Source of the DNA: a virus
Virus record (IMG/VR): IMGVR_UViG_3300037423_000584
Length of the DNA: 64,000 nt
Reading direction: 5' to 3' (one strand)
Shown in pieces: positions 1 to 64,000 of the stretch. The notes beneath the pieces were generated by a model. That model saw nothing but the letters and a program-made list of their open reading frames with translations, ran no database searches and was not told the origin of the DNA. Within the stretch, counting starts at the first letter, position 1, and the number at the start of each line of letters is the position of its first letter. A program made the translations under genes and the position numbers.

Positions 1-331
1 TATGTATTGCTGTAGCAAATGCAGAAGATGGCTGTATCGAAGCGGTTCCAAGTCCAAGATTTATACGAGCAGTAGATGCATCTGTAATATCTGAAAGATT
101 TGCAGATTTATCTAACTTGCTATTGATAGAAGTATCTAAACCAGAAATATCAGATGTTGTTAAAACAACTGTTGGTCCTGTTTGACCATTGATAGAAGTT
201 ATTCCACCAGTCTGTTCTATAAGTTTAAATTTGTCAGTATTAGAATCATATGAAATAACATAACCATCTGTTAAACTTCCTGCGAAGTCTAGCATTTGTC
301 GTATTTTTTTAATTACTCTTATAGCAGCCAT
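1..331 (-). CDS. Virion fibre-like protein, N-terminal part (runs off window)
   Basis: Manual translation MAAIRVIKKIRQML...SINGQTGPTVVLTTSDI...NLSDITDASTARINLGLG; SxNGxTG and NLSD..AR.NLGLG motifs are typical of phage fibre proteins; lies downstream of the head module. Confidence 0.6.
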   Translation of the reverse strand, partial: MAAIRVIKKIRQMLDFAGSLTDGYVISYDSNTDKFKLIEQTGGITSINGQTGPTVVLTTSDISGLDTSINSKLDKSANLSDITDASTARINLGLGTASIQPSSAFATAIH

Positions 332-352
332 TTTTATTTGTCCTATTTATAA

Positions 353-2314
353 TTATCCATAAATGGTGCCATTGTATACTAATCCATTTGACTTAGGAAT
401 ATATTCACTTACTGGACCAATACTTGGATTATTTATATTCATATCTTTACCTTCGATGTCCCAATGTAGCGTACATCCAAAAGGACTTGGTGTTCCTGCT
501 CTATACAGTTGATCATTATTCGTAGGAGAAGATTTAATATCTGGAATTCTTATTAATGATACTGCCGATAGATCACTAGAATATCCGGCACTTCCATATG
601 TTTTTTGGAAATTTACATATGCATTTGATTTGTTATATAAAGATGAATTTGCATCGTTATCTATAACATGACTTGGTATATTTCCAGGCCAAGCTAGTGT
701 TACTGGCTGAGTTACAGAAAATATATTATTAGCAGCAGACCAATTTCCTACGGCAGCTTTATTAAAATTACCCTCGATTCTAGCAGAATATCCATTCATA
801 GTAAAATGAATATGATTGTGCAATAACATTACTTTTTCACCGCCGTTGGCGGCTGCTAATAAATATACGTCACCATTTGCAGAACTTCCATCAATACTAA
901 TAATGTTGCCTATTACATAGGCGTATGCAGTATGCCCTATGTTGGAAATAGCTGATCCATTAGTTCGATCAGTTACTTTTAAATCATATCTATTAAACGC
1001 TGCAATTTGATTCTTTTGACCAAATGGAAGAGAGGTTGTACTAGAAGTTGGAAACGCACTAGAGATGAACTGATTCCCTACAACAAATGTTCTACAAGAC
1101 TCAATTCTCTCTTTATGGGTGCTACCACTTATAGTAGATGTATTTTCATACAAGTTACCATACGCACATCCATATATTCCCGCATCTAAAGTCGTATTTT
1201 TATACGACACTACTAATCCTAAATCATTCCCATTACTGTGTCCATAGAAATCATATCCTGAAGACACCCAACTATCACCTACTGGTAATGCACCAAATCT
1301 AGCTGTATTTCTATGATACAAAGTTTCATGACCACCATTTCCTTGGAAAGATACATAAACAGTTTGGCCTGTGTTTATGGCAAGTCCGGCGTCACATTCT
1401 GCCACTGTAAACGTAGCTCCACTACCACTTCCTCCCGCCATACCTATCATGTGCCATGACCCGAAATACGCTTTACACCTATACACCACGCAAGCAGTAT
1501 CGGTGCCGGGTTCTATGTAAATAGGATACGGTGGCGATCCACCATAGTTTTGAATGATTGAGTATCCATCGACTCGTATATTTTCTATTCTACAACCAGT
1601 GGCACCATTCACATGAATGCCAGCTATTAAAGTAGTATCCGCTGGTCTAGCATCACATGCTTCATATGCAGTTCCATTTGGATTAGCCTGCGTATTGATA
1701 TACAACCTACTAGTTCCAGAGTCCCAAAAAAATCCCGGCTTAGTTGCCGATCTCAGGTTAGCCAAAGTAGTATATCTATGGAAGATAACACATTTTGGGT
1801 GTCCATACATTGGCACCCACCCAGAATTCCTGACCCATCCGATAAAGGTTGTTTCTGATACATAATAAGTAGTTCCAGTGTCAAGCGTCCAAACCGTACT
1901 AGTTGGATACAGTTTGTAAAATCTAGAGATCACTGGATCGTTTACAGTGTAATTTTCAACAGAGATATTGGGATCACTCCAAGCACCAATGGTTACATTG
2001 TTCTTAGTTATCTCAAGATTTACATTATTTGATCCGTCGTACAGCCACGTATCTCCTCGTCTAAATAACAATGCAATATTTGCATTGGACGGTGCAGCAT
2101 TTAAAATAGTCTGTGCAGCAGAAAGAGTTTTCTTTGGAGAACCGGTACTTAATCCATTATTTGCATCATTTCCATTTTGTGCAAAATAATAAGTTGTACC
2201 TCTAGCAGATGGACATTCTGATAAACGATAATTAAGTAATTTATTGTGCCAATCTAACCAAGATTTGCTCAATATAGATGGAGGATTTCCTACTACAGAC
2301 GAATATGATGCCAT
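353..2314 (-). CDS. Beta-helix (pectin-lyase-like) virion-associated protein
   Basis: 653 aa, Gly/Asn/Ser/Thr-rich; YYFAQNGNDANNGLS..SPKKT and LFRRGDTW motifs typical of right-handed beta-helix proteins. Confidence 0.6.
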   Translation of the reverse strand: MASYSSVVGNPPSILSKSWLDWHNKLLNYRLSECPSARGTTYYFAQNGNDANNGLSTGSPKKTLSAAQTILNAAPSNANIALLFRRGDTWLYDGSNNVNLEITKNNVTIGAWSDPNISVENYTVNDPVISRFYKLYPTSTVWTLDTGTTYYVSETTFIGWVRNSGWVPMYGHPKCVIFHRYTTLANLRSATKPGFFWDSGTSRLYINTQANPNGTAYEACDARPADTTLIAGIHVNGATGCRIENIRVDGYSIIQNYGGSPPYPIYIEPGTDTACVVYRCKAYFGSWHMIGMAGGSGSGATFTVAECDAGLAINTGQTVYVSFQGNGGHETLYHRNTARFGALPVGDSWVSSGYDFYGHSNGNDLGLVVSYKNTTLDAGIYGCAYGNLYENTSTISGSTHKERIESCRTFVVGNQFISSAFPTSSTTSLPFGQKNQIAAFNRYDLKVTDRTNGSAISNIGHTAYAYVIGNIISIDGSSANGDVYLLAAANGGEKVMLLHNHIHFTMNGYSARIEGNFNKAAVGNWSAANNIFSVTQPVTLAWPGNIPSHVIDNDANSSLYNKSNAYVNFQKTYGSAGYSSDLSAVSLIRIPDIKSSPTNNDQLYRAGTPSPFGCTLHWDIEGKDMNINNPSIGPVSEYIPKSNGLVYNGTIYG

Positions 2315-2342
2315 ATTATACCTTCTTAATTATTTAATTATA

Positions 2343-2636
2343 TTAAAGAATAGTCTTTTCTACTACTCCCCAATCGGCTGTAGCAGTTCCAGAATCGCCC
2401 TTGGCAAATACTCTGGTGATTCCATTATAATTCAATTGAAATATCTGTGATCCACCTGGATATATTGGAAAATATTCATTTAAAGAATGAAGACCTGATA
2501 TATTTACCAAAAGTGTAACAGAACTAGATGGATTACAAGCAACCATTATTTTTGTACACTTTCCTCCGTCTGTAGATGAATCAAATATATATGTTCCGCT
2601 TGAAGAAATTGTTTGATTATATCCAGCAGTTGCCAT
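2343..2636 (-). CDS. Small putative virion protein
   Basis: 97 aa ORF with GGAAAGG ribosome binding site, in the structural cluster. Confidence 0.5.
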   Translation of the reverse strand: MATAGYNQTISSSGTYIFDSSTDGGKCTKIMVACNPSSSVTLLVNISGLHSLNEYFPIYPGGSQIFQLNYNGITRVFAKGDSGTATADWGVVEKTIL

Positions 2637-2715
2637 TTTATACCTTTCCTAAATATTATTGTATTAGATATAATAGTATACAATCTATATATATTATAAC
2701 TATGGTTTACTAAAT

Positions 2716-2745
2716 AAAAAATCCCATACATAGTGTATGGGATTT
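2716..2745 (-). terminator. Intrinsic terminator after the major capsid gene
   Basis: AAATCCCATACA/TGTATGGGATTT hairpin followed by a T-run on the minus strand. Confidence 0.7.
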
Positions 2746-2776
2746 AATATTTTTTAATTTATTATTTACTAATAAA

Positions 2777-3799
2777 TTATAGAGAACCAAGGAGTAGACG
2801 GCTGTTATTGAGACATGCGAAACCTGCACTCATCCAAGCATAGTAGCTGGAACGACGATCACGATGTACGGTTTCATCTTCGAAAACAGCAAGCTTCTCA
2901 CGAACAGGCATTACGAAAGCATCTTGCTTAGAAAGATCAAGACCGACAACAAGCTCAACGTCACCAGATGCCATACCGTTGTTTGCAGCACCAGCGGCGA
3001 TCACATTTTGGTAGTAATCTTGATACTCTTGACCTTCGCCAAGTTCATCGAGATCAACAAGGTTGATACCATAAATGTTATTGATCTTGCCATCTTCTGC
3101 GGTATAGATTTCACGCCGGGTTAGATTATCAACCTGATCAATACCCCAGTTACGGATATCTTCCATAGCTTCTGGAGAGATGAAAAGGTGAGTAAGCTTA
3201 CCACGATTGATGCTAGTGCTGTTACCACCAGAGTTACGCCGCATAACAAGTTTCATTAGAGAAACAAGACGCTTAGTAAACTGACCAGCGGTTGCATTAG
3301 AGTCGCTGACAACGATATTGCGATCATAACCAGCAGCAAGTAGTGTATGCCAACCATCGTCATTAAGCTTCTTAACGAAGCCAGCCTCAAGAACTTCAAG
3401 AGCACGGGAGACGATATTCCACCGAGCCTCGCGAGCATAACGGAGCAAGAAGTCAATACCAGCACCGATGTCGTAAGTGGGAACGGTTACATAATCGCCT
3501 TCAACGAGCCGTTGAGGAATCTTACCCTGATTTGGGATGGTGTATGCAACGAACTCACCAGCGTTATCAGGACGATAGAAATCGATAGGATACTCAATAC
3601 GAGCGGCTGGATCAAACTCTTCGGGAGCGAAAATGCCAGTAATTATATTACCGGTAAGTACACCTTGACGAAGTGGAGTTTGAAGTGCTGCGGCAAAAAG
3701 CTTCTGAGCAGCAATTGCCTCATCCTTATTAGCAGAACCAGTCTGCTTAAGTAGATTTGTAATATCGGCCTTTTCATTTTCTTTAAGATCTTCGAACAT
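2777..3799 (-). CDS. Major capsid protein (HK97-fold inferred)
   Basis: 340 aa; follows protease/scaffold and decoration genes; AGGAG RBS; codon bias of a highly expressed gene; followed by a terminator. Confidence 0.8.
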   Translation of the reverse strand: MFEDLKENEKADITNLLKQTGSANKDEAIAAQKLFAAALQTPLRQGVLTGNIITGIFAPEEFDPAARIEYPIDFYRPDNAGEFVAYTIPNQGKIPQRLVEGDYVTVPTYDIGAGIDFLLRYAREARWNIVSRALEVLEAGFVKKLNDDGWHTLLAAGYDRNIVVSDSNATAGQFTKRLVSLMKLVMRRNSGGNSTSINRGKLTHLFISPEAMEDIRNWGIDQVDNLTRREIYTAEDGKINNIYGINLVDLDELGEGQEYQDYYQNVIAAGAANNGMASGDVELVVGLDLSKQDAFVMPVREKLAVFEDETVHRDRRSSYYAWMSAGFACLNNSRLLLGSL

Positions 3800-3852
3800 A
3801 ATCGTCTCCTTAAATTATTTGTTATTTAATAATTATAAACTATCTCAATTTA

Positions 3853-4320
3853 TTACAGATCAACGTATAGACGGGCAAAGCCATTCTGATCTTTCTTAGA
3901 ACGGAAACGACCAACCTTGGGATTAGCAGCTTCGTTCCAAGCAGCACCAGGAGCAACGGCGGCAACAGTTCCGCTAGAGCTTAGGATTGCATGATCTTGT
4001 GCATTTGGGGTTCCGGTAATCTTATCGGTAACAACCCAACCCTTGGTCATAAGAGTAACCTTAGAACCAACGTTTACCTGATCTTTGTGCCAGTTAACAG
4101 GGAACCGGGTAAGATCTACGTTGACAACTTCATTAAGAAGAAGTCCAACGGGCTTGTTACCAGAAGAGTTTGCAGCAATGGTTACTAGGTTTGCAGAGTT
4201 ATCAAGAGAAACTCCGCTACCAGCAGTGCTAACAGAAGCAATTACGCCCTTGGAAGCAGTCTCATTGATGTAATAACCAATTTCTGTTGATTCAACTTGT
4301 CTATCAGCTTTGATTGCCAT
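3853..4320 (-). CDS. Capsid decoration/cement protein
   Basis: 155 aa, beta-rich, between scaffold and capsid genes. Confidence 0.6.
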   Translation of the reverse strand: MAIKADRQVESTEIGYYINETASKGVIASVSTAGSGVSLDNSANLVTIAANSSGNKPVGLLLNEVVNVDLTRFPVNWHKDQVNVGSKVTLMTKGWVVTDKITGTPNAQDHAILSSSGTVAAVAPGAAWNEAANPKVGRFRSKKDQNGFARLYVDL

Positions 4321-4373
4321 TTGTATCTCCTTATAAATTCTATCATTAATTATATACAGATAATTTTATTTAT

Positions 4374-5849
4374 TTACTTTTTTCTTTTTGGAAGATTTAT
4401 TTTTTGATTACGATTGGCTCGAATTGTCTCTACGAGTTTAGCAGCAACAGTTTCGAGTTCTGCACCCTTGTTGGCATTTTCTCCTGCTGTATTCTCTGGG
4501 GATGCGATATTGTCAGATGCAGATGTATTTTCGAGAACCTTGGTGGCCTCCTCGGTTGACTCTTCTTTGGTGACTTGACCAGAAGGAGCAACAGAAGTTG
4601 CAAATTCAAGGACAGAAGCAAATGCTTCATCGCTCATGGCAAGAAGCTTAGTCTTCTTCTCGTCATTAAGTTCAATTTTGAGAGAAACGATCTTCTCTAG
4701 ACGAGCAGCATCTTTCTTCTCTTTCTCAAAAGCCTTGATAGCTTCATCCTTCTGTGCAAGAGAAGCCTCAATGGTCTTTACCTTCTCTTCGGAAGCGGCA
4801 AGTTGAGTTTGGAGTTCAGAAATCTTCTGTTCGGCAATCTGAGTCTTGGTTTCAGAAGCAGTGAGTCTGCTGGTAAGATCAGAATTAGAAGCGGTAAGAG
4901 TTTCTATTTTCTTATTAGACTCTTCTTGAGCAGCACTTGCTTTAAGACCTTCGATCTCAGACTTGAGAGAATCGATAACCGAATTTGCTTGTTCTAGTGT
5001 TTCAATTTTCATGACTGTTCCTTTAATAATATGTGAATAAACTTTTCTATCTGTACTATCTTCAAAATTTGCTTGTGATACTTCAATCTTATTTAGTTTG
5101 GTATATTCGCTTCCGGGATTTGCTGGAACATCTACGCTACCCATTCCAGTAAATCTAAATTTGCTCAAGGCCCGTCCGACTTTGTAATTATTGTATTTAC
5201 CAGATCCACCATATACTCTTAAATGTTTGGTTAAAAATGCTGTCTTTTCGTTTCTAGCAATTATCTTAACATCATTATTTACATCAACTAGAGCATAATC
5301 AAAGTTTTCTAATTTTGCTTCTACTGATACAAACTTTTGATTCTTTGGTGCTTTTTCTAGTATTTCAGATGCGATCTCGGGGAAAATGCTCTTATACATT
5401 ACGAAGTCAACTTCTACATCAAAGTATTCAGGATAAGTCCCGTCTGTATAAGCGTCTTCATCAATTATACTAGAATTTGAATCAAGTAGTCGATATCCAA
5501 TAATATGACCAATTATATTTGTTTCGATATGGTCATCATTATATGGATTATTTACTATTGTTCCCCGTGCGTCCCAAGTTGGCTTGGCTAGGAAAAGATC
5601 ATCATTTCTATTCATTAAAGTTGACATTAAGATAGCAGATCCATACATTAGATCAGGATGGCTATCATTGACAACTTGAGCAAGGACTTTGCCTATGTTG
5701 GCTTTGTCTTCTTGCTTCTTTAATTTCTCTAAACTATTTATAAGTAGATCTGATTTATCTTCGGTTATATTTATTGGTAGACAAACGCTTGCTGTTAAGT
5801 TAGCAAGTATTTTATCTTTAAGATCTTGTTCTTGTGAATAAATTTGCAT
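4374..5849 (-). CDS. Prohead protease-scaffold fusion
   Basis: N-terminal NRNDD..H..VSVE..V.VPANP pattern of head maturation proteases; C-terminal coiled coil; located between portal and capsid. Confidence 0.7.
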   Translation of the reverse strand: MQIYSQEQDLKDKILANLTASVCLPINITEDKSDLLINSLEKLKKQEDKANIGKVLAQVVNDSHPDLMYGSAILMSTLMNRNDDLFLAKPTWDARGTIVNNPYNDDHIETNIIGHIIGYRLLDSNSSIIDEDAYTDGTYPEYFDVEVDFVMYKSIFPEIASEILEKAPKNQKFVSVEAKLENFDYALVDVNNDVKIIARNEKTAFLTKHLRVYGGSGKYNNYKVGRALSKFRFTGMGSVDVPANPGSEYTKLNKIEVSQANFEDSTDRKVYSHIIKGTVMKIETLEQANSVIDSLKSEIEGLKASAAQEESNKKIETLTASNSDLTSRLTASETKTQIAEQKISELQTQLAASEEKVKTIEASLAQKDEAIKAFEKEKKDAARLEKIVSLKIELNDEKKTKLLAMSDEAFASVLEFATSVAPSGQVTKEESTEEATKVLENTSASDNIASPENTAGENANKGAELETVAAKLVETIRANRNQKINLPKRKK

Positions 5850-5918
5850 ATTTTTACCGAAGCTAGTATTTTATACATTAAAAAAACAAAATAAATTAAA
5901 TATTTTTAATTCATCGTG

Positions 5919-7865
5919 TTAAGAATAGTATTCAGACCAGCATAGTGCTTCTATTCTTTTACGTTGTGCCAAAGTTGGCATCTGACCATTTTTAGAAGCA
6001 AAAGCCTTAATTTCATCATCGATTTTATTAACTATTTCTTGATTTAAAGAGGAAGCATTTTCAGATATGGACAATATTCCATCTTCTGAAATATCATCTC
6101 CATACTTAACGCAAGATAAGACAATAGATCTTATTTTGTTAATTTCGTCTTTTTGTGATGCAGTAAGCTTTCTTGCATTTTGAATATTTTCTTGTTCCAT
6201 ATATAATGGAATTACATATTCATCAATAGAATCAACCGCATCCAATGCAAATAAATTAAGTTCTTTTCCAGAAACCTTTGGTTTTGGAGTTCTTTGATCT
6301 CTACCAACGTCCTTCGTAGCAACAGGACGACCCTCGCCGGCTTGTCCTTGTGAGGAATCAAAAGGACTCTTTACTTCTATTCCGGCTTTCTTGAAAATTG
6401 GACCCTGTTGTTTAATCTTTTCAATTTCGATAAAGAAGTCTTCTCCATAGGCTTCCAGAACGGCTTCTGCACTGATAATACCTCTATCGAGAAGTCCAAT
6501 GATGAGTTTCTTATTGACGTTTTCGTCTTGGAGTTCTAACTTGCTAAACTTAACCTTTGGCAAAGAAGGAAAATCCATTGCCTTACAAATTAGTCTAAGT
6601 TCTTCATCAAGCCATTCAGAAAGCTTCTTTCGGACAGATTGAAGTTTTTCAATCAAAGTTTTTAACTGAATAGAGCTATTGGAGAAATTAGCACCATCGC
6701 CACCAATTAGAACTTCTGGCACTCCAAGGCCAATAAGAATATCTCTATTTACTTGAACATATTTTTCAGAACCAAGAATCTTATCTACAGGAGGATAGAA
6801 TGGTTCCATGGAAATCATGGAATCCCAAACAATATCCATTGCACCGCCACCTGTATTAGCTTCAAGGATATTAATAAGCTTTTCTACAGCAGCATCGTCT
6901 GGCAAAATTCCTTCTTTGTGGTCGCCAATCTTCCAAAGTCTTATAACGTTGATAACTCCATCAAGTGCAGATATTTCTGCTTGACGAAGCTTTTCTCTGA
7001 AATTAATATCGGATAAAACAGAAACCAAGAAAGGAGGTGCCCAATCATCCCAACTATCCTTTTTATTATGAGCAACATAAATTTTGCTCATATCGAGAAA
7101 CATCTTTCCTGAACTGTCAGAAGCGATTTTCTCTCTAATATCTTGTGGAAGACTATCTACTATTTTCTTATCAAAATCTTCTGTTGGATTCTTTATTTTG
7201 TTTATTAAAGTTTGGGATAGATTGAATGACAAGATCTTTTGTCCTGCCATTTTAGCTAGTTCCCCTCCAACCCAATCAAGAGCACAAAGGTTAAGAAATG
7301 AATAACGCATAGGAATCTCTCTAGATTCTACGTCATCATTTTCTTTATATACCTTTATATCTACTGAACTTGTAACTTTATCAAGCCATTGGTTTTCAAC
7401 TGGTTTATTTAATTTCCCAGTTATTCTCTTGACAACAACATTTCCATCAATTAAAAAGTGACGAGCAAATTCATTAGCAATATCATTAAGACAAACCTTC
7501 TTGGCCCAGACATTGAAAAATGCCTCGATCTTCCGATCAGGATGGACAATACGCATCTCTTCGCAGGCGAAGTCAGTCATCATATCCATGACGTTTCTTA
7601 CTACACCAACTTTGAGATAGGCATGTCTACAAGCATTAACTATGTGCTTGAATTGACGTGGAATTCTTTCATTTGGTCTAAAATAGTCGTAAGTCTCTCT
7701 GCTATAAGGCATTCTGACACTTACATCAGGAACAATCTCAGTAAGAGAAGTAGAGGCTTTAACTATAGGATCTTGTTTGTCAAAAGTGCCAGTATAAGAT
7801 GCCAATATCTTTTCTCTATTGGTATCATCAAAAGAAATATATGCTGGTTTATTAGGTTTGCTCAT
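5919..7865 (-). CDS. Portal protein
   Basis: 648 aa directly after terminase; F..DGN and I..GLGVP..L..G..ANFS motifs typical of portals. Confidence 0.8.
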   Translation of the reverse strand: MSKPNKPAYISFDDTNREKILASYTGTFDKQDPIVKASTSLTEIVPDVSVRMPYSRETYDYFRPNERIPRQFKHIVNACRHAYLKVGVVRNVMDMMTDFACEEMRIVHPDRKIEAFFNVWAKKVCLNDIANEFARHFLIDGNVVVKRITGKLNKPVENQWLDKVTSSVDIKVYKENDDVESREIPMRYSFLNLCALDWVGGELAKMAGQKILSFNLSQTLINKIKNPTEDFDKKIVDSLPQDIREKIASDSSGKMFLDMSKIYVAHNKKDSWDDWAPPFLVSVLSDINFREKLRQAEISALDGVINVIRLWKIGDHKEGILPDDAAVEKLINILEANTGGGAMDIVWDSMISMEPFYPPVDKILGSEKYVQVNRDILIGLGVPEVLIGGDGANFSNSSIQLKTLIEKLQSVRKKLSEWLDEELRLICKAMDFPSLPKVKFSKLELQDENVNKKLIIGLLDRGIISAEAVLEAYGEDFFIEIEKIKQQGPIFKKAGIEVKSPFDSSQGQAGEGRPVATKDVGRDQRTPKPKVSGKELNLFALDAVDSIDEYVIPLYMEQENIQNARKLTASQKDEINKIRSIVLSCVKYGDDISEDGILSISENASSLNQEIVNKIDDEIKAFASKNGQMPTLAQRKRIEALCWSEYYS

Positions 7866-7918
7866 AGTTAATCTAATTGTAATTAAATAGTAATCTGACT
7901 AGAATACTATACAATCAC

Positions 7919-10027
7919 TTATTGATTTCTTTTAATAAATCTAGCACCGTTATTTTTAATCCAATTTTTACCGTTAGCATCGAATTTAGCAAGTCCGTGA
8001 CCTCTATACATAGACCTATTTTCTCCTGCTTTAACTTTTCCTATTGTCTCTCTTGTTCCACCTACGGCTTTATATTGAACTTTAAAGACTGTGCTTTTAT
8101 CTTTGTTTCTAGAATAATAGTTGGCATATAATAATGCAGAATATCTATCTTTTCTTAGGTGTCCCTTCTTGCTTCCTTCTAATTTAATAGTAGGAGTATC
8201 GAAAGTTTCCTTACCAAGTGTAGAAGAAGGAGTAACAACGATTGTTGTCATTTCGTTCTTTAATTCCTCTATTTCTTCTACTAGATCTTCATAGGTATCG
8301 AATTTAATATTATTTACTTCATCTAGCTTAATGGCTTTTTCAAGTTCAATAGTATCAAACATTGGGAATAGAAGGATTTTATCTTGTAAATCCTTTAACA
8401 TTCCGTGGTTAGCTTCTGCGTTTATTTCTGCATTTGGTGCAATTAGTTCCAATATATGAATTCCTTCTTCTATATCGGAAGGTTTTGGTTTTTCAGGATC
8501 AACAATTTCATATACAGGAAATTCGCCTTCTTCACAGGTATATTGACTTGCCAAAGCTTCTGCGATTGCAGTACCGCCACCGTTTTTATCCATCATAATA
8601 CGTTCTATATTAAAAGTACGCATTAGTCCACGAATCTTTTTAGCAATATATTTATAATAGTCATCTTCTAAAGCTATACCAAGTTGTTTCATATATGCTT
8701 TAAAAGCATTGTATTTCTTTCTATTTGTAGTCCAGCAATTTACAACTCTTCTGTGATCTTGATATAGTTCAAGCAAAACTATGGCAGCATTGTCTTGATC
8801 TGCTGCGGGGTCTACGCCCATGATATAAATTCTTTCAGCATCACCAGTTCTGGAAGCAGAGAATTGGACATTACGACCTGATTGAGTCATAATCGGCTTA
8901 TTCGTAGTAGCAGCTTCAATGATTGATCTCTTGTAGAATCCATCGCTGTCTGCTTGAAATATGCCACAATATTCCATCAAGAATTGACCAGTATGTAGAT
9001 TTGCTTTGGCCTGTGATACTATACCTGCGTCAAGATATCCTTCTGGCAAATAAGTATATGGAATTCTTAAAATCGCATAATCTTTCCAATCAAAACCTTC
9101 AATTTCTGATTTATCTTCATTTGCAAATACAGTTGATAGCTTTTTCATTTCTCCTTTTGAAGATATAATAGTATGCCATTTCTTGAATTGAATATAAAAA
9201 TGGTTAAAAGCATAATATGCTGTTCCACTATAAACTATCTGGTTTCCTTTAATACCTGCCTTTGTTAAAGCTTTAATTTCATCGCTCCATTCTCCAAGAG
9301 CTTTGAGCTTCTTGTTAATCATAGCTTTCTTAACTTTTTCAACAGGAGAAGAAGATACGACACCGAAACCTTGAACTACTGTGGCAAAGATTTCTTGAGG
9401 AATAGATGCATATTCGTCGCAAAGGATGTAGTTTGCACGCATACCTCTGATCTTAGAACCATCGCCAAGAGGAATTGCAGTAAATAAACTATCTCCAATT
9501 CTTAATTCTACTCTGTCTACTTCTCTTCTTGGACCACCATTCTTTCCTCCAATATCTTTTAGGATAGGAGATTTTTCCCAAATATTTATGGCATAATCCA
9601 TTACTGCTCTAGATTGTCTAAATGCAGCACCGACGATGACAATCTTGCAACCGGGATGGAATATCATTCTCAGAAGTGCATATACTGCAAGAATAAAACT
9701 CTTGCCAGCACCGCGAGAAGCTATCAACATTGGGAATCTCTTATTCCACAATGTTTCTAATATAACTACTTGGAATGGAAGAAGATCTACTCCTAAAAGA
9801 ACTTTAGCAGCAAAGTGAAGATATTCTTGATTCATCAATGTCTGAACCATATCTTCAACAGGATCTTCTGGTGGTCTATCTAATGGATAATCAAGAAGTG
9901 GATTAAAAACATCTGATGGGATTTCTCCCAATTCCAGATATTCTATGTTTTCGGGTTTATTTAATTCCGAAAGACCATCTAGTAAATCTATATTACTTGC
10001 CATTTTCAGCCCTTGCAACTGCTTCAA
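7919..10027 (-). CDS. terL: Terminase large subunit
   Basis: Walker A ASRGAGKS, Walker B YILCDE, RNase H-like nuclease motif IMGVDPA, C-terminal KDRYSAL. Confidence 0.92.
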   Translation of the reverse strand: MKQLQGLKMASNIDLLDGLSELNKPENIEYLELGEIPSDVFNPLLDYPLDRPPEDPVEDMVQTLMNQEYLHFAAKVLLGVDLLPFQVVILETLWNKRFPMLIASRGAGKSFILAVYALLRMIFHPGCKIVIVGAAFRQSRAVMDYAINIWEKSPILKDIGGKNGGPRREVDRVELRIGDSLFTAIPLGDGSKIRGMRANYILCDEYASIPQEIFATVVQGFGVVSSSPVEKVKKAMINKKLKALGEWSDEIKALTKAGIKGNQIVYSGTAYYAFNHFYIQFKKWHTIISSKGEMKKLSTVFANEDKSEIEGFDWKDYAILRIPYTYLPEGYLDAGIVSQAKANLHTGQFLMEYCGIFQADSDGFYKRSIIEAATTNKPIMTQSGRNVQFSASRTGDAERIYIMGVDPAADQDNAAIVLLELYQDHRRVVNCWTTNRKKYNAFKAYMKQLGIALEDDYYKYIAKKIRGLMRTFNIERIMMDKNGGGTAIAEALASQYTCEEGEFPVYEIVDPEKPKPSDIEEGIHILELIAPNAEINAEANHGMLKDLQDKILLFPMFDTIELEKAIKLDEVNNIKFDTYEDLVEEIEELKNEMTTIVVTPSSTLGKETFDTPTIKLEGSKKGHLRKDRYSALLYANYYSRNKDKSTVFKVQYKAVGGTRETIGKVKAGENRSMYRGHGLAKFDANGKNWIKNNGARFIKRNQ

Positions 10028-10475
10028 AAATAGTTCGTGCTAATCTTTTTCCACATGGTCCTGCATACTTAACACTAATTCCATACTCTACTTCTAATTC
10101 CTCTAGCCACTTCATTACGGTATTACATGGCAATCCTGTTTGAACTTGAGGAGGAGCCATTCCTAAAAGATCATCAGAAAGAGACGACTCAACAATAATA
10201 TATTTATATTTGATATGACGAAGCTTTTCCATTTCTCTTTCGAATCGTTCTCTATTCGCAACTGGACTATAGTTACCAAATAGTTCTCTAAAGCCCATCT
10301 TACGTTCGATTCGGATAATATCCTCGTATCCTTTTAATGAATAATCTCCTGCTTCAAGTGTTCCTACTTCTGTTCCTAATACTTGTATTTTTCCTGCGAC
10401 CTTTTCTTCTGGATGAAAATCCCATCCTTTTTGTTCCCTTGTGTCGCGAATTACAGTCAGTGCTGGCAATCTCAT
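9993..10475 (-). CDS. ERCC4/XPF-family nuclease domain protein
   Basis: DTREQ, GDYS and IERK motifs. Confidence 0.85.
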   Translation of the reverse strand: MRLPALTVIRDTREQKGWDFHPEEKVAGKIQVLGTEVGTLEAGDYSLKGYEDIIRIERKMGFRELFGNYSPVANRERFEREMEKLRHIKYKYIIVESSLSDDLLGMAPPQVQTGLPCNTVMKWLEELEVEYGISVKYAGPCGKRLARTIFEAVARAENGK

Positions 10476-10478
10476 TAT

Positions 10479-10850
10479 TTACCACCTTAATCTTGGATTA
10501 GTCTTACGCCATTTTCTGTACGGATTTTGATTATCATCTTTTTTCTTTTGTTTTTCTCCGTACTTTTTAATTCCACGTTCGGTTTTCTTTTGTTCAACTA
10601 TCCGTCTAAATTCCTCTTCAAAACTTTCCTCTCGACCAGTTACTAAATTATGACAGTCTTCACAAAGAGTAACTCCGTTATTTACTATATAACGGAGGTC
10701 TGGTCTATCTGCCCATCGTTTGATATGATGTGCTTCGATCTTTTTACCCTTTAGTTTACATTTAACACAACAGAATTGATCTCTAGAGAATACATTGTAT
10801 CTCCATATCTTATATTCTGGCGTGTTCATTTCTGGTCTATTAGAAAACAT
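10479..10850 (-). CDS. HNH endonuclease
   Basis: RD..CC..C...HHI...NGVTLC..CH. Confidence 0.9.
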   Translation of the reverse strand: MFSNRPEMNTPEYKIWRYNVFSRDQFCCVKCKLKGKKIEAHHIKRWADRPDLRYIVNNGVTLCEDCHNLVTGREESFEEEFRRIVEQKKTERGIKKYGEKQKKKDDNQNPYRKWRKTNPRLRW

Positions 10851-10852
10851 TA

Positions 10853-11932
10853 TTATATATTCGTATTAAGTTCTATATCGTTGCTTACCATTTCTTTAAT
10901 CATTTGATCAAAAGGAATAGTAATTTTCCATCCAAGATTTGTTTCGGCTTTTGCAGCATTTCCACAAAGTAGATCAACTTCTGCTGGTCTGTATAATTTT
11001 TGGTCTGTCTCAACAAACGGCTTCCAGTCTGTAATTCCAATAACTGAAAATGCAGCGTCTAGAAGTTCTTTAATTGTTCTAGTAGTACCAGAAGCGAATA
11101 CATAATCATCAGGAGTATCTTGTTGAAGCATAAGATACATACCATAAACAGTATCTCTAGCATCCATCCAGTCACGACGAGCTTTTAGATTTCCAAGCTT
11201 AAGTGGAGTAATTGCCTTATTCTTTAATGCTAATTCAAATACAGTTTGTACTGGAATAACAGAATCTGGTGCAATTTCATCATAAACTTCTGGTGCAAAG
11301 AAAGCATTCTCGGCTTGATTGAAAGATCGTCCAATCCAATCTGTTACCTTACGTGTAACGAATTGTTTTCCTCGACGTGGACTTTCGTGATTAAAACTTC
11401 TAGAGAAACAAGCAAACAAGCCATAAGATTCTTTATAGACTTTTACAAGAGATTCGGCTCCAAACTTTGCTGCTCCATATGGACTTCTAGGACGTGGTAT
11501 GGTATCTTCGTCTTGCTTATCAACAATTACATCGCCATAAACTTCGGAAGTAGAAGCCTGTAGAAACTTTGTTCGTGGAGAAATAAGACGAATAGCTTCC
11601 AGACAATTGCAAACACCGGTAAAATTAACATCACAAGTAGCTATAGATTGATCCCAAGAAGCAGCAACGAAGCTCTGAGCAGCTAAATTATAGAATTCAT
11701 TGGGCTTATATTGCTTAAGAACTCTAGCAATGCTGCCAAAATCTGTTACGTCACCTTGCTCTAGAATATAATTAGGATTATCAAATAGATGTTTAATATT
11801 ACTATAATCTGGTGAACTTGAACGTCTTTCCATTGCTACTACCTTATATCCTTTAGATAAAAGTAGTTCCGCAAGGTATGAAGCATCTTGACCACGGGCA
11901 CCAGTGAGAACTGCGATTTTATGACTATCCAT
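10853..11932 (-). CDS. gmd: GDP-mannose 4,6-dehydratase
   Basis: TGARGQDASYLAELLL, YNLAAQSFV, QASTSEVYG, PRSPYGAAK, FNHESPRRG, RPAEVDLL. Confidence 0.95.
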   Translation of the reverse strand: MDSHKIAVLTGARGQDASYLAELLLSKGYKVVAMERRSSSPDYSNIKHLFDNPNYILEQGDVTDFGSIARVLKQYKPNEFYNLAAQSFVAASWDQSIATCDVNFTGVCNCLEAIRLISPRTKFLQASTSEVYGDVIVDKQDEDTIPRPRSPYGAAKFGAESLVKVYKESYGLFACFSRSFNHESPRRGKQFVTRKVTDWIGRSFNQAENAFFAPEVYDEIAPDSVIPVQTVFELALKNKAITPLKLGNLKARRDWMDARDTVYGMYLMLQQDTPDDYVFASGTTRTIKELLDAAFSVIGITDWKPFVETDQKLYRPAEVDLLCGNAAKAETNLGWKITIPFDQMIKEMVSNDIELNTNI

Positions 11933-12314
11933 TTTGATTTCCTTTTATTCTTTTGATTTCCTCTATAGGATTGCTTGTAGATACTAAATATCCTCTAATA
12001 ATCGTTTCTAATGCTTCTTGATTAATAGATCTATAATTATTTACTATAATATGTCTTGCTCTAAAACTCCGTATTTTTGATCCATCCATATCTACTGGAA
12101 AAAAGTAAATTTGCATTTTATCTATCTTGCAATTATCTTCCTGATATTCCCCTTTTATCGATTCATATTTTTCTTCTAAGTTTTTTAATATTTCTTTTGA
12201 CTGTCTATATGATGGAGATATAACAACAGTTTTCTCAGTTGGTTTGTTATTGGCAAGATATAGTATTATATCTTCAACAACATCTTTCTCTTTGTCTTCG
12301 ATATACAATATCAT
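11925..12314 (-). CDS. Truncated paralog of the terminase ATPase domain
   Basis: Three blocks align by eye to TerL in this window (see findings). Confidence 0.6.
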   Translation of the reverse strand: MILYIEDKEKDVVEDIILYLANNKPTEKTVVISPSYRQSKEILKNLEEKYESIKGEYQEDNCKIDKMQIYFFPVDMDGSKIRSFRARHIIVNNYRSINQEALETIIRGYLVSTSNPIEEIKRIKGNQNG

Positions 12315-12315
12315 T

Positions 12316-12591
12316 TTAATCTCTAAAAAATAAATCTAATTCTTTCTCTGATCCAACTATTGCTACCTTAGTATTATCGTCTTCAAGAACAATTGTATAT
12401 AAATAAAAATCTTCACAAGTTTTAGATATATCAATAGATACGTTTATCATCTTCTTTAAGAATTCTTGAATTGGACAATCTATGAACTGTATCTCAACAG
12501 TTTTAAGACTGTCCATTTCTTGGAAATAAATTCCTCGTTCAAAATTGTCTTGAGAGACAAAAAAGGTTTTAATTCCCTTGACCATTGGCAT
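12316..12591 (-). CDS. Hypothetical protein
   Basis: 91 aa ORF translationally coupled within the operon. Confidence 0.5.
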   Translation of the reverse strand: MPMVKGIKTFFVSQDNFERGIYFQEMDSLKTVEIQFIDCPIQEFLKKMINVSIDISKTCEDFYLYTIVLEDDNTKVAIVGSEKELDLFFRD

Positions 12592-13186
12592 ATTCCTTCT
12601 TTAGAATTTCGATAGCCTCTTCGAATCCTTTGCCCTCGTGGATTAATTGGTGAATCTTCGTGTGTACTTCTTTACAAATAGGAAGACCGTTGTTTGGATC
12701 GAATGCAAGTTCTGGACTTATATTCTCAGCTTTAGGAATAATATGATGTACTTCGATGTTATCTGTTCTTCCAGAAATGGCACATTTATTACCATACTTT
12801 TCCAATACTGCTTTTCTGAAATCATCATAAGCAGATTGATTCTTTGCCCATGCTGAGAAGGTGCTGCTTGCTCTGCCATCTTTCCAAGCAGGATGGCTTG
12901 GTCCTTTTTGATAAGCATGTTTGCACAATTCATCACAGAATTGGTTCTTGCTGTAAATTACTTTGCTATTTGGTCTACGGAAAAATGCTCCGCAGTTACC
13001 ACACATACAAAGAGTGCCAACAATTTCCTTCCCATTGCGTGGAAACTGGTGTCCGATTTGTTTGGCAAGTTTACGAATGAAAGGACGGCTTAGACCAGTC
13101 TTCTTTTCAATTTCTCTCTGGCCTTCGCCGGACAAAATAAGATCTACTGCGTAAGCTTTTTCTGATTCAGGAACTATTCTAGGCAT
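12569..13186 (-). CDS. HNH endonuclease with N-terminal HTH and Zn-finger
   Basis: HTH-like start, C..C...FC...C, then CAIS..EVHHI...NGLPIC..VH. Confidence 0.85.
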   Translation of the reverse strand: MPRIVPESEKAYAVDLILSGEGQREIEKKTGLSRPFIRKLAKQIGHQFPRNGKEIVGTLCMCGNCGAFFRRPNSKVIYSKNQFCDELCKHAYQKGPSHPAWKDGRASSTFSAWAKNQSAYDDFRKAVLEKYGNKCAISGRTDNIEVHHIIPKAENISPELAFDPNNGLPICKEVHTKIHQLIHEGKGFEEAIEILKKEYANGQGN

Positions 13187-14492
13187 TGTTTTCTCCGGTA
13201 ATTATTTTTACTATTTCTTCAAATGGTACTGTTTCTATTTCTCTTTCGCCAGCCAACATTGTGCTCATCTTCTTAGATCCATCTTTGTTCATTGAGTGAA
13301 TCAGGATCTTGGATTCTTTACATAAATTTTTGTTAAGTATATGATCTACAAATTCGCTTCCCTTCTGATTCATTCCTAAATCATAATCTAGGCAAATTAG
13401 GTCATATTTAGTTTCTTTGATTTTTTCTATCGCTTTTGATGGATTTGATGCAAAATCTAGCTTATTTTGATTAAAAACTTCCAAAAAGAACTGATGTCTA
13501 CGTAATTCATCATCAATAATCAGAATTTTTTTATCCTTTTCATTCTTAAATTCATTAACGAATTTACACTGAAAATTATTCATTATCACGATTTCTTTTT
13601 CAGGTATATAAGAATGTTCGTCCATTAGTATTGAGTCTTTTGTTCCATCAGGAAAAACATTGGGTTTTCGCCATTCTGATTTCTTCTTTTCTTTAGCAAG
13701 CCTTACAAGCTCCATATGCTTGCCGTATTCTTCTCTTGTTTGTCTATCTCTAAAAGCTTCTATCAAACCAACGAAGGTTGTATTACTTTTCTTGATTTGA
13801 TCTATTCTGTCTTTTCTTCGGGCATTGAGTTGATCCAAAAGTCTGTTTCTTGAATCAACGTTTTTCTGATAATCGTTCGTCATAATCTGAGCCTGAGCGT
13901 GCATACTTCTAACAAGATTCATAAGTTGGGCATCACGCTCTTGTGCATCTTCATCGTTGTCAATATCTGTTGCTTTTCTAAGAACATCAACTTCTTCTAT
14001 GGTCTTCTCAATTTCATCTTCGGCAACTCTAATGTTTCTAAGAATGCGGTTGCCCATGATTTCTGCTTTAATCAATTCATCAATCTGGCGTTTCTCTGTT
14101 GCAAGAATATCTTCGAATTGAATTGAAAGTGCTGCAAATTCTTCAAGATAGAATTTAATTTCACTTTCTGTAAACTGTTCTTTTAGATTGTCATAATATA
14201 GGCTGTTAACAAGCTGAGTCTTAAAGAACTCTTTTCTCTGTGCTTCTGTTAGATGCTGACCAATTCTTTTAGACGACACGGATGGTTCTGCTTTACTTGT
14301 CTTTTCTTTTCTGACTATATCTGTTTTAATAGACCCCTTAGAACCTTTAGCTATACCAAGTTTTCGACGAGCATATTTAATTGTACGAATATCTCTCTTA
14401 AGTTCTTTAGCAATTTGCTCATCGGTCTTATCGAGACAATTGCTTCTGATATATTCTAATTCTTGAGGTTTTAAATATGGATTCTTAGGCAT
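13179..14492 (-). CDS. HTH / coiled-coil protein with C-terminal receiver-like domain
   Basis: N-terminal HTH (TDEQIAKELKR); C-terminal ILIIDD..YDLICLDYDLG..ILIHSMN receiver-type motifs. Confidence 0.65.
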   Translation of the reverse strand: MPKNPYLKPQELEYIRSNCLDKTDEQIAKELKRDIRTIKYARRKLGIAKGSKGSIKTDIVRKEKTSKAEPSVSSKRIGQHLTEAQRKEFFKTQLVNSLYYDNLKEQFTESEIKFYLEEFAALSIQFEDILATEKRQIDELIKAEIMGNRILRNIRVAEDEIEKTIEEVDVLRKATDIDNDEDAQERDAQLMNLVRSMHAQAQIMTNDYQKNVDSRNRLLDQLNARRKDRIDQIKKSNTTFVGLIEAFRDRQTREEYGKHMELVRLAKEKKKSEWRKPNVFPDGTKDSILMDEHSYIPEKEIVIMNNFQCKFVNEFKNEKDKKILIIDDELRRHQFFLEVFNQNKLDFASNPSKAIEKIKETKYDLICLDYDLGMNQKGSEFVDHILNKNLCKESKILIHSMNKDGSKKMSTMLAGEREIETVPFEEIVKIITGENNA

Positions 14493-14493
14493 A

Positions 14494-15078
14494 TTATATC
14501 AATTTAATTTTCTTAGTTATTTCTTTCTTGAGCTTCTTTAGCTTCTGCTTAGAAAGTTTGCCACCAGAAACAAGCAAGTTAAAATCATGCAGATATTGTC
14601 TATCAATAACTTTCTCTAATTTGATTTTCATTTCGTCTGTAATCATCTTATTAATAGTATTATCTGAACTTACTCGCTCTATTTTTTCTTCTGTGGCATT
14701 TAATAGACTGTTACGACTTTCAAGAGACAGTTGATAATTTCGCCATTTATCACACTTGTCTTTCTCTGTTCCAAATCGGGCACAATCTACTTTTGAACCA
14801 GAATCAAAATATGGACATCTATGGCATGGAGACTTAACTGTCTTGGTAATATCTTTAAAACGATTAATAAGTCTATTTTTAACAGTGACACGCAAAAAAT
14901 GTTCCAAATTTCCTCTGTCTTCATTAAAATCTGGAAGTTTCTCCAAACAAATGATCCAAATTTCATTTTTTAGATCATTTTCGTCAAGATATCCAAACTT
15001 TTTTCCACAATGTTCATTGCTGATTTTATCGATTATATTAAATACATATTCATCCATCTTCTGATTCTTTCTTTTCAT
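14494..15078 (-). CDS. Sigma-70-like RNA polymerase sigma factor (region 2)
   Basis: DL..EIWI..LE.L..F...RGNLEHFL...VKNRLIN resembles sigma region 2; sits at the head of the late cluster. Confidence 0.65.
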   Translation of the reverse strand: MKRKNQKMDEYVFNIIDKISNEHCGKKFGYLDENDLKNEIWIICLEKLPDFNEDRGNLEHFLRVTVKNRLINRFKDITKTVKSPCHRCPYFDSGSKVDCARFGTEKDKCDKWRNYQLSLESRNSLLNATEEKIERVSSDNTINKMITDEMKIKLEKVIDRQYLHDFNLLVSGGKLSKQKLKKLKKEITKKIKLI

Positions 15079-15555
15079 TAGCTTTAATAATCTCTTCGCT
15101 GTCTACTGGATCTTGTTCCAGTAATTCAGCAACAACCTTTTCTTCAAGTTCTTTTGTTTCTTTTGCAACACCTTTAATTTTTTCTAACATATATTCTCCA
15201 TTATAGTTATCGTTTTATAATATATTTATTTAAATAAATATTATATATTATTATACAGAACGGATAACAAATATAGGTAAATAAAAATGGGAACCTATAA
15301 AAGTTCCCATATCTTAGTTCTTTCGAAATGTATTAAACGTTTTTACCTAACTAGCTTTTTTCTCCATTATGCTGAACTGGTTGGTCATTAAGCTATTTGT
15401 TATGGGCTAACTGGATTTGTAGGTTCACCAAGTCCTTTATACTCAATACTTATAGTAAAATCATCGCCAGATGCAGACCACTGTTGGTTTGTGGAATGCT
15501 CAATCCATACTACTGACCAATGAGTTGTCAGAGTGAAAAGTCTGGATATATAATT

Positions 15556-15783
15556 TCATCTGATGATTTTCCATTCGTCATACCAGCCTTCTGACAGATC
15601 TACATTTATCTTATTGAATTCGCAAATTTCCCGAACTTCTTCTCTTATCTCGTTCTTTTCTTCTTCTGTTGTACATTCGTCAAAAGTTGAACTTATCCAA
15701 ACCTGTTTTCCATTTTTAGATAAAAGAACATATCCATAGAACCCATAGTCGTCACCGAACATTTTACATTCTAGAGTATACAT
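15556..15783 (-). CDS. Hypothetical protein
   Basis: 75 aa ORF overlapping the upstream gene. Confidence 0.5.
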   Translation of the reverse strand: MYTLECKMFGDDYGFYGYVLLSKNGKQVWISSTFDECTTEEEKNEIREEVREICEFNKINVDLSEGWYDEWKIIR

Positions 15784-16252
15784 CGTTTGGATTAATCCTT
15801 ATAATTTCGCGGCCTATCGATTTTGCATATTTAACAGCATTGCCAGTCCCGCCACTTGTTCCGTTCCACACAGCGGCCAACTTTTGACAATTATCTATCA
15901 TCCATATATTTCTATCTTGCATGCAAGAGTTCGTATAGGTTTTGTCAGAAACAAAGTGCGGGGTTACTATTCTATTTTCTAATATACTTTGATATAACTT
16001 CTGGGATTCATAGGGCCAACGAGATTCTTGGCCGACACATGGGATTGCTGCAATTACTGGAATTTGCAATTCTATCCCAAGGAGGGCAAAGATCATATCA
16101 ACACCCAAAGCCATTCCAGAAATTAGTTCATCTGGTTTTTCCTGTTCAATAACTTTTCTAAGTTCCTGCCGAATAAAATTAGAAAACGGTCCTTTTAAAG
16201 AATATTCATTGCCGAGTTTATTGGGTCTGTGTCCTGTTACTGATAATATCAT
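15764..16252 (-). CDS. YspA/DUF1273-like SLOG family protein
   Basis: SVTGHRP, ISGMALGVD, RN.WMID, WNG.SGGT.N motifs. Confidence 0.85.
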   Translation of the reverse strand: MILSVTGHRPNKLGNEYSLKGPFSNFIRQELRKVIEQEKPDELISGMALGVDMIFALLGIELQIPVIAAIPCVGQESRWPYESQKLYQSILENRIVTPHFVSDKTYTNSCMQDRNIWMIDNCQKLAAVWNGTSGGTGNAVKYAKSIGREIIRINPNDVYSRM

Positions 16253-16566
16253 AGTTTATCCGCCATTTCTGCTAAAATATCCCCATGGCACGCAAGTGGC
16301 TTGCAAAAACATCCCAGAGTCTTATCATGTAAAGTATGAATATTGTCCAGAATCCATTGCCGACGTTCTGGTTCTATTTCTTTATATGCGATTCCTTCTA
16401 GCCAATCTTTATATGCTTGAATCGCCAGTTTTCTGGTTGCGACCTTTATGGGAGCGAGGGTGCTATCCTTATGAGTTGCAATATTTCCAAAGTGATATTT
16501 TGAATCCTTTTTTCGTCCTATATAAACGTCGCATTTGTCTTTCTTTATATTAACTACTTTTGTCAT
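16249..16566 (-). CDS. DUF4326-like protein
   Basis: DVYIGR...FGN...LGCFCKP..CHGDIL. Confidence 0.85.
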   Translation of the reverse strand: MTKVVNIKKDKCDVYIGRKKDSKYHFGNIATHKDSTLAPIKVATRKLAIQAYKDWLEGIAYKEIEPERRQWILDNIHTLHDKTLGCFCKPLACHGDILAEMADKL

Positions 16567-16841
16567 TCTTCAACCTTCTCATAAGTCTTTTCAAAGATGT
16601 CAGGTTTGCATGGATACTTTTCTCCATTGACTCCTGTTATAATCCAATCTCTTTCGGTGACAATCATTTGGCCCTCAAGAGTATTTATAAAAGCACATAT
16701 GCTCTTCTGTCTCGGGGGTTCCCAAGATTTATCACTGAATTCAAGTAATATAGTGTTATCTTCTATGACACCTTCTATCTTCTTGCCCGGAAACCATTGT
16801 TCTGCTTCTATAACTACTGGTTTCTTTCTAAATTTGGCCAT
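16563..16841 (-). CDS. Conserved phage protein (KKPVVIEA...YPCKPDIFEKTY family)
   Basis: Recognisable motif set TLEG.M...DWII.GV.GE.YPCKPDIF. Confidence 0.75.
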   Translation of the reverse strand: MAKFRKKPVVIEAEQWFPGKKIEGVIEDNTILLEFSDKSWEPPRQKSICAFINTLEGQMIVTERDWIITGVNGEKYPCKPDIFEKTYEKVEE

Positions 16842-17029
16842 TGTAATTCCTTTGCGAATTTTACTTTGTTTATATCAAACCGATATAAACTCTGAGTGTA
16901 ATAAAGTTTATTATTCATAGACTCAACAGACAGAGGGCCGGATAGCTGCCAGCCTTGGGCCAAAAGTTCGTTGATTTCTTTCTCGATCTTTTCTACTTGG
17001 GTTGAGTGAACAATTTTGATTTCATACAT
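16814..17029 (-). CDS. DUF1737-like small protein
   Basis: IN.LL.QGWQL.G.......YTQ pattern. Confidence 0.6.
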   Translation of the reverse strand: MYEIKIVHSTQVEKIEKEINELLAQGWQLSGPLSVESMNNKLYYTQSLYRFDINKVKFAKELQWPNLERNQ

Positions 17030-17639
17030 AGATATTTTCCTTTCTCTATTAATTATCGTGTTTGTGTCTTTCTATGTTCTGAAAATATCGAGTTTGAATA
17101 CATGGGTCCGAATGATGGGCAACTTTCATACAGCAACGGTTGCCAGAAATAAAATCAGAGGGTGATAAAGAAAATAAGCATTGTTGTTTCTTTATAAAAA
17201 TGGGGGGTTAGAAGAATAAAAGAATATGAACGAAGGATGGGCATCTTCTTTTGGAAGATGCTGAGTGCTAGGGTTAGGGCCGCCCGCGGGGGGCCGCCGC
17301 AAATATCGACTAGTGTATATTTATAAAAACCTGGGGGCGTTAGGGCTTTGTGCGGTACGACAACCGCCTGCTGGCACGGCTTTTGCCTACGACATCCTGG
17401 CCGGAAATTTGTCAAATGTCGTACACTACTACGACAATGCGGCCGGTAGCAAAGACTGTGCCGGACACCTGCCTAACAACCCCTGAAACTGTAACCCTTG
17501 GCGTGACAACGAGTTACGAAAAAAATGGACCGTTGAGGAATTTGGAACGGCATCGGCACGGCCGTTGCTCTATGTCTCCCGTCCCCACAAGGGACCGACC
17601 CCCGCAACGGGGGGCGTGACAAGTGACAACTAGGCTCTT

Positions 17640-18495
17640 GACTTGCACGCGGGGAGTCTCTACAATCTCCCCGTTAGCCAGTACCGAAACCGAAGCGTCT
17701 GCCATTAGGTAGGTGTCAGGGAGTAGGGAAAGCGGATTATGGAAACTCAGTGTGAGTTTCCCCGCTAAGGGTCTAGACTGGTGACGAACGAAAGGATTGC
17801 CCGACACCTAGTAACAAAAACCTAACGGCCGGTATTAGGAATCTGAGATGGGGACAACCCCTGTTGACTGGTTCTAAGGTACGGGTTGGAGTGAAAATCT
17901 CCCGTTGGCTAACCCAACGCAAGTGAATAGTCGATACCTTAGCTAGATAGGCTTGCCCTATTTGCGTCCCGCAAGGGGTGTGGATTCGGACCCGATGCTA
18001 GCGAACGTAATCGGCCACGGGTTTTTGCGATGGCCCGGAAAATCGCACTAGGTACGTCGTGACGACGTGTATGGGTTTACCCCAGCCTACGGTACATAGA
18101 TGGATGGACCGCTGTACTCTGATATAGGGTAGCTGGGTTTAACGCTCCCATTAAGGTAGGTAGTGTTGCTTAACCAGTCTTATCATATATCGGAATATTG
18201 GCAGATGATGCCCGGCCTAGGCTATAAGCCTCAGAGAAAGCCGTTAAACTTGGGATTCGCGTTCCCCTCAGTCCCGCTTGTGTGAAGCGATACACTGATA
18301 AAACGCTATAGCGTCCGAAAAGATTCGCTTGTGTGACTAATGCCTTACCAGCGTTCACAAGGAATTGAAGTAGGACCACGATTGGAGTCAGCAACTAATC
18401 CGGAAGCTATTTGGATGGCCACTGGATAGCAGGATGTAAATTAAAGAGCGATTGAACGCTTCTATTCAGAGTATAGCCGTCCGTCCATCTGTGGT
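17640..18495 (+). ncRNA. Candidate large structured ncRNA A
   Basis: GC-rich, no credible ORF, many hairpins; ~28 bp long-range helix 18098-18127 with 18462-18490 containing G-U pairs. Confidence 0.55.
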
Positions 18496-18545
18496 AAGTA
18501 AACTAGGTGAGTGGTCCGGCCTACCCTCAGAAAAGGTAGGTAGGT

Positions 18546-18812
18546 ATGCAACGGAACACTACGGTTCAAGAGGAACAGGAACGGCGAGAAGTGCAACGCT
18601 TTGGGAAAGCTTGCCACGAAGCGTTAGACGCTTGCCTTCGTAATGTCGAAAGTGCAAGGGTGACGTTTACTGGTCAAGGCGTGGAAGTGGGTGCAATCTC
18701 TCTCCGCATCGTTAAGACGTATGATGGCGAAAACCGGCCGGTTAGGTTGGTATCGGCATCTGCTACGCTCAAATTGCGTCTAAATGCATCGGCAGCTATC
18801 GAAAACAAGTAG
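18546..18812 (+). CDS. Hypothetical early protein
   Basis: ATG preceded by AAAAGGTAGGTAGGT. Confidence 0.6.
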   Translation: MQRNTTVQEEQERREVQRFGKACHEALDACLRNVESARVTFTGQGVEVGAISLRIVKTYDGENRPVRLVSASATLKLRLNASAAIENK

Positions 18813-18901
18813 TCGGATCGGCTTCGTGCAGAGGGTACGCCGCACCATTCATCTAGGTTACTAGGATATTGCGAGTCTCCCATAGTCCCCTTACAAGGTA
18901 G

Positions 18902-19138
18902 GTGATTATGGTTCAACATCTAATCAAAGTCGCCAAAGGTACGATTAATAATCCCGAAATCGTTCGGGTCTATACAATCACTAATGGGATTGTGTCGTAT
19001 CACATGGATTTTGTGGATTGGTTATCGGCTACAGAAATGTATCCCGATGGTTCATTTATCGATATGTTCGATGTTGGGATGCATCGTATCGGTGAAACGT
19101 TGGGGTTTTTCCCCGAAATATCAGCACTGGTCAATTAG
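18902..19138 (+). CDS. Hypothetical early protein
   Basis: AAGGTAGGT leader; likely start is the ATG at 18908. Confidence 0.6.
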   Translation: MIMVQHLIKVAKGTINNPEIVRVYTITNGIVSYHMDFVDWLSATEMYPDGSFIDMFDVGMHRIGETLGFFPEISALVN

Positions 19139-19251
19139 CGAACCCATAAGGGTTCTATGGGGGATTCTCAATATCTGAAAACATATCTACGGTATCGGTC
19201 AAGGTTTCACTTTTGAGCAATCCGAAAGGATTGCGGAAGGATGGTATTACC

Positions 19252-19719
19252 ATGACTCAGATCGATACTCCCGTCGAATCCTCTGCCGATGCCACTGAAG
19301 GCCAGCGGCAGGGTGCCGCTCCGGCCGCCCCGAACGCGGATGCGGAGCATTCGACCCGCGTCAAGAAGGTGATGGCCGACGTTCTCAAGCCCGGTTTCGG
19401 GAATGAGAACAAGGATGCCGCATTCACCCGCAAGATCGTGCAGTTGACGTTCCAGCGGGAACTCGGGAACGTGGACATCGCCGACAAGTCGGCCGATTCT
19501 GTGTACGCCGAAGCGTGCAAGCGGATCGCCGACAACGCCGAAGTCGAAGGCCAAGCGTTGAAGGAGCGATATATCGCGTCCGTCACCGCCGTCGCCTTGG
19601 GTGCTACGCGGGCCGTTACCCTTAAGGGTAACGTCACCGCGATGGAAGCGAGCAAGGCATACGTCAATTTCAAGCCGTCGGCCAAGCTCAACAACCAGAC
19701 GTTCTTCAACGCTCTGTAA
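19252..19719 (+). CDS. Hypothetical protein with GC-rich codon usage
   Basis: MTQIDTP... start after AAGGATGG; strong GC3 bias unlike the rest of the genome. Confidence 0.7.
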   Translation: MTQIDTPVESSADATEGQRQGAAPAAPNADAEHSTRVKKVMADVLKPGFGNENKDAAFTRKIVQLTFQRELGNVDIADKSADSVYAEACKRIADNAEVEGQALKERYIASVTAVALGATRAVTLKGNVTAMEASKAYVNFKPSAKLNNQTFFNAL

Positions 19720-20049
19720 CAAGATCCAACACTCTAACTGTCTCTAGTTTCCGGTATCGTAGATATGTAGTAGCTTAGATAGAACAAGAGGCGACCGGGC
19801 ACCGTGCCCGGCCGCTCTTGTTTGGGAGATAACTACGACATTATGTCGTACCTAACAAATGTTAGGAACGACGGGGAGTCGTACGACATTCTGACACCGA
19901 ACAGGTGTTAGGGTGTCTTTGTGTCGCACCTAACGCTTGGCTAACCAGGCAAGGTGTCGTACCGAACAAAAGCCAGCCGAACAAAAACCTAACAGCAGAC
20001 TCGGATGCCGACAGGCGGAGAGTCTGCGAGCGGCTGCGGCGAAGTACGG

Positions 20050-21255
20050 GCAACGTGCTTATGATTACTGTATCGGCAATATAGCTCTCTATGCGTCATT
20101 CTGACGCGGTACTACCAAGTAAGATTGTCACACTGTAAATTCAGGCGATGACAATAAGCTATGGTTAGTACATATATCTTATCCGTAATATAGTTCGCCC
20201 CAACCTTGTGATAGGTTGTCGATGATGCGAACAAATGCGGAGTCAACAGTAGCCAAGTACGGAATTGGCTAGGGTTGTCTTGGTATACTTGTAGGTGTCC
20301 AATGATCCTGAAAGGGTGAATTGGGCGTCGAAACTATATCAGGCTTCTACAGTGACTCTGGTGCCTTGGGTTAGCTCTATCGCGTCCCCTATGCTGTTGG
20401 TCAATAGACTGGCGTATAGGTTCGGTGTGGTATCTAATCTGAGAGCATCCCCTCTTTAGACGTAGAGGGTCAAAGACCGAAGGCAAGGCAAAGCACTACG
20501 TGGACACGTAGATGGTTAGGGATTGATACCTAATGGGTTTCCCTATCCTACCTACCTAATACCACAGTGACTAAGCGGTGCATACCGCATATCCAAACAG
20601 GATAGCAACTGTTAGGGATATGGACTGGAACACTGACGAAGGGGTACATATCTACCATTGAAGGCCAGACGGTTATCGAAGCCGAATGTAGATTCCCCGC
20701 TGATACGAAAGAAACTCTATCGAAGGTGCAAAGGCGAAGTCATCTTAGATGACGAAGTAGCCGATGAGGTCGATAGTGACGAGTAGTTGAATGTGAAATG
20801 AATGGCCTAATTAACATAACCCGAACCCAGGATATCCAAGTAAGAACGGTTGGACAGCTATCACATCGAAAGTCAAGCGATGATGCTGCATCACTTCCTA
20901 GTATGAAAACGGATAGCGTCTTTCCTATAATGACGTAAATGGCTGGGATAACTAAACTTATAGACGATTGTAGGTTGTCGTATAACCTACAGTTTGTAGT
21001 GTAACCATTTCAAAACTTGTCTCATGTAATAGTCCCAAACACAATGCAGTCAGAGCAAAGCTCATTCTGAATCCATTGATTATGCGTGGGTTTCGCTATG
21101 GAGTCCTTTGGACTCAGATTGCAACTCTGTCGTCAAACGACATGGACTAACACAGATTAGGTTTCGAAAGAAACTGATACCTCTCGGTATCGTTTTGGAT
21201 GGAAGCACGAACAACACATGCGGGGATCGGTTCGTGAATAACTGACCGATTCCCT
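20050..21255 (+). ncRNA. Candidate large structured ncRNA B
   Basis: About 1.2 kb with no ORF of 60 aa or more in any frame, dense hairpins, ends in a hairpin plus U-tract just before a tRNA. Confidence 0.55.
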
Positions 21256-21293
21256 TTTTTCGTTTCCAAATCCAGGTTCTAACTAAAAAGGTA

Positions 21294-21366
21294 GGGCATA
21301 TAGCTCAACGGTTAGAGCAGAGCACTCATAATGCTTTGGTTCTAGGTTCGAATCCTAGTATGCCCA
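21294..21366 (+). tRNA. tRNA-CAU (Ile2 or elongator Met)
   Basis: GGGCATA/TATGCCC acceptor, CTCATAA loop, GGTTCGAATCC T-arm. Confidence 0.9.
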
Positions 21367-21539
21367 TTGGTCATCTAACAAAGGTAGGTTAGCTATGGTC
21401 AAGTTTGATCGAACGTTCTTGTTCTTGGTTTCGTTCCTCATGCTTGCATGGGGATTGGCAGCGGTCGCGTCCAGGCATTAATTGCGGCGGCTGCTCGGAA
21501 GGATGGTAAGGAAACCCATTTTTACTAAGGTAGGTAAAT

Positions 21540-21815
21540 ATGCGTCGTTCTCTTCGTTCACTCATGGATGGATCGGCCGTAGGTGGCGTTTGTCATTCGG
21601 TTGAAACTCCTAATCCGCGTAGGGTTGGATTTTATCCCAACGTGGAAGGATTTGAATGGATTCATGATAATTTCGTGAATACCGATCAAATCGTTGAACA
21701 GCAAATCAAGCTGGGATATCATCCGGCCGGTTATGGCGGTCCTTATGATATCAAGCAGGAGCAGAGGGGTGATAAGGTTATTATCACTTGGAAATGCTCT
21801 GATAATTGTGATTAA
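21540..21815 (+). CDS. Hypothetical protein
   Basis: AAGGTAGGT leader. Confidence 0.6.
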   Translation: MRRSLRSLMDGSAVGGVCHSVETPNPRRVGFYPNVEGFEWIHDNFVNTDQIVEQQIKLGYHPAGYGGPYDIKQEQRGDKVIITWKCSDNCD

Positions 21816-22140
21816 AAATCACTCACAACCTCTGTATCGAAAGATACTTAGGTTGTTTCTACCTACCTTGAGAATCCATACATTGAATAGATGTGTGGGT
21901 TCTTTGCTCAGCCAGATGGCAGATAATATTAATAAGTCTGGCTAAAGTCCCATCGATGAATAACTGATGGGATTTTTTATTGATAAGTACAGGGTCGCCT
22001 CATAGTAAGCCAATTTCCCCTAGTCAGAGCATATAGGGCTTGCAAGGCTTAAGAATGGGATAACCATCACCCTGTTACATTTAATAACAAATCGCGGTCG
22101 TTGCCGCGAAACATGGATACCATCAAAGGTAGGTATTATC

Positions 22141-22647
22141 ATGGAAAAGCTTCGTCGTCTAATTCTTGACGGTATGAAGAACGTTGACGGTTATATTACC
22201 GTTACTGCTTTAGCTGAGGGTATTAAAAAAATATCATCATTTACTGTTGATGAAGTGAAAACCGAAATCAACCGTATGGTTCTTGATGGGATTTTGGATA
22301 CCTTTTATGCCCGATCCGAAGCGGATTTGGCTATTAGACAGCTTAGTAAGAATAAGCAAAAGGTCTATATTCGAGATTATCTTGTGTCTCGAAATGGTGC
22401 GGTTTATATCTCTAATATTCCTCCCAATCATACTTCTGAACAGTTCAAAAATAGGAAGTATCTTTGGAAGAATAACACTTGGCACGATACGTGCTGTACA
22501 AGGGATCTGATGGATTCGGATAGCAAAAACTATACCGATTATCCGGGGATATGGACTTCCTTGGATGAGGCAATTAAGTTTGCTAAGTCTAAAGGTTACG
22601 ATCCTGTCGATCTAACTGATTCTATAATTCAGTCTCAGGTTATCTAA
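22141..22647 (+). CDS. Hypothetical protein (possible N-terminal winged helix)
   Basis: AAAGGTAGGT leader; 168 aa. Confidence 0.6.
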   Translation: MEKLRRLILDGMKNVDGYITVTALAEGIKKISSFTVDEVKTEINRMVLDGILDTFYARSEADLAIRQLSKNKQKVYIRDYLVSRNGAVYISNIPPNHTSEQFKNRKYLWKNNTWHDTCCTRDLMDSDSKNYTDYPGIWTSLDEAIKFAKSKGYDPVDLTDSIIQSQVI

Positions 22648-22678
22648 GGCAATAATTCTTCTAAAGGTAGATACTATT

Positions 22679-22933
22679 ATGAATAACGTTGGCAACATTA
22701 GCGGCAAAACGATGATCACTCGTCATGCTGCTAATATCGTCAGTGAGACGAATCGTACTATGTCCGATAAGCCGGTGGCAGCTATGCAGAACCTTTGCAG
22801 GTTGCAGGGATATGTTACTGGCATGATCGAATCCTTGAAAATCAATGACAAGGAATGGATCGATGCCATGATGCATGGCTTGGATTCGGAGATTTTGAAA
22901 TATTCCAGGCAGATCACTATTCAGCATCCATAG
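22679..22933 (+). CDS. Hypothetical protein
   Basis: AAAGGTAG leader. Confidence 0.55.
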   Translation: MNNVGNISGKTMITRHAANIVSETNRTMSDKPVAAMQNLCRLQGYVTGMIESLKINDKEWIDAMMHGLDSEILKYSRQITIQHP

Positions 22934-23868
22934 TTTTGTATCGGCCTATGGTCCAAAACATACCAAAACCTCATTATTAGCTCAAAAACGAGGATTGGTG
23001 TTGTGTCCGCCTATGGTCAAAAACTGACCTTTCGGGTGTTTATAGGTTTAAATTATTACCATAAACATCCTTCTCATACCTACCTTGACACTCGTTATAG
23101 GGAAACCTGTAGCGGGTGTTTCTTTTGGAAACCGCGTTTTTAGCGTGAAAATGCGAGTTTTGTATTATTTGTGAATCGGTCTAGCAAAATATCACATAAA
23201 CAAACCCGAAAACTCGACAAAAAGCTCCGTTGCCTTATATCTATATGGTATAAGTATAAGAATAATAAAGATTATTGATATTGGATATAGGGATTTAATT
23301 AATAAACCCGATTATTTGTTCAAAAATAAGGGTTTTTTCATAAATTACAAGGAAATTCGCAGTATGCACCCCAATTCTATTCGCCTTAGCTATAAGTATT
23401 ATGGTAATAAGGGTAATAGTTATAAGAAAGAGTATAAGTATAAGGGGTTGTTTAGTAATATTAAGATCAAACCTTGATTTTTAGATCAAAAACGAGGTTT
23501 TAGTATGAATCGTGACAATGTACCATCGTCCACGCTTGTAGTAATAGGTATAGTTTCTATGCTTATTATTATGAGTGTGGGATTAGGTATAATTATATGG
23601 TTTATATGGCCTTAAACGGCCGTATAGGCTTTGATCACATGTCTAGTGTAATAGTACATTAAAACCTAATTCTAGGTGAATTGGGAATGTATTGTTAGAT
23701 AGGTATACCAAACAAAGGTAGGTATAGTATGCCGTTTGAATACAATAGCGATTATAAGATCGATTGGAACAACGAAGAAGATATGGATTGGTTGATGAAC
23801 CATATCGATTCGTATCTCAGTCGATAGTTATTTGATCTTGGGACTCTGATTTAAAAGGTAGGTGATCA

Positions 23869-24090
23869 ATGAAAGTTAATGTGGTTTTAAAGAATGCAGA
23901 CTTTACAGAATGTAGAGGTCCGATGCTTTTCCATAAAGTCTTTGTCGATCTAGACAAAGCTGTGGAATATGTAAAAGGACAAAGTGGGATATTTGGGGGT
24001 CAGCAGTACGATAAACCTTCTTCGTTTTCTTCCAAAAACAGATTAAGTTTTAATGGTTTTGATATCCTTACCGATATCGAACTTGAATAG
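23869..24090 (+). CDS. Hypothetical protein
   Basis: AAAAGGTAGGT leader. Confidence 0.6.
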   Translation: MKVNVVLKNADFTECRGPMLFHKVFVDLDKAVEYVKGQSGIFGGQQYDKPSSFSSKNRLSFNGFDILTDIELE

Positions 24091-24506
24091 GGCAGAATCG
24101 TATGAAACAGAACACTCTCTTTAAGACTCATAAGTTGTTTCAAACAACAGAAAAAGATGGTTTGTGGGGAGGAAAGATCACAATCTATCGTTGCTCTTGT
24201 TGCGGAAAACGATGGAGTGGTATTGGTAAAAAGCCTTCTGCTGGTGAAAGATGCAGAGGGAAGAATTGATATATAGTCCAAATTGCTAAGTGTTTGGCTA
24301 GGACCCTGATACTGAATAAGTATTAGGGTCTTTTTGTAATAATAATCCTGAAACGGCAGGATGGGTTATCAAGTAAAAAAGAGATATAGCCGTCAACTTA
24401 TCTCTTCTCTGATAAGACGGACCAGCGATGGTACACTGGTTATTATTACATTGAAATTCTAATATCGAAAGATGTTAGAGTTTCTTTATTTTAAAGGTAG
24501 GTTAAA

Positions 24507-24917
24507 ATGCGATTCTCTGAATGGTCAGATGGATCGATGCCCGTGTTTCTTAATCCAACCCATGACGAAATTGTGGAATTGGTTAAGTCTCATCCTGATA
24601 CGCTTCGTATCTGTGAAGATGACAATAATATAGCTGTTGCTAGTGGCTATGGTAATACACATACAAGTGTTATTAAAGTCATCAGAAAGAATGCTATAAA
24701 GGATTTCTTTCCATTGGACTTGATTCTCTTTAGAGAAACTGGCCGATGGTTATGGAATCCGTTGGGTCATTGGGATAGGGTACTAACAGAACGAGTAGGA
24801 TTTGAATCTGGGTTGCGGTTTTTGTCTGATAAGACAAAGGAGTTTGTTTTAGAGTTTGTTAGGATTGCAGAGGATCAATATAGGACAACAGAGTCTAATA
24901 TTATAGACTTTGAATAA
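24507..24917 (+). CDS. Hypothetical protein
   Basis: AAAGGTAGGT leader; 136 aa. Confidence 0.6.
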   Translation: MRFSEWSDGSMPVFLNPTHDEIVELVKSHPDTLRICEDDNNIAVASGYGNTHTSVIKVIRKNAIKDFFPLDLILFRETGRWLWNPLGHWDRVLTERVGFESGLRFLSDKTKEFVLEFVRIAEDQYRTTESNIIDFE

Positions 24918-25189
24918 AATTTAAGTGGGCTAGGGCATGAAGATTGCGAATTGTCAGTTTAATGAAGATAAACTGATTGTTGTTGTTAATGAAGAATCAG
25001 AATATCTATTCAAACATCCATCTATTAGAGATTTTGGAAGACATTTCTCTAGTAATGGTAAAGAACTTAAACCCACGAATTATTGGGTTTATAAATATGA
25101 TAGATATGATAGAGATTTAAAACTTGACGAAATCATTCTTCATCTGAACGAATTAGGATATACGGTTTTGTTTTAAAAGGTAGGCAAAT

Positions 25190-25384
25190 ATGCAACAAGA
25201 AAACTTGGAAGATTTGCCAAAACGTCAGCGTGTGAGTGCTGAGAATCACCACGCTTGTCGTCCATTGTGTCCATGTTGTGGAGGTGGCGATAATCGTAAA
25301 GGTTATAAACATACGAAGGCAACAAGCAGATATCATAGTGCAAAGTCCCGTAGATCGAAACCAAAGAAGAAGGATCATCAGTAA
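25190..25384 (+). CDS. Small basic Cys-containing protein
   Basis: AAAAGGTAGG leader; C..LCPCC and a K/R-rich tail. Confidence 0.55.
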   Translation: MQQENLEDLPKRQRVSAENHHACRPLCPCCGGGDNRKGYKHTKATSRYHSAKSRRSKPKKKDHQ

Positions 25385-25390
25385 TAAGCA

Positions 25391-25465
25391 GGGCACATAG
25401 CTCAACTATGGTAGAGCAGCCGTCTCCAAAGCGGCAGGTTTTTGGTTCGAATCCAAATGTGCTCG
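25391..25465 (+). tRNA. tRNA-Trp(CCA)
   Basis: GGGCACA/TGTGCTC acceptor, GCCGT-CTCCAAA-GCGGC anticodon arm, G73. Confidence 0.9.
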
Positions 25466-25492
25466 TTATATTAATAGAAAGGTAGGAAGTGT

Positions 25493-27616
25493 ATGAATTT
25501 GATTCAGGGTTGTAATTATCAAGTTAAGAAAGATCATCGTTTTCATCCGGGTCGATTTGGTCAGTTTCAATTTCTTGGTGGGCCTAATCGAGAAGCAATT
25601 GTTATGTCTGATTTGCAAGATTCAAAAAGTATCTTTGCAGTAGGATTGAATGACCTTGTTGATTTTGATCCTGCCAAAGATGATGTATTTGAAAATGCTG
25701 TACCGGGAAGAATGTTAGAATTAAGCTAAGATCAGCATCTTTGATTGTCCCCTTCGTAGAACTTCAAGATTGAATAAGTCTTGGGTTCTTTTGTAGATAG
25801 GTTAGGTGACATCAGAGTCTTATAAAATGCCGAAAGGTATAGCCTATCTACTTAATTTAAAAATAAAGGTAGACAACATGAAAGCTAAATATATTATTTT
25901 GGAACGATCTGGTATCGAAATGCCAATTTTGTTTCCAGAATTTATTGAACACATAGATGCTGTACTAATTGGTGGTAAAGTTATATCTGCTGGATTTTTT
26001 GAAGTTATTCTTCGCGAACATTCAAGAATGGAAGTGAGAGCCTACGGAGAAAGCATTAGCCTTAAAGTAAAGGCTAGATTCGAAGATGCTGATTTGATCG
26101 AGAAAATGATCTGTAATTATGAGAATTAAGGTAGGTTTGTATGCAAACCAAATCAATTGTTCGTGAAAACGCAGAAAAAGATCCGAATTATGCACCGTAT
26201 TGTATGCCTTGTCCTCGTTTGGTTCGAATGAAGAAAATCGAACCATTCTTTTGGAAGTGCGATAAGTGCGGTGCCGAATGCGACGAACGAGAGATTAAGC
26301 AAGAAGATATTGATAAGCTTGATGAGCTTCAATCGAAAGAGAATGATGGTCGTGGTATTTCTTGTGTAAAAACCATCCTTTTCTTTCTTAGACATAATAA
26401 AATTGATGAAGCTAGGGCTTGCAGGCAAAACGAAGGCGACAAGATTAATTCTTATCCATTGGTCGAATTACAAATCAACAAGATGTTTGGTTGCAGAACG
26501 CATTTAAGGAAGATGTGTAATCATTGGCTTTGCGTTAGTCTTCTAAATGGGACCAAGGCAAAAACAGTTGTTGCCCCGCATCATGGATAACCATGATTAC
26601 GCATGTTGCTATACTTGATATAAATAAGAAAATTTGGTCATTACCTAGACCCAACCGTCATCATAATGTAATTCATATGATTAATGAACAATCTGGTAGA
26701 GATATTGCCAGAGGTTTATTAAAAGATCATGTGCAAGGATTTATGAATGACTCTGGTCAATTTTTAACACGAAAAGAAGCATTTTATGAAGCGTTAAGAT
26801 GTGATCAATTGTTACCACCTTATAATCCAATTAATCCATCTGAAAGACATGGTGAGATTAATAAAAATCCTAGAGAATTATTCTCAGAGGATTTGTGGTA
26901 GATTTTGCCCCTTGAGTTCCAGGCAGGAATCCAATAGTAAACAACTGTTGGATTCTTTTAAAGGTAGGTGAAATATGGAAGATCCGGTTTTAGAAGCTAT
27001 ATCGCTTCTAATGGAAAGTTTCTTGCCTCAAATGTCTGGTTCTGAGACAGTTAGACATAGAATTTGTGATGAATTTGTTCAGTTCCAAGTTGATAGAGAT
27101 ATCTTTATCGATTGGATGAAAGTTCATCCTGAATTTAAGATGCTTAAGGAGATCAAAGCACTAGTTCTTCTTAAGAACAATAAGAACAGAATGATTAAAC
27201 AGTTTTCTGTTGATTCATTTATTACTTCTTATCTTACTAAACCTAATCGTCATAAAGATTCATTGGTTCGTGAAGCTGGACGAAAGTTTGGTTTGACATA
27301 GACGATCAATAAGATCGTCATTGATCTTATATGATCTTTCTTTCTTAAAAGGAGAAAGGTCATGGACAAAGAGACTCAAAGAAAAATAGATCATCTGTTT
27401 CAAAAACAGATAATGAAAAATATTCCAGAAATTGTGTTAATGGCACAACTGGTTATTTTTAGTCAAGAGAATAGAGATACAGAAGCAATAAAGAAAGAGA
27501 TCCAGCACAGACGACGGTTAAATAAATGGCTTGATGAATATGGTACATGGCACAAGGGACAAGCTCCATATGGTGCCGATGCTATACTTGAACAAATAAA
27601 TAAAATGAAATCGTAA
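25493..27616 (+). other. Cluster of six small hypothetical CDS (25493, ~25878, 26141, 26593, 26975, 27362)
   Basis: Tandem ORFs, most with AAGGTAGG leaders; 26593 carries an RHH..QGF..G.FL.R.EA..LFSEDLW motif seen in phage proteins. Confidence 0.6.
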
Positions 27617-27694
27617 TCAATTACAAATTATTTTATGTATTGATGAGTTCGCTTCCGTATACTGATGAGTTCGCTTGACAAAGGTAGGTAGATT

Positions 27695-28204
27695 ATGCGG
27701 AATTTGGCTAAACCGTTTCGTCCGGTTCGTTTGATTAATGATAAACCTTATGAATTGGATACCATGCGTATGGGTCCGAAGGGTCAATCGGTTAACACAA
27801 CTGGTTGTTTCGGTGTTCAATCCACATACGGGGTTCGTGGATTAAGTATTGTTAATCGGAAAATAGCTCCGGGCAAACACAAAGGTGCGGTTAAGAAAAA
27901 AAATGGTTCTAGGCTTATTTCTGCAAGAACTATTCTTAACTTTGATCGAACATCTTTGCCGAAATTGTTAAATATTCGGAACGATCTTGTTTTCCTTAAG
28001 GCTCTTAATGGTCTTTCGGAAGATATGGATCAGGTTTTGAATGATTTAACTGATTATATGTTGGCAAGTTATGGTTCATCGATTAAGAAGTTCGACGAAC
28101 AACGTATTCGTACTGCCAAGGGGATGATTGGCAAAATTCAAGTTAAACCCATGAATGATCTTAAAGAGAAGATCAATCGGGCTTTGGCTATCATGGGTGG
28201 ATGA
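27695..28204 (+). CDS. Basic protein, paralog of 40674-41309
   Basis: Shared NTTG.FGV.ST.GV..LSIV.RK.APGK...KKKNGS.LIS block. Confidence 0.7.
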   Translation: MRNLAKPFRPVRLINDKPYELDTMRMGPKGQSVNTTGCFGVQSTYGVRGLSIVNRKIAPGKHKGAVKKKNGSRLISARTILNFDRTSLPKLLNIRNDLVFLKALNGLSEDMDQVLNDLTDYMLASYGSSIKKFDEQRIRTAKGMIGKIQVKPMNDLKEKINRALAIMGG

Positions 28205-28580
28205 TGAACACTTTGGATAAAATAAAACTTATTCCTAAAAATAAGTGGATGAAAGACAGAATACAACGACATGGAGATGTTGTTATATTCAAAAAAGAAG
28301 GTTTGTTTAAAGGTAAAAAAGCTTTACTTGTAGAATCACTTAATAATACTTCTATTGTCAATACCAAGTGGTTGGCTTGGATTGTTTTAGAAGAAGACGC
28401 ATCTATTGTTGTAATAAAATAGATTTCCTACCTTGAGAATCCTGTAACTGAATAAGTTGCAGGATTTCTTTGTATACATACGAGGCCGCGGTGGCTCGGG
28501 GAGACGTTCCCTAGTTCCGTTCGATTCGGGTACTTGGTAGAGATAGCATTCGACAGCTATCCCGTATGTATACTTAATAT

Positions 28581-28690
28581 ATGGCGTTGGGTAGGCCGGC
28601 GTCGATAACCGGCTAAATCTTCGGATGACCTTGGCAGGACTACCCTCGGAAAAGGCTCATTACCATCCGGGTTCGAATCCCGAACGCCAT
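28581..28690 (+). ncRNA. tRNA-like RNA with 8/4 acceptor/T module and non-tRNA multibranch interior
   Basis: ATGGCGTT/AACGCCAT, CGGG-TTCGAAT-CCCG; interior closed by GGGTAG/CTACCC with three hairpins. Confidence 0.65.
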
Positions 28691-29137
28691 TTTCTCTCGG
28701 TAAGGTATAGCAAAGTAGTTATACCTTATTATCCTGTTGTTTTATATAGGGGAAGTTAGCTTATGTTTGGGGATCATTTGTCTTTGGCCAATCTTTGGGT
28801 AAAGATGGCAAAGTTGCATGAGCTAATGGGACAAGATGCAGCATCTAGATTAGCAATTAGAAATGCTTCTTATCACATTGAAGAAGCAGCAAAACTTCAA
28901 CATCAAACTGTTCGATTTAATAGGGAAGGCGGTGATGTCATATGCTCTAGTACAAAAATAGCTTGTGCATAAGTCGGACCCCCATTCTTATGCACTAATA
29001 GCTGATTAGGGGTACAAATTTGGAGGATATATGCAAGCTTAGCTTGTACTACTTAATAAACAATAAAATAAATTAAATATCACACGCGGATTCCGATGCT
29101 TCAAATACCTCATTCTGAATAAGAGTGGGGTATTTTT

Positions 29138-30518
29138 ATGGAACCTATCGAAGAAGCAAAAGAGCTTCTAAGAACAATATACTATTATGCCACTAGAGAT
29201 TCTAATATTCTTTGGTGGCATTCATTGAATAGCGAGACAGCACTAGAACTACTTAATAATGGATCTTTGATTGATATCTATGATTTTTTGACAGATATCA
29301 AAGATTGGGCCACTAGTGAAGGTGATGATGTTGGTCCCGATTGGTGGCAACAAAATAATTTAACGAAACGAATTTTATCTATTGACCTTTCATAAAGGTA
29401 GGTAATCATGAGCAAAGAACAACTGCTCGAAACAGTTGGAAGTTTTACTTGGAGCTTTCATGATAAGTTCCTTGTCGAGATTCCAAATGTTGGCAATTTT
29501 GTTTGGAGCGATCCAGATTATCGTGGGGATAATTCCTTTAAACGATATGATGGAAATTACAAACAGTGGTGCAAAGAAGAAGGAATTCCTTTCGGTCGCG
29601 ATAAAGGAAAACATAAGATTCGAAATTATTGCGGATCTGAAATCAAGATTGTCGGACTGTAAATCTATTGATTTATTAAAGGTAGGTTGATATGGCATGG
29701 GTCACGTTACATGATCTTTTATCTCCAAATTTAAATCTTTATGGCATCGTTCCACTAGATGCTACTATAACTTTAATCAGTGGTTCTGATGATGAATCAT
29801 CATTCTTTCGTTATGAATATAAAAAGAATGATTATATAGAAGAAATGATTCGTCTCGATAAGACAAAAATGTCGATTCGCGATTTTATCGACAAATTTGC
29901 CATTCTTGCAAAATCAACTGAATGGGGTGTTTCTAAAAATGGATCTTTAATCCATCATTCTGATGGTTTATATCGTGTAAAGGATGGCAAACTAGTTTCA
30001 TTTGAAGTAAATGGCGGTCAAATAGTTTTTCTTACATACTGTCAATTAGATTTGACAGAATGGTTGAAAGAACAACCGGACGATATTCTTGCTCAATTCA
30101 TGAAGCATTCGTTTGGATGGCGAAGAGAATACAAAGAGTTGGCAAATAATCTGTGTAATAAACTTGCAAGGCAAATCAACCTTTTGCAAGGCAGATATGA
30201 ATAAGGTGCCTTATGCAACCTAAAGTAAGGCGTCATCGTCGCATCTATGGTCGGATAAGTCTTAGCGATCCTTGGAATAAACTATGTTGGGATTTGCTTG
30301 ACGAGGGTCGTAGTTATGCTTATATAAGTCAAAAGACTTATCTGACATACTATCAGATTACTTATCGAGTAAAGAAATGGAATAAGAAAGTTTCTTATTA
30401 TAGAAATGGAACAGGGCAATCTAAAGCAGCTAGTAGAAGAATGAAACGATTAATTCTTCTCGAAGAACGTATCGAGAAGATGGTTATGGGAAGCAAACGG
30501 ATTGTTGTTTCTCTTTAG
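29138..30518 (+). other. Four small hypothetical CDS (29138, 29408, 29692, 30213)
   Basis: Tandem ORFs; 29408 and 29692 have AAAGGTAGGT leaders; 30213 is basic with an HTH-like segment. Confidence 0.55.
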
Positions 30519-30798
30519 TTATCGAAGATAACAGGGATGGTGGCCATGGGGTTGTATGTTCAATTTGTAATCTTGGATATTCTCGATTGGTTCGACAATA
30601 TCCTCAACAGCGATCATTGATCGCAAGAAGGCTATATGTCCAGCAATCTTCACGGTTCTCATGACGGTTATGCTATGCGTACTGCTAATAAAGCCGTTGC
30701 TGGTGGTGTGATTCTTGTTTGGGGATTTGTCATTCTTGTGGTTGTTATGATGATAATTGGTTGGGTTATCAATCTGTTTAATTAATCTGGGAGGATTA

Positions 30799-30966
30799 AT
30801 GTCACCGTTTTTGGGGTTGGCTATTGTTTTCTTTATTGTCGCCATTGCTTGTTATGTCGCAGGAGCTAACACTTCTGGAATGCTAGAAAGAATTGGACGA
30901 ATTATGTTATTCGTCTTTCTGACATTGGCAATCATTTTCCTAATTATTGGATTCATGCGTCAATAG
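30799..30966 (+). CDS. DUF1328-like small membrane protein
   Basis: GGAGG RBS; two hydrophobic helices, LAIVFFIVAI...IGRIMLFVFL. Confidence 0.55.
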   Translation: MSPFLGLAIVFFIVAIACYVAGANTSGMLERIGRIMLFVFLTLAIIFLIIGFMRQ

Positions 30967-31798
30967 CAACTCCGCAGGACGGTTAATATTGGACGTAACC
31001 AGTTAGTGGATTGTAATATCCTCTAAGGGAGTCACAATCGGCAAGTGACCGAAAGTGGTAACTCTAATAGCTAGATTTGTCCTATCGTAACAGATGGGCA
31101 AATCTTTGTGTCTAAATCGAATGCAACCACGTGTGTTTAGGGCACCTTGGTTGAGACTGTGTGTTAGGCGTAATACAGCCACCACTTTCTTAGCCCTGAT
31201 TTAGATACCTTTTGAATCATTCATCGACGGATGAATGATTCTTTTGTTTTGTTGCTGACCAGAAATGGTGGATATATAATTGAATGTTGGCCAATTCCCT
31301 TGTGGTGGTAACTCCTAGGCCATGACATAGTTATATATTATACGAGCAGTAACAAAACTCGAAATTTACTTATAGAAATATAGGTAAATTTCTTATGAAT
31401 AATAAGCCATTTGGACATACTAGTAGATATGGAACCATTGTAACATCTGATAGATGTGATTTTGCTAATGGAATTACGATTATAAAAGATCATAATTTAT
31501 CAGAAGATAGATATATTTCTGATATAGCCGAGGCATTTGGATTTCATGCTGCAAATATCCTTCCTAATCTAAATGGTTTTCAAGGATATGATTGTTTGAA
31601 GTTCAATTTCATCTAATGTTATTTATCAATCAAACGACTAAAGGTATATTAATCGCAACGGTTATTATAACTATTGCAATTTTTTTATTCTCTGGGGCGG
31701 TATTTGAGCCGTTAGTCAATAAGAACTGGGCGATTATTTTGTCGTCTATTGGTACTTCGTTGATTTGGTATTTGATTTTAAAGTTGAAATATTGAATT

Positions 31799-31915
31799 AT
31801 GAAACAAAAAGCTTTTACTCTTACTGAATTACTTATTGTTATTAGCACTATTGTTGTTCTTGGTATTGTATTTATTCTGCTTATTTTAAAAGCAATTTCT
31901 ATAATTCATCATTGA
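31799..31915 (+). CDS. 38 aa peptide consisting of a prepilin-type N-terminal motif
   Basis: Manual translation MKQKAFTLTELLIVISTIVVLGIVFILLILKAISIIHH. Confidence 0.55.
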   Translation: MKQKAFTLTELLIVISTIVVLGIVFILLILKAISIIHH

Positions 31916-31945
31916 TATAAGTTGTTGTAATTAGTAGATTTAATA

Positions 31946-32024
31946 GCCCCGGTATCTCAACCGCCTTCTAAGCGGTCGTTAACCGAGTAATTGGAGTATG
32001 CAGGTTCGAGTCCTGTCCGGGGCG
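31946..32024 (+). tRNA. Atypical tRNA-Arg(UCU)-like RNA lacking a canonical D-arm
   Basis: GCCCCGG/CCGGGGC acceptor; ACCGC-CTTCTAA-GCGGT arm only 7 nt after the acceptor; canonical T-arm. Confidence 0.7.
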
Positions 32025-32631
32025 TTAGTGATCAATATTTGTATGTGAAAAATCTTTCTAACTAGATTTATATGAAACAACAAATTATTGTAGTCGAATG
32101 TACGGGTCCAGATTTTCACGACACAATGATCAAACTTGTTCGTGACTATGGATTTAATGGCTATTTGGCTGTCAAACATGGTGAGTTTATTTATACCATG
32201 CTTGATGCTGGATGGCGTTTGATGGCACCACCAGTTCTTATTGAAAAACCAATTACTGGTGATGTTTATCATTGGTGGTTTGAAAAGAAGGAATAAAATG
32301 ATTAATATTGAAGAATTAGAATCTAAACTTAAGCAATTTAATAGTGATATTATATTTCGTCGCGGTGAGAATAATCTATCTTTAGATGTTATAGGCAGAT
32401 ACGATAGATCAAAAGATTGTGTAGATAATGAATGGAAGATGGGTGATCTTGCTGAGTATCTTGGCAAAAAAATAAACATTATTAATCAACTTACTTCTGT
32501 TCCTATCTCTTATTACAGTTTTGGTTGTAATCAAAATGCTGCAACTTATTGTGTTACTTTTAATTTGAAACCAAAAGAAGAAAACAAACAAGTTTGCGAA
32601 ACTTGTGGAAAATAAGCCATAAAGGTGTATC

Positions 32632-33765
32632 ATGGCTAAGTACGAATTTTTAATGTTGGCTCACACTTTTGATGATACTAAACATTCTATATTAGATATG
32701 TTTGCATCAGAAAAAGTAGATGGAGTTCGTGCTTTTTGGGATGGTGGAATATCTAGGGGATTAGAATGTTCTGCTGTTCCTTATGCCAATATAGAAAAAC
32801 ATGCGAGATATCTAAGTCCGCCAAAGGCAACTGGTTTGTGGACCAGATATGCTCAGCCGATCCAAGCACCTTCTTGGTTCCTAGATCAATTACCACGAAT
32901 ATTATTAGATGGTGAATTAACAGCAGGACGCAAAACATTTCAAATTGTTTCATCAGTAACAAGAAAAATAGTTCCAGATAATGGTTGGCAATCGATTAAG
33001 TATAAAATATTTGATTCACCATGTTTAGAAGCGGTTTTTCTTGATAGAACAGTTAAAAATCGTAATCTTGATAAAATATTTAAAAGTTGTACTGATTGGG
33101 CTAAACAAAGAATAAACCATCTTGGGTTAGACGAGAGAGCATTTCCGGATCAAATGGACTTCGAAAGTGCTCTTTCTTTTTTGGTTCGCCATATTAGAGG
33201 TGATAATAAAGTAGTACAAATTCTTAATCAAATAAGGTTGTCTACTGATCATTCCGTGGCTAAGGAAATCTTGGACAGGGAACTTAAAGATATTGTCGAA
33301 GGTCGAGGAGAGGGTGTAATGCTTCGAAGACCTGACAGTATTTGGTATCCGCAAAGATCTTATAATCTTTTAAAGGTTAAACCTACTTTAAAAGGACAAG
33401 CAATTATTATAGGTTATATTTGGGGCAAAGAAACAGACGTTGACAAAGCAATAGGTGTGGGAACTGCAAATAGAATGCTTGGTTACATGGGGGCAATTCG
33501 TTGTAGACTAGATTCAGGTAAAGAATTTAAAATATCTGGATTTGAAATGGCTGAACGAATTATGATTGCTAGTTATGTTAATTTTAATCTAACTCGTTCT
33601 GCTTATGATGAAGCATATGCGTATGGATATCGTCATCCGGGTGAAGTTGTAGATTCTTCCAAGTTTTACAATCCTAGATTTCCTATAGGAAGTCGAATTA
33701 GATTTCAATATAGGGAATTAACAGATGATGGAATTCCTAAAGAAGCGAGATATTTAAGAGAATGA
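32632..33765 (+). CDS. ATP-dependent DNA ligase
   Basis: SEKVDGVRA (KxDG), LDGEL, FDSP, GEGVMLR, LLKVK motifs and C-terminal OB fold. Confidence 0.92.
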   Translation: MAKYEFLMLAHTFDDTKHSILDMFASEKVDGVRAFWDGGISRGLECSAVPYANIEKHARYLSPPKATGLWTRYAQPIQAPSWFLDQLPRILLDGELTAGRKTFQIVSSVTRKIVPDNGWQSIKYKIFDSPCLEAVFLDRTVKNRNLDKIFKSCTDWAKQRINHLGLDERAFPDQMDFESALSFLVRHIRGDNKVVQILNQIRLSTDHSVAKEILDRELKDIVEGRGEGVMLRRPDSIWYPQRSYNLLKVKPTLKGQAIIIGYIWGKETDVDKAIGVGTANRMLGYMGAIRCRLDSGKEFKISGFEMAERIMIASYVNFNLTRSAYDEAYAYGYRHPGEVVDSSKFYNPRFPIGSRIRFQYRELTDDGIPKEARYLRE

Positions 33766-34853
33766 ATACGCCAATTTTCGAAAATCACTGTAATCATTCT
33801 AAAGAATCATATGTTGGTTCTTTTTTCTTTGATGGTTGGCATGATGTGTATGTTTTTCCAAATCCAAGATATGACAAGATTGGAGAAGTTTGTATTCGTT
33901 ATGGAAACGAAGGATCTGAATACATTTCTCCCGGCGGTATAACTGGATTTATGGAGAATCAAACTTTAATGCCAGAATATATCATTGCAAAAGCAATGAT
34001 TGGAATATGGCTCAAGAAAGAAAAAGAAATATTTATACCAGAAGCTTGGGGTAATGGTTAAATGCGTTCACATATAATAGCTGTAATAAATCCAAATAAC
34101 GCAGATAAAAATAGTGTGCAGGATATTATTGCAGCTATTAAAGATTGTGGAGGATTTGATATTGTTGATTTGGGTTCAGGAATGATTGAAGCAGTTGTGC
34201 CATCTATATCGTTGTGCGAGATTCACTTCATGGATGGTGTTGGATGTGTCAGGACAGTGATGAACTACCAAGAGAAGTAAACTTCTTATATGATTAATAA
34301 GATTAAAAATCTTTGGTGGGCTTGGAAGAATAGATGCAAAGATGTGAAATCAAGACATGGATACTATTTATCACCAACATCTTTTTACCATCATTCTGGT
34401 TGGATAGACCGAGCATTCATTCCTTGTAAAGTTTGTGGCGATAAGTATTGTAGATGGGCCGTGAATAGATATACAAAGAAAACTTGCGAAACTATTTGAT
34501 ATGAAAGAAATAATCGCATCAATATTGTTTTTGCCAATGATGTTTGTTTCATTTATCCCCGGTATTAAAAACGTAAAACGAATTCAGTTAATTAATAACT
34601 GGATTGGTAATCAAATCTGGAATGATAACACGTAATGAAATATCTTAATCCTGTATACTTGCTTGGTTTTTTACTTGGCAAAATATGTAATTTTGTTGAT
34701 TATATAGGTGATAAAATGTACGATGGATATTTAAATTCAAGACGATAATTTATACAAGAAGATTAATTTATAATATTGACTATCTTGGTTTGATAGAACA
34801 ATTAGATTAGTTTTCTTATATAAGATATGGGCATAGAAATGTGTCCTATAGAC

Positions 34854-34928
34854 GGGTCCGTAACTCAAGTTGGCTAGAGTGCTTCCCTTTTAAGGAAGAG
34901 GTTGTGGGATCATGCCCCACCGGACCCA
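34854..34928 (+). tRNA. tRNA-Lys(UUU) with atypical T-loop (AUCAUGC)
   Basis: GGGTCCG/CGGACCC acceptor, CTTCC-CTTTTAA-GGAAG anticodon arm. Confidence 0.85.
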
Positions 34929-35566
34929 TTTATCTGTTTTTTCTTTTTTAACCTTCTTATATGTCCTCTAATGGCATTATCAGTAACACCTAGTTCTTTT
35001 GCTAATTGAACATATGAAGTAGTTTCTAATCTTTGTAACAGTTCTTGTTCTGTTGGCCATTGTATTTTTGTATCTCTTACTCTTTGTTGATTGGCACATG
35101 AAATACATCTGGTATAACCTCTACTGACTCTTTTTCCACAAAGACAAAAGTATTTTGGACTCGATTTTTGCTTTGGTGGTTTTTCTCTAATGGTAATAAA
35201 TTTTGATTTATTGATTTCCCAATGTGTTTCCTTGTGACAATTAGAGCACAGAAGAATGCATTTATCTAATTCCGTAATTGTATCTGGATAAAGAATTTCT
35301 ACATCAAATCTTCTGATTCTAGATATATTTATATCCTTTTTGGATGGATCTAAATGATGAAATTCTAAAGCGGCTAAACATTTGTCATATCCACACTTAC
35401 AACATTTTCCTCCTTTGTAATCTACACATAGTTTTTTAAACATTCTTTGTCGTTCTAAACTTTGTTCAGAACAACATTGTTTACAATAATGATAAGTGTT
35501 TGCTTTGCCGTTAATATAAAATTGTGATATATCTTTCTCTTGTTCACATCTTTTACACAATCTCAT
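34910..35566 (-). CDS. HNH homing endonuclease inserted antisense, overlapping the tRNA-Lys 3' end
   Basis: GGKC..CGY....ALEFHH.DP..K...EL.KC.LLC.NCH..H and C-terminal HTH. Confidence 0.88.
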   Translation of the reverse strand: MRLCKRCEQEKDISQFYINGKANTYHYCKQCCSEQSLERQRMFKKLCVDYKGGKCCKCGYDKCLAALEFHHLDPSKKDINISRIRRFDVEILYPDTITELDKCILLCSNCHKETHWEINKSKFITIREKPPKQKSSPKYFCLCGKRVSRGYTRCISCANQQRVRDTKIQWPTEQELLQRLETTSYVQLAKELGVTDNAIRGHIRRLKKKKQINGSGGA

Positions 35567-37134
35567 TGAACTATCTCCTATATAAATAAAGTTTGTTATT
35601 TATTTATACAGGACAAGATTCAAATAATTTCAATTAATGAAACCAAAAGTTAGAAAAGTTGGAATGAGCGATTATGAAATGAGAGATTATCATTTCAAAT
35701 CTAAAGCTAGTAAAAAAGTTAGAAAGAGAATGGCTAAACGATTGCGTTCTCGTGAGAAAAAAGAAATTAATAATTTGAATTCGGATGGAGATTAAATCAT
35801 GATTATAAAAGAAACTTTTCAAAAGCCGATCGATAAATATACTCTTTGTGCAGACGAAGTTGCTGTGGCTATTAAAGAACATCTTCGTAAATATGGATAC
35901 AAAATACGCGATAATCAAACAATTGAAGTAAATGGAGTTTTTATTGGAAAAGACGATAAAAGCTACCAAACTTTTTTAGTTAGATAGTTTACGCAATAAA
36001 CCAAGGAAGGTAGGTAGAAAATGTTTCAGTATTCATATTTAATTCATGAAGGAAAAGAAAAGGTAATTCCACAAGATAAAGTTCAAAAGCTTATCGATCT
36101 TAAAATTATTAAGAAATTTGAAGGTACTCTTAATAATTATCGTGGCAATAGAATAGTTTCTCCTATTTATACTTTTGATCAAGGGAAATCTTGGGCCGAT
36201 GCTCAAGATATTTTACTAGTTAAACCCAAATAGGTAGGGAGGTTTAAGAAAGGATTTGTATGGCAAATGTAACCGTTTCTCGTAAGGAAGGATATTCTAG
36301 ATCCAAGATTTCTATCGATACAAATGGATTAGAACTTGGAGATATCATTCCACGGGTTGCAAATCCTTCTAGTTGGGGTTTTAACAAAATTGATTCTATT
36401 AAAGAAGAAGATGTTAAAAGAGCAATTGGACACGCTCTGGAACCGGCAGAATTGATTGTCATTGGCATTTCTGGCGACATTATTACTGCGTATCATAGGG
36501 ATTGGAATAACAAATATAGTCTTTATATGGCAAATAAAGATAGTATTACTCGTCCAATCTTTTAAAGAGGTGTCCTATGAGACACATTGTTGCACTTTGC
36601 GGACAGCTTGTGTTTTCTGAGATGATCGAAGATGACGAGGGGAAAATAGCTGGTAAAGTATATGTTGTAAATCCAGAGAAATCTTTTATAGTTGATACTA
36701 TTGAATTTGGAGAAGATTCTCTAAAAGAAGCAGTTCAACAAATTAAAGAAAAGCTTCCTTCTGATGTTCGTCATTGTATTAAGTTTTATGAAATCCTATC
36801 TCCTTTGCAACCAGTAGAGATAGATGTACAATAGAAATTGGTTGCACTACAATGGTCCTAGACAGAAATGTATGGGATCATTTTCTTTTACAAGAAGGTA
36901 GGTCATGCTTGTTATAGGAAAAGATCTTCTTAAAGATCTTAATCCAAAAACTATTATCGAAATAGTTAATCAACTAAATGATACTGCTAAAGTTTTTGGA
37001 ACAGAATGTGTTATGATTAATGATTCTATCTGGACTAAAACAGAGATGGAGTCAAAAGACAAAGCAATGTTTAAGATATATGCATTAGGTATTATAACAG
37101 GATTAGTTATTGCAAAGAGAAGTTTATAGTCATT

Positions 37135-37675
37135 TCTAGTATCGGTTGGTACTACGATGTCCTCCTCTGTACCGTAAAAGTTCTTACTACTGATTCGAAC
37201 CCATAGTAAGAATCCGATACTATGCCTAGGTACGTCGTAGTGACGAACTACGGCGTATCTTTATTGGTTATTATAGATACTTAAGTGTATCGTCCATACG
37301 AGCAATTAATGATAAGTTATGGATCACCTTGAGCAGAGCGATGCTCGGAGCTATAGGTTGTAATGACCAATTGTTGTCGCGAAATATGGTAAACAATTTT
37401 TAGAGTCTGTTATTACAGCAATGTAATAACTCCAATGTTAAATCCTTTGTCGAACAGCATTTGGCACAGCACAAGGCCCAATTGGTAAGAGCATGTTTTT
37501 GATGCGGTCGCAATGACTGCGTTAGCGGCTCGATCGGCTAATGTGAGAATGAAACGCCGGGCAATTGCATATGCCTTCGCCATTTGTCCTAATAGATGTG
37601 AGTTATAGTTTCGGTCAATAACGCTATAAATTGACTGATCGCTAGCAACTGTTTCGTTGGAAGCTCAGACTCTAT
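37135..37675 (+). ncRNA. Cluster of structured RNA domains upstream of the first tRNA-like element
   Basis: ORF-free; closing helices TAGTATCGG/CCGATACTA, ATTGGTTATTATA/TGTAATGACCAAT, TAGAGTCTG/CAGACTCTA. Confidence 0.6.
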
Positions 37676-37679
37676 TTTC

Positions 37680-37825
37680 GCCCCAATAGTTTAACAGGAC
37701 AGCGAGAAACACCTACCAAGCCCACGGCTTTCTGTGAAAGCAGAAGGTACGCCGCCGTTAGTGGATCTTGCTAAAAACCGTTGCCTCTCAGGCAAATGAT
37801 CTACGTTCGAATCGTGGTTGGGGTA
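37680..37825 (+). ncRNA. D-loop-insertion tRNA-like RNA (CUC loop), copy 1
   Basis: GCCCCAA/TTGGGGT-A, GTTT..AAAC D-stem, insert after AACAGG, CTCTCAG loop, TTCGAAT T-loop. Confidence 0.85.
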
Positions 37826-38187
37826 TTATGCAAGAATATGAATATATGTCGATTGAAGCTCTAGAAGACCAAAGAGCTATAACAGATGAGAGACTTAATA
37901 ATCTAGCCAAGAACGGATGGGTTGTTTTATCTGTTTCTTGGATTGGTGCGTATATGGTGGCGGCTTTGTTACAGAGAATTAAACAATGAGTGACACTAAT
38001 ATTAGAATTCTTTCTGAAAACGACACAAAGGATGGATTGATTTTAGTCTCATTCAATTCAGCTTTGTTTGATTGGCCTAGAAACTATTATTACGATTATA
38101 ATAGATATACCTTTTATACAAAGCGTTCTTGTCCGGATATATCTGGTGCAACAGAATGTGCCGAATATCTTCTAAATAACTAAAATT

Positions 38188-38332
38188 GCCCCAGTAGTTT
38201 AATAGGCGAAGCGATACTATCTAAGTCACTAGGCTTCTTGAGAAATCAGGAAGTTATAGCACATTTAGTGTTGTCTTCTTAAAACGTTTCGCTCTCAGCG
38301 AAAATATCTTGGTTCGACTCCAAGCTGGGGTA
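38188..38332 (+). ncRNA. D-loop-insertion tRNA-like RNA, copy 2
   Basis: Same architecture; TTTCG-CTCTCAG-CGAAA. Confidence 0.85.
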
Positions 38333-38528
38333 CTATGACAGCAGCAGAACTAGCACGGAAGCTAATGGAACATCCACATGTACAAGTTCACATGGAAGGA
38401 GAACTTAATGCCAATGTAGACCATTTTATAGATGCAATTGGCAAAATAGTCGTTGCTGAAATGAATATGAAAGAATATGGGGTTAAAAAAGGCGATCTCA
38501 TAATCTTAAATAAAACTAGATGAAATTT

Positions 38529-38671
38529 GCCCCGCTAGTTCAATAGGCGAGAGAAATATCCTCTAAGTCACTAGGTTTCATGGTGAGTGAAACCATAGCA
38601 CATTGGATGTCGCTCTCATAGAACAGATTCCTCTCAGGAATAAAATGTACGTTCGAATCGTACGCGGGGTA
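38529..38671 (+). ncRNA. D-loop-insertion tRNA-like RNA, copy 3
   Basis: GCCCCGC/GCGGGGT-A; ATTC-CTCTCAG-GAAT. Confidence 0.85.
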
Positions 38672-38681
38672 CTTTAATATT

Positions 38682-38921
38682 ATGGCTACATATCATTTAA
38701 GAAAAAAGGAAGATGAAGATTTCAGGATAGTTAGATACGAAGATGGCAGAATGCATTTCAATCCATGCTATCTTAATAAAAATGGTCTTTTTCAAAGAAT
38801 AATAGAGAGACCGTATGATACTTATAACTCTAGGAGATATGCGATAGCTTTCTTTAAGAAGTGTTTGCCAAACGAAGTTCTTCGAGATGAAACTGCCAGA
38901 AAGACAAAGTTAATTAAGTAA
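38682..38921 (+). CDS. NSRR-motif family small protein
   Basis: YLNKNG.F...YNSRRYAIAFFKK. Confidence 0.75.
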   Translation: MATYHLRKKEDEDFRIVRYEDGRMHFNPCYLNKNGLFQRIIERPYDTYNSRRYAIAFFKKCLPNEVLRDETARKTKLIK

Positions 38922-38926
38922 TACAC

Positions 38927-39071
38927 GCCCTCGTGGTCTAATAGGCGGATGTTAAATTTACAATCACTAGTTTCCTGCGGAAACGTTGGAAAGATAGCAT
39001 TGTTTATTTAATTATCCATATGACAGCCTTCTCTCAGAAGGAAAATGCACGTTCGAATCGTGTCGAGGGTA
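38927..39071 (+). ncRNA. D-loop-insertion tRNA-like RNA, copy 4
   Basis: GCCCTCG/CGAGGGT-A; CCTT-CTCTCAG-AAGG. Confidence 0.85.
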
Positions 39072-39259
39072 TTAGTATTTTTTATAGGATTTGTAGTCAA
39101 ATCTATGAGATATAAACAACTATTCGAAACAACGGATGAAATTAAAGCAAATGAAAAAGTTCTCAATGGATGGGTTCTTATAGAAACTAAGAATGACTCT
39201 GGACGATTTAATAATAATCGTCCTATATATGTATTAGGGATTCCTAAATAGTTCGATAC

Positions 39260-39344
39260 GCCGGTGTGGCGGAACGGCAGACGCTACGGACTTAAAATCC
39301 GTTGGGAGATAACTCCCGTAAGGGTTCGATTCCCTTCTCCGGCA
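39260..39344 (+). tRNA. tRNA-Leu(UAA)
   Basis: Canonical class II cloverleaf, ACGGA-CTTAAAA-TCCGT, A73. Confidence 0.92.
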
Positions 39345-39958
39345 CTAATTTACTTGGATTAATTAAATGACACCTTATCAAAAACGTCTTTGCTTATTGG
39401 AATAATTGGCTGGTTATTTTACGCTGGTTTTTCATATCTAATTATTAGTAAAGGATATATAGAAGATAATGAATGGACTGTTGGTAAAAGAAATAGATGG
39501 ATCACTATTTGTTTATTAACTGGTCCGTTTATGTTTGCTTTTTTATTTTGTATTTGGATTTTCTTTAGTGATAAACCTGCTAAGTGGTAAATTATGATCA
39601 AGCATCATCCCTATATCTTTTTTGAACTTGTTTGAATTCTTTGTTGGATTGTTTCTTGGTTTATATATCGTTATTATGAACGAACAGATCATCCAAACAG
39701 ATGGACTATTAGACACAGAAATATGTCTCTTGTGATTTGTTTTTGTATGTCGCCGATTGCAGCATTTTTGCTAACTATATTAGCAATGTTTAATTGTGCT
39801 GATAAATCATTTGAATATTGCAGTAAAAAAATAAATCAACTTAGATCTTGGATTAAATCAGATACTAGAATTTCTGACTGGTAGAATTATACTGAAAATG
39901 ATGAATAGGACTATTTCACAAGCAAAAACTTGGTAGATCTTGGATTCATTTTCTGGAA

Positions 39959-40081
39959 ACAGATGACGCCAAACTAGGAATGGCAGGCGGCGAGATCGTC
40001 ATGGCAATGATCGATGGATCAACGAAGCTCATAAACCGCTAGACTAGTCCACCTATGTAGGTTCGATCCCTACCATCTGTT
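39959..40081 (+). ncRNA. tRNA-like RNA with expanded anticodon arm
   Basis: ACAGATG/CATCTGT acceptor, GCCA/TGGC D-stem, GGCGG/CCGCT stem enclosing ~45 nt, GTAGG-TTCGATC-CCTAC T-arm. Confidence 0.65.
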
Positions 40082-40673
40082 CTTTTATGGGAGGTATATG
40101 AGCGAAGAGTATACTGTGTTTTCTAACATAGGTATGATCAAAGGTTACTTTAATTTAACCGATGATGAATATCATAGGTTCAAAGAACTTATGAAATCTA
40201 TGCACTTTATAATTCGGAAAGGACGTATAGAAAAATCGATTCGTATTCCTATTAATCGTCGTGTTGCAATTAGGGGTGCAGTTAAGCCAAATTCAGAACA
40301 ATTGACATGATTATATTCCGAAAAGGTCAAAATCATAGTGTTTTGATTAATCTTTTTGTTGTTTGGATTATTGTTCATTATTGGTTTCCTAAATCGTACT
40401 GGAAACATTTTAGACTAACAAAGAAAGATCCCTTTTGGAATAGTTCTCTATATTTAGGACCTTTTGAATTTTACTGGGATCGACGACGACAATTTGATCA
40501 AGAACGAATCAGACTATTGTATCGATTTGCCATTATTGATTGGCATTTCGTAGTATGGAAAGAATACTGGCAGTTTAACGAAATCATTAAAGCGGAGGTG
40601 ATTTTCTCAACAGCTAAATTGTTAGATTCGATTAAGATTTAATACCTACCCTGATGACAAAGGATGGTTTGTT

Positions 40674-41309
40674 ATGGCCCAAGGTAGATTGAATAGAGAC
40701 GGTCGTGATAGTTATCGTAACTTAGATAGACCATTTCGTGCTCCGCGTGAAATCCTTGATAAAAATGGCGATTTTGTCAAGTTTCACGATATGGACGTAA
40801 TGCGTCTTGGCAATCATGATAGGTCAATGAATACCACTGGCTCATTTGGTGTTAAAAGCACAATGGGCGTCGGACGACTAAGTATAGTTGTCCGAAAAGG
40901 GGCACCTGGAAAATCAAGAGCCGGACGTAAAAAGAAAAACGGCTCAAAACTGATATCTCGTAGATTTACGATTGACTATGATAAGCATAGTTTTCCTCAG
41001 TTAAGAAACTTGAGGAATGATCTTATTGTAGTTAAAACGATGTCAGAAGGTCTTCCTGAACACCAAGGAAGAAAGCTGTTTACTTTTGAAATGCAAGATG
41101 TCTTAAGAACGTTAGATAATTACATAGAAACAACGTTCGATGCTGCTCTTATTGAACAAATACACATCTCTGATCAACATAGAATTGCATCTACTAAAGG
41201 CATGATGCGTAGCGGGAAGGTAAGAGCAAAAGGTATTGAGGATCTTGGAAATAGAATTTACCGTGCTTTGTCTATAATGAACATAAAACACGGAAAAATG
41301 AACACATAA
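40674..41309 (+). CDS. Basic protein, paralog of 27695-28204
   Basis: Shared conserved block; AAGGATGG leader. Confidence 0.7.
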   Translation: MAQGRLNRDGRDSYRNLDRPFRAPREILDKNGDFVKFHDMDVMRLGNHDRSMNTTGSFGVKSTMGVGRLSIVVRKGAPGKSRAGRKKKNGSKLISRRFTIDYDKHSFPQLRNLRNDLIVVKTMSEGLPEHQGRKLFTFEMQDVLRTLDNYIETTFDAALIEQIHISDQHRIASTKGMMRSGKVRAKGIEDLGNRIYRALSIMNIKHGKMNT

Positions 41310-42436
41310 CATAACAATCTGCGTTGTGTCATGGAATCCCATATATCGAAAGATTATGGGATTTCTTTATGAAAAGAAATATAGAAAACATTATCATAAT
41401 ATTGATAATTGTGTTTCTTACTATTATAATTCCATTGTTATGTCTTTATGTAATTTGGGCTTAATATTACGTTTGCTATATTAAAGATTATAGTTAACGT
41501 AATACTCAAACAATAAGAAAATACAGTTCTATCAAGAAGACTTTCAAAATTAAATTAGTCTAAATAACCAAATCTTATGTTTATAAATCTTCTTGACTAG
41601 ACTGTATTTATCTCTTTTATACTTAATACTTACAAAATACTTAAGTAATATCGTATAAATTCAGAGAACTTTTTACTAGAAAATAAATAAATCTATGTGG
41701 GAATTCTTTAAATTCATTAGTATACTTTGTTTGACAATGATTGTAGTGTTTACTACTATTTGGTTTATCTCTAATCTTGCTAACTTATTATGAATAAAAG
41801 AATTAGAAAAACTATTATTAGAATTGTAAATGCTTTTGAAGAAGGCGATTACAATCTTGTAGATTCTTTGTCCAAAAAACTTGACTATTTAAAAGAAAGC
41901 CATTTTGGACGCATTATGGACAAAATGATCGATGGCCAAAATTAATTACAAAGTAAATGATTTCGTTACTATTTTGAAATACAAAAACGATCCTATCAAC
42001 AAAGAAGGAAGAATAACTGTTGTATACGAAAGTGGTCATGTTCATGTCAGCAATTTAAATATGCCATTTTGTGGATCTGTTAATAGAATTTTTAGACCAG
42101 ATGAAATTGCACCTGTTACAAATATTGACTAATTTATATTGTTTAGATGGAGACGATTCTAGTTTAACAGAAGACGAAAAAGAAAAGATTAAACAATCTC
42201 TAGGTCCAAACTGGAGAACTATTCTGTTGGAAAAGAAAGTTAAACAGACTCAAGTTCAAGATGAACAAATTCCAGCTATTTGCGAGTCGTCAGAATTATC
42301 GTAGGCTATGCGTGGGAGGTGGGATAACCTCCACCATAGGTTTCATATAGTTTAAACGCTATATGAAATCTTAAAGGATGGAAGGGGATTAGGGGTGAAA
42401 CACCATTCGTTGTGGCTTAGCCACAGGAGTTACACC

Positions 42437-42928
42437 ATGGCTGAACAAGCAGCCAATATTCAGAGCTTCGCTGATGATGCAATGCATCGGCTGGCTACGT
42501 ATCTCAAGGTTACTGATCGCTCGCAGGAATGGATCGATCAGAATATCGAATGCGTTGCAGCTTTGCTTGACATTACCAAGCACGACGCACTGGAAGGCAT
42601 GAAGAAATTCATGACCTTGGAAAATCGTGAGAATCAACAGGGTCAAGTCCGTCAGGAAGCTAGACAGACTGCCACTGTTGGTTCTGGTGGAGGCGGTGGA
42701 GAACAGGATGCTCGCGAAGAGCTTGATAAAGCAATTCGTGAGTCTCAGGGTGGCGGTGGTGGTGGACAAGGAGGCCAAGGCGGTGGCGGCGGAAGGCCGC
42801 AGAATAGTCCGTCCGCTAATCAGGCCAGAAGCCAAGCCTTACAAGGCAACCAGAACGCTGCTGGTCCACATTCCGGCGGCGGTGGGCGTGGCCAAGGAGG
42901 CGGTGGAGGCGGTGGAGGCCAAGCGTAA
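42437..42928 (+). CDS. Protein with Gly/Gln-rich low-complexity C-terminus
   Basis: AGGAG RBS before MAEQAANI; GC-rich codons; poly-Gly tracts. Confidence 0.7.
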   Translation: MAEQAANIQSFADDAMHRLATYLKVTDRSQEWIDQNIECVAALLDITKHDALEGMKKFMTLENRENQQGQVRQEARQTATVGSGGGGGEQDAREELDKAIRESQGGGGGGQGGQGGGGGRPQNSPSANQARSQALQGNQNAAGPHSGGGGRGQGGGGGGGGQA

Positions 42929-42984
42929 TTTTTAACAAATGAGGTAATCACAAGTGTCCCCGTAGGAAACTGCGGGGATATTTT

Positions 42985-43093
42985 GTACCCATAGCTTAAA
43001 GTGGCCCACCTTTGACTACCTACCTTTTGGTTGGCTGCGTGGCAAAGCAACTCATAATCTGAGTAGATCTTGGTTCGAACCCAAGTGGGTACA
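42985..43093 (+). ncRNA. tRNA-like RNA with D-loop hairpin displaying anti-leader sequence CCUACCUUU
   Basis: GTACCCA/TGGGTAC-A, GCTT/AAGC D-stem, insert CCAC..GACTA-CCTACCTTT-TGGTT..GTGG, ACTCA-TAATC-TGAGT arm, CTTGG-TTCGAAC-CCAAG. Confidence 0.8.
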
Positions 43094-43275
43094 TTCACAT
43101 CTACCAAACAGGGGAAGCTAATGAAACAAGTAGAGGATAAGGTTGTTCAGTTACTGGAATTAGCACGTTCTTATACAATTCGAGAAAAACTGAATATGCT
43201 TGAGGCAATGGAGTTGGGAATTTGCACAGTTGATGATCTTATTAATAGGGTCACAACGCAAATGGGAATAAATAT

Positions 43276-43533
43276 ATGTTGCGATGCAAAACATGTGACG
43301 AGCCTATTTCAGAAGACAGGATAAAAGCTATACTTACTACAACTGGTAATTTACCGGATACATGCACAATTCATTCAAACGTTGTTCGTCCTATTGGATT
43401 CATGGTTTCTGCATCAGACGATGCACAGGGCGGCAAAGTATACGGAAAGACTGGACAAGTTCTTTTAGCGATAGATCCTAGGAATAAAGAAGTTTTAAGA
43501 AAAGCAATTCGTTGTCATCGTAGGGCAAGGTAA
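43276..43533 (+). CDS. DksA/TraR-like zinc-finger protein
   Basis: C..C.E.I...RI.A.......C..H pattern. Confidence 0.5.
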   Translation: MLRCKTCDEPISEDRIKAILTTTGNLPDTCTIHSNVVRPIGFMVSASDDAQGGKVYGKTGQVLLAIDPRNKEVLRKAIRCHRRAR

Positions 43534-43678
43534 AGGATAGTTTCGGATAAAATGAGCAATCAGAACAGCAACAACCGTGGTAACAATAACCACAATGATT
43601 CTTATGTCGGTCGTGAGTCTAATTATCAGAATGAGAGTACCCATTCAAACAGAATCAAGAAGCTTTTGAAGAAAACGG

Positions 43679-44426
43679 ATGGACGCTCTCTTCGTGACAA
43701 GAGAATTCATGGGACTAAGAGGGGATTTTAGTAAATTTAATAAAAATCACAGTATAAAATATATGGCAAGATTAACTGTAAAAGATCAACAGGGTTTAGA
43801 TACAAACAATTTCTCACAACTTGTGATCGGACAAGGTTTTATCTGTAATCATTATAGATATATTAAAACTCATGATGGTGCAGCATTTAATCTTGATCAA
43901 TGTTGTATAAATTCATTTTCTGCTTCTGCTATTGTTTATCCTAGAGAAGTAGAAGTTGTCTTTAAATAATTATAAATATTAAACATGATTGAAATAGAAG
44001 ATAAAAGAGAAAGTAAGCTTACTAGTATCAATGATATACCAATTAATACTAGTTTTACGTACAAAGGTGGCTTGTACACAAAGATATCAAATGATAGCAA
44101 AAATAATGTTTTCTCGTTTAGAACTAATTCTTTAGATACATTTATCAATGCAAACTTGGTTTTATTTCCTGTGATAAAGATCAAAATTCAAATCTTAGAA
44201 TAATAATATGGTAGAAATAAAAGACAGAAGGAAAAGAGACTCAGCCTCCTTTGGCAATCTAGATACTCATACTAATTTTGAATACGAAGGTCGTTTATAT
44301 TCAAAGATAGATGTATCTGGTGAAAAAGATAACAGTTTTAGTTATTCAGATTGTCGAACAGTTACCTTTACACACAATACTATTGTTATTCCTGTAACTA
44401 AAATTTGCATTGATATTATTGAATAA
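43679..44426 (+). other. Three tandem paralogous ~70 aa CDS (43679/43763, 43985, 44208)
   Basis: Shared I.D.......F.Y.G.LY.K.....N.FS......F.....V.PV.KI.I.I.E pattern. Confidence 0.6.
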
Positions 44427-44682
44427 ATAAGAATTCATAAAATGTTTAGATTACATATTGATATTCCGATCTCAGAAGACGAAAACGAAGCTCAAGAAGT
44501 AGTAAAGAAACTTCAAGAGGGGATTAATAGCCTTCCGGGTAATAACGATAATCTTAAGAAATCTTTAAGTTATCGATTGTCTAGAGATGAAGATAGAACT
44601 GTAAGGAACTATCTTATCAAAAATGAAAATGGGCACGCTTCTACAAAGAAGTCTAAACTGATCAAGGAAGAATAATCTGTAT

Positions 44683-44765
44683 CCGCCGAACCCGAATTGG
44701 ACAGGAGTCGGCCTTATAAGCTGATGCTATAAAAGTAGTTGTGGGTTCGAACCCCACTCGGCGGA
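44683..44765 (+). tRNA. Atypical long-variable-arm tRNA with UAU anticodon (1)
   Basis: CCGCCGA/TCGGCGG, GTCGGC-CTTATAA-GCTGAT, variable hairpin, GTGGG-TTCGAAC-CCCAC. Confidence 0.8.
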
Positions 44766-44770
44766 CTTAT

Positions 44771-44853
44771 GCGACGTAAGCGAATTGGAAAGCAGGGAAC
44801 CTTATAAGCTCCTGCCTCGTAAGAGGTTACAGGTTCAAGTCCTGTACGTCGCA
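44771..44853 (+). tRNA. Atypical long-variable-arm tRNA with UAU anticodon (2)
   Basis: GCGACGT/ACGTCGC, GGAAC-CTTATAA-GCTCC, variable hairpin GCCTC-GTAA-GAGGT, ACAGG-TTCAAGT-CCTGT. Confidence 0.75.
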
Positions 44854-45877
44854 CTTATTGATTTGTCATACTAATATTAAAATATGATATTACAATTATG
44901 GTGGTACTTTGATCAAACCGGCGATTACATCTTTCTTAGAAATAGGGAAAATAATCAATGGATATCCAGATGGACAGCAAATCCTCCATTAATTAGGAAA
45001 TTTTTTGCCAGTGCTGGTAAAAAAATAGATACAAAAGATTGGCCAATACAAAAGCCGGACGGTTTGAATTATCTTACTAAATGTCCAGATTTTGAAAACC
45101 CAGTTGCTTTTACTTCTGGTAAACGCATTGAGATTATAGATAATAAGCATTGGCAAGATAGATTGAAATATTGGGGTATTGTCTAAAATGCCAAAACGAT
45201 CAATTGGCCAAAAAATCGTAGACAAGTTCAACGTAGCAAAGCTTAAACAACACGAAGATTTTAAAGATATCATTGCTCAAGGAAGAGATCCATTTGAATA
45301 TGGATATAAAGCACAAGATACATTGCTCGTTGAAATAATTAACCAAGAATTTACTAAGAAATTTAAGAAAATACAAGATCATATTATAAAAAGATTTTAT
45401 AATAAAATAACCATAAAACGTAAATTATAATGTCTAAATATATAATGCTCCTTACAGGAGCGGGAGAAGGTTGCGACTATTGTATCGATTGCAATAAGAA
45501 GTTTATTATTTTCGATGCTGAGTCCGACGAAAAAGCCATTGCTCATGCGACTGAATACATGAGTGATAATTTTAGCAGTGATGAAATTGATAAAGTTCAG
45601 TTATTGCGAGTAGGATCAGATCTTAGTGATTGTATCAAAATAAAAAAGCAGACATGAATAAATTCACAATCGCTGGTGTTGATATAGAAGACTTCGAAAG
45701 ATTTTGTTACTATATCGAAACTAATATGACAAAAGAAGAATTGATCAAATGGGATTATTCAAGAGACGTCTTGTTTGTATCTATTATTCTTGAAGGTCAT
45801 GTCGAACCAATTAATCCTAAACCCAACAAAATCGAAAGATACACAATCGATTCTAATGGTCATTTGGTAAAACTATA

Positions 45878-46570
45878 ATGAAAGATCAAAATAAAAAAAA
45901 TGTCCCTTCTGTAAATGACAAAGGTTTTGATTCTCTTTTTAGACAGATTTATGAAGTTGTTCTGCCTAATTTTAGTGGCACTAGAATTATGATGTTGCCT
46001 GTTATAATTGGAGATCCAAAATCATTGCCGGAATTTGTTAAAAATTATCGCGAGACTTTTGAACAAATTTGCAATGCCGCACAGAAGCATAATGGAGAAG
46101 TTGGATATCTTACTGTTGACGAAAAGACAGTAGAAGTTGGCAAAACACATAGACGTTCAGGGGCACATGTTGATGGTATTTATCAAGGTGGTAGTGGTGG
46201 CTGGGGTGGTGGCAGCACAGGCGGAAGCTGGGGTGGACATGGCAATGGAATGCTAACGGTTTCTAATCCTGCCGGATGTCGTGCGTGGCTACAATGGTTT
46301 GATGGATGGCCGGGATTTGAAGGTGAAGCCGATCATCTTATGAATCAAGCCAAAGATGAATGTGCAACATTATTCAAGCCTAATATGTTGTATTGGGTGG
46401 ATGGTTTGTGTGTTCATGAATCTGTTAAGTTTGATAAACCAGTACAAAGACAATTTGTTAGGTTGTCTCTTCCTAGCGACGGTCCTTGGTTTGAAGGATA
46501 TACGGTCAATCCTCTTGGTGTAATGCCGACTGGAAAGATCTTACCTCCTCGCAAGTTTATGGCAGCCTAA
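45878..46570 (+). CDS. Putative 2OG-Fe(II) oxygenase-like protein
   Basis: HRR.GAHVDG (HxD), distal H in CVHES, RQFVR. Confidence 0.55.
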   Translation: MKDQNKKNVPSVNDKGFDSLFRQIYEVVLPNFSGTRIMMLPVIIGDPKSLPEFVKNYRETFEQICNAAQKHNGEVGYLTVDEKTVEVGKTHRRSGAHVDGIYQGGSGGWGGGSTGGSWGGHGNGMLTVSNPAGCRAWLQWFDGWPGFEGEADHLMNQAKDECATLFKPNMLYWVDGLCVHESVKFDKPVQRQFVRLSLPSDGPWFEGYTVNPLGVMPTGKILPPRKFMAA

Positions 46571-47038
46571 ACAAATGACTAAATATACAGTAATAGGCTT
46601 TTATCCAAATAAAGCATCCGACGAATATTATAATGGTTCTATCTTCTTTGTATTAACTGACAGATCAACTTACGAAATTGAGCGTCATTTTAAGAACAAA
46701 GGTATAAAAATTATTGCCACATATAACGATTGGCATGAACCAGATTATGATTATTCTGTTGTTCCTGAGATAGAAAAGATATACTGATACTTATAGAGTT
46801 CCAAGGAGATGAATTAAACTTCTCTCTTTGGATTTTTTGTTTGGGGGCAGAGTGAAATCAATTAAAGAATTGATAGATACGCCATCTGGTATGTTAACCA
46901 CAGCAGATAGTTGTTTGATTGAAATATATGGATTTATATTTGCAGTGGTTTTTCTTATTTTAATATATAATGCATATAAGTTCTATTCTAGTCCTTATAA
47001 CCATGCAAAATATATTCTAAGCTTCTTTAAATTTAAGA

Positions 47039-47515
47039 ATGACTCATCAAGAAAAAATCAATGCAATCTTAAAACACAGACACGGAGTTACTCAATATAC
47101 AGAGAACCTCGGTTTGAAACTAATCGATAGAGGATTAGTTGATATTGGTCATCGTTTGATTATGAATGGCTTAGTTCATGATCAAAGCAAATTTACACCG
47201 TTTGAATTTGATCACTTGTGGCCAGATGATCCTCTTCTGGAAGAAGCCAGAATCCATCACGCTCGTAGTAATCCGCATCATCCAGAATATTGGGGTGGCA
47301 AAATTGCTTATATGCCTCCTGAATATTTAGCAGAATTCTCTTGCGATGTATCAGCAAGAGCTACTGAATTTGGTCAATCCCCTAGTGATTGGATAGAAAA
47401 CGAAGCAACAAAGAAGTATGACTTTGAAATAAATAGCAAAGTTCATAAGAATATTTGTTTCTATCTAGATCTTTTGTTTGATAAACCATTTAAACCAATA
47501 AAGAAAAAGAAATAA
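47039..47515 (+). CDS. HD-like (DUF5662-type) protein
   Basis: H...V, HDQSKF, HH...NPHHPEYW, MP..YL.E..CD..AR. Confidence 0.7.
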   Translation: MTHQEKINAILKHRHGVTQYTENLGLKLIDRGLVDIGHRLIMNGLVHDQSKFTPFEFDHLWPDDPLLEEARIHHARSNPHHPEYWGGKIAYMPPEYLAEFSCDVSARATEFGQSPSDWIENEATKKYDFEINSKVHKNICFYLDLLFDKPFKPIKKKK

Positions 47516-50086
47516 TAATGTATTGGCCATTTGAAAAGAAAACAAAATATAGACCAAGATTTATAGGATATTATTACGTTGTTGGTATTGTATTTATTCT
47601 AAATGGTATACTAAACATTATTGCTTCTCCTTTTGGATACATGTCCACAATTTCTGTTGACTTTTCTCTTTGGAATCTTAAAAAAGATTCAAAAAGATGG
47701 AAGGAGAATAGAACTTTTATTCAAAATGAAATGAGGAAACGCATCGAAGCAAAACAAATCGGGTGATTTATGTTCGCCAACCGGAGACACAAAAGAGCAT
47801 ATTACTCCGGCAATATGTTCAAGGCGTCTATAATATTAAAGGATCACTTATATAGATATGAAAGGTGGTGCAAAGAGATAGAGTTGAGGGCCGAAGTCGC
47901 TGCTCAACATGATGGACATCATTGATAGTTTATATGGCTATGGGCTATCTATGCGACGGGATTGAGGTTTAGTTAAGGGAGAGAGGCGGGTATTCTTTTA
48001 TATATATAGGAGTATATAAAATGAGCACCCAAGGAACGTTTCAAGGTATGGTTTACCTTTTTATCTTCCTCTTTCTGTTTTTCCTTATTAAAGGCTTAAT
48101 CCTATGAACCGTCTCAACGTTGAAATTATCATCCTTGATAAAAATCCGATCTACATCCGCGAAATCGTTAAAAGTGCAGAAAGCGGTGAAGAGGCTATTA
48201 CCTTTGCTTTGAGGAAGGTTTCGGACCATCTGCCTAGGCCGTTAGAAGTGGGTGATTGTGCGATTGTCAACAGTCTAAGCAGAACGTTTGTCGGATATTA
48301 TATTTTTGACAGAAACATGGAACCTGTTTCTGTTTCCAACCATGAACTTGAGTTCTGGGTAGCCAATATGGCTGGAAATCCAACAAAGAAACATGGTATT
48401 AGATCTGCTGCAAGAGAGATTATTGCACATCTACACCATACAGAGGGAAACAATCATGCAAACCACTAAGAAAGACAAGGAATCTCTCAAGAAGTGGGTC
48501 GAGGGGTATATCACGGCTATTATGCAAATGAAATTCCCGTCACAAGGAAAAACGGGAATGACATGGAAATTCATCAAGGGTGTTATAGACGACGAAACTT
48601 CTGTTCTTCCACAGAAGAAAAATCCTACTATGTGGAACGAATTAGATCAATATGGCAAGATAGATCTAATATCCAAAGTTTTAAATTCTCTTGCTAGAAA
48701 ATCAGTTATAGAATCATTTGAACGTAAGAGAGTTAGATATTATAGACTTAAGATCAAGGAAAACGGAAATCATAATAAGGCAGATACAAGTAATATAATG
48801 GTGTAAAATGTTATCTATTCCAGATGAAATCAATTCCTATTATTATGCAAAAAAGGAAGAGATTTATAGGATAACATTTAACAAAAAAGGAGATTACGCG
48901 AAAGTATATAGGAGTGATTCTATATATGACATGTGGCACCATACAAAATGGAAATGGGAAGTTTACAAAAAAGATATATTATCTTATTCTTTAACTCCTA
49001 AAACAATAATATCCTTCAATTACAAAGACAATGAACCTATAAGATTGATTGTATTTGCAAAATATGATCATCCATCCACTGGCAATACATTAATTTCGGG
49101 AATCAATTTAAATAAATTAACAGAGAAAGAAATCCAAGAAATAATTGATAACTATGATACTATCTTCAATGAAGATACAGTAAATATGATTATCATGGAA
49201 TGTAATCTCTTAATTCCCGATGTCTTTCGTAAAGGATATAGAACTTTTGATGAAAAATATGTTAAAAATCTTCAACAAGAATTATAATGGACATTAGTTT
49301 ACAAGACTTTCTTATATTGGTTAGTTCTTATTGTGCTCCAAATGGAGTAAATATAGTTCCTTCGATATCAACCAATGATACAATATATGTCAGAGATACA
49401 ACTCGTGGATCTGTATATGATGCTGGCATATATTATATAAAAGAAGGGAAGGTTAAAGGACTTACTAAGGCTTGGGAATCATTCTTGACTGAATTCAAGA
49501 ATTCAGGCTTGAATGCAGATGAATTTATCTTGAAGAAGAAAGAATAAATATCCACTTGAGGCTTGTTATGCCAAAAGGATATGAAGAAATTCGTGATAAA
49601 CTGATCGAACAAGGTAAATCAGAAAAGGAAGCAAAAACATTAGCAGCTAAAATCTGGAATTCAAAACATCCTGAAAATCCTGTCGGAAGAAACTACGATT
49701 ATTCGCCAAAATCCAAAGATACTGCAAAGAATCCTAAGAAGAAATAAAGATTCCCGCATGTAACTTGGGAGGAGGGGGCGAAGGGGTGCTTGTCATATCT
49801 AAAGTGGGTCGTCGTGGGGTAATTATGATTAGCAAATTGGTCATGGTAGAAAATGACGAAGAGTTCACAGTAATGGAACCGTTGACTGGAACTGTACTGT
49901 GTCGTACTATTATTCGTCAATTCGCCACTGACTTCATTTCTGGGTTTCTAGAAACCCTAGATAATTTGTTTAATGATATTGTGAATGAATTCATTGATTG
50001 TGAATCTGTTCCCTATATCATTGGATCAAATCACGCTGTTGAATGTTTTATTCATTTTAAGAAATCTTCTACTAGGATTATCAAAA

Positions 50087-50533
50087 ATGCGTTTCTTTAA
50101 AGGCATGACCACGTTTGAAATTATCCTTATTGTTCTAGTAATAATTATAGTAATTTGCATGGTTGCAAGACATTCGCAGGCCAAAGTCAATCCTACAATG
50201 GATGACTTTTTTTATGCAATTGGCAAAGTTGAAACAGAAAACAACGATAATGCCATTGGAGACGGCGGAAAATCAATTGGTCGATATCAAATCCAGTATA
50301 ATTACTGGCTAGATTCTAAAATCGGCTATGGTACTTATAAAGACTGTAAGAAGAAAGAATATGCCGAAAAAGTAATGACAAAGTATTGGGAGAGATATTG
50401 TCCTAAAGCATTACAAGACAAAGATTTTGAGAGATTAAGTCGCACACATAATGGTGGACCTAATGGTGCCAATATCAAAGCAACAGAGAAATATTGGCAA
50501 AAGGTCAAAAATATTTTAGACAATGAAATATGA
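50087..50533 (+). CDS. Lysozyme-like (i-type/destabilase-like) muramidase with N-terminal membrane segment
   Basis: AI..VE, AIGDGGKSIG.YQI...YW.D, R.HNGGP.G. Confidence 0.7.
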   Translation: MRFFKGMTTFEIILIVLVIIIVICMVARHSQAKVNPTMDDFFYAIGKVETENNDNAIGDGGKSIGRYQIQYNYWLDSKIGYGTYKDCKKKEYAEKVMTKYWERYCPKALQDKDFERLSRTHNGGPNGANIKATEKYWQKVKNILDNEI

Positions 50534-50789
50534 ACTCATTTATAGCCTAGATCATAGAGCTTTCTTTATTAAAAGAAAAGTTTCAGTAGAGGGAATAGAG
50601 AAGAAAAATAGGGAATATTTAACCAAAGGTGGAAGCTGGTTACTCAGAAAGAGTAAGTTTGGCTTTGGTGATATTCCGATAGATCAAATTTCATTTAATT
50701 CTCAACGTTATGCCTTATCTTTCTTTAAACGTTTAGAGGGAGATAAGGCTATTTCTATTTCCAAATGGGTAAGGAGACAGTTCAAGTGA
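50523..50789 (+). CDS. NSRR-motif family small protein
   Basis: YLTKGGSW...FNSQRYALSFFKR. Confidence 0.7.
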   Translation: MKYELIYSLDHRAFFIKRKVSVEGIEKKNREYLTKGGSWLLRKSKFGFGDIPIDQISFNSQRYALSFFKRLEGDKAISISKWVRRQFK

Positions 50790-52505
50790 TTAAGTGGATC
50801 GTTCTTGGTATTATTGGTCTTGTTTTATTTATTAGTCTTGGTTCTTTTATCTCTAATTTTAACAGAGAGAAAGATCTTAGAACGCAATTTAATGCACAAA
50901 TCAGTTCGAATCAAGCAGACTTTGATAATATGTACAAAGTCATCGCCCAGAAATATCAAGTAAAGGGTGATTTTGAAAATACCTTCAAGACTGTTGTTTC
51001 CGAAGCAGCAAAGGGTCGAGAAGGTGGTTCTTTGGCTAAATTCGTCCAAGAAAACTATCCTACTATGGATACTTCCATCTATAAAGAAATGATGGCGACC
51101 ATTGAAGGAAAGAGAGACGAGTTTACGTCAAGACAACGCAAAATGGTGGATATCAAGCGTGAACATGATTATCTGATCAGTCGATTCCCCACTAATCTTA
51201 TGTTGTTTTGGGTGCAGCCTTTGGAACTCAAGCTTGTTACGTCTAGTAAGACTGAGAAAGCTTATCAGACTGGCAAGGATGACGATATTAAACTTTAGTA
51301 TTTGATCCCGGTCTGAGATCTCCTTTGATACTCATAGGTGAATAGCCTATGGGTATTTTTATATGATAACTACGATAATCTGTGGATTAATGCCGTTTAT
51401 TGCAATTATGATTATCCTAAAGATGGATCTTTGGAGTGTTAAAAGCGATAAACTTAAATTATACTTCATTACTATTCCCGTATGTCTTGCGATATGCGGG
51501 ATTATGTTTTTAATAGGAACTTGTAGTCATACGTATTTCAATGAAATATGGAACTATAAGATTATTTCTATTCATTATTATCAAGCTTGGGATGAAGAAG
51601 TTTCTTGTAGACATCCTAAATACAAGACTGTAATAAGAAGAGATTCAAAGGGTAATACTTATACCGAACAAGTGTTCGATGGGTATAAACATCTATATGA
51701 TGTCGATTACCACCCAGAACATTGGGTAGCTCACGATGAATACAATAACGATCATGAGATATCTAGACAAGATTACCAAGAGTGGAAAAGAAAATGGAAG
51801 AATGAAGTATTCGTTGATATGCACAGAAGTTATCATTCTATAGATGGTGATATGTTTGAGTGTGATTGGCCACGGACTTTTGACATGATTTATCCGTGGT
51901 CCCATGTTGATAGCTATCAAAACAAAGTAAGAGTATCTAAATCTGTTTTTAATTTTGAGCCAGTAAGTAAAGAGATAGAAGAAAAGTATCAAAGGCCCGC
52001 AGATAATGGTGATTATTCGGTTATTCATGGATATAATGTATCAATACCGAATACTTATCAATGGAAGTTTAGGCTTCTAAATGCGAATCTTGGGCCTAAT
52101 TACAAAGTTCACAATATTGTTCTGATATTTGATGCTTCTAAGTATCAACAATCAGAAATTCAAACTGTTAGGAATGCTTGGAAAGGTCCTAACAAGAATG
52201 AACTTGTTACTTGTATAGGAATCGATGGTTCGCAGAAAGTTATTTGGTGTCAAGTATTCTCATGGATGGATGACACAACTATTCATAGTTTGATTAGACA
52301 AGATGTTTTATCAATGTCTAAATTAGATTATGATAGATTGCTAAGTAGTCTTGATGTCCATATAAGAACTAAATGGCACAAGAAATCCTTTAAAGATTTT
52401 GACTATATAAGTATTAATCTGCCAACAGGTTTCAAAGTGGCAGATTTTATTTTATGTGCGATTACTTGTATTGTGTCATACTTCGTAATCGATAGCAAAG
52501 TTTAA
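50765..52505 (+). other. Two membrane-protein CDS (50765-51298 LemA-like helical; 51363-52505 multi-TM)
   Basis: N-terminal TM plus helical domain ending L...FP.N; partner with two N-terminal and one C-terminal TM segments. Confidence 0.55.
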
Positions 52506-52512
52506 GACACAC

Positions 52513-52660
52513 GCCACGATGGTTTAATAGGAGACTGTATATTGGATCAGTCCCCAGCAAACAAGTGTGCAAATGCTTGTATGTATGGCACCCCTTTATA
52601 TTTGTCAGATGACGCTGTTCTCTCAGAACAGAGATTTAGGTTCGAGTCCTAATCGTGGTA
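52513..52660 (+). ncRNA. D-loop-insertion tRNA-like RNA, copy 5
   Basis: GCCACGA/TCGTGGT-A; CTGTT-CTCTCAG-AACAG; followed by NSRR gene 52669-52932. Confidence 0.85.
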
Positions 52661-52938
52661 TTTTATATATGCCAAATTATATTTATAAGTTTCTTTATGG
52701 ATCAGATACTCTATACTGGGTATATAGATTTGATATAAACAATAAACAAAGACAAATAGAATGGTTATCGTTAGATGGAAAATGGTTAAAATATCCAAAA
52801 TATGATAACAATACATCAGAAGAAGAAAGACAAAATCTTATTATAGAATTTGATAAAAAAACAGATTTTAATTCAAAAAGATGGCTTCTGTCAGTTCTAA
52901 AAAGTTCTGTTGGTAAAGTTAAAATTCATTAAAACAAT

Positions 52939-53073
52939 GCCCTATTGATCTAATAGGTGAAACAAAAGTTTTATAGTCACTAGTGTAGCAATATATATAG
53001 CACTATTTTCTTTTGTTTCTTATGATACTAATCTCTCAGATTAGAAATATACGTTCGAATCGTATAGAGGGTA
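52939..53073 (+). ncRNA. D-loop-insertion tRNA-like RNA, copy 6
   Basis: CTAAT-CTCTCAG-ATTAG; followed by NSRR gene 53078-53320. Confidence 0.8.
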
Positions 53074-53322
53074 CTTTATGGAGTATGAATATTATATATG
53101 GGAAATAAGAAGAGGATTTTTTACTATATTTAGACAGAAAGAAGACGAACATAATAATCTTTTTACAGATTATTTAACTCGTTATGGGCAATGGAAAGGA
53201 GTGTTTAGGTTAAACGACGATGAGGCAGATTTTAATTCTAGACGCTGGGCAATATCTGTTTTTAAGAAAATAATTAAAAATAAATCTCTTGTAAAATACA
53301 TTCCAGTTAATGAAAGATAATC

Positions 53323-53586
53323 ATGAATAAAAATATCTTTAAGTATATTGTTTTGATTTTATTTTCTATCTCGTTTGTTATCGGATGTGATCAAGAACCA
53401 GATCGATCTAATAAACAAAGTAATCATAATTACAAAATCACTCTTCATAGAGGAGATTGTATAGTTGGACAGTGGTATTCAGTTGATAGACCATACATGA
53501 GTAATTCTGGTATATTACATTTTGATAATGCAGATACTAATAAAGAAGTTATGGTTTCTGGAATTATAGTAGTCGAACAACAATAA
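53323..53586 (+). CDS. Putative lipoprotein
   Basis: Signal peptide with lipobox VIGC. Confidence 0.6.
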   Translation: MNKNIFKYIVLILFSISFVIGCDQEPDRSNKQSNHNYKITLHRGDCIVGQWYSVDRPYMSNSGILHFDNADTNKEVMVSGIIVVEQQ

Positions 53587-53593
53587 GTATTTC

Positions 53594-53729
53594 GCCGATC
53601 TGATCTAATAGGCGATGAGGAATTTGGATAATCCCCAGCTTAGAAATAAGCATGGCATTGTTTGAATTCCGATTCATAAGATATTCTACTCTCAGTAGAA
53701 AAATCGTGGTTCGACTCCACGGATCGGTA
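53594..53729 (+). ncRNA. D-loop-insertion tRNA-like RNA, copy 7
   Basis: GCCGATC/GATCGGT-A; TTCTA-CTCTCAG-TAGAA; followed by NSRR genes 53735 and 53928. Confidence 0.85.
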
Positions 53730-54147
53730 TTTTTATGACTACGTACTATAAATTAAGAAATGAGAGATCTGGATATAGAATAATAAAATATCCGCAAGGT
53801 GAACCTCACTTATATCTTCTTAAGAACGGAACTTGGTATCGTTGGTATAATAATAGAATTCTTTTTAATTCAAGAAGATATGCGATTCAAATTTTCAAAA
53901 AATATTATCCAAACGATAGGTTAATAGATGAATCCACTTCCTGATACTGAATATGAAATAGCTTCTGGTTTTCGCGGATATAGAATAATAAAATGGTTCT
54001 GGGATAACAATAATATATATCGTTATAATTATCTTGATAAAAATGGCAACTGGACCAGAGAACATTGCCATTATAATTCAAAGAGATATGCTATAAGTAT
54101 ATTTAAAAAATATCTTCCAAAAACAAAATTCTTTATAAAATAACAAC

Positions 54148-54291
54148 GCCCCAGTGGTCTAATAGGCGAGGAGTGAATTTGAGAAGTCCCCAGTTTGCTG
54201 TGCAAACAGTAGATATGGCACCTCATATTTACGAATCATATGACAGTGCTCTCTCAGAGCAAAGATCCAAGTTCGAATCTTGGCTGGGGTA
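54148..54291 (+). ncRNA. D-loop-insertion tRNA-like RNA, copy 8
   Basis: GCCCCAG/CTGGGGT-A; TGCT-CTCTCAG-AGCA; followed by NSRR gene 54302. Confidence 0.85.
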
Positions 54292-54564
54292 TTTTTGATA
54301 TATGAAATATTTTATAGATGCTACATGTCCAGAAGATATAGTTGTCATGAGACAACCAGAAAATCGTGAATTGTATCCAGACTCAGTTTGGCTTAATCAC
54401 GATGGCAAATGGGAAGATAGTCCATACTATGAACGCAACAGAACAGAATATAATAAATTTCTTAAAAGAACTACATTTAATTCTGTAAGATGGGCTCTTT
54501 CTGTTTTATATAAAGCAGAAGGTAAAAAGATCAAAAAAGAAATAATTACAGATTTTTAATTATT

Positions 54565-54711
54565 GCCCCGATGGTCTAATAGGCGACAATGAATTAAGAA
54601 TATCCCCAGTTTCCTAGCGAAAACGCTAAGAAATATGGCATATCTTGATTCTGAGTCAGATGACGACAATCTCTCAGATTGTAGATCTTCGTTCGAGTCG
54701 AAGTCGGGGTA
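54565..54711 (+). ncRNA. D-loop-insertion tRNA-like RNA, copy 9
   Basis: GCCCCGA/TCGGGGT-A; ACAAT-CTCTCAG-ATTGT; followed by NSRR genes 54716, 54958, 55176. Confidence 0.85.
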
Positions 54712-55428
54712 TTTTATGACAAAAGAATTAGTGATATTTAATATTCCCGGAGAACCATCTTATAGAATACAAGCACTTGGATATGATGGTTTTCCCGGTG
54801 AAGACGCAAGAGTTGGCAAAAATAAAAAACTTCATAATTTAACTGTTTATACTGTTGGTACTTATAATACAGAATTAGATTTTAATTCTCGTCGTTATGC
54901 GATACAAGTCGCAAAAGAATTTGATCCATCTGCTAAAATAACAACTACAAAATACTAATGATAAAGGTTTCAAGATCACATTGGAATAATAAACTTTTCT
55001 ATGTAATGAATGTAGAAAATAATAATTTCCTAAGAACAGATGGAACTTGGCGACATCTTGAGCGTGGCTATCTAAGGATAGAACAAAATCCGGAGTTCTA
55101 TTTCAATTCAAGAAGATGGGCAATTTCTGTTCTAAAGAAACTAATTCCAGATGTTAAATTTAGAGATTTTGCAAAATGAAAGAATGTTGGATATCAGACT
55201 GGCACAGTGGCATGGTATGGATAAACGAAGGAAGATTTCCTGATTCTCTAAGATCACTAACTATTTATGGAACATTAGAACCTTGGGTAGCAGGAAACAA
55301 AAAGTTTACATTTTCATCCAGAAGATATGCAATTCAAGTTCTAAGAAAATATTTTCCAAATTGTAAAATAACTAGAGATATGCAAAAAGAAAAAGAAAGA
55401 CGTAGATAAAAGTTTGTAATTATTTTAC

Positions 55429-55575
55429 GCCGCTTTGGTCTAATAGGAGGTGAGGATATGGGACTAATCCCCAGCTTTCTTGCGAAAGCGAGACAGTATG
55501 GCATTGCCTAATATTCAAACCAAATGATATCTTTCTCTCAGAAAGAAGATAAAGGTTCGAATCCTTTAAGCGGTA
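55429..55575 (+). ncRNA. D-loop-insertion tRNA-like RNA, copy 10
   Basis: GCCGCTT/AAGCGGT-A; TCTTT-CTCTCAG-AAAGA; followed by NSRR gene 55584. Confidence 0.85.
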
Positions 55576-55810
55576 TTTAGATTATGAGATATATTATATT
55601 TAATGGCACATTAGGATGGTTAGTTTGGACAGACACTGCTCCAAATGAAAAATATTTACATAAAAGTGGAGATATTAGAGAATGGGATCGTACTAATTGG
55701 AAAGATCATTGTGTAAATTCACGAAGACATGCAATACAATTAATAAAGAAAATTGATCCAAAAGCTAAAATAATATCATATAGATATAGATATCCTGAAA
55801 GATAAAACAC

Positions 55811-55929
55811 GCCCCAGTAGTTTAACAGGGTAACTAGAGTTATTATACGCCACGGGCCGAATTAACTTAAGTTACAAAGAACAATCAACTCTCAGTTGAA
55901 AAGTATTCGTTCGAATCGGATCTGGGGTA
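55811..55929 (+). ncRNA. D-loop-insertion tRNA-like RNA, copy 11 (shortest insert)
   Basis: GCCCCAG/CTGGGGT-A; TCAA-CTCTCAG-TTGA; followed by NSRR gene 55940. Confidence 0.8.
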
Positions 55930-56194
55930 CTTAAACTATATGACTGAATACATATTATGGAAATCAAATGACTACAGAGGTTACTTCTTTGTAACAAAAT
56001 ATGATGAATATGGATATTGTAAGGCATATTTATCAAAATCTGTTTCGTGGACTCATCAATTAGATAGAAATATAACTTATTTTAATTCAGAAAGATACGC
56101 TATTCAAATATTAAAATTATTGGTTCCTAACGCAAAGTATACTAAGTATAAGTATTAAAATCCTCGCATGTGTAATAAGGGAAAACATAAAACC

Positions 56195-57001
56195 TTATTG
56201 CATAGATGCGAGATGTAAACATTTTATCCTTTTGTCTATTATTGACTTTATTTGATCATAAAATTCAAGTATTTTATATTGTTTACCACAATATCTATGA
56301 GATATATCTATTATATGTAATTCGATATTGTTTTCATTACATAATATTTGTTTTCTTTTATCAGATTCAGTTGTTCTATTAAAACTTTTTTCTCCGTAAA
56401 TTGGTTTATAATGACAAATTCCATTAATTTCGAAAGCAATATCTAACTTTGGTATTAATATATCAAGTTCAAGTCCAGATAGAATATTTCTATTATTGAA
56501 TAGAATATTTAAATCTGGATAATTTTTTCTTAATAGTTTTTCTATACAAATTTCTGCTTTTGATCTTCCTAAATCATTTTTTTGACAGTAGTTGTGATAA
56601 CACGGTCCAGAACAAAAATTTCTTTCATTATTATTGCTTGGTTTTCTGAAAATATCCTTATTGCAATAAGCACAATTTGATTTTATTTTTTCTGGTCCTC
56701 TAGGATCGTGTCCATGTCTTTCTTTTAAGGTATAAACAGAACAGCATTTCCTAGAACAAAAGTGTCTAGGATATTCTTTAACTTGTCCAGTAAGTTTATT
56801 AAATACTTTATCACATCTTAAGCATTTTACTTCTGTATATGTTTTGTAATCTTTTAATTGTTGCCTTCTGAAATAAGTTGTTCTACAAGATCTTGTACAG
56901 AAATTAGATGTTGTTCTTTTAATTTCCGAATTAAATTTTAGAAATTCATTATCACAATATAAACACTTAACTAAGGTACTATTATTTAAATTTTTATGCA
57001 T
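56195..57001 (-). CDS. Zn-finger-repeat PD-(D/E)XK (Vsr/DUF559-like) putative homing endonuclease
   Basis: Three C..C...F...FCS..C repeats, then LELDI..P....AFEING..HY...D..K. Confidence 0.8.
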   Translation of the reverse strand: MHKNLNNSTLVKCLYCDNEFLKFNSEIKRTTSNFCTRSCRTTYFRRQQLKDYKTYTEVKCLRCDKVFNKLTGQVKEYPRHFCSRKCCSVYTLKERHGHDPRGPEKIKSNCAYCNKDIFRKPSNNNERNFCSGPCYHNYCQKNDLGRSKAEICIEKLLRKNYPDLNILFNNRNILSGLELDILIPKLDIAFEINGICHYKPIYGEKSFNRTTESDKRKQILCNENNIELHIIDISHRYCGKQYKILEFYDQIKSIIDKRIKCLHLASMQ

Positions 57002-57634
57002 AAAACTATAAATGAAAGTTATGGAATAATTAATAAAAATGTTGGATATCGATATTTATTATCGAGTCCAGACAATATTGATGTTAATAAAAAATATCCT
57101 CTTATTGTCTATCTATCATCAGCGGGATGTAGAGGAAGTATAGAAGCCGTAAAACAAGAATCTGTTTGTTCTTGGTTTAAAAACCATATTCCTTTTTATG
57201 TTCTTGCACCCGTTTGTCCTCATAACGAAATTTATGATCCTGACTCTGTAAAATATTTGATTGATAAAACAGTTGCAGAAAATCCTATTGATATAAATCG
57301 TTTATATGTCAGTGGATACAGTATGGGGTCAAGAGGCTGTCATAATTGTCTTTCTGAGTATCCAGATCTATTTGCAGCTTCAGTTATAGTCTGTGGAGTG
57401 TCGTCATATCTAGTTGCTGCTAAATATGCTCATGTTCCAATACATCTATTTCACGGTGATAAAGACGAAGTTGTTAGTATAAACGAATCCTTAAAAATAT
57501 TTCATGCTTTAAGAGAGCATGGTGGTAATCCTAAGTTCCAAGTTCTTAAAGGATTTGGACATGATATTTACGAAGAAGTTTATGGTTCCACCGATACGTA
57601 TCGGTGGTTATTGTCTCATTCTAAGAAAGGGTAA
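56996..57634 (+). CDS. Alpha/beta hydrolase (esterase/peptidase-like)
   Basis: YPLIVYL, GYSMG nucleophile elbow, FHG.KD.VV, GH catalytic triad. Confidence 0.85.
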   Translation: MHKTINESYGIINKNVGYRYLLSSPDNIDVNKKYPLIVYLSSAGCRGSIEAVKQESVCSWFKNHIPFYVLAPVCPHNEIYDPDSVKYLIDKTVAENPIDINRLYVSGYSMGSRGCHNCLSEYPDLFAASVIVCGVSSYLVAAKYAHVPIHLFHGDKDEVVSINESLKIFHALREHGGNPKFQVLKGFGHDIYEEVYGSTDTYRWLLSHSKKG

Positions 57635-57636
57635 TT

Positions 57637-57783
57637 ATGCCTGGTCCGTCTGGTCAAGTTAATGCTCGTCATGCTCGTCATACCGCTGGCAAGAAGGGCT
57701 TTGGTGCCGAACGTCATCTTATGAATCTTTCTCCTTCTACGGAACGTGGGAAGCGTCGTAGGGCGAAGAAGGGTAAGAAGTAA
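57637..57783 (+). CDS. 48 aa highly basic peptide
   Basis: Manual translation MPGPSGQVNARHARHTAGKKGFGAERHLMNLSPSTERGKRRRAKKGKK; AAAGGG RBS. Confidence 0.6.
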   Translation: MPGPSGQVNARHARHTAGKKGFGAERHLMNLSPSTERGKRRRAKKGKK

Positions 57784-57981
57784 TAAATATATGGAAGCAA
57801 TACTGTTTAAAACAGTTGTATCGTTTTTTGTTTGTGTTTTTATTGGATTCTTTGTAGCATTAGCTACTTCTGGTAATGACGAAGCTTTAGCTAAATGGTA
57901 TACCCACAAATACTTTCCATGTATTTGTATTATTTTTGGGTCTACTATTGTCGTAGAAATAATGCTATTTTAATATAGCTC

Positions 57982-58128
57982 GCCCGCATGGTCTAATAGG
58001 CGAATATAATATTACCCAATCCCCAGCTTTTGTGCAAAAAGCATAAGAGCATGGCATTGGGTTTTATTATATTCATATGACAGTCACCTCTCAGGTGACA
58101 GATGAAAGTTCGACTCTTTCTGCGGGTA
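57982..58128 (+). ncRNA. D-loop-insertion tRNA-like RNA, copy 12
   Basis: GCCCGCA/TGCGGGT-A; GTCAC-CTCTCAG-GTGAC; followed by NSRR gene 58136. Confidence 0.85.
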
Positions 58129-58355
58129 TTTTGTTATGTTAATACGTTTGTATCAAAATCCAAATCCAAATAGTAATACATTTATATGCTATATCAAGAA
58201 TAATTCAGAAAATTGGCCTTGGGGTAAAACATATTATCTGAAAAATAATGGTGTGTGGCATAAAAATAGATGGCCCGGATGGGACGATAAATGTCATAAT
58301 ATAATATATAATTCTAGAAGATACGCTATACAAACAATCAAAAAATATTTTCCAG

Positions 58356-58562
58356 ATGCAAGAATCAAAGAAATTAAATAATTTATTCAAAATGCTATCT
58401 TATTCATCAGATGGTATCATGAATATTTATATCAGAGATAAAAAGTATAGTTATATAAATGTTCCAAGAAATCTTTATCAAAGAATAGATTTTCTTATAT
58501 CTAAAAACAATAACTCTTTAGTATCTAAATTATTAAAAAATGTTCAAATATATAATAATTAA
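58356..58562 (+). CDS. KTSC-like small protein
   Basis: Y......M.I.....Y.Y.NVP..LY pattern; start probably ~58392. Confidence 0.45.
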   Translation: MQESKKLNNLFKMLSYSSDGIMNIYIRDKKYSYINVPRNLYQRIDFLISKNNNSLVSKLLKNVQIYNN

Positions 58563-59727
58563 ATCTTCGATGGTAAGAGGATCTTTTTATATAAAAAGAA
58601 CTTCAGACAATGATAATAAAAGATGGTTTCTAAATCCTAAAAAAGATCTTTGGGAAGATCGTATTGATTATATAAACACTCGACATTTGTATTATAATTC
58701 ATACAGATATGCAGTACAAAGACTTAAGAAATTGATACCTGATATAAAGTTTATCTATCAGGATTTTTCATAATATGTATAAATACGAAATAGTCAAATC
58801 TAAACATCATAAGAAAAATTGGTTCTTTATAAGAAGAAGACCAACGAAAAGAAATACTTGGATATGGGGATATTTATCCGATTCTTTTGAACGTTGGCAT
58901 TGGGTATATCGCGAATGGGATTCCGAATATCATTATAATTCCTTTAGACGAGCAGTACAGCGTCTTAAAGAAATTGTTCCAAATGCTAAGTATAGATTTA
59001 TAGATCAAACAAAGTTATAATGATATATAAAGTAATGAAATTTGGTAGAATGGGATGGTACATTACATCTATTATTCCAATAAATAAAGAGTATCCAAAT
59101 AGAGATTATTATCTTCACAAAGATGGCAGATGGATATATGGAACTATGAATGAAAATAAAGAATATTCTGGATATTTTAATACCAGAAGATATGCCATTC
59201 AAGTATTAAAGAAATATTACCCAGATGCAAAAGTGGCAAAATGAAATGGTTAGTAGCTAATCAATATGCAAATCATTGGTACGTTTGTAGAATAGAACGT
59301 CTCGACTTTAGACATAAAACAATATATCTTTCTAAAACAGGAAAAGAAATTATTGGTCCATATAATAATTTTGGCCAACTTTACTTTAATTCCCGAAGAT
59401 TTGCAATACAAATAGTTAAACAAGTAGACAAAAATGCTAAATTGGTTAAAAACGCAATCGAGCTATTTAATTAGTTGCTTTTTCATTAAAAAAAATAGAT
59501 ATAAGTATCAGATTGTTGTTAAGACAAACGGTTATCGTTATATCCAACGTTTTGATAGAGAATTTGAACTATTTTCTTATCTTACAAAGAAAGGTAAATG
59601 GGACATAAGAAGACCATATAGTGTATTCGAAGATAATGATAGACTATATAATAGTAGACGATTTGCGATTTCACAATTGAAATCAAAAATAGGCGATAAA
59701 GAATTTCAAGAAATAAAAGGTTTGTAA
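58540..59727 (+). other. Five tandem NSRR-motif family CDS (58540, 58775, 59020, 59241, 59434)
   Basis: Each has [YF]L...G/x.W and [YF]N[ST].R.A[IV]..LK. Confidence 0.75.
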
Positions 59728-59733
59728 TTAATC

Positions 59734-59879
59734 GCCCCATTAGTTTAACAGGACAGTTTGTTGATTTTACCAAGTCCACGGCTTTTTGCGAAAGCAAAAA
59801 GTACGCCACCGTTTGATCGACTTACTAAAAACCTCTTTCTCTCAGAAAGATGATTTACGTTCGAATCGTAAATGGGGTA
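59734..59879 (+). ncRNA. D-loop-insertion tRNA-like RNA, copy 13
   Basis: GCCCCAT/ATGGGGT-A; insert subtype CCACGG..TACGCC as in copy 1; followed by NSRR gene 59884. Confidence 0.85.
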
Positions 59880-60116
59880 TTATATGTTTCACTATGCTTT
59901 GGCGATACAAAATCAGGCTTTAAACACGTTTAGAATAGTACGTTTTGGAGGTGGATTTGGAGCACATCGTCTTAATAAAGATGGAAAATTTGTTCCAATA
60001 GGAGAAAAATATGAAAAATATAATTCTAGAAGGCATGCTATACAAATGTTTAAAAAATTCGTTCCAAACGAAAAACTATTTGATAATAGTACCGGCAAAG
60101 TAATTAAATAGAATAT

Positions 60117-60321
60117 GCCCCACTAGTTTAACAGGAAGTACATGTAACTTGTGGACCAAAGTTCCCAGTCTAGATATTACAATTCTCTTATGTATCGACA
60201 GTATACATTTGTGATCGCAAGATCTCAGAGGATTTGTTTTTGATGATATGGCACTCCATGTTCGGTACGAAAACAGTTGTCTCTCAGATAAAAGATCGTC
60301 GTTCGAATCGACGGTGGGGTA
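60117..60321 (+). ncRNA. D-loop-insertion tRNA-like RNA, copy 14 (longest insert)
   Basis: GCCCCAC/GTGGGGT-A; TCCCAG...ATGGCAC core with an extended distal domain. Confidence 0.8.
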
Positions 60322-60893
60322 CTTTATTATGATTCAAAATAATATAGCCAAAATAACTCTCAATGCTTTAATTAGAATCCTTAGCAATTTATCTACTATA
60401 GACAAAAAACTAAATATAAAACCGGGAGAATATTCTCCTAATATTCTTATAATGGAAATAGATGGGGGTCCAAATGATGGAAGACTTGTTTGGTCAGCAA
60501 AAGATCAACAAGCTTATTACGTAACAGACCAATGGTTTAATATAATTACCAAGAAGAAAGAAGAAACATTAGATACGCAAAATGCTAATTCTATTGTTTT
60601 AAATATATGAAAATAACATTAAAGGCTCTTCATAAAATGCTACTTGCAGTATTTCCATTGAAGCACTTTAGTTTTGATGGAAGTCCACAGGGAGAACTAT
60701 ATTTTTGGGCAGATGGAACAGTTGAATCTGGCCAAGGCTTTTTGTGTTATTCGATAGAAACAGATGAAATAACTCTTATATCTAATACATGGAAACCAAA
60801 AATAGAAGAATTTCTTAGATCTATTGGAAATAAAACCAAAGAACAACAAGAATTATTTTCTGACGCCGATTTCGCAGAGTATCAAAAACACAA

Positions 60894-61652
60894 TTGTTTA
60901 GGAACAGATATATGAAGAAAAAGCGGCACGACAAGATTTGTTTACTTTGTAAAAAATCTAGAGCCATTTATGCTATTCAAAATCTATTCTTGCCAAATGG
61001 CAAAGTTCCTAAGAGGAAAAGAACACAAATAAGAACTAGACCGATTATTTGTGATTGTTGTGCTAGTCCTGATAAGTTTGCCATTCCTGTTATTATAACT
61101 AAAAGTCCTGAACAGTGTAAGGATTTGATTTGTAAGTATGCCGAAAATTCCAAAGATAGAAAAGACTATTCACCGATTCTTCTTTATCAAAATCCCAAAT
61201 CAATAGAGCTTGCTAATAAAGATCCTCTACCTATTTGGGTAATGTCGAGACAAATGGTGGGTACTATGCAAATAGATGCTCCTCATATTGTTATTTCGAT
61301 TACCAATCCGGGATCTAATCCTGCATTTATCAATCAAAATGGATATCTTTTAGATATACATCGTGTTTCCTTTGATGATGCAGATAAATTCCATAAAGAC
61401 GGTAAGACTTATAATATAATCACAGAGAAACAGGCAAAGGATATCTGGCACTTTGTCAAGAAAAATAAGTGGCGAACAAGTGTAATTGTTTGTCATTGTG
61501 AAGCAGGACGAAGCAGAAGTGCGGGTGTTGCCGCCGCTTTGTCTAAGATAATTAATGGAACCGACGAAGAATATTTTAAGAAATATACTCCTAATAGTAA
61601 AGCTTATGCCGCTATATTAAAGGTGGTTTATGGCGATCATGCCAAACAATAA
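60894..61652 (+). CDS. Protein tyrosine / dual-specificity phosphatase-like protein
   Basis: VISIT.P, F.D, HCEAGRSRSA (HCx5R). Confidence 0.85.
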   Translation: MFRNRYMKKKRHDKICLLCKKSRAIYAIQNLFLPNGKVPKRKRTQIRTRPIICDCCASPDKFAIPVIITKSPEQCKDLICKYAENSKDRKDYSPILLYQNPKSIELANKDPLPIWVMSRQMVGTMQIDAPHIVISITNPGSNPAFINQNGYLLDIHRVSFDDADKFHKDGKTYNIITEKQAKDIWHFVKKNKWRTSVIVCHCEAGRSRSAGVAAALSKIINGTDEEYFKKYTPNSKAYAAILKVVYGDHAKQ

Positions 61653-61810
61653 TAAAGTATTCTGGCTTATTCTACTGATCATTTCTTTTTGTATGTTTTG
61701 GTTCTCACTAAGATACGGAGTAGATAAAGCAAATCCTATTAATTTGACTATAGTTTTACTAATAACAATTTACTCATCTGTAATGTTGTCATTAGATAAA
61801 TAAACTAAAA

Positions 61811-61943
61811 TCCCAGCGTAGTTTAAATACGAGCATCTGATCTAAACACCAAGGAGTGAAATCTTTGGTGTATTTTTGTTTGTCTTGTGGGAAAACATCG
61901 CTCGCTTGGGCGACATTAAGAGTTCGAATCTCTTCGTCTGGGA
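61811..61943 (+). ncRNA. Divergent D-loop-insertion tRNA-like RNA with non-canonical anticodon arm
   Basis: TCCCAGCG/CG(T)CTGGGA, GTTT..AAAC D-stem around a ~65 nt insert, AAGAG-TTCGAAT-CTCTT. Confidence 0.65.
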
Positions 61944-62704
61944 CTTTTATGAAAGGCAATATGCATAGCACAAATGGAAATCTTGCTAGCCTAGTAAGGA
62001 CCTCTGTTATAGAAGATCATGGTATGAAATTATATATCTGGGATAGTATACCTGGATATGAATCTTTCATGGTATTTGCTTCTTCCACAGAAGAAGCCAT
62101 ACAAAAATGCGAAGAATCTATGATGCCATTTGAAATACTAAAGCATCTTAAAGATTTTCCACCGTGTAGAATTGTAGAAAATAAACCTACCATTATTGCT
62201 ATTAGATCCAATATAATTATATGAGTACAACAGAAATAAATGAAGAACGTCTTTATCCTTCCATAGTTAAATATCCTAAAGATCCTCCGTCTGCATCAGA
62301 ACTAGAACGATTGGAAAAAGAAGAGAAAGAAAAATCGGAGATAAAGAAGTGACCCTTTTGATAGGCATTGAAATGATTAAAATTACCTTGTCTGCCGTTG
62401 TTAGAATCCTTGCGAAACAGGGATTTCAATATATTATAGAAACAGTAGATGACACGGAACATGACACTGTATGTTTTGTGACTTCTGATGGTTATCCAGA
62501 AACAGTCGGTCCTTTTGTTTACGATAATACTCAAGAAGGTCTTCAACAAGCATTACACAAGCGTGCTCATAAAAAGACTCCTTTGTTGTATTATAACATG
62601 GAAACACAAATGATAACTTCTTGTTGTCAAGAATGGCTTGATCTTTTTAAGGACGAAGCTAGAGCTTGTAAAGATAATTCTATAGCTATTGTTCAATAAC
62701 TAAC

Positions 62705-62867
62705 GCCCCAGTAGTTTAATAGGGAATTTTAGAAACCGGTCATACGTTGAAAACTAGTAGATTCCTAGAATCGAAAGTAAGTACATACGCTCATTCCGTG
62801 AAGTATAAAGTTCAAAGAACGTTATCCTCTCAGGATCATGGTCTTGGTTCGAATCCAAGTTGGGGTA
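62705..62867 (+). ncRNA. D-loop-insertion tRNA-like RNA, copy 15
   Basis: GCCCCAG/TTGGGGT-A; ATC-CTCTCAG-GAT; followed by NSRR-like gene 62874. Confidence 0.8.
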
Positions 62868-63120
62868 TTTAATATGATACAAATTATAAAAGATACTTGG
62901 TTTGAGAACAAATGGTTTATCTTTAATTATAAAAATCGAGATGGCAATTATTTCTTAACAAAAAAATTAAAATATCAACGTCTTGAGACAACGGATTATA
63001 ATGCCAAGAAAGAAAAATCTATTATATATTTTAATTCCTTAAGAGAAGCCATAAGCATTCTTAAAAAAGTACATCCTAAAATAGAACAATCAGAATATTC
63101 TATAAATAAGCGAGATAATA

Positions 63121-63447
63121 ATGGGCAAAAGTATTAAAAAACAATTTAGCCAAACTCATGCAGGATTGAGTCCGTATTGTGTTTGGATCTTAGTAGGTAT
63201 TATTCTTGGAACTAAGATTCCAGAGATCAAAGATGAATATAAAAAGAAACAGGTTTCAATTTCTTTAAGAGGTGATACTCATGTTTTTCCAGTAATGACA
63301 AATGCTGTCAAATCATTGGAAAAATATGGTTTTATACAACTTAATACTAGACTAGAATGCTATAAATTAACCTCGAAAGGTTTTAATGTAGCACATGATA
63401 AACTTAAAGAAGCCGGATTTAAGTTAGGACTTTCTTCCACTATTTAA
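63121..63447 (+). CDS. Winged-helix-like small protein
   Basis: AVKSLEKYGFI......YKLT.KG pattern. Confidence 0.55.
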   Translation: MGKSIKKQFSQTHAGLSPYCVWILVGIILGTKIPEIKDEYKKKQVSISLRGDTHVFPVMTNAVKSLEKYGFIQLNTRLECYKLTSKGFNVAHDKLKEAGFKLGLSSTI

Positions 63448-63592
63448 TGGGTTATTATTTGTTGTCAATTAGGCATGACGTTGCGATTGCCAAGTTATAT
63501 TATTCATTTAGTATAGCGTTTTAGATACAAATAATACTTTAAAAACTCAGTTCCGATACTATACAACCCTTATAGTTGCAAAGTCGGAACAT

Positions 63593-63664
63593 ACCCATGT
63601 AGCTCAATGGTAGAGCGTTCCGCTGTTAACGGAATGGTTGGTGGTTCGAATCCATCCGTGGGTG
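63593..63664 (+). tRNA. tRNA-Asn(GUU)
   Basis: ACCCATG/CGTGGGT-G, TTCCG-CTGTTAA-CGGAA. Confidence 0.92.
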
Positions 63665-63671
63665 TTAAATT

Positions 63672-63926
63672 ATGAGATTTCATATAGTAAGATCAAAAAT
63701 ATTAGTCGATAAAGAATATTATTTAATAGCATTATGCTATGATAAACCTCCGCATATATTCCGTGGAAAATGGTTATCAAAAAATGGTAAATTCACATTT
63801 GGAAATGGCTGTATGCATCCAAATCAAATGCATGAATTCCATTTTAATTCTATAAGATATGCGATTCAGACTGTTAAAAAATATTATCCAGAACTTAAAA
63901 AATCAAATGTATTTATTAAAAAATGA
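63672..63926 (+). CDS. NSRR-motif family small protein
   Basis: WLSKNGKF...FNSIRYAIQTVKKYYP. Confidence 0.75.
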   Translation: MRFHIVRSKILVDKEYYLIALCYDKPPHIFRGKWLSKNGKFTFGNGCMHPNQMHEFHFNSIRYAIQTVKKYYPELKKSNVFIKK

Positions 63927-64000
63927 TATTTAAAATAATAGAAGGATTTGGACCAAGAAGAGGAACATATTGTATCGCAGTATGTAAAGGTAAAAATCGT

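Follow-up and report, generated by a model that had tools for sequence, protein, structure and literature searches.

Tagged genes of the rightward arm

The window analysed is a 64,000-nucleotide stretch of the genome of an uncultured phage (172,542 bp, rated complete by CheckV), whose TerL is at most 25% identical to that of any cultured phage. At the head of its rightward arm stands the region's best sigma-70-like promoter match (17638-17666, plus strand; TTGACT, 17 nt, TACAAT), which is a consensus match only. The word AAAGGTAGGT or a one-base variant precedes the ATG of 19 plus-strand ORFs, 28-170 aa in length, that lie between 18.5 and 36.9 kb. No other gene of the 172.5-kb genome is preceded by a leader word of this type.

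The tagged leaders, all on the plus strand, begin with words at 18532-18541 (ATG 18546, 88-aa ORF) and 18894-18903 (CAAGGTAGGT; ATG 18908, 76 aa). The word at 21380-21389 (ATG 21395), just 3' of tRNA-Met, opens a 28-aa ORF that is a doubtful gene; it is followed by words at 21526-21535 (ATG 21540, 91 aa) and 22125-22134 (ATG 22141, 168 aa). The variant GGTAGA is found at 22663-22672 (ATG 22679, 84 aa) and 25865-25874 (ATG 25878, 83 aa). Between these two lie words at 23714-23723 (ATG 23729, 32-aa ORF), at 23854-23863 (ATG 23869, 73 aa), where the word continues into GTGATC, and at 24493-24502 (ATG 24507, 136 aa), directly 3' of a terminator-like hairpin and U run, as well as one ending in C at 25176-25185 (ATG 25190, 64 aa) and one ending in A at 25478-25487 (ATG 25493, 78 aa), just 3' of tRNA-Trp. 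The remaining words occupy 26127-26136 (ATG 26141, 149 aa), 26960-26969 (ATG 26975, 108 aa), 27680-27689 (ATG 27695, 169 aa), 29394-29403 (ATG 29408, 84 aa), 29678-29687 (ATG 29692, 170 aa), 36006-36015 (ATG 36021, 70 aa) and 36894-36903 (ATG 36905, 74 aa), the last with a spacer of just 2 nt. Of the 19 ORFs, two measure just 28 and 32 aa, and two belong to a stretch rich in G+C, in which an open frame says less about the presence of a gene. Two more copies of the word lie away from starts, one at 18152 and one at 21287, overlapping the 5' end of tRNA-Met.

All 19 sites consist of GGTAG(G/A), a spacer of 2-7 nt (5-7 nt in 17 cases) and ATG. Position by position, AA, GGTAG and ATG are each present in 19/19 leaders, the next G in 17/19 and the next T in 16/19. 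At one mismatch or fewer, AAAGGTAGGT is matched 25 times in the window, compared with 4.1 expected (100 shuffles, maximum 9). Over the full 172,542-bp genome, AAGGTAGG occurs 21 times on the plus strand. Of these copies, 19 are in the 18.1-36.9 kb part of the window, where 0.6 are expected under a second-order Markov model, and two are in genes that lie far upstream.

Distinct 5-mers are enriched at positions -18 to -3 in the sector (GTAGG/GGTAG/AAGGT), in the minus-strand structural module (GGAGA/AGGAG/AAGGA) and in the remaining plus-strand genes (GAAAG/AAGGA/AAAGG/AGGAT), indicating that restriction to the sector is real. An earlier note on this DNA had described a Shine-Dalgarno (SD)-like leader shared by about 20 genes of one sector and essentially absent from the late module and from genes after 37 kb; all 19 start codons it listed check out, and the restriction is borne out by these 5-mer sets and by the lack of tagged genes elsewhere. 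Within the sector, about half of the ~39 ORFs carry the word. Most untagged ORFs overlap or closely trail the preceding gene, and the few behind longer gaps have other SD words. Many tagged genes start 10-30 nt after the previous stop.

The 19 tagged proteins show no similarity to each other (blastp, E 0.01) and are not paralogues, and the 42 nt 5' of the word are on average 27% identical across leaders, as in random sequence. The word recurs independently of gene or leader duplication and is thus kept by selection. A scan of ten sector proteins gave no match to a known family.

Predicted pairing of the word with the 16S rRNA tail

With a canonical 16S tail, the word is predicted to form 9 bp (5 + 4) around one bulged U at -8.7 kcal/mol, the same as a GGAGG core. 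This confirms that it is a perfect SD complement with one inserted T, as the earlier note had it. The extra T is retained in 19/19 words, though an uninterrupted complement would pair better (-12.5). Median predicted pairing is -8.3 for sector genes versus -4.9 for other genes, and the word at 23854-23863 gives the strongest pairing among all genes scored in the genome. The spacer of 2-7 nt at 19/19 sites fits the position of an SD, about 4-9 nt before the start. Judged by these predictions, the word is the SD site of one class of rightward-arm genes.

It might be nothing but a strong ribosome-binding site for high and immediate translation of the arm, relying on long complementarity to the 16S tail, with the extra U tempering an over-strong site and any complements of the word being chance or left over from ancestral bipartite leaders. 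Ideal SD spacing and the strongest predicted 16S pairing of the genome favour such an explanation. On the other hand, tempering predicts a mixture of weaker SDs, and identical GGTAG cores are seen at 19/19 sites with unrelated genes and flanks. We hold this explanation to be rather unlikely, also in view of the complements described below.

A different possibility, put forward in the earlier note both as an option and as the finding that would overturn a dedicated signal, is that the host 16S ends in ACCUACCUUU and that the word is simply its optimal SD. Pairing would then be perfect, and one 16S with such a tail was found, in a Gammaproteobacteria MAG, in a search of about 185,000 species (one genome per species). 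This MAG contains the 8-mer 75 times versus 113 for the reversed control and therefore does not use the word. All 16S ends read from Pirellulales, the guessed host group, are canonical (22/22). Roughly 230 other genes of the phage use GGAG, AGGAG or AAAGGA, all suited to the canonical tail; GGAG requires CUCC and is unpairable with the variant tail. Amin et al. 2018 (PMC6107228) found no organism in which a variant anti-SD is matched by a variant SD, and neither a 16S piece nor bS21 was found in the phage genome. In the phage's relatives, moreover, the extra U sits at a different position in the same arm. A role as optimal SD of a host with the tail ACCUACCUU(U) was rejected, as the sole matching genome lacks word use and Pirellulales tails are canonical. 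The variant-tail reading is largely refuted, and we consider it extremely improbable.

Bipartite leaders in relatives and complementary boxes

The two closest relatives found have the same gene order and a cREC protein 61-63% identical to that of the phage. The same arm in them has an extra-U site too, in shifted form, and a CCTACC box (Box 1) precedes this site in cis and covaries with it. Their leaders consist of Box 1, 2-28 nt, AAGGATGGT or GGAGATGGT (Box 2) and ATG. At least 16 such bipartite leaders were detected, 13 in relative A and 3 in relative B. At the second pair of the inner stem, 12 leaders have C-G and the other 4 have U-A, so that 16/16 are paired; at the third, 13/16 are paired. 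For the outer pair, 15 leaders have A-U and one has U-A. Covariation of the two boxes includes G-U pairs, which are possible only on plus-strand RNA.

This covariation as RNA pairs bears on whether the word or Box 1 acts at the DNA level, either as a DNA-binding site or as part of promoters whose transcripts have a short leader or none. TAGGTN does have the T-A start of a -10 hexamer, the relatives' Box 1 follows a TAA(A) stretch and is itself located some 20 nt from the start, and the authors describing start-associated sequences (SAS) preferred DNA-binding proteins for extended inverted repeats (PMC3203893). Yet the last hexamer position is variable, the word ends only 2-7 nt from ATG, the previous stop often lies close upstream, and the sector has no excess of sigma-70-like sites (57 vs 66.5 expected). 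A DNA signal is accordingly very unlikely.

Each of the three extra-U SD words of this phage and its relatives is predicted to pair with the canonical tail at -8.6 or -8.7. Such equal strength would suit sites selected for ribosome binding only. What speaks against this is that the SD word of the phage is the exact complement of the relatives' CCTACC box and departs from their SD words in precisely the way that makes this match perfect.

In the relatives, the cis hairpins have little predicted stability (-3 to -5 kcal/mol for most) and a conserved asymmetric internal loop, so masking may not be their sole or main role and a protein could read both boxes. The word, or the Box 1-Box 2 hairpin, would then be an operator of a phage or host RNA-binding protein acting on the whole gene set, for example a translational repressor of T4 RegA type or a site-specific RNase of T4 RegB type. 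Hairpins too weak for good masking alone fit this idea. Many T4 early mRNAs are controlled by proteins at ribosome sites (PMC3014915), and Pope et al. (PMC3203893) left open whether SAS are read by RNA or protein. However, homologues of RegA (PF01818) and RegB (PF10715) were not found in the phage genome in searches that bacterial control genomes did not validate, no known family was recognised among the sector proteins scanned, and exact complements displayed single-stranded on four RNAs stay unexplained. Overall, a protein reader, which could also be unrelated to RegA and RegB, is neither backed nor contradicted by the data and is an unlikely explanation.

In the phage itself, a cis complement within 70 nt is absent from 16/19 tagged leaders. 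The cis layout that would mask the SD is present at 18520-18548 and at 40645-40676. In the former, Box 1 (CCTACCCT) at 18520-18527 allows the leader of gene 18546 to fold as an SD-masking hairpin like those of the relatives (predicted -10.9 kcal/mol). The latter (plus strand, gene 40674-41309) comprises Box 1 (CCTACCCT), 6 nt, AAAGGATGGT, 5 nt and ATG, and, sharing the relatives' layout, is a surviving leader of ancestral type. The predicted probability of the SD being unpaired differs modestly, 0.46 in this phage versus 0.35 in the relatives. No relative carrying the phage's own word was found, and covariation in the relatives is in cis.

Complements of the word also stand free of leaders. 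The plus strand of the whole genome contains 4 copies of CCTACCTT, all within 21.8-43.0 kb, against 0.14 expected (~30-fold). Three of them follow stop codons, are unpaired in predicted folds and lie directly 5' of terminator hairpins, as seeds of 9-10 nt; fold z-scores of these units range from -3.9 to -7.2. The first unit (21860-21904, plus strand; z = -7.2) follows the stop of gene 21540-21815 and holds Box 1 (TACCTACCTTGA) unpaired, flanked by a 5' hairpin on one side and by a U-tailed 15-bp terminator hairpin on the other (family D8). The second copy (23077-23126, plus strand) precedes the terminator hairpin 23087-23120. The third (TTCCTACCTTGA; 28425-28473, plus strand) follows the stop of gene 28201-28422 and precedes the terminator hairpin 28437-28467. 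Because the terminator stems of the 21860 and 28425 units begin alike, these two are possibly duplicates, which would reduce the number of independent Box 1 placements. A Box 1-like double copy (CCTACCTACCT; 20547-20557, plus strand) is situated in a G+C-rich, ORF-poor stretch and is partly paired in the predicted local fold.

The fourth copy belongs to a tRNA-shaped RNA (42985-43093, plus strand; Rfam tRNA match 42.5 bits) whose D-loop is extended by a 44-nt insert. An exact 10-nt complement of the word, at 43018-43027, falls in the 18-nt apical loop predicted for this insert, and complementarity reaches 13-14 nt with some leaders. This RNA lies 6 kb beyond the tagged sector.

Predicted duplexes of the boxes with the phage's word reach -12.4 to -16.0 kcal/mol, compared with about -7.5 to -11 for a perfect canonical SD and -4 to -8 for a late-type site. 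A longer 36-nt stretch of the tRNA-shaped RNA also gives -13 kcal/mol or better with 12 non-tagged genes, so that energy alone is not fully specific. In predicted folds and duplexes, the boxes fit what is expected of antisense seeds, namely at least 8 unpaired nt complementary to a ribosome site. Complements that are ~30-fold enriched, confined to the same region, predicted to be unpaired and in one case placed in a tRNA-scaffold loop are difficult to reconcile with a mere strong ribosome-binding site. Box 1 is ancestral in leaders, though, which makes leftover copies plausible. No free-standing complement of relative A's own SD word occurs in 31 kb of its arm; trans display is thus seen in this phage only.

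A putative private SD/anti-SD pair

Taken together, the word is probably a switch for the whole gene set, as far as can be judged from sequence. We propose that a private SD/anti-SD pair masks this set, acting in trans in this phage but in cis in its relatives, a model that we regard as evenly poised between right and wrong. The word of the tagged genes, which are presumably early, would dock on the ordinary host anti-SD by 5 + 4 bp with one U bulged, giving these genes the strongest predicted ribosome sites of the genome. The extra U would serve as a 'private' mark, completing a perfect 9-13 bp match to a phage-made CCUACC box, which is an anti-SD look-alike bearing the matching extra A. In the relatives, the box a few bases 5' of each such SD would fold onto it and mask it in a small hairpin. 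Most leaders of this phage would have lost the cis box, which would be shown single-stranded on other RNAs instead: just 5' of three early-region terminators and within the tRNA-shaped RNA's loop. Box RNAs should favour tagged leaders by about 5 kcal/mol over a perfect canonical SD, and far above the real non-tagged sites of the phage (GGAG and AAGGA types). We infer that these trans RNAs are produced, bind tagged leaders and repress by binding, so that the tagged genes would be translated less, or no longer, as these RNAs build up.

The earlier note had suggested that the word is a gene-set-specific address read by the 42985 RNA or by a protein. An SD-position element confined to one gene set and a tRNA-shaped RNA whose predicted loop is its exact complement uphold the address and provide a candidate reader, while the act of reading stays at the level of the model. 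More tentatively, and with somewhat greater doubt, a clade of large uncultured phages may use an orthogonal 'SD plus one base' code, with cis masking hairpins in the clade that were rewired here into a trans gene-set switch. If so, unmodified host ribosomes would still dock by bulging one U, and a longer perfect helix would form with the 'anti-SD plus one base' box; the trans switch would be delivered by a tRNA-scaffolded RNA and by 3'-UTR seeds beside terminators.

Several known systems resemble parts of this arrangement. In T4 genes e, soc and I-TevI, leader hairpins mask the SD and block translation on early transcripts. There, as in the relatives and at 18520-18548 and 40645-40676, the SD has a cis pairing partner in an anti-SD-like stretch upstream of it. 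T4 hairpins are individual structures, whereas here one word pair recurs on at least 13 unrelated genes of one relative, includes an additional U/A pair that the SD/16S duplex lacks and, in this phage, has its masking word mostly not in cis. RNA structure at T4 initiation sites is treated in a review (PMC3014915).

Antisense control of phage ribosome sites offers a second parallel. C4 RNA of P1/P7 (Rfam RF01695) blocks ribosome sites of one target operon, and its processing by RNase P relies on a tRNA-like feature; C-rich-loop sRNAs likewise pair with SD sequences. The predicted likeness is a structured RNA with a single-stranded anti-SD-like seed for ribosome sites of phage mRNAs. In contrast to C4, one seed here fits 17-19 leaders, a complete tRNA carrying an insert in its D-loop is the predicted scaffold, and extra seeds are predicted before terminators, as in 3'-UTR-derived sRNAs.

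Class-wide shut-off of early messages at ribosome-binding sites, as proposed here, is also known from T4, where RegB cuts GGAG and RegA binds at AUG (Uzan and Miller 2010, PMC3014915). Proteins do the reading in T4, with ordinary GGAG as the RegB site, in contrast to the special word and RNA complements of this phage.

A further parallel in layout comes from Cluster K mycobacteriophages, whose SAS (Pope et al. 2011, PMC3203893) is a short, asymmetric word present in 11-19 copies in the non-structural half only, 3-7 bp before start codons that are mostly ATG. SAS combines an SD core with conserved positions unable to pair with 16S rRNA, and rare reverse copies occur away from starts (PMC3203893). 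The phage word likewise stands near many starts, in one orientation and in the non-structural arm only. It differs from the 13-bp Cluster K consensus GGGATAGGAGCCC, and the phages and hosts are unrelated; the word is SAS-like in its working and not a member of SAS. A complementary box, a cis hairpin and antisense display are not described for SAS, and here the non-pairing base is explained by a partner word and by covariation in relatives. New here are the cis box/SD pair of the relatives and the single-stranded complements before three terminators.

A leader word in one sector of the genome

The window corresponds to bases 74,356-138,355 of a 172,542-bp virus record, which is complete according to CheckV and has G+C content of about 35%. 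Since its genome has no DNA match among cultured phages and its large terminase (TerL) is at most 25% identical to that of any cultured phage, it is very distant from these phages. TerL and one of the proteins considered below also have no relative in IMG/VR. Leftward-oriented structural and packaging genes extend from about 17 kb, and a long rightward arm begins at about 17.6 kb behind the region's best sigma-70-like match.

The earlier note described a Shine-Dalgarno (SD)-like leader word before about 20 genes of this arm, in a sector between 18.5 and 36.9 kb. All 19 start codons that it listed were confirmed, each being preceded by GGTAG(G/A) and consisting of ATG that opens an ORF of 28-170 aa. 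The spacer between GGTAG(G/A) and ATG measures 2-7 nt (5-7 nt in 17 of 19 cases), and the AA before the core, the GGTAG core itself and ATG are invariant at all 19 sites. Allowing at most one mismatch, the window has 25 occurrences of AAAGGTAGGT, where 4.1 would be expected. The 8-mer AAGGTAGG has 21 copies on the plus strand of the whole genome; 19 of them lie at 18.1-36.9 kb, where 0.6 would be expected, and the remaining two inside distant genes.

Judged by comparison of k-mers in the -18 to -3 regions of 269 predicted genes, the genome has three SD dialects. Sector genes use GTAGG/GGTAG, those of the leftward structural module GGAGA/AGGAG, and genes elsewhere GAAAG/AAGGA/AGGAT. The proposed restriction of the word to the sector thus holds genome-wide. 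About half of sector ORFs possess the word. Most of those lacking it overlap the gene in front or directly adjoin it; a few stand behind longer gaps and use other SD words. No common promoter-like word was detected in sector intergenic regions. One copy of the leader word, AAAGGTAGGG at 21287-21296, extends over the first three bases of tRNA-Met (21294-21366), which may be due to chance or have to do with how the 5' end of this tRNA is processed.

The word as a very likely ribosome-binding site

All energies and folds reported here are predictions. When aligned with the canonical 16S tail GAUCACCUCCUUUCU, which may not be that of the host, the word pairs through AAAGG and AGGU around one bulged U, in agreement with the inserted T and imperfect pairing noticed earlier. 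The energy of this pairing, -8.7 kcal/mol, is the same as for the GGAGG core, and the 3' half lies at ideal spacing. Median 16S pairing of sector genes is -8.3 against -4.9 for the other genes, sector sites being the strongest predicted in the genome. We therefore regard the word as very likely to be the functional ribosome site of the tagged genes, i.e. those preceded by it.

Alternatively, the word could be a fit to a host with variant 16S tail, as also suggested in the earlier note. Anchored pattern scan for 16S ends with complementary tail, covering one genome per species in about 185,000 species, retrieved one true case, Gammaproteobacteria MAG CAWEEB010000029.1, whose tail GATCACCTACCTTA has A inserted in the anti-SD. 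In this genome the matching word is not enriched (75 copies of the 8-mer, 113 of the reversed control), so the insert may reflect misassembly or a silent variant. A 14-nt scan for the variant tail hit random places only, none of them a 16S end. In Pirellulales, where ends were read from 61 genomes, all 22 complete 16S ends are canonical. Other genes of the phage have GGAG-type sites, which need CUCC in the tail, and the phage genome contains neither a 16S/SSU rRNA fragment nor bS21. Amin et al. did not find any organism that combines a variant anti-SD with a matching variant SD (PMC6107228). With the sole variant-tail genome lacking the excess and the phage's other genes requiring CUCC, fit to a variant tail has to be considered extremely improbable.

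The 19 tagged proteins have no detectable similarity to each other, and none of ten sector proteins scanned exceeded Pfam or PHROGs threshold. Flanks of 42 nt before the word are on average 27% identical, as in random sequences. The word is maintained by selection, not by descent. Moreover, an uninterrupted complement of the 16S tail would pair better (-12.5), but the T is kept at all 19 sites, which implies that something reads it. The word resembles the 16S stretch CAAGGUAGCC, located between helices 44 and 45, but this is probably coincidental and was set aside. The idea of TAG within the word as a stop signal found no support.

The reader of the word, or of a hairpin containing it, might be a protein. 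The case resembles T4 RegB/RegA, which effect class-wide early shut-off (PMC3014915), but no RegA or RegB homologue was found in the phage genome, and we take a protein reader to be unlikely. In the minus-strand module, many ribosome sites of structural genes are GGAGAUAAUAAA or near to it, for example upstream of genes ending at 3799 and 4320; several others lie before the window. They resemble the extended T4 RegB cleavage consensus GGAGRAYARAA (PMC3014915), though no RegB homologue was found.

Complements of the word in this phage and its relatives

The complement CCTACCTT (the box) is present in four copies on the genome plus strand, all at 21.8-43.0 kb, with 0.14 expected. Three of them form a small repeat family (D8), in which each copy follows a stop codon and directly precedes a long terminator hairpin with U tail. 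In predicted folds (z-scores -3.9 to -7.2), these three boxes are unpaired. The unit at 21816-21905 has a small-RNA layout of hairpin, single-stranded seed and terminator. The fourth complement, an exact 10-mer, is situated in the predicted 18-nt apical loop of a hairpin inserted in the D-loop of a tRNA-shaped RNA (42985-43093, plus strand; Rfam tRNA, 42.5 bits). Duplexes of the boxes with the leader word are predicted at -12.4 to -16.0 kcal/mol, compared with about -7.5 to -11 for perfect canonical SD and -4 to -8 kcal/mol for a late-type site. Individual leaders reach -10 to -24 with the loop region of the 42985 RNA.

The sector is enriched in terminator-like sites, having 35 where 13 would be expected. 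One family comprises long (13-15 bp) terminator hairpins that are rich in G-U, share the loop UGAAUAA/G or CGAAAGA and have a U run behind them; its members lie at 19885-19923, 24300-24338, 25758-25796 and 28436-28474, and also at 21870-21904, 24449-24489 and 41330-41370. In several cases, a tagged leader lies directly downstream. Two further tRNA-like pieces were noted within the sector: T-arm-like GGGTTCGAATCCCGAAC with long inserts at 28470-28700, which has no ARAGORN call, and 31946-32024 (Rfam tRNA, 35.7 bits), missed by ARAGORN.

Relatives were found through the cREC/CheY-like receiver protein (13179-14492, minus strand), whose gene adjoins packaging genes and whose homologues with 52-63% identity are encoded on phage contigs of 100-185 kb. 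The protein marks an uncultured phage clade (45-63% identity, longest contigs 100-185 kb; records L351, L352, L353). The two closest relatives found, A and B, have the same gene order from cREC to an epimerase and HNH gene; in the one with the further-reaching contig, it extends to the capsid gene by way of terminase and portal. In relative A, the rightward arm contains another, short cREC_REC gene (record L379, 18071-18439).

GGTAGG leaders are absent from the rightward arms of A and B as far as these were followed. In their place, at least 16 bipartite leaders (13 in A, 3 in B) were identified, consisting of (A)ACCTACC plus CT or TC, 2-28 nt sometimes including a small hairpin, AAGGATGGT or GGAGATGGT, 0-5 nt and ATG. 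The second box is a perfect SD with one extra U, located one base further 3' than in our phage; its 16S affinity (-8.6 or -8.7) is the same as that of the leader word. CCCT always occurs with AAGGATGG and CCTC with GGAGATGG. At the second pair of the inner stem, 12 leaders have C-G and the other 4 U-A, so that it is always paired, and the next pair is formed in 13 of 16; at the outer pair, A-U occurs in 15 leaders and U-A in one. Despite the low stability of the hairpins (mostly -3 to -5 kcal/mol), this covariation indicates that the two boxes base-pair in RNA. A signal acting at the DNA level appears very improbable. Ribosome sites on the relatives' structural side are ordinary.

The bipartite layout also occurs in our phage. 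In its ancestral form it is preserved at 40645-40676, with box, 6 nt, AAAGGATGGT, 5 nt and ATG of gene 40674, and with the new word at 18520-18548, where it forms a perfect hairpin (-10.9). In comparison with the relatives' word, two central bases are swapped, which converts the interrupted word/box helix into an uninterrupted one of 9 bp. A complement within 70 nt is missing from 16 of the 19 tagged leaders, and the box is mostly found on other RNAs. Neither a free-standing complement of its own word nor a tRNA-like array was detected in the 31 kb of arm followed in relative A, and trans placement of the box is so far unique to this phage. The relatives' word AAGGATGG additionally precedes the G+C-rich ORF 19252-19719 (at 19237-19254) and a glycine-rich ORF with GTG start at 42395 (42374-42397), so the genome holds both dialects.

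Only two informative relatives were found, and none of those found uses the word of this phage. Search of IMG/VR for the word followed by ATG returned mostly single chance matches and a few contigs with 2-3 copies but no clear use of it. Sector protein 29692-30204 led to one remote homologue (35% identity) on a contig with 58% G+C and ordinary SDs; other matching contigs are identical copies of this phage and hence offer no microdiversity. For ligase homologues (at most 48% identity), GGTAGG leaders were present neither in one neighbourhood retrieved by protein nor in 80 IMG/VR neighbourhoods. In the flank read of cREC relatives with identity of 50% or less, such leaders were absent as well. 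Scanning IMG/VR for bipartite leaders yielded no matches other than to a conserved coding sequence (T-Y-P-D-K-D-G) in a different phage family.

Possible use of the word/box pair; two G+C-rich islands

We propose that the word serves as SD of a gene class, presumably early, which ordinary host ribosomes would read with one bulged U. Because of the extra base, a phage anti-SD look-alike with matching extra A could address the site. Relatives would use the word/box pair in cis; our phage probably uses it in trans, via terminator-proximal seeds of the arm's transcripts and the downstream tRNA-shaped RNA. Such pairing would limit or end translation of tagged genes and leave other ribosome sites untouched. 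This model, which builds on the pairing partners and their covariation and infers expression, binding, direction of effect and timing, has in our judgement about an even chance of being correct as a whole. A plain strong SD accompanied by relic boxes is an alternative that we consider unlikely.

Conserved words at starts of one phage gene class were known before. The closest described are start-associated sequences of Cluster K mycobacteriophages, which share with the leader word placement, arm restriction, ATG preference and conserved non-pairing bases, and to which no reader was assigned (PMC3203893). The leader word works like these sequences but is not a member of them. It also resembles cis-acting SD-masking hairpins and antisense RNAs against ribosome sites, such as C4 of P1/P7. 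What is new with respect to start-associated sequences is that the base unpairable with 16S has a concrete partner, a partnership for which the relatives supply base-pair covariation. If the model is true, one short RNA word lets a phage address a whole gene set translationally while ribosome sites of the host and of late genes stay unaffected, trans-acting control can arise from cis-masking, and a tRNA body is usable as scaffold for a regulatory seed. This would also represent a natural design for orthogonal translation control on unmodified ribosomes.

Further, two ORF-poor islands with 47-59% G+C were observed in this 35% G+C genome, at 17000-21300 of the window and at 69500-72400 of the genome (2-5 kb before window start). 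One is enclosed by the leftward structural genes; the other is located where this block ends on the right and the strand switches. They are not similar to each other. Rfam search of 16.9-21.4 kb, which covers one of them, returned tRNAs only. The G+C-rich ORF 19252-19719 has no homologue among 301 Planctomycetota genomes and thus gives no clue to the host. The islands are candidates for large structured RNAs or foreign inserts. The relatives' arms contain a G+C-rich island at the same place.

Follow-up and report, generated by a model that had tools for sequence, protein, structure and literature searches.

A tRNA-derived phage RNA whose D-loop insert complements a shared leader motif: a candidate trans-acting repressor of a presumed early-gene regulon

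Here we describe a tRNA-like RNA gene of a phage (hereafter the 42985 RNA), which carries within a D-loop insert the complement of a leader motif that precedes a whole class of plus-strand genes in the same genome. The match between this seed and the leaders is real and far beyond chance. We consider it somewhat more probable than otherwise that the 42985 RNA is a trans-acting repressor of this entire regulon, comparable to the C4 RNA of phages P1 and P7. The stretch of DNA analysed, referred to below as the window, is 64,000 nucleotides long and belongs to a 172.5-kb phage record (35.7% G+C) found in soil and rhizosphere metagenomes; no RNA data set is listed among the sequencing runs that contain it. 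Searches among cultured phages recovered no relative of its capsid protein, terminases of at most 25% identity and no similar DNA, and neither a tyrosine integrase nor a serine recombinase was found in the phage genome.

The structural genes of the phage lie on the minus strand, while a sector of small uncharacterized genes begins on the plus strand at about 17.5 kb and is preceded by a sigma-70-like promoter match at 17639-17667; this layout and position suggest that the sector consists of early genes. Its leaders follow a 12-nt consensus with eight invariant core bases. On the plus strand of the whole genome AAGGTAGG is found 21 times, with an ATG 2-7 nt downstream in 17 of the 21, and all of these ATG-proximal copies fall between 18.5 and 36.9 kb of the window. 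Two AAAGGTAGA variants add to them. The initial annotation had placed the leader before about 20 genes: the class itself is real, and its size is better given as 17 exact copies of AAGGTAGG plus the two variants. The leader 9-mer occurs 14 times in the window against an expectation of 0.48. In composition the AAAGGUAGGU leader equals a Shine-Dalgarno sequence with one inserted U, and the seed equals the core of the 16S tail with one inserted A. A reading of the leader as a leaderless promoter was rejected, since it lacks TANNNT and is located at Shine-Dalgarno distance.

As first reported, positions 43015-43028 are the reverse complement of the leader motif, with a 13-nt match at 18531 and a 12-nt match at 27679. 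Within them, 43017-43028 exactly complement the 12-nt consensus, and 9-13 contiguous pairs can be drawn across the 17 leaders. The probability of encountering a complement of the 12-nt consensus by chance is 2e-6 in the insert of the 42985 RNA and 9e-5 over all inserts taken together. Likewise, the insert has 22 start-proximal complementary sites of at least 9 nt, versus 2.9 in shuffles (0 of 200 reach this number). The match to any single leader extends to 13 nt at best, and the flanks are without similarity.

Table 1. Coordinates of the 42985 RNA, its parts, and the leader and anti-leader elements discussed in the text
Feature	Coordinates	Strand	Remarks
tRNA-like RNA gene, 109 nt	42985..43093	+	G1-C72, discriminator A73, CCA not encoded
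D arm	42994..43048	+	4-bp stem 42994-42997/43045-43048; A14-A16 at 42998-43000
D-loop insert, 38 nt	43001..43038	+	GTGGC direct repeat at both ends (43001-43005, 43039-43043); 9-bp interrupted stem
Open loop (predicted), 18 nt	43011..43028	+	seed 43015-43028 complementary to leader motif
Anticodon arm, remodelled	43050..43064	+	5 bp and 5-nt loop, or 4 bp and 7-nt loop without purine 37
T arm, canonical, consensus T loop	43069..43085	+	stem 43069-43073/43081-43085, 5 pairs
14-bp GAAA hairpin, abutting acceptor stem on 5' side	42950..42984	+	z -6.2
Two sigma-70-like promoter matches (11/12, 10/12)	41402..41759	+	1.2-1.6 kb upstream of RNA; consensus matches only
Target sector with 17 start-codon leaders, each containing the invariant AAGGTAGG	18531..36905	+	
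Target starts 1-9	18546, 18908, 21395, 21540, 22141, 23729, 23869, 24507, 25190	+	
Target starts 10-17	25493, 26141, 26975, 27695, 29408, 29692, 36021, 36905	+	
Anti-leader copy 2	21860..21870	+	between hairpin and terminator, predicted single-stranded
Anti-leader copy 3	23077..23087	+	directly 5' of terminator
Anti-leader copy 4	28427..28434	+	directly 5' of terminator
Cis hairpin, CCUACC with leader motif of the sector's first gene	18520..18545	+	
Cis hairpin of related-phage type (ACCUACCC with AGGAUGGU)	40644..40668	+	before ORF 40674
Leader hairpins in related contig L195 (examples)	4333, 4723, 5930, 6355, 6985, 7863, 9978		

Examination of the scaffold confirmed the sequence and overall coordinates given originally, together with a 7-bp acceptor stem (42985-42991/43086-43092, all Watson-Crick pairs) and a 5-bp T stem. 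U48 at 43068 is able to form an A15:U48 Levitt pair, and U8 and A14 are also kept. The anticodon arm, by contrast with this canonical frame, has been remodelled: sequence and folding agree with the earlier description of a 5-nt loop that overlaps a CTCATAA heptamer, itself the remnant of a CAU anticodon loop, and in the alternative drawing with a 7-nt loop position 37 is a C, the canonical combination of 5 bp, 7-nt loop, U33 and purine 37 being absent. Judged by its sequence the arm is dead and non-decoding, with codon reading lost. The RNA scores below the thresholds of both ARAGORN and Rfam RF00005, neither of which calls a tRNA here. An assembly error does not account for the short anticodon loop, because a contig from another data set (X10, a run not flagged as source) is identical over 42803-43450 without a single difference. 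Among 136 tRNAs from the loci compared and from the phage itself, the nearest scaffold is the elongator tRNA-CAU (49 identical positions, the CTCATAA heptamer among them, by a small margin over others); the 42985 RNA is probably a former tRNA, with tRNA-CAU as its likely parent. Set against a tRNA-CAU (Met or Ile2), it has its CAU outside a 7-nt loop, a re-paired and shortened arm, and the 38-nt insert. Elsewhere in the window, a tRNA-like gene at 39960-40085 retains part of a CTCATAA loop and has acquired inserts in both its anticodon stem and its variable region. Weak-scoring tRNAs lie at 31946-32024 and 44683-44854: the D arm of one is enlarged, and two others are tRNA-UAU genes in tandem whose variable arms are long.

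The stem of the D-loop insert is formed in 74% of the predicted ensemble, with a z-score of -1.97. When the cloverleaf is enforced and the second GG (43041-43042) is taken as G18/G19, the RNA folds at -32.8 kcal/mol and opening the seed costs 0.1 kcal/mol; with the first GG in this role the energy is -27.6 kcal/mol (5 kcal/mol worse), the seed is partly self-paired and its opening costs 3.4 kcal/mol. The model thus places G18/G19 most likely at 43041-43042, and the insert is predicted to be a hairpin that leaves exactly the seed open. The insert fold drawn at first (CCAC..GACTA paired with TGGTT..GTGG) has to be replaced, as it reaches -23.8 kcal/mol, 9 kcal/mol worse than the fold with the hairpin 43001-43038. 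Deletion of 43001-43038 leaves an ordinary 9-nt D loop in a 71-nt RNA whose anticodon arm cannot be drawn canonically. The folding z-score of the whole RNA, -1.97, counts against a regulatory reading.

We estimated seed binding as duplex plus opening energies, cofold energies being unsuitable for loop pairing. The predicted net binding averages -10.5 kcal/mol on the 17 motif leaders, and is -1.2 kcal/mol on 23 other plus-strand leaders and -3.2 kcal/mol on 10 late leaders. Together with the open loop, these predicted values support the earlier proposal of a trans-acting RNA able to pair with the whole leader class. In model duplexes with the phage leader the seed reaches -16.7 and the 16S tail -9.8; with a canonical Shine-Dalgarno sequence the values are -11.5 and -18.1, respectively. 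Since the leader is a Shine-Dalgarno sequence with an inserted U, the 42985 RNA would therefore win against the 16S tail on these leaders but not on ordinary sites. The motif leaders themselves pair with the normal 16S tail better (-10.3) than the phage's other genes do (-6.6), and therefore need no helper. A GTDB search for a 16S tail matching the leaders gave 10 matches, none of them in rRNA, the 16S end being absent from many of the assemblies.

The anti-leader strand recurs elsewhere in this phage. On the plus strand CCTACCTT is seen 4 times against 0.24 expected, always in non-coding DNA and always in the target sector, and the enrichment is limited to the transcribed strand of that sector. 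Three copies in 3' UTRs (copies 2-4 in Table 1) are predicted to be largely single-stranded, and in folds of whole transcription units they pair with the upstream leader. These copies and the two cis leaders (18520, 40645) indicate that the phage puts the leader/anti-leader pair to more than one use in its RNAs. Additional copies of CCUACC, predicted to be largely paired, are present at 20547-20557 in an ORF-free region (20.2-21.3 kb) and at 37712-37717 in the insert of the 37680 element. A 10-nt seed match at 21286-21295 covers the RNase P site of a tRNA-CAU, reaching from the 5' leader into the first two bases. Eight terminator-like hairpins have a UGAAUA(A/G) loop in common (21235, 21884, 21957, 24313, 25771, 28449, 29116 and 51339); a boxA-like role of the motif was rejected, as only two of these eight boxB-like hairpins have it upstream.

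Contigs of related phages were found through homologs of the protein encoded at 40674, and several small proteins are common to them and the present phage at 27-59% identity. In their leaders the ribosome site is covered by ACCUAYCY, which pairs in cis with RRGAUGGU and leaves a U bulged; a GATGG partner stands within 16 nt in 20 of the 25 ACCUAYCY copies of four contigs, and in none on reverse-strand or reversed controls. The ACC[U]AYCY/RRGAUGGU hairpin is seen in the leaders of about 20 genes in contigs L190, L191, L195 and L196, and we regard these hairpins as a candidate family of translational operators. In their alignment 82% of the cells pair and one position covaries between U-A and C-G (9 of 500 shuffles do as well), which lends modest support, the structure having been derived from the same sequences. 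The anti strand of the relatives is mismatched to the leader, one position being unpaired in 13 of 16. That their leader differs and the mismatch is kept counts against the repressor reading and points to a possible third partner by which ACCUAYC is read. Comparison of these sequences with the present phage indicates that covering the ribosome site is the ancestral role of the anti strand throughout the clade, and that in the present phage the site has become its perfect complement, with the strand mostly supplied from elsewhere. In L191 (12355-12410) AGGUAGGU stands directly before a terminator, and the leaders of that relative carry ACCUACCY; this single case might be a mirror image of the present arrangement, acting as an activator, or it may be due to chance. 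The 40674 protein (40674-41309, with a cis hairpin leader) and the product of 27695-28204 (with a 12-nt target leader) are paralogous basic proteins of a family with 42 relatives, whose C-terminal half is helical and gave no fold match; a weak similarity to S18 (E 0.06) was rejected by a model and a fold search.

The 42985 RNA itself was recovered from this phage alone: a loop-plus-T-arm pattern gave 39 matches in IMG/VR, all unrelated, a stricter pattern gave none in JGI metagenomes, and about 95 kb of related-phage contigs, including the vicinity of a homolog of its downstream neighbour in L192, contain no homolog. The lack of a homolog in these collections counts against the repressor reading. 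In capsid relatives of 62-79% identity either the sector or the motif is absent, DNA ligase relatives are members of other phage groups, and matches to the hairpin-leader pattern in IMG/VR are at chance level.

Directly upstream of the acceptor stem, the GAAA hairpin is more likely to be a precursor leader than a terminator, because its own U-tract is paired. It is also the genome's best alignment to the 16S 3' end and loosely resembles 16S helix 45, a likeness noticed post hoc. Within 400 nt its score exceeds that of 4995 among 5000 shuffled queries, while genome-wide 52 of 150 shuffles equal it. The two promoter matches further upstream look host-type, so the 42985 RNA may be made early, which counts against its being a repressor. 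A strong canonical Shine-Dalgarno sequence at 42945-42963 is followed by a three-codon GTG frame ending inside the hairpin. Just upstream lies ORF 42437-42928, which encodes a glycine-rich protein of 163 aa at 55% G+C and had no homologs in protein, Pfam, PHROG and Atlas searches.

Several known RNAs offer points of comparison. The C4 RNA of phages P1 and P7 is processed by RNase P and occludes ribosome-binding sites with its loop (PMC5320573). Like C4 (RF01695), the 42985 RNA is a phage RNA with a tRNA-like terminal stem and a predicted exposed loop complementary to ribosome-binding sites on the phage's own mRNAs. C4 is about 77 nt long with three stems and two loops, and acts on one antirepressor operon (immI-type) of a temperate phage, whereas the 42985 RNA has a full cloverleaf, one D-loop seed and about 17 targets in a phage where no integrase or serine recombinase was detected; it also gave no match to RF01695 at gathering or E<=5. 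P1 lysogenises as a plasmid. YrlA, a non-coding RNA in which the D and T arms and the Levitt pair are retained, is a substrate of tRNA enzymes (PMC4201824). The 42985 RNA shares with it the tRNA fold and presumably the use of tRNA enzymes for stability; unlike the role proposed here, that of YrlA is to tether proteins, and no antisense activity is known for it. Ro60/TROVE (PF05731) was not found in the phage genome, its positive control being detected, and Rfam Y RNA models gave no match to the 42985 RNA. It likewise differs from tmRNA in having A-U at position 3:70 in place of G3.U70, and ARAGORN finds no tmRNA. In C-rich sRNAs of the RsaE/RoxS type a single-stranded pyrimidine seed pairs with many ribosome-binding sites. 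These sRNAs address generic host Shine-Dalgarno targets and have no tRNA scaffold, in contrast to the private inserted base that the 42985 RNA shares with its leaders. In the literature searched we found neither a natural tRNA or cloverleaf with a D-loop antisense seed nor a private Shine-Dalgarno regulon.

The same phage has a larger set of RNAs with D-loop inserts, comprising 15 genes derived from tRNA-Glu(CUC) with inserts of 49-135 nt at 37680-39070 and 52513-62866 of the window, and a divergent 16th copy with a T arm at 61918; most are followed by an ATG within about 12 nt. Their scaffold (G1.U72, CUCUCAG loop) is of the ordinary bacterial tRNA-Glu(CUC) type. The 42985 RNA resembles these elements in combining a cloverleaf with a D-loop hairpin insert and in not encoding CCA, but it falls outside their family: the Glu-type elements have G1.U72, an AAYAGG D loop, a CUCUCAG loop and a closed hairpin inserted after G18/G19, while it pairs G1 with C72, its anticodon arm is dead and its insert, with an open antisense loop, stands ahead of G18/G19. 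It had been suggested that D-loop inserts of this phage are functional payloads. That they are antisense payloads in general is not supported, since the 15 others fold into long hairpins, closed for the most part, whose terminal loops are short and expose no complement of a start region; an excess of complementary start regions appears only for the copy at 57982, which is A+T-rich and fully paired. The Glu-type inserts may instead be structured payloads for protein binding. Related contigs contain tandem arrays of such genes with inserts ranging from none to about 90 nt (L196 1-350 and 2273-2740; L177 790-1140; L190 2110-2425; L191 6410-6540 and 11410-11535; L197 5070-5165), L190 sharing an internal-loop motif with this phage, and the whole looks like a clade-wide RNA family for which no description was found in the literature searched. 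Small paralogous proteins with an NSRR motif are interleaved with the Glu-type RNAs (38682-63926) and are almost confined to this phage, with one outside match and a weak one in L197.

Repression must be weighed against other explanations of the same match. An unlikely one holds that the 42985 RNA is a decoy or docking RNA, in which ACCUACC is read by a protein or a GGUAGGU RNA, so that the factor is titrated or recruited and leader pairing is secondary. This would suit the near invariance of ACCUAYCY across phages whose shared proteins have diverged to the extent given above, its imperfect pairing in cis (the bulged U and one mismatch), the exposed copies in the 3' UTRs and the ORF-free region, and the resemblance of the remaining D-loop inserts to protein-binding hairpins. 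It leaves unexplained, however, why the loop perfectly complements 17 leaders, over up to 13 nt including a flanking A-run; the scarcity of the motif upstream of UGAAUA-loop hairpins makes a boxA-like role weak, and there is no candidate protein, the basic 40674 protein being no S18 homolog. We find it improbable that the gene is a functionless, decayed pseudo-tRNA into which recombination or slippage brought an inverted leader fragment. None of the four stems is broken, a perfect 5-bp stem has newly arisen in the anticodon arm, the predicted insert fold exposes exactly the seed, the leader match ends at 13 nt with dissimilar flanks, and three other exposed copies indicate that the motif is used on the same strand. 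Such decay would nonetheless fit the 5-nt direct repeat that bounds the insert, the ordinary D loop obtained upon its removal, the single copy with no homolog in IMG/VR or JGI metagenomes, and the frequency of degenerate tRNA-like genes in the clade.

We give little credence to a surrogate 16S 3' end, perhaps including the helix-45-like hairpin, by which the 30S subunit would be bound or patched so as to prefer AAAGGUAGGU leaders as a natural orthogonal pair of Shine-Dalgarno and anti-Shine-Dalgarno sequences. The identity of the seed with the 16S tail core plus one A and the locally notable likeness of the hairpin speak for it, yet that likeness is post hoc and not notable genome-wide, the normal tail already binds the leaders well, RtcB or another RNA ligase was not found in the phage genome, and RNase P would split hairpin from seed. 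A D-loop insert would furthermore sit at the tRNA elbow, distant from the 30S platform. In a published survey no organism combined a variant anti-Shine-Dalgarno sequence with a matching variant Shine-Dalgarno sequence (Amin et al., PMC6107228). Very improbable, finally, are a minus-strand leader of a short antisense ORF and an insert that is the intron of a functional tRNA. A GTG does follow 9 nt past the minus-strand motif, but its frame has about 25 codons and its start codon and spacing are unlike those of the 17 real leaders; and while ARAGORN, when introns are allowed, gives a spurious tRNA-Gln here, excision would leave the defective anticodon arm described above, and no bulge-helix-bulge is visible.

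For the repressor that we favour, the following course of events can be proposed. Host tRNA-processing enzymes would free the 42985 RNA from a longer transcript through RNase P cleavage at 42985, 3' trimming and CCA addition, a processing predicted from the acceptor/T-arm stack alone, and the stable tRNA fold would let it accumulate. Its open loop could then pair with the AAAGGUAGGU leaders, and the 9-13 bp duplex would cover the ribosome site and block binding of the 30S subunit, shutting off or dampening the presumed early sector as one regulon, in the manner of a dampener or timer. The inserted U of the leader would serve as a private address, bulged out by the 16S tail and paired by the phage RNA. 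The 18-nt loop limits the length of helix attainable on the leaders, which counts against repression. The initial annotation had left a choice between a regulon-wide switch-off and a surrogate anti-Shine-Dalgarno; repression is the better supported of the two, as the ribosome site would lie within the duplex, and the surrogate fares poorly given the good normal 16S pairing, the missing GTDB tail and the missing ligase.

If true, a single RNA would control a regulon of about 17 genes through a private variant of the Shine-Dalgarno sequence, in a phage without sign of integration, and would constitute an RNA-only timer of the early-to-late switch. Such a regulator would have been built from a disabled tRNA by a seed in its D loop. 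This would show that a tRNA can be turned directly into a regulatory RNA, and could account for the retention of some phage 'pseudo-tRNAs'. The relatives, which have the strand in cis, suggest a way in which systems of this kind may pass from cis to trans, and the seed/leader pair could become an orthogonal translation switch.
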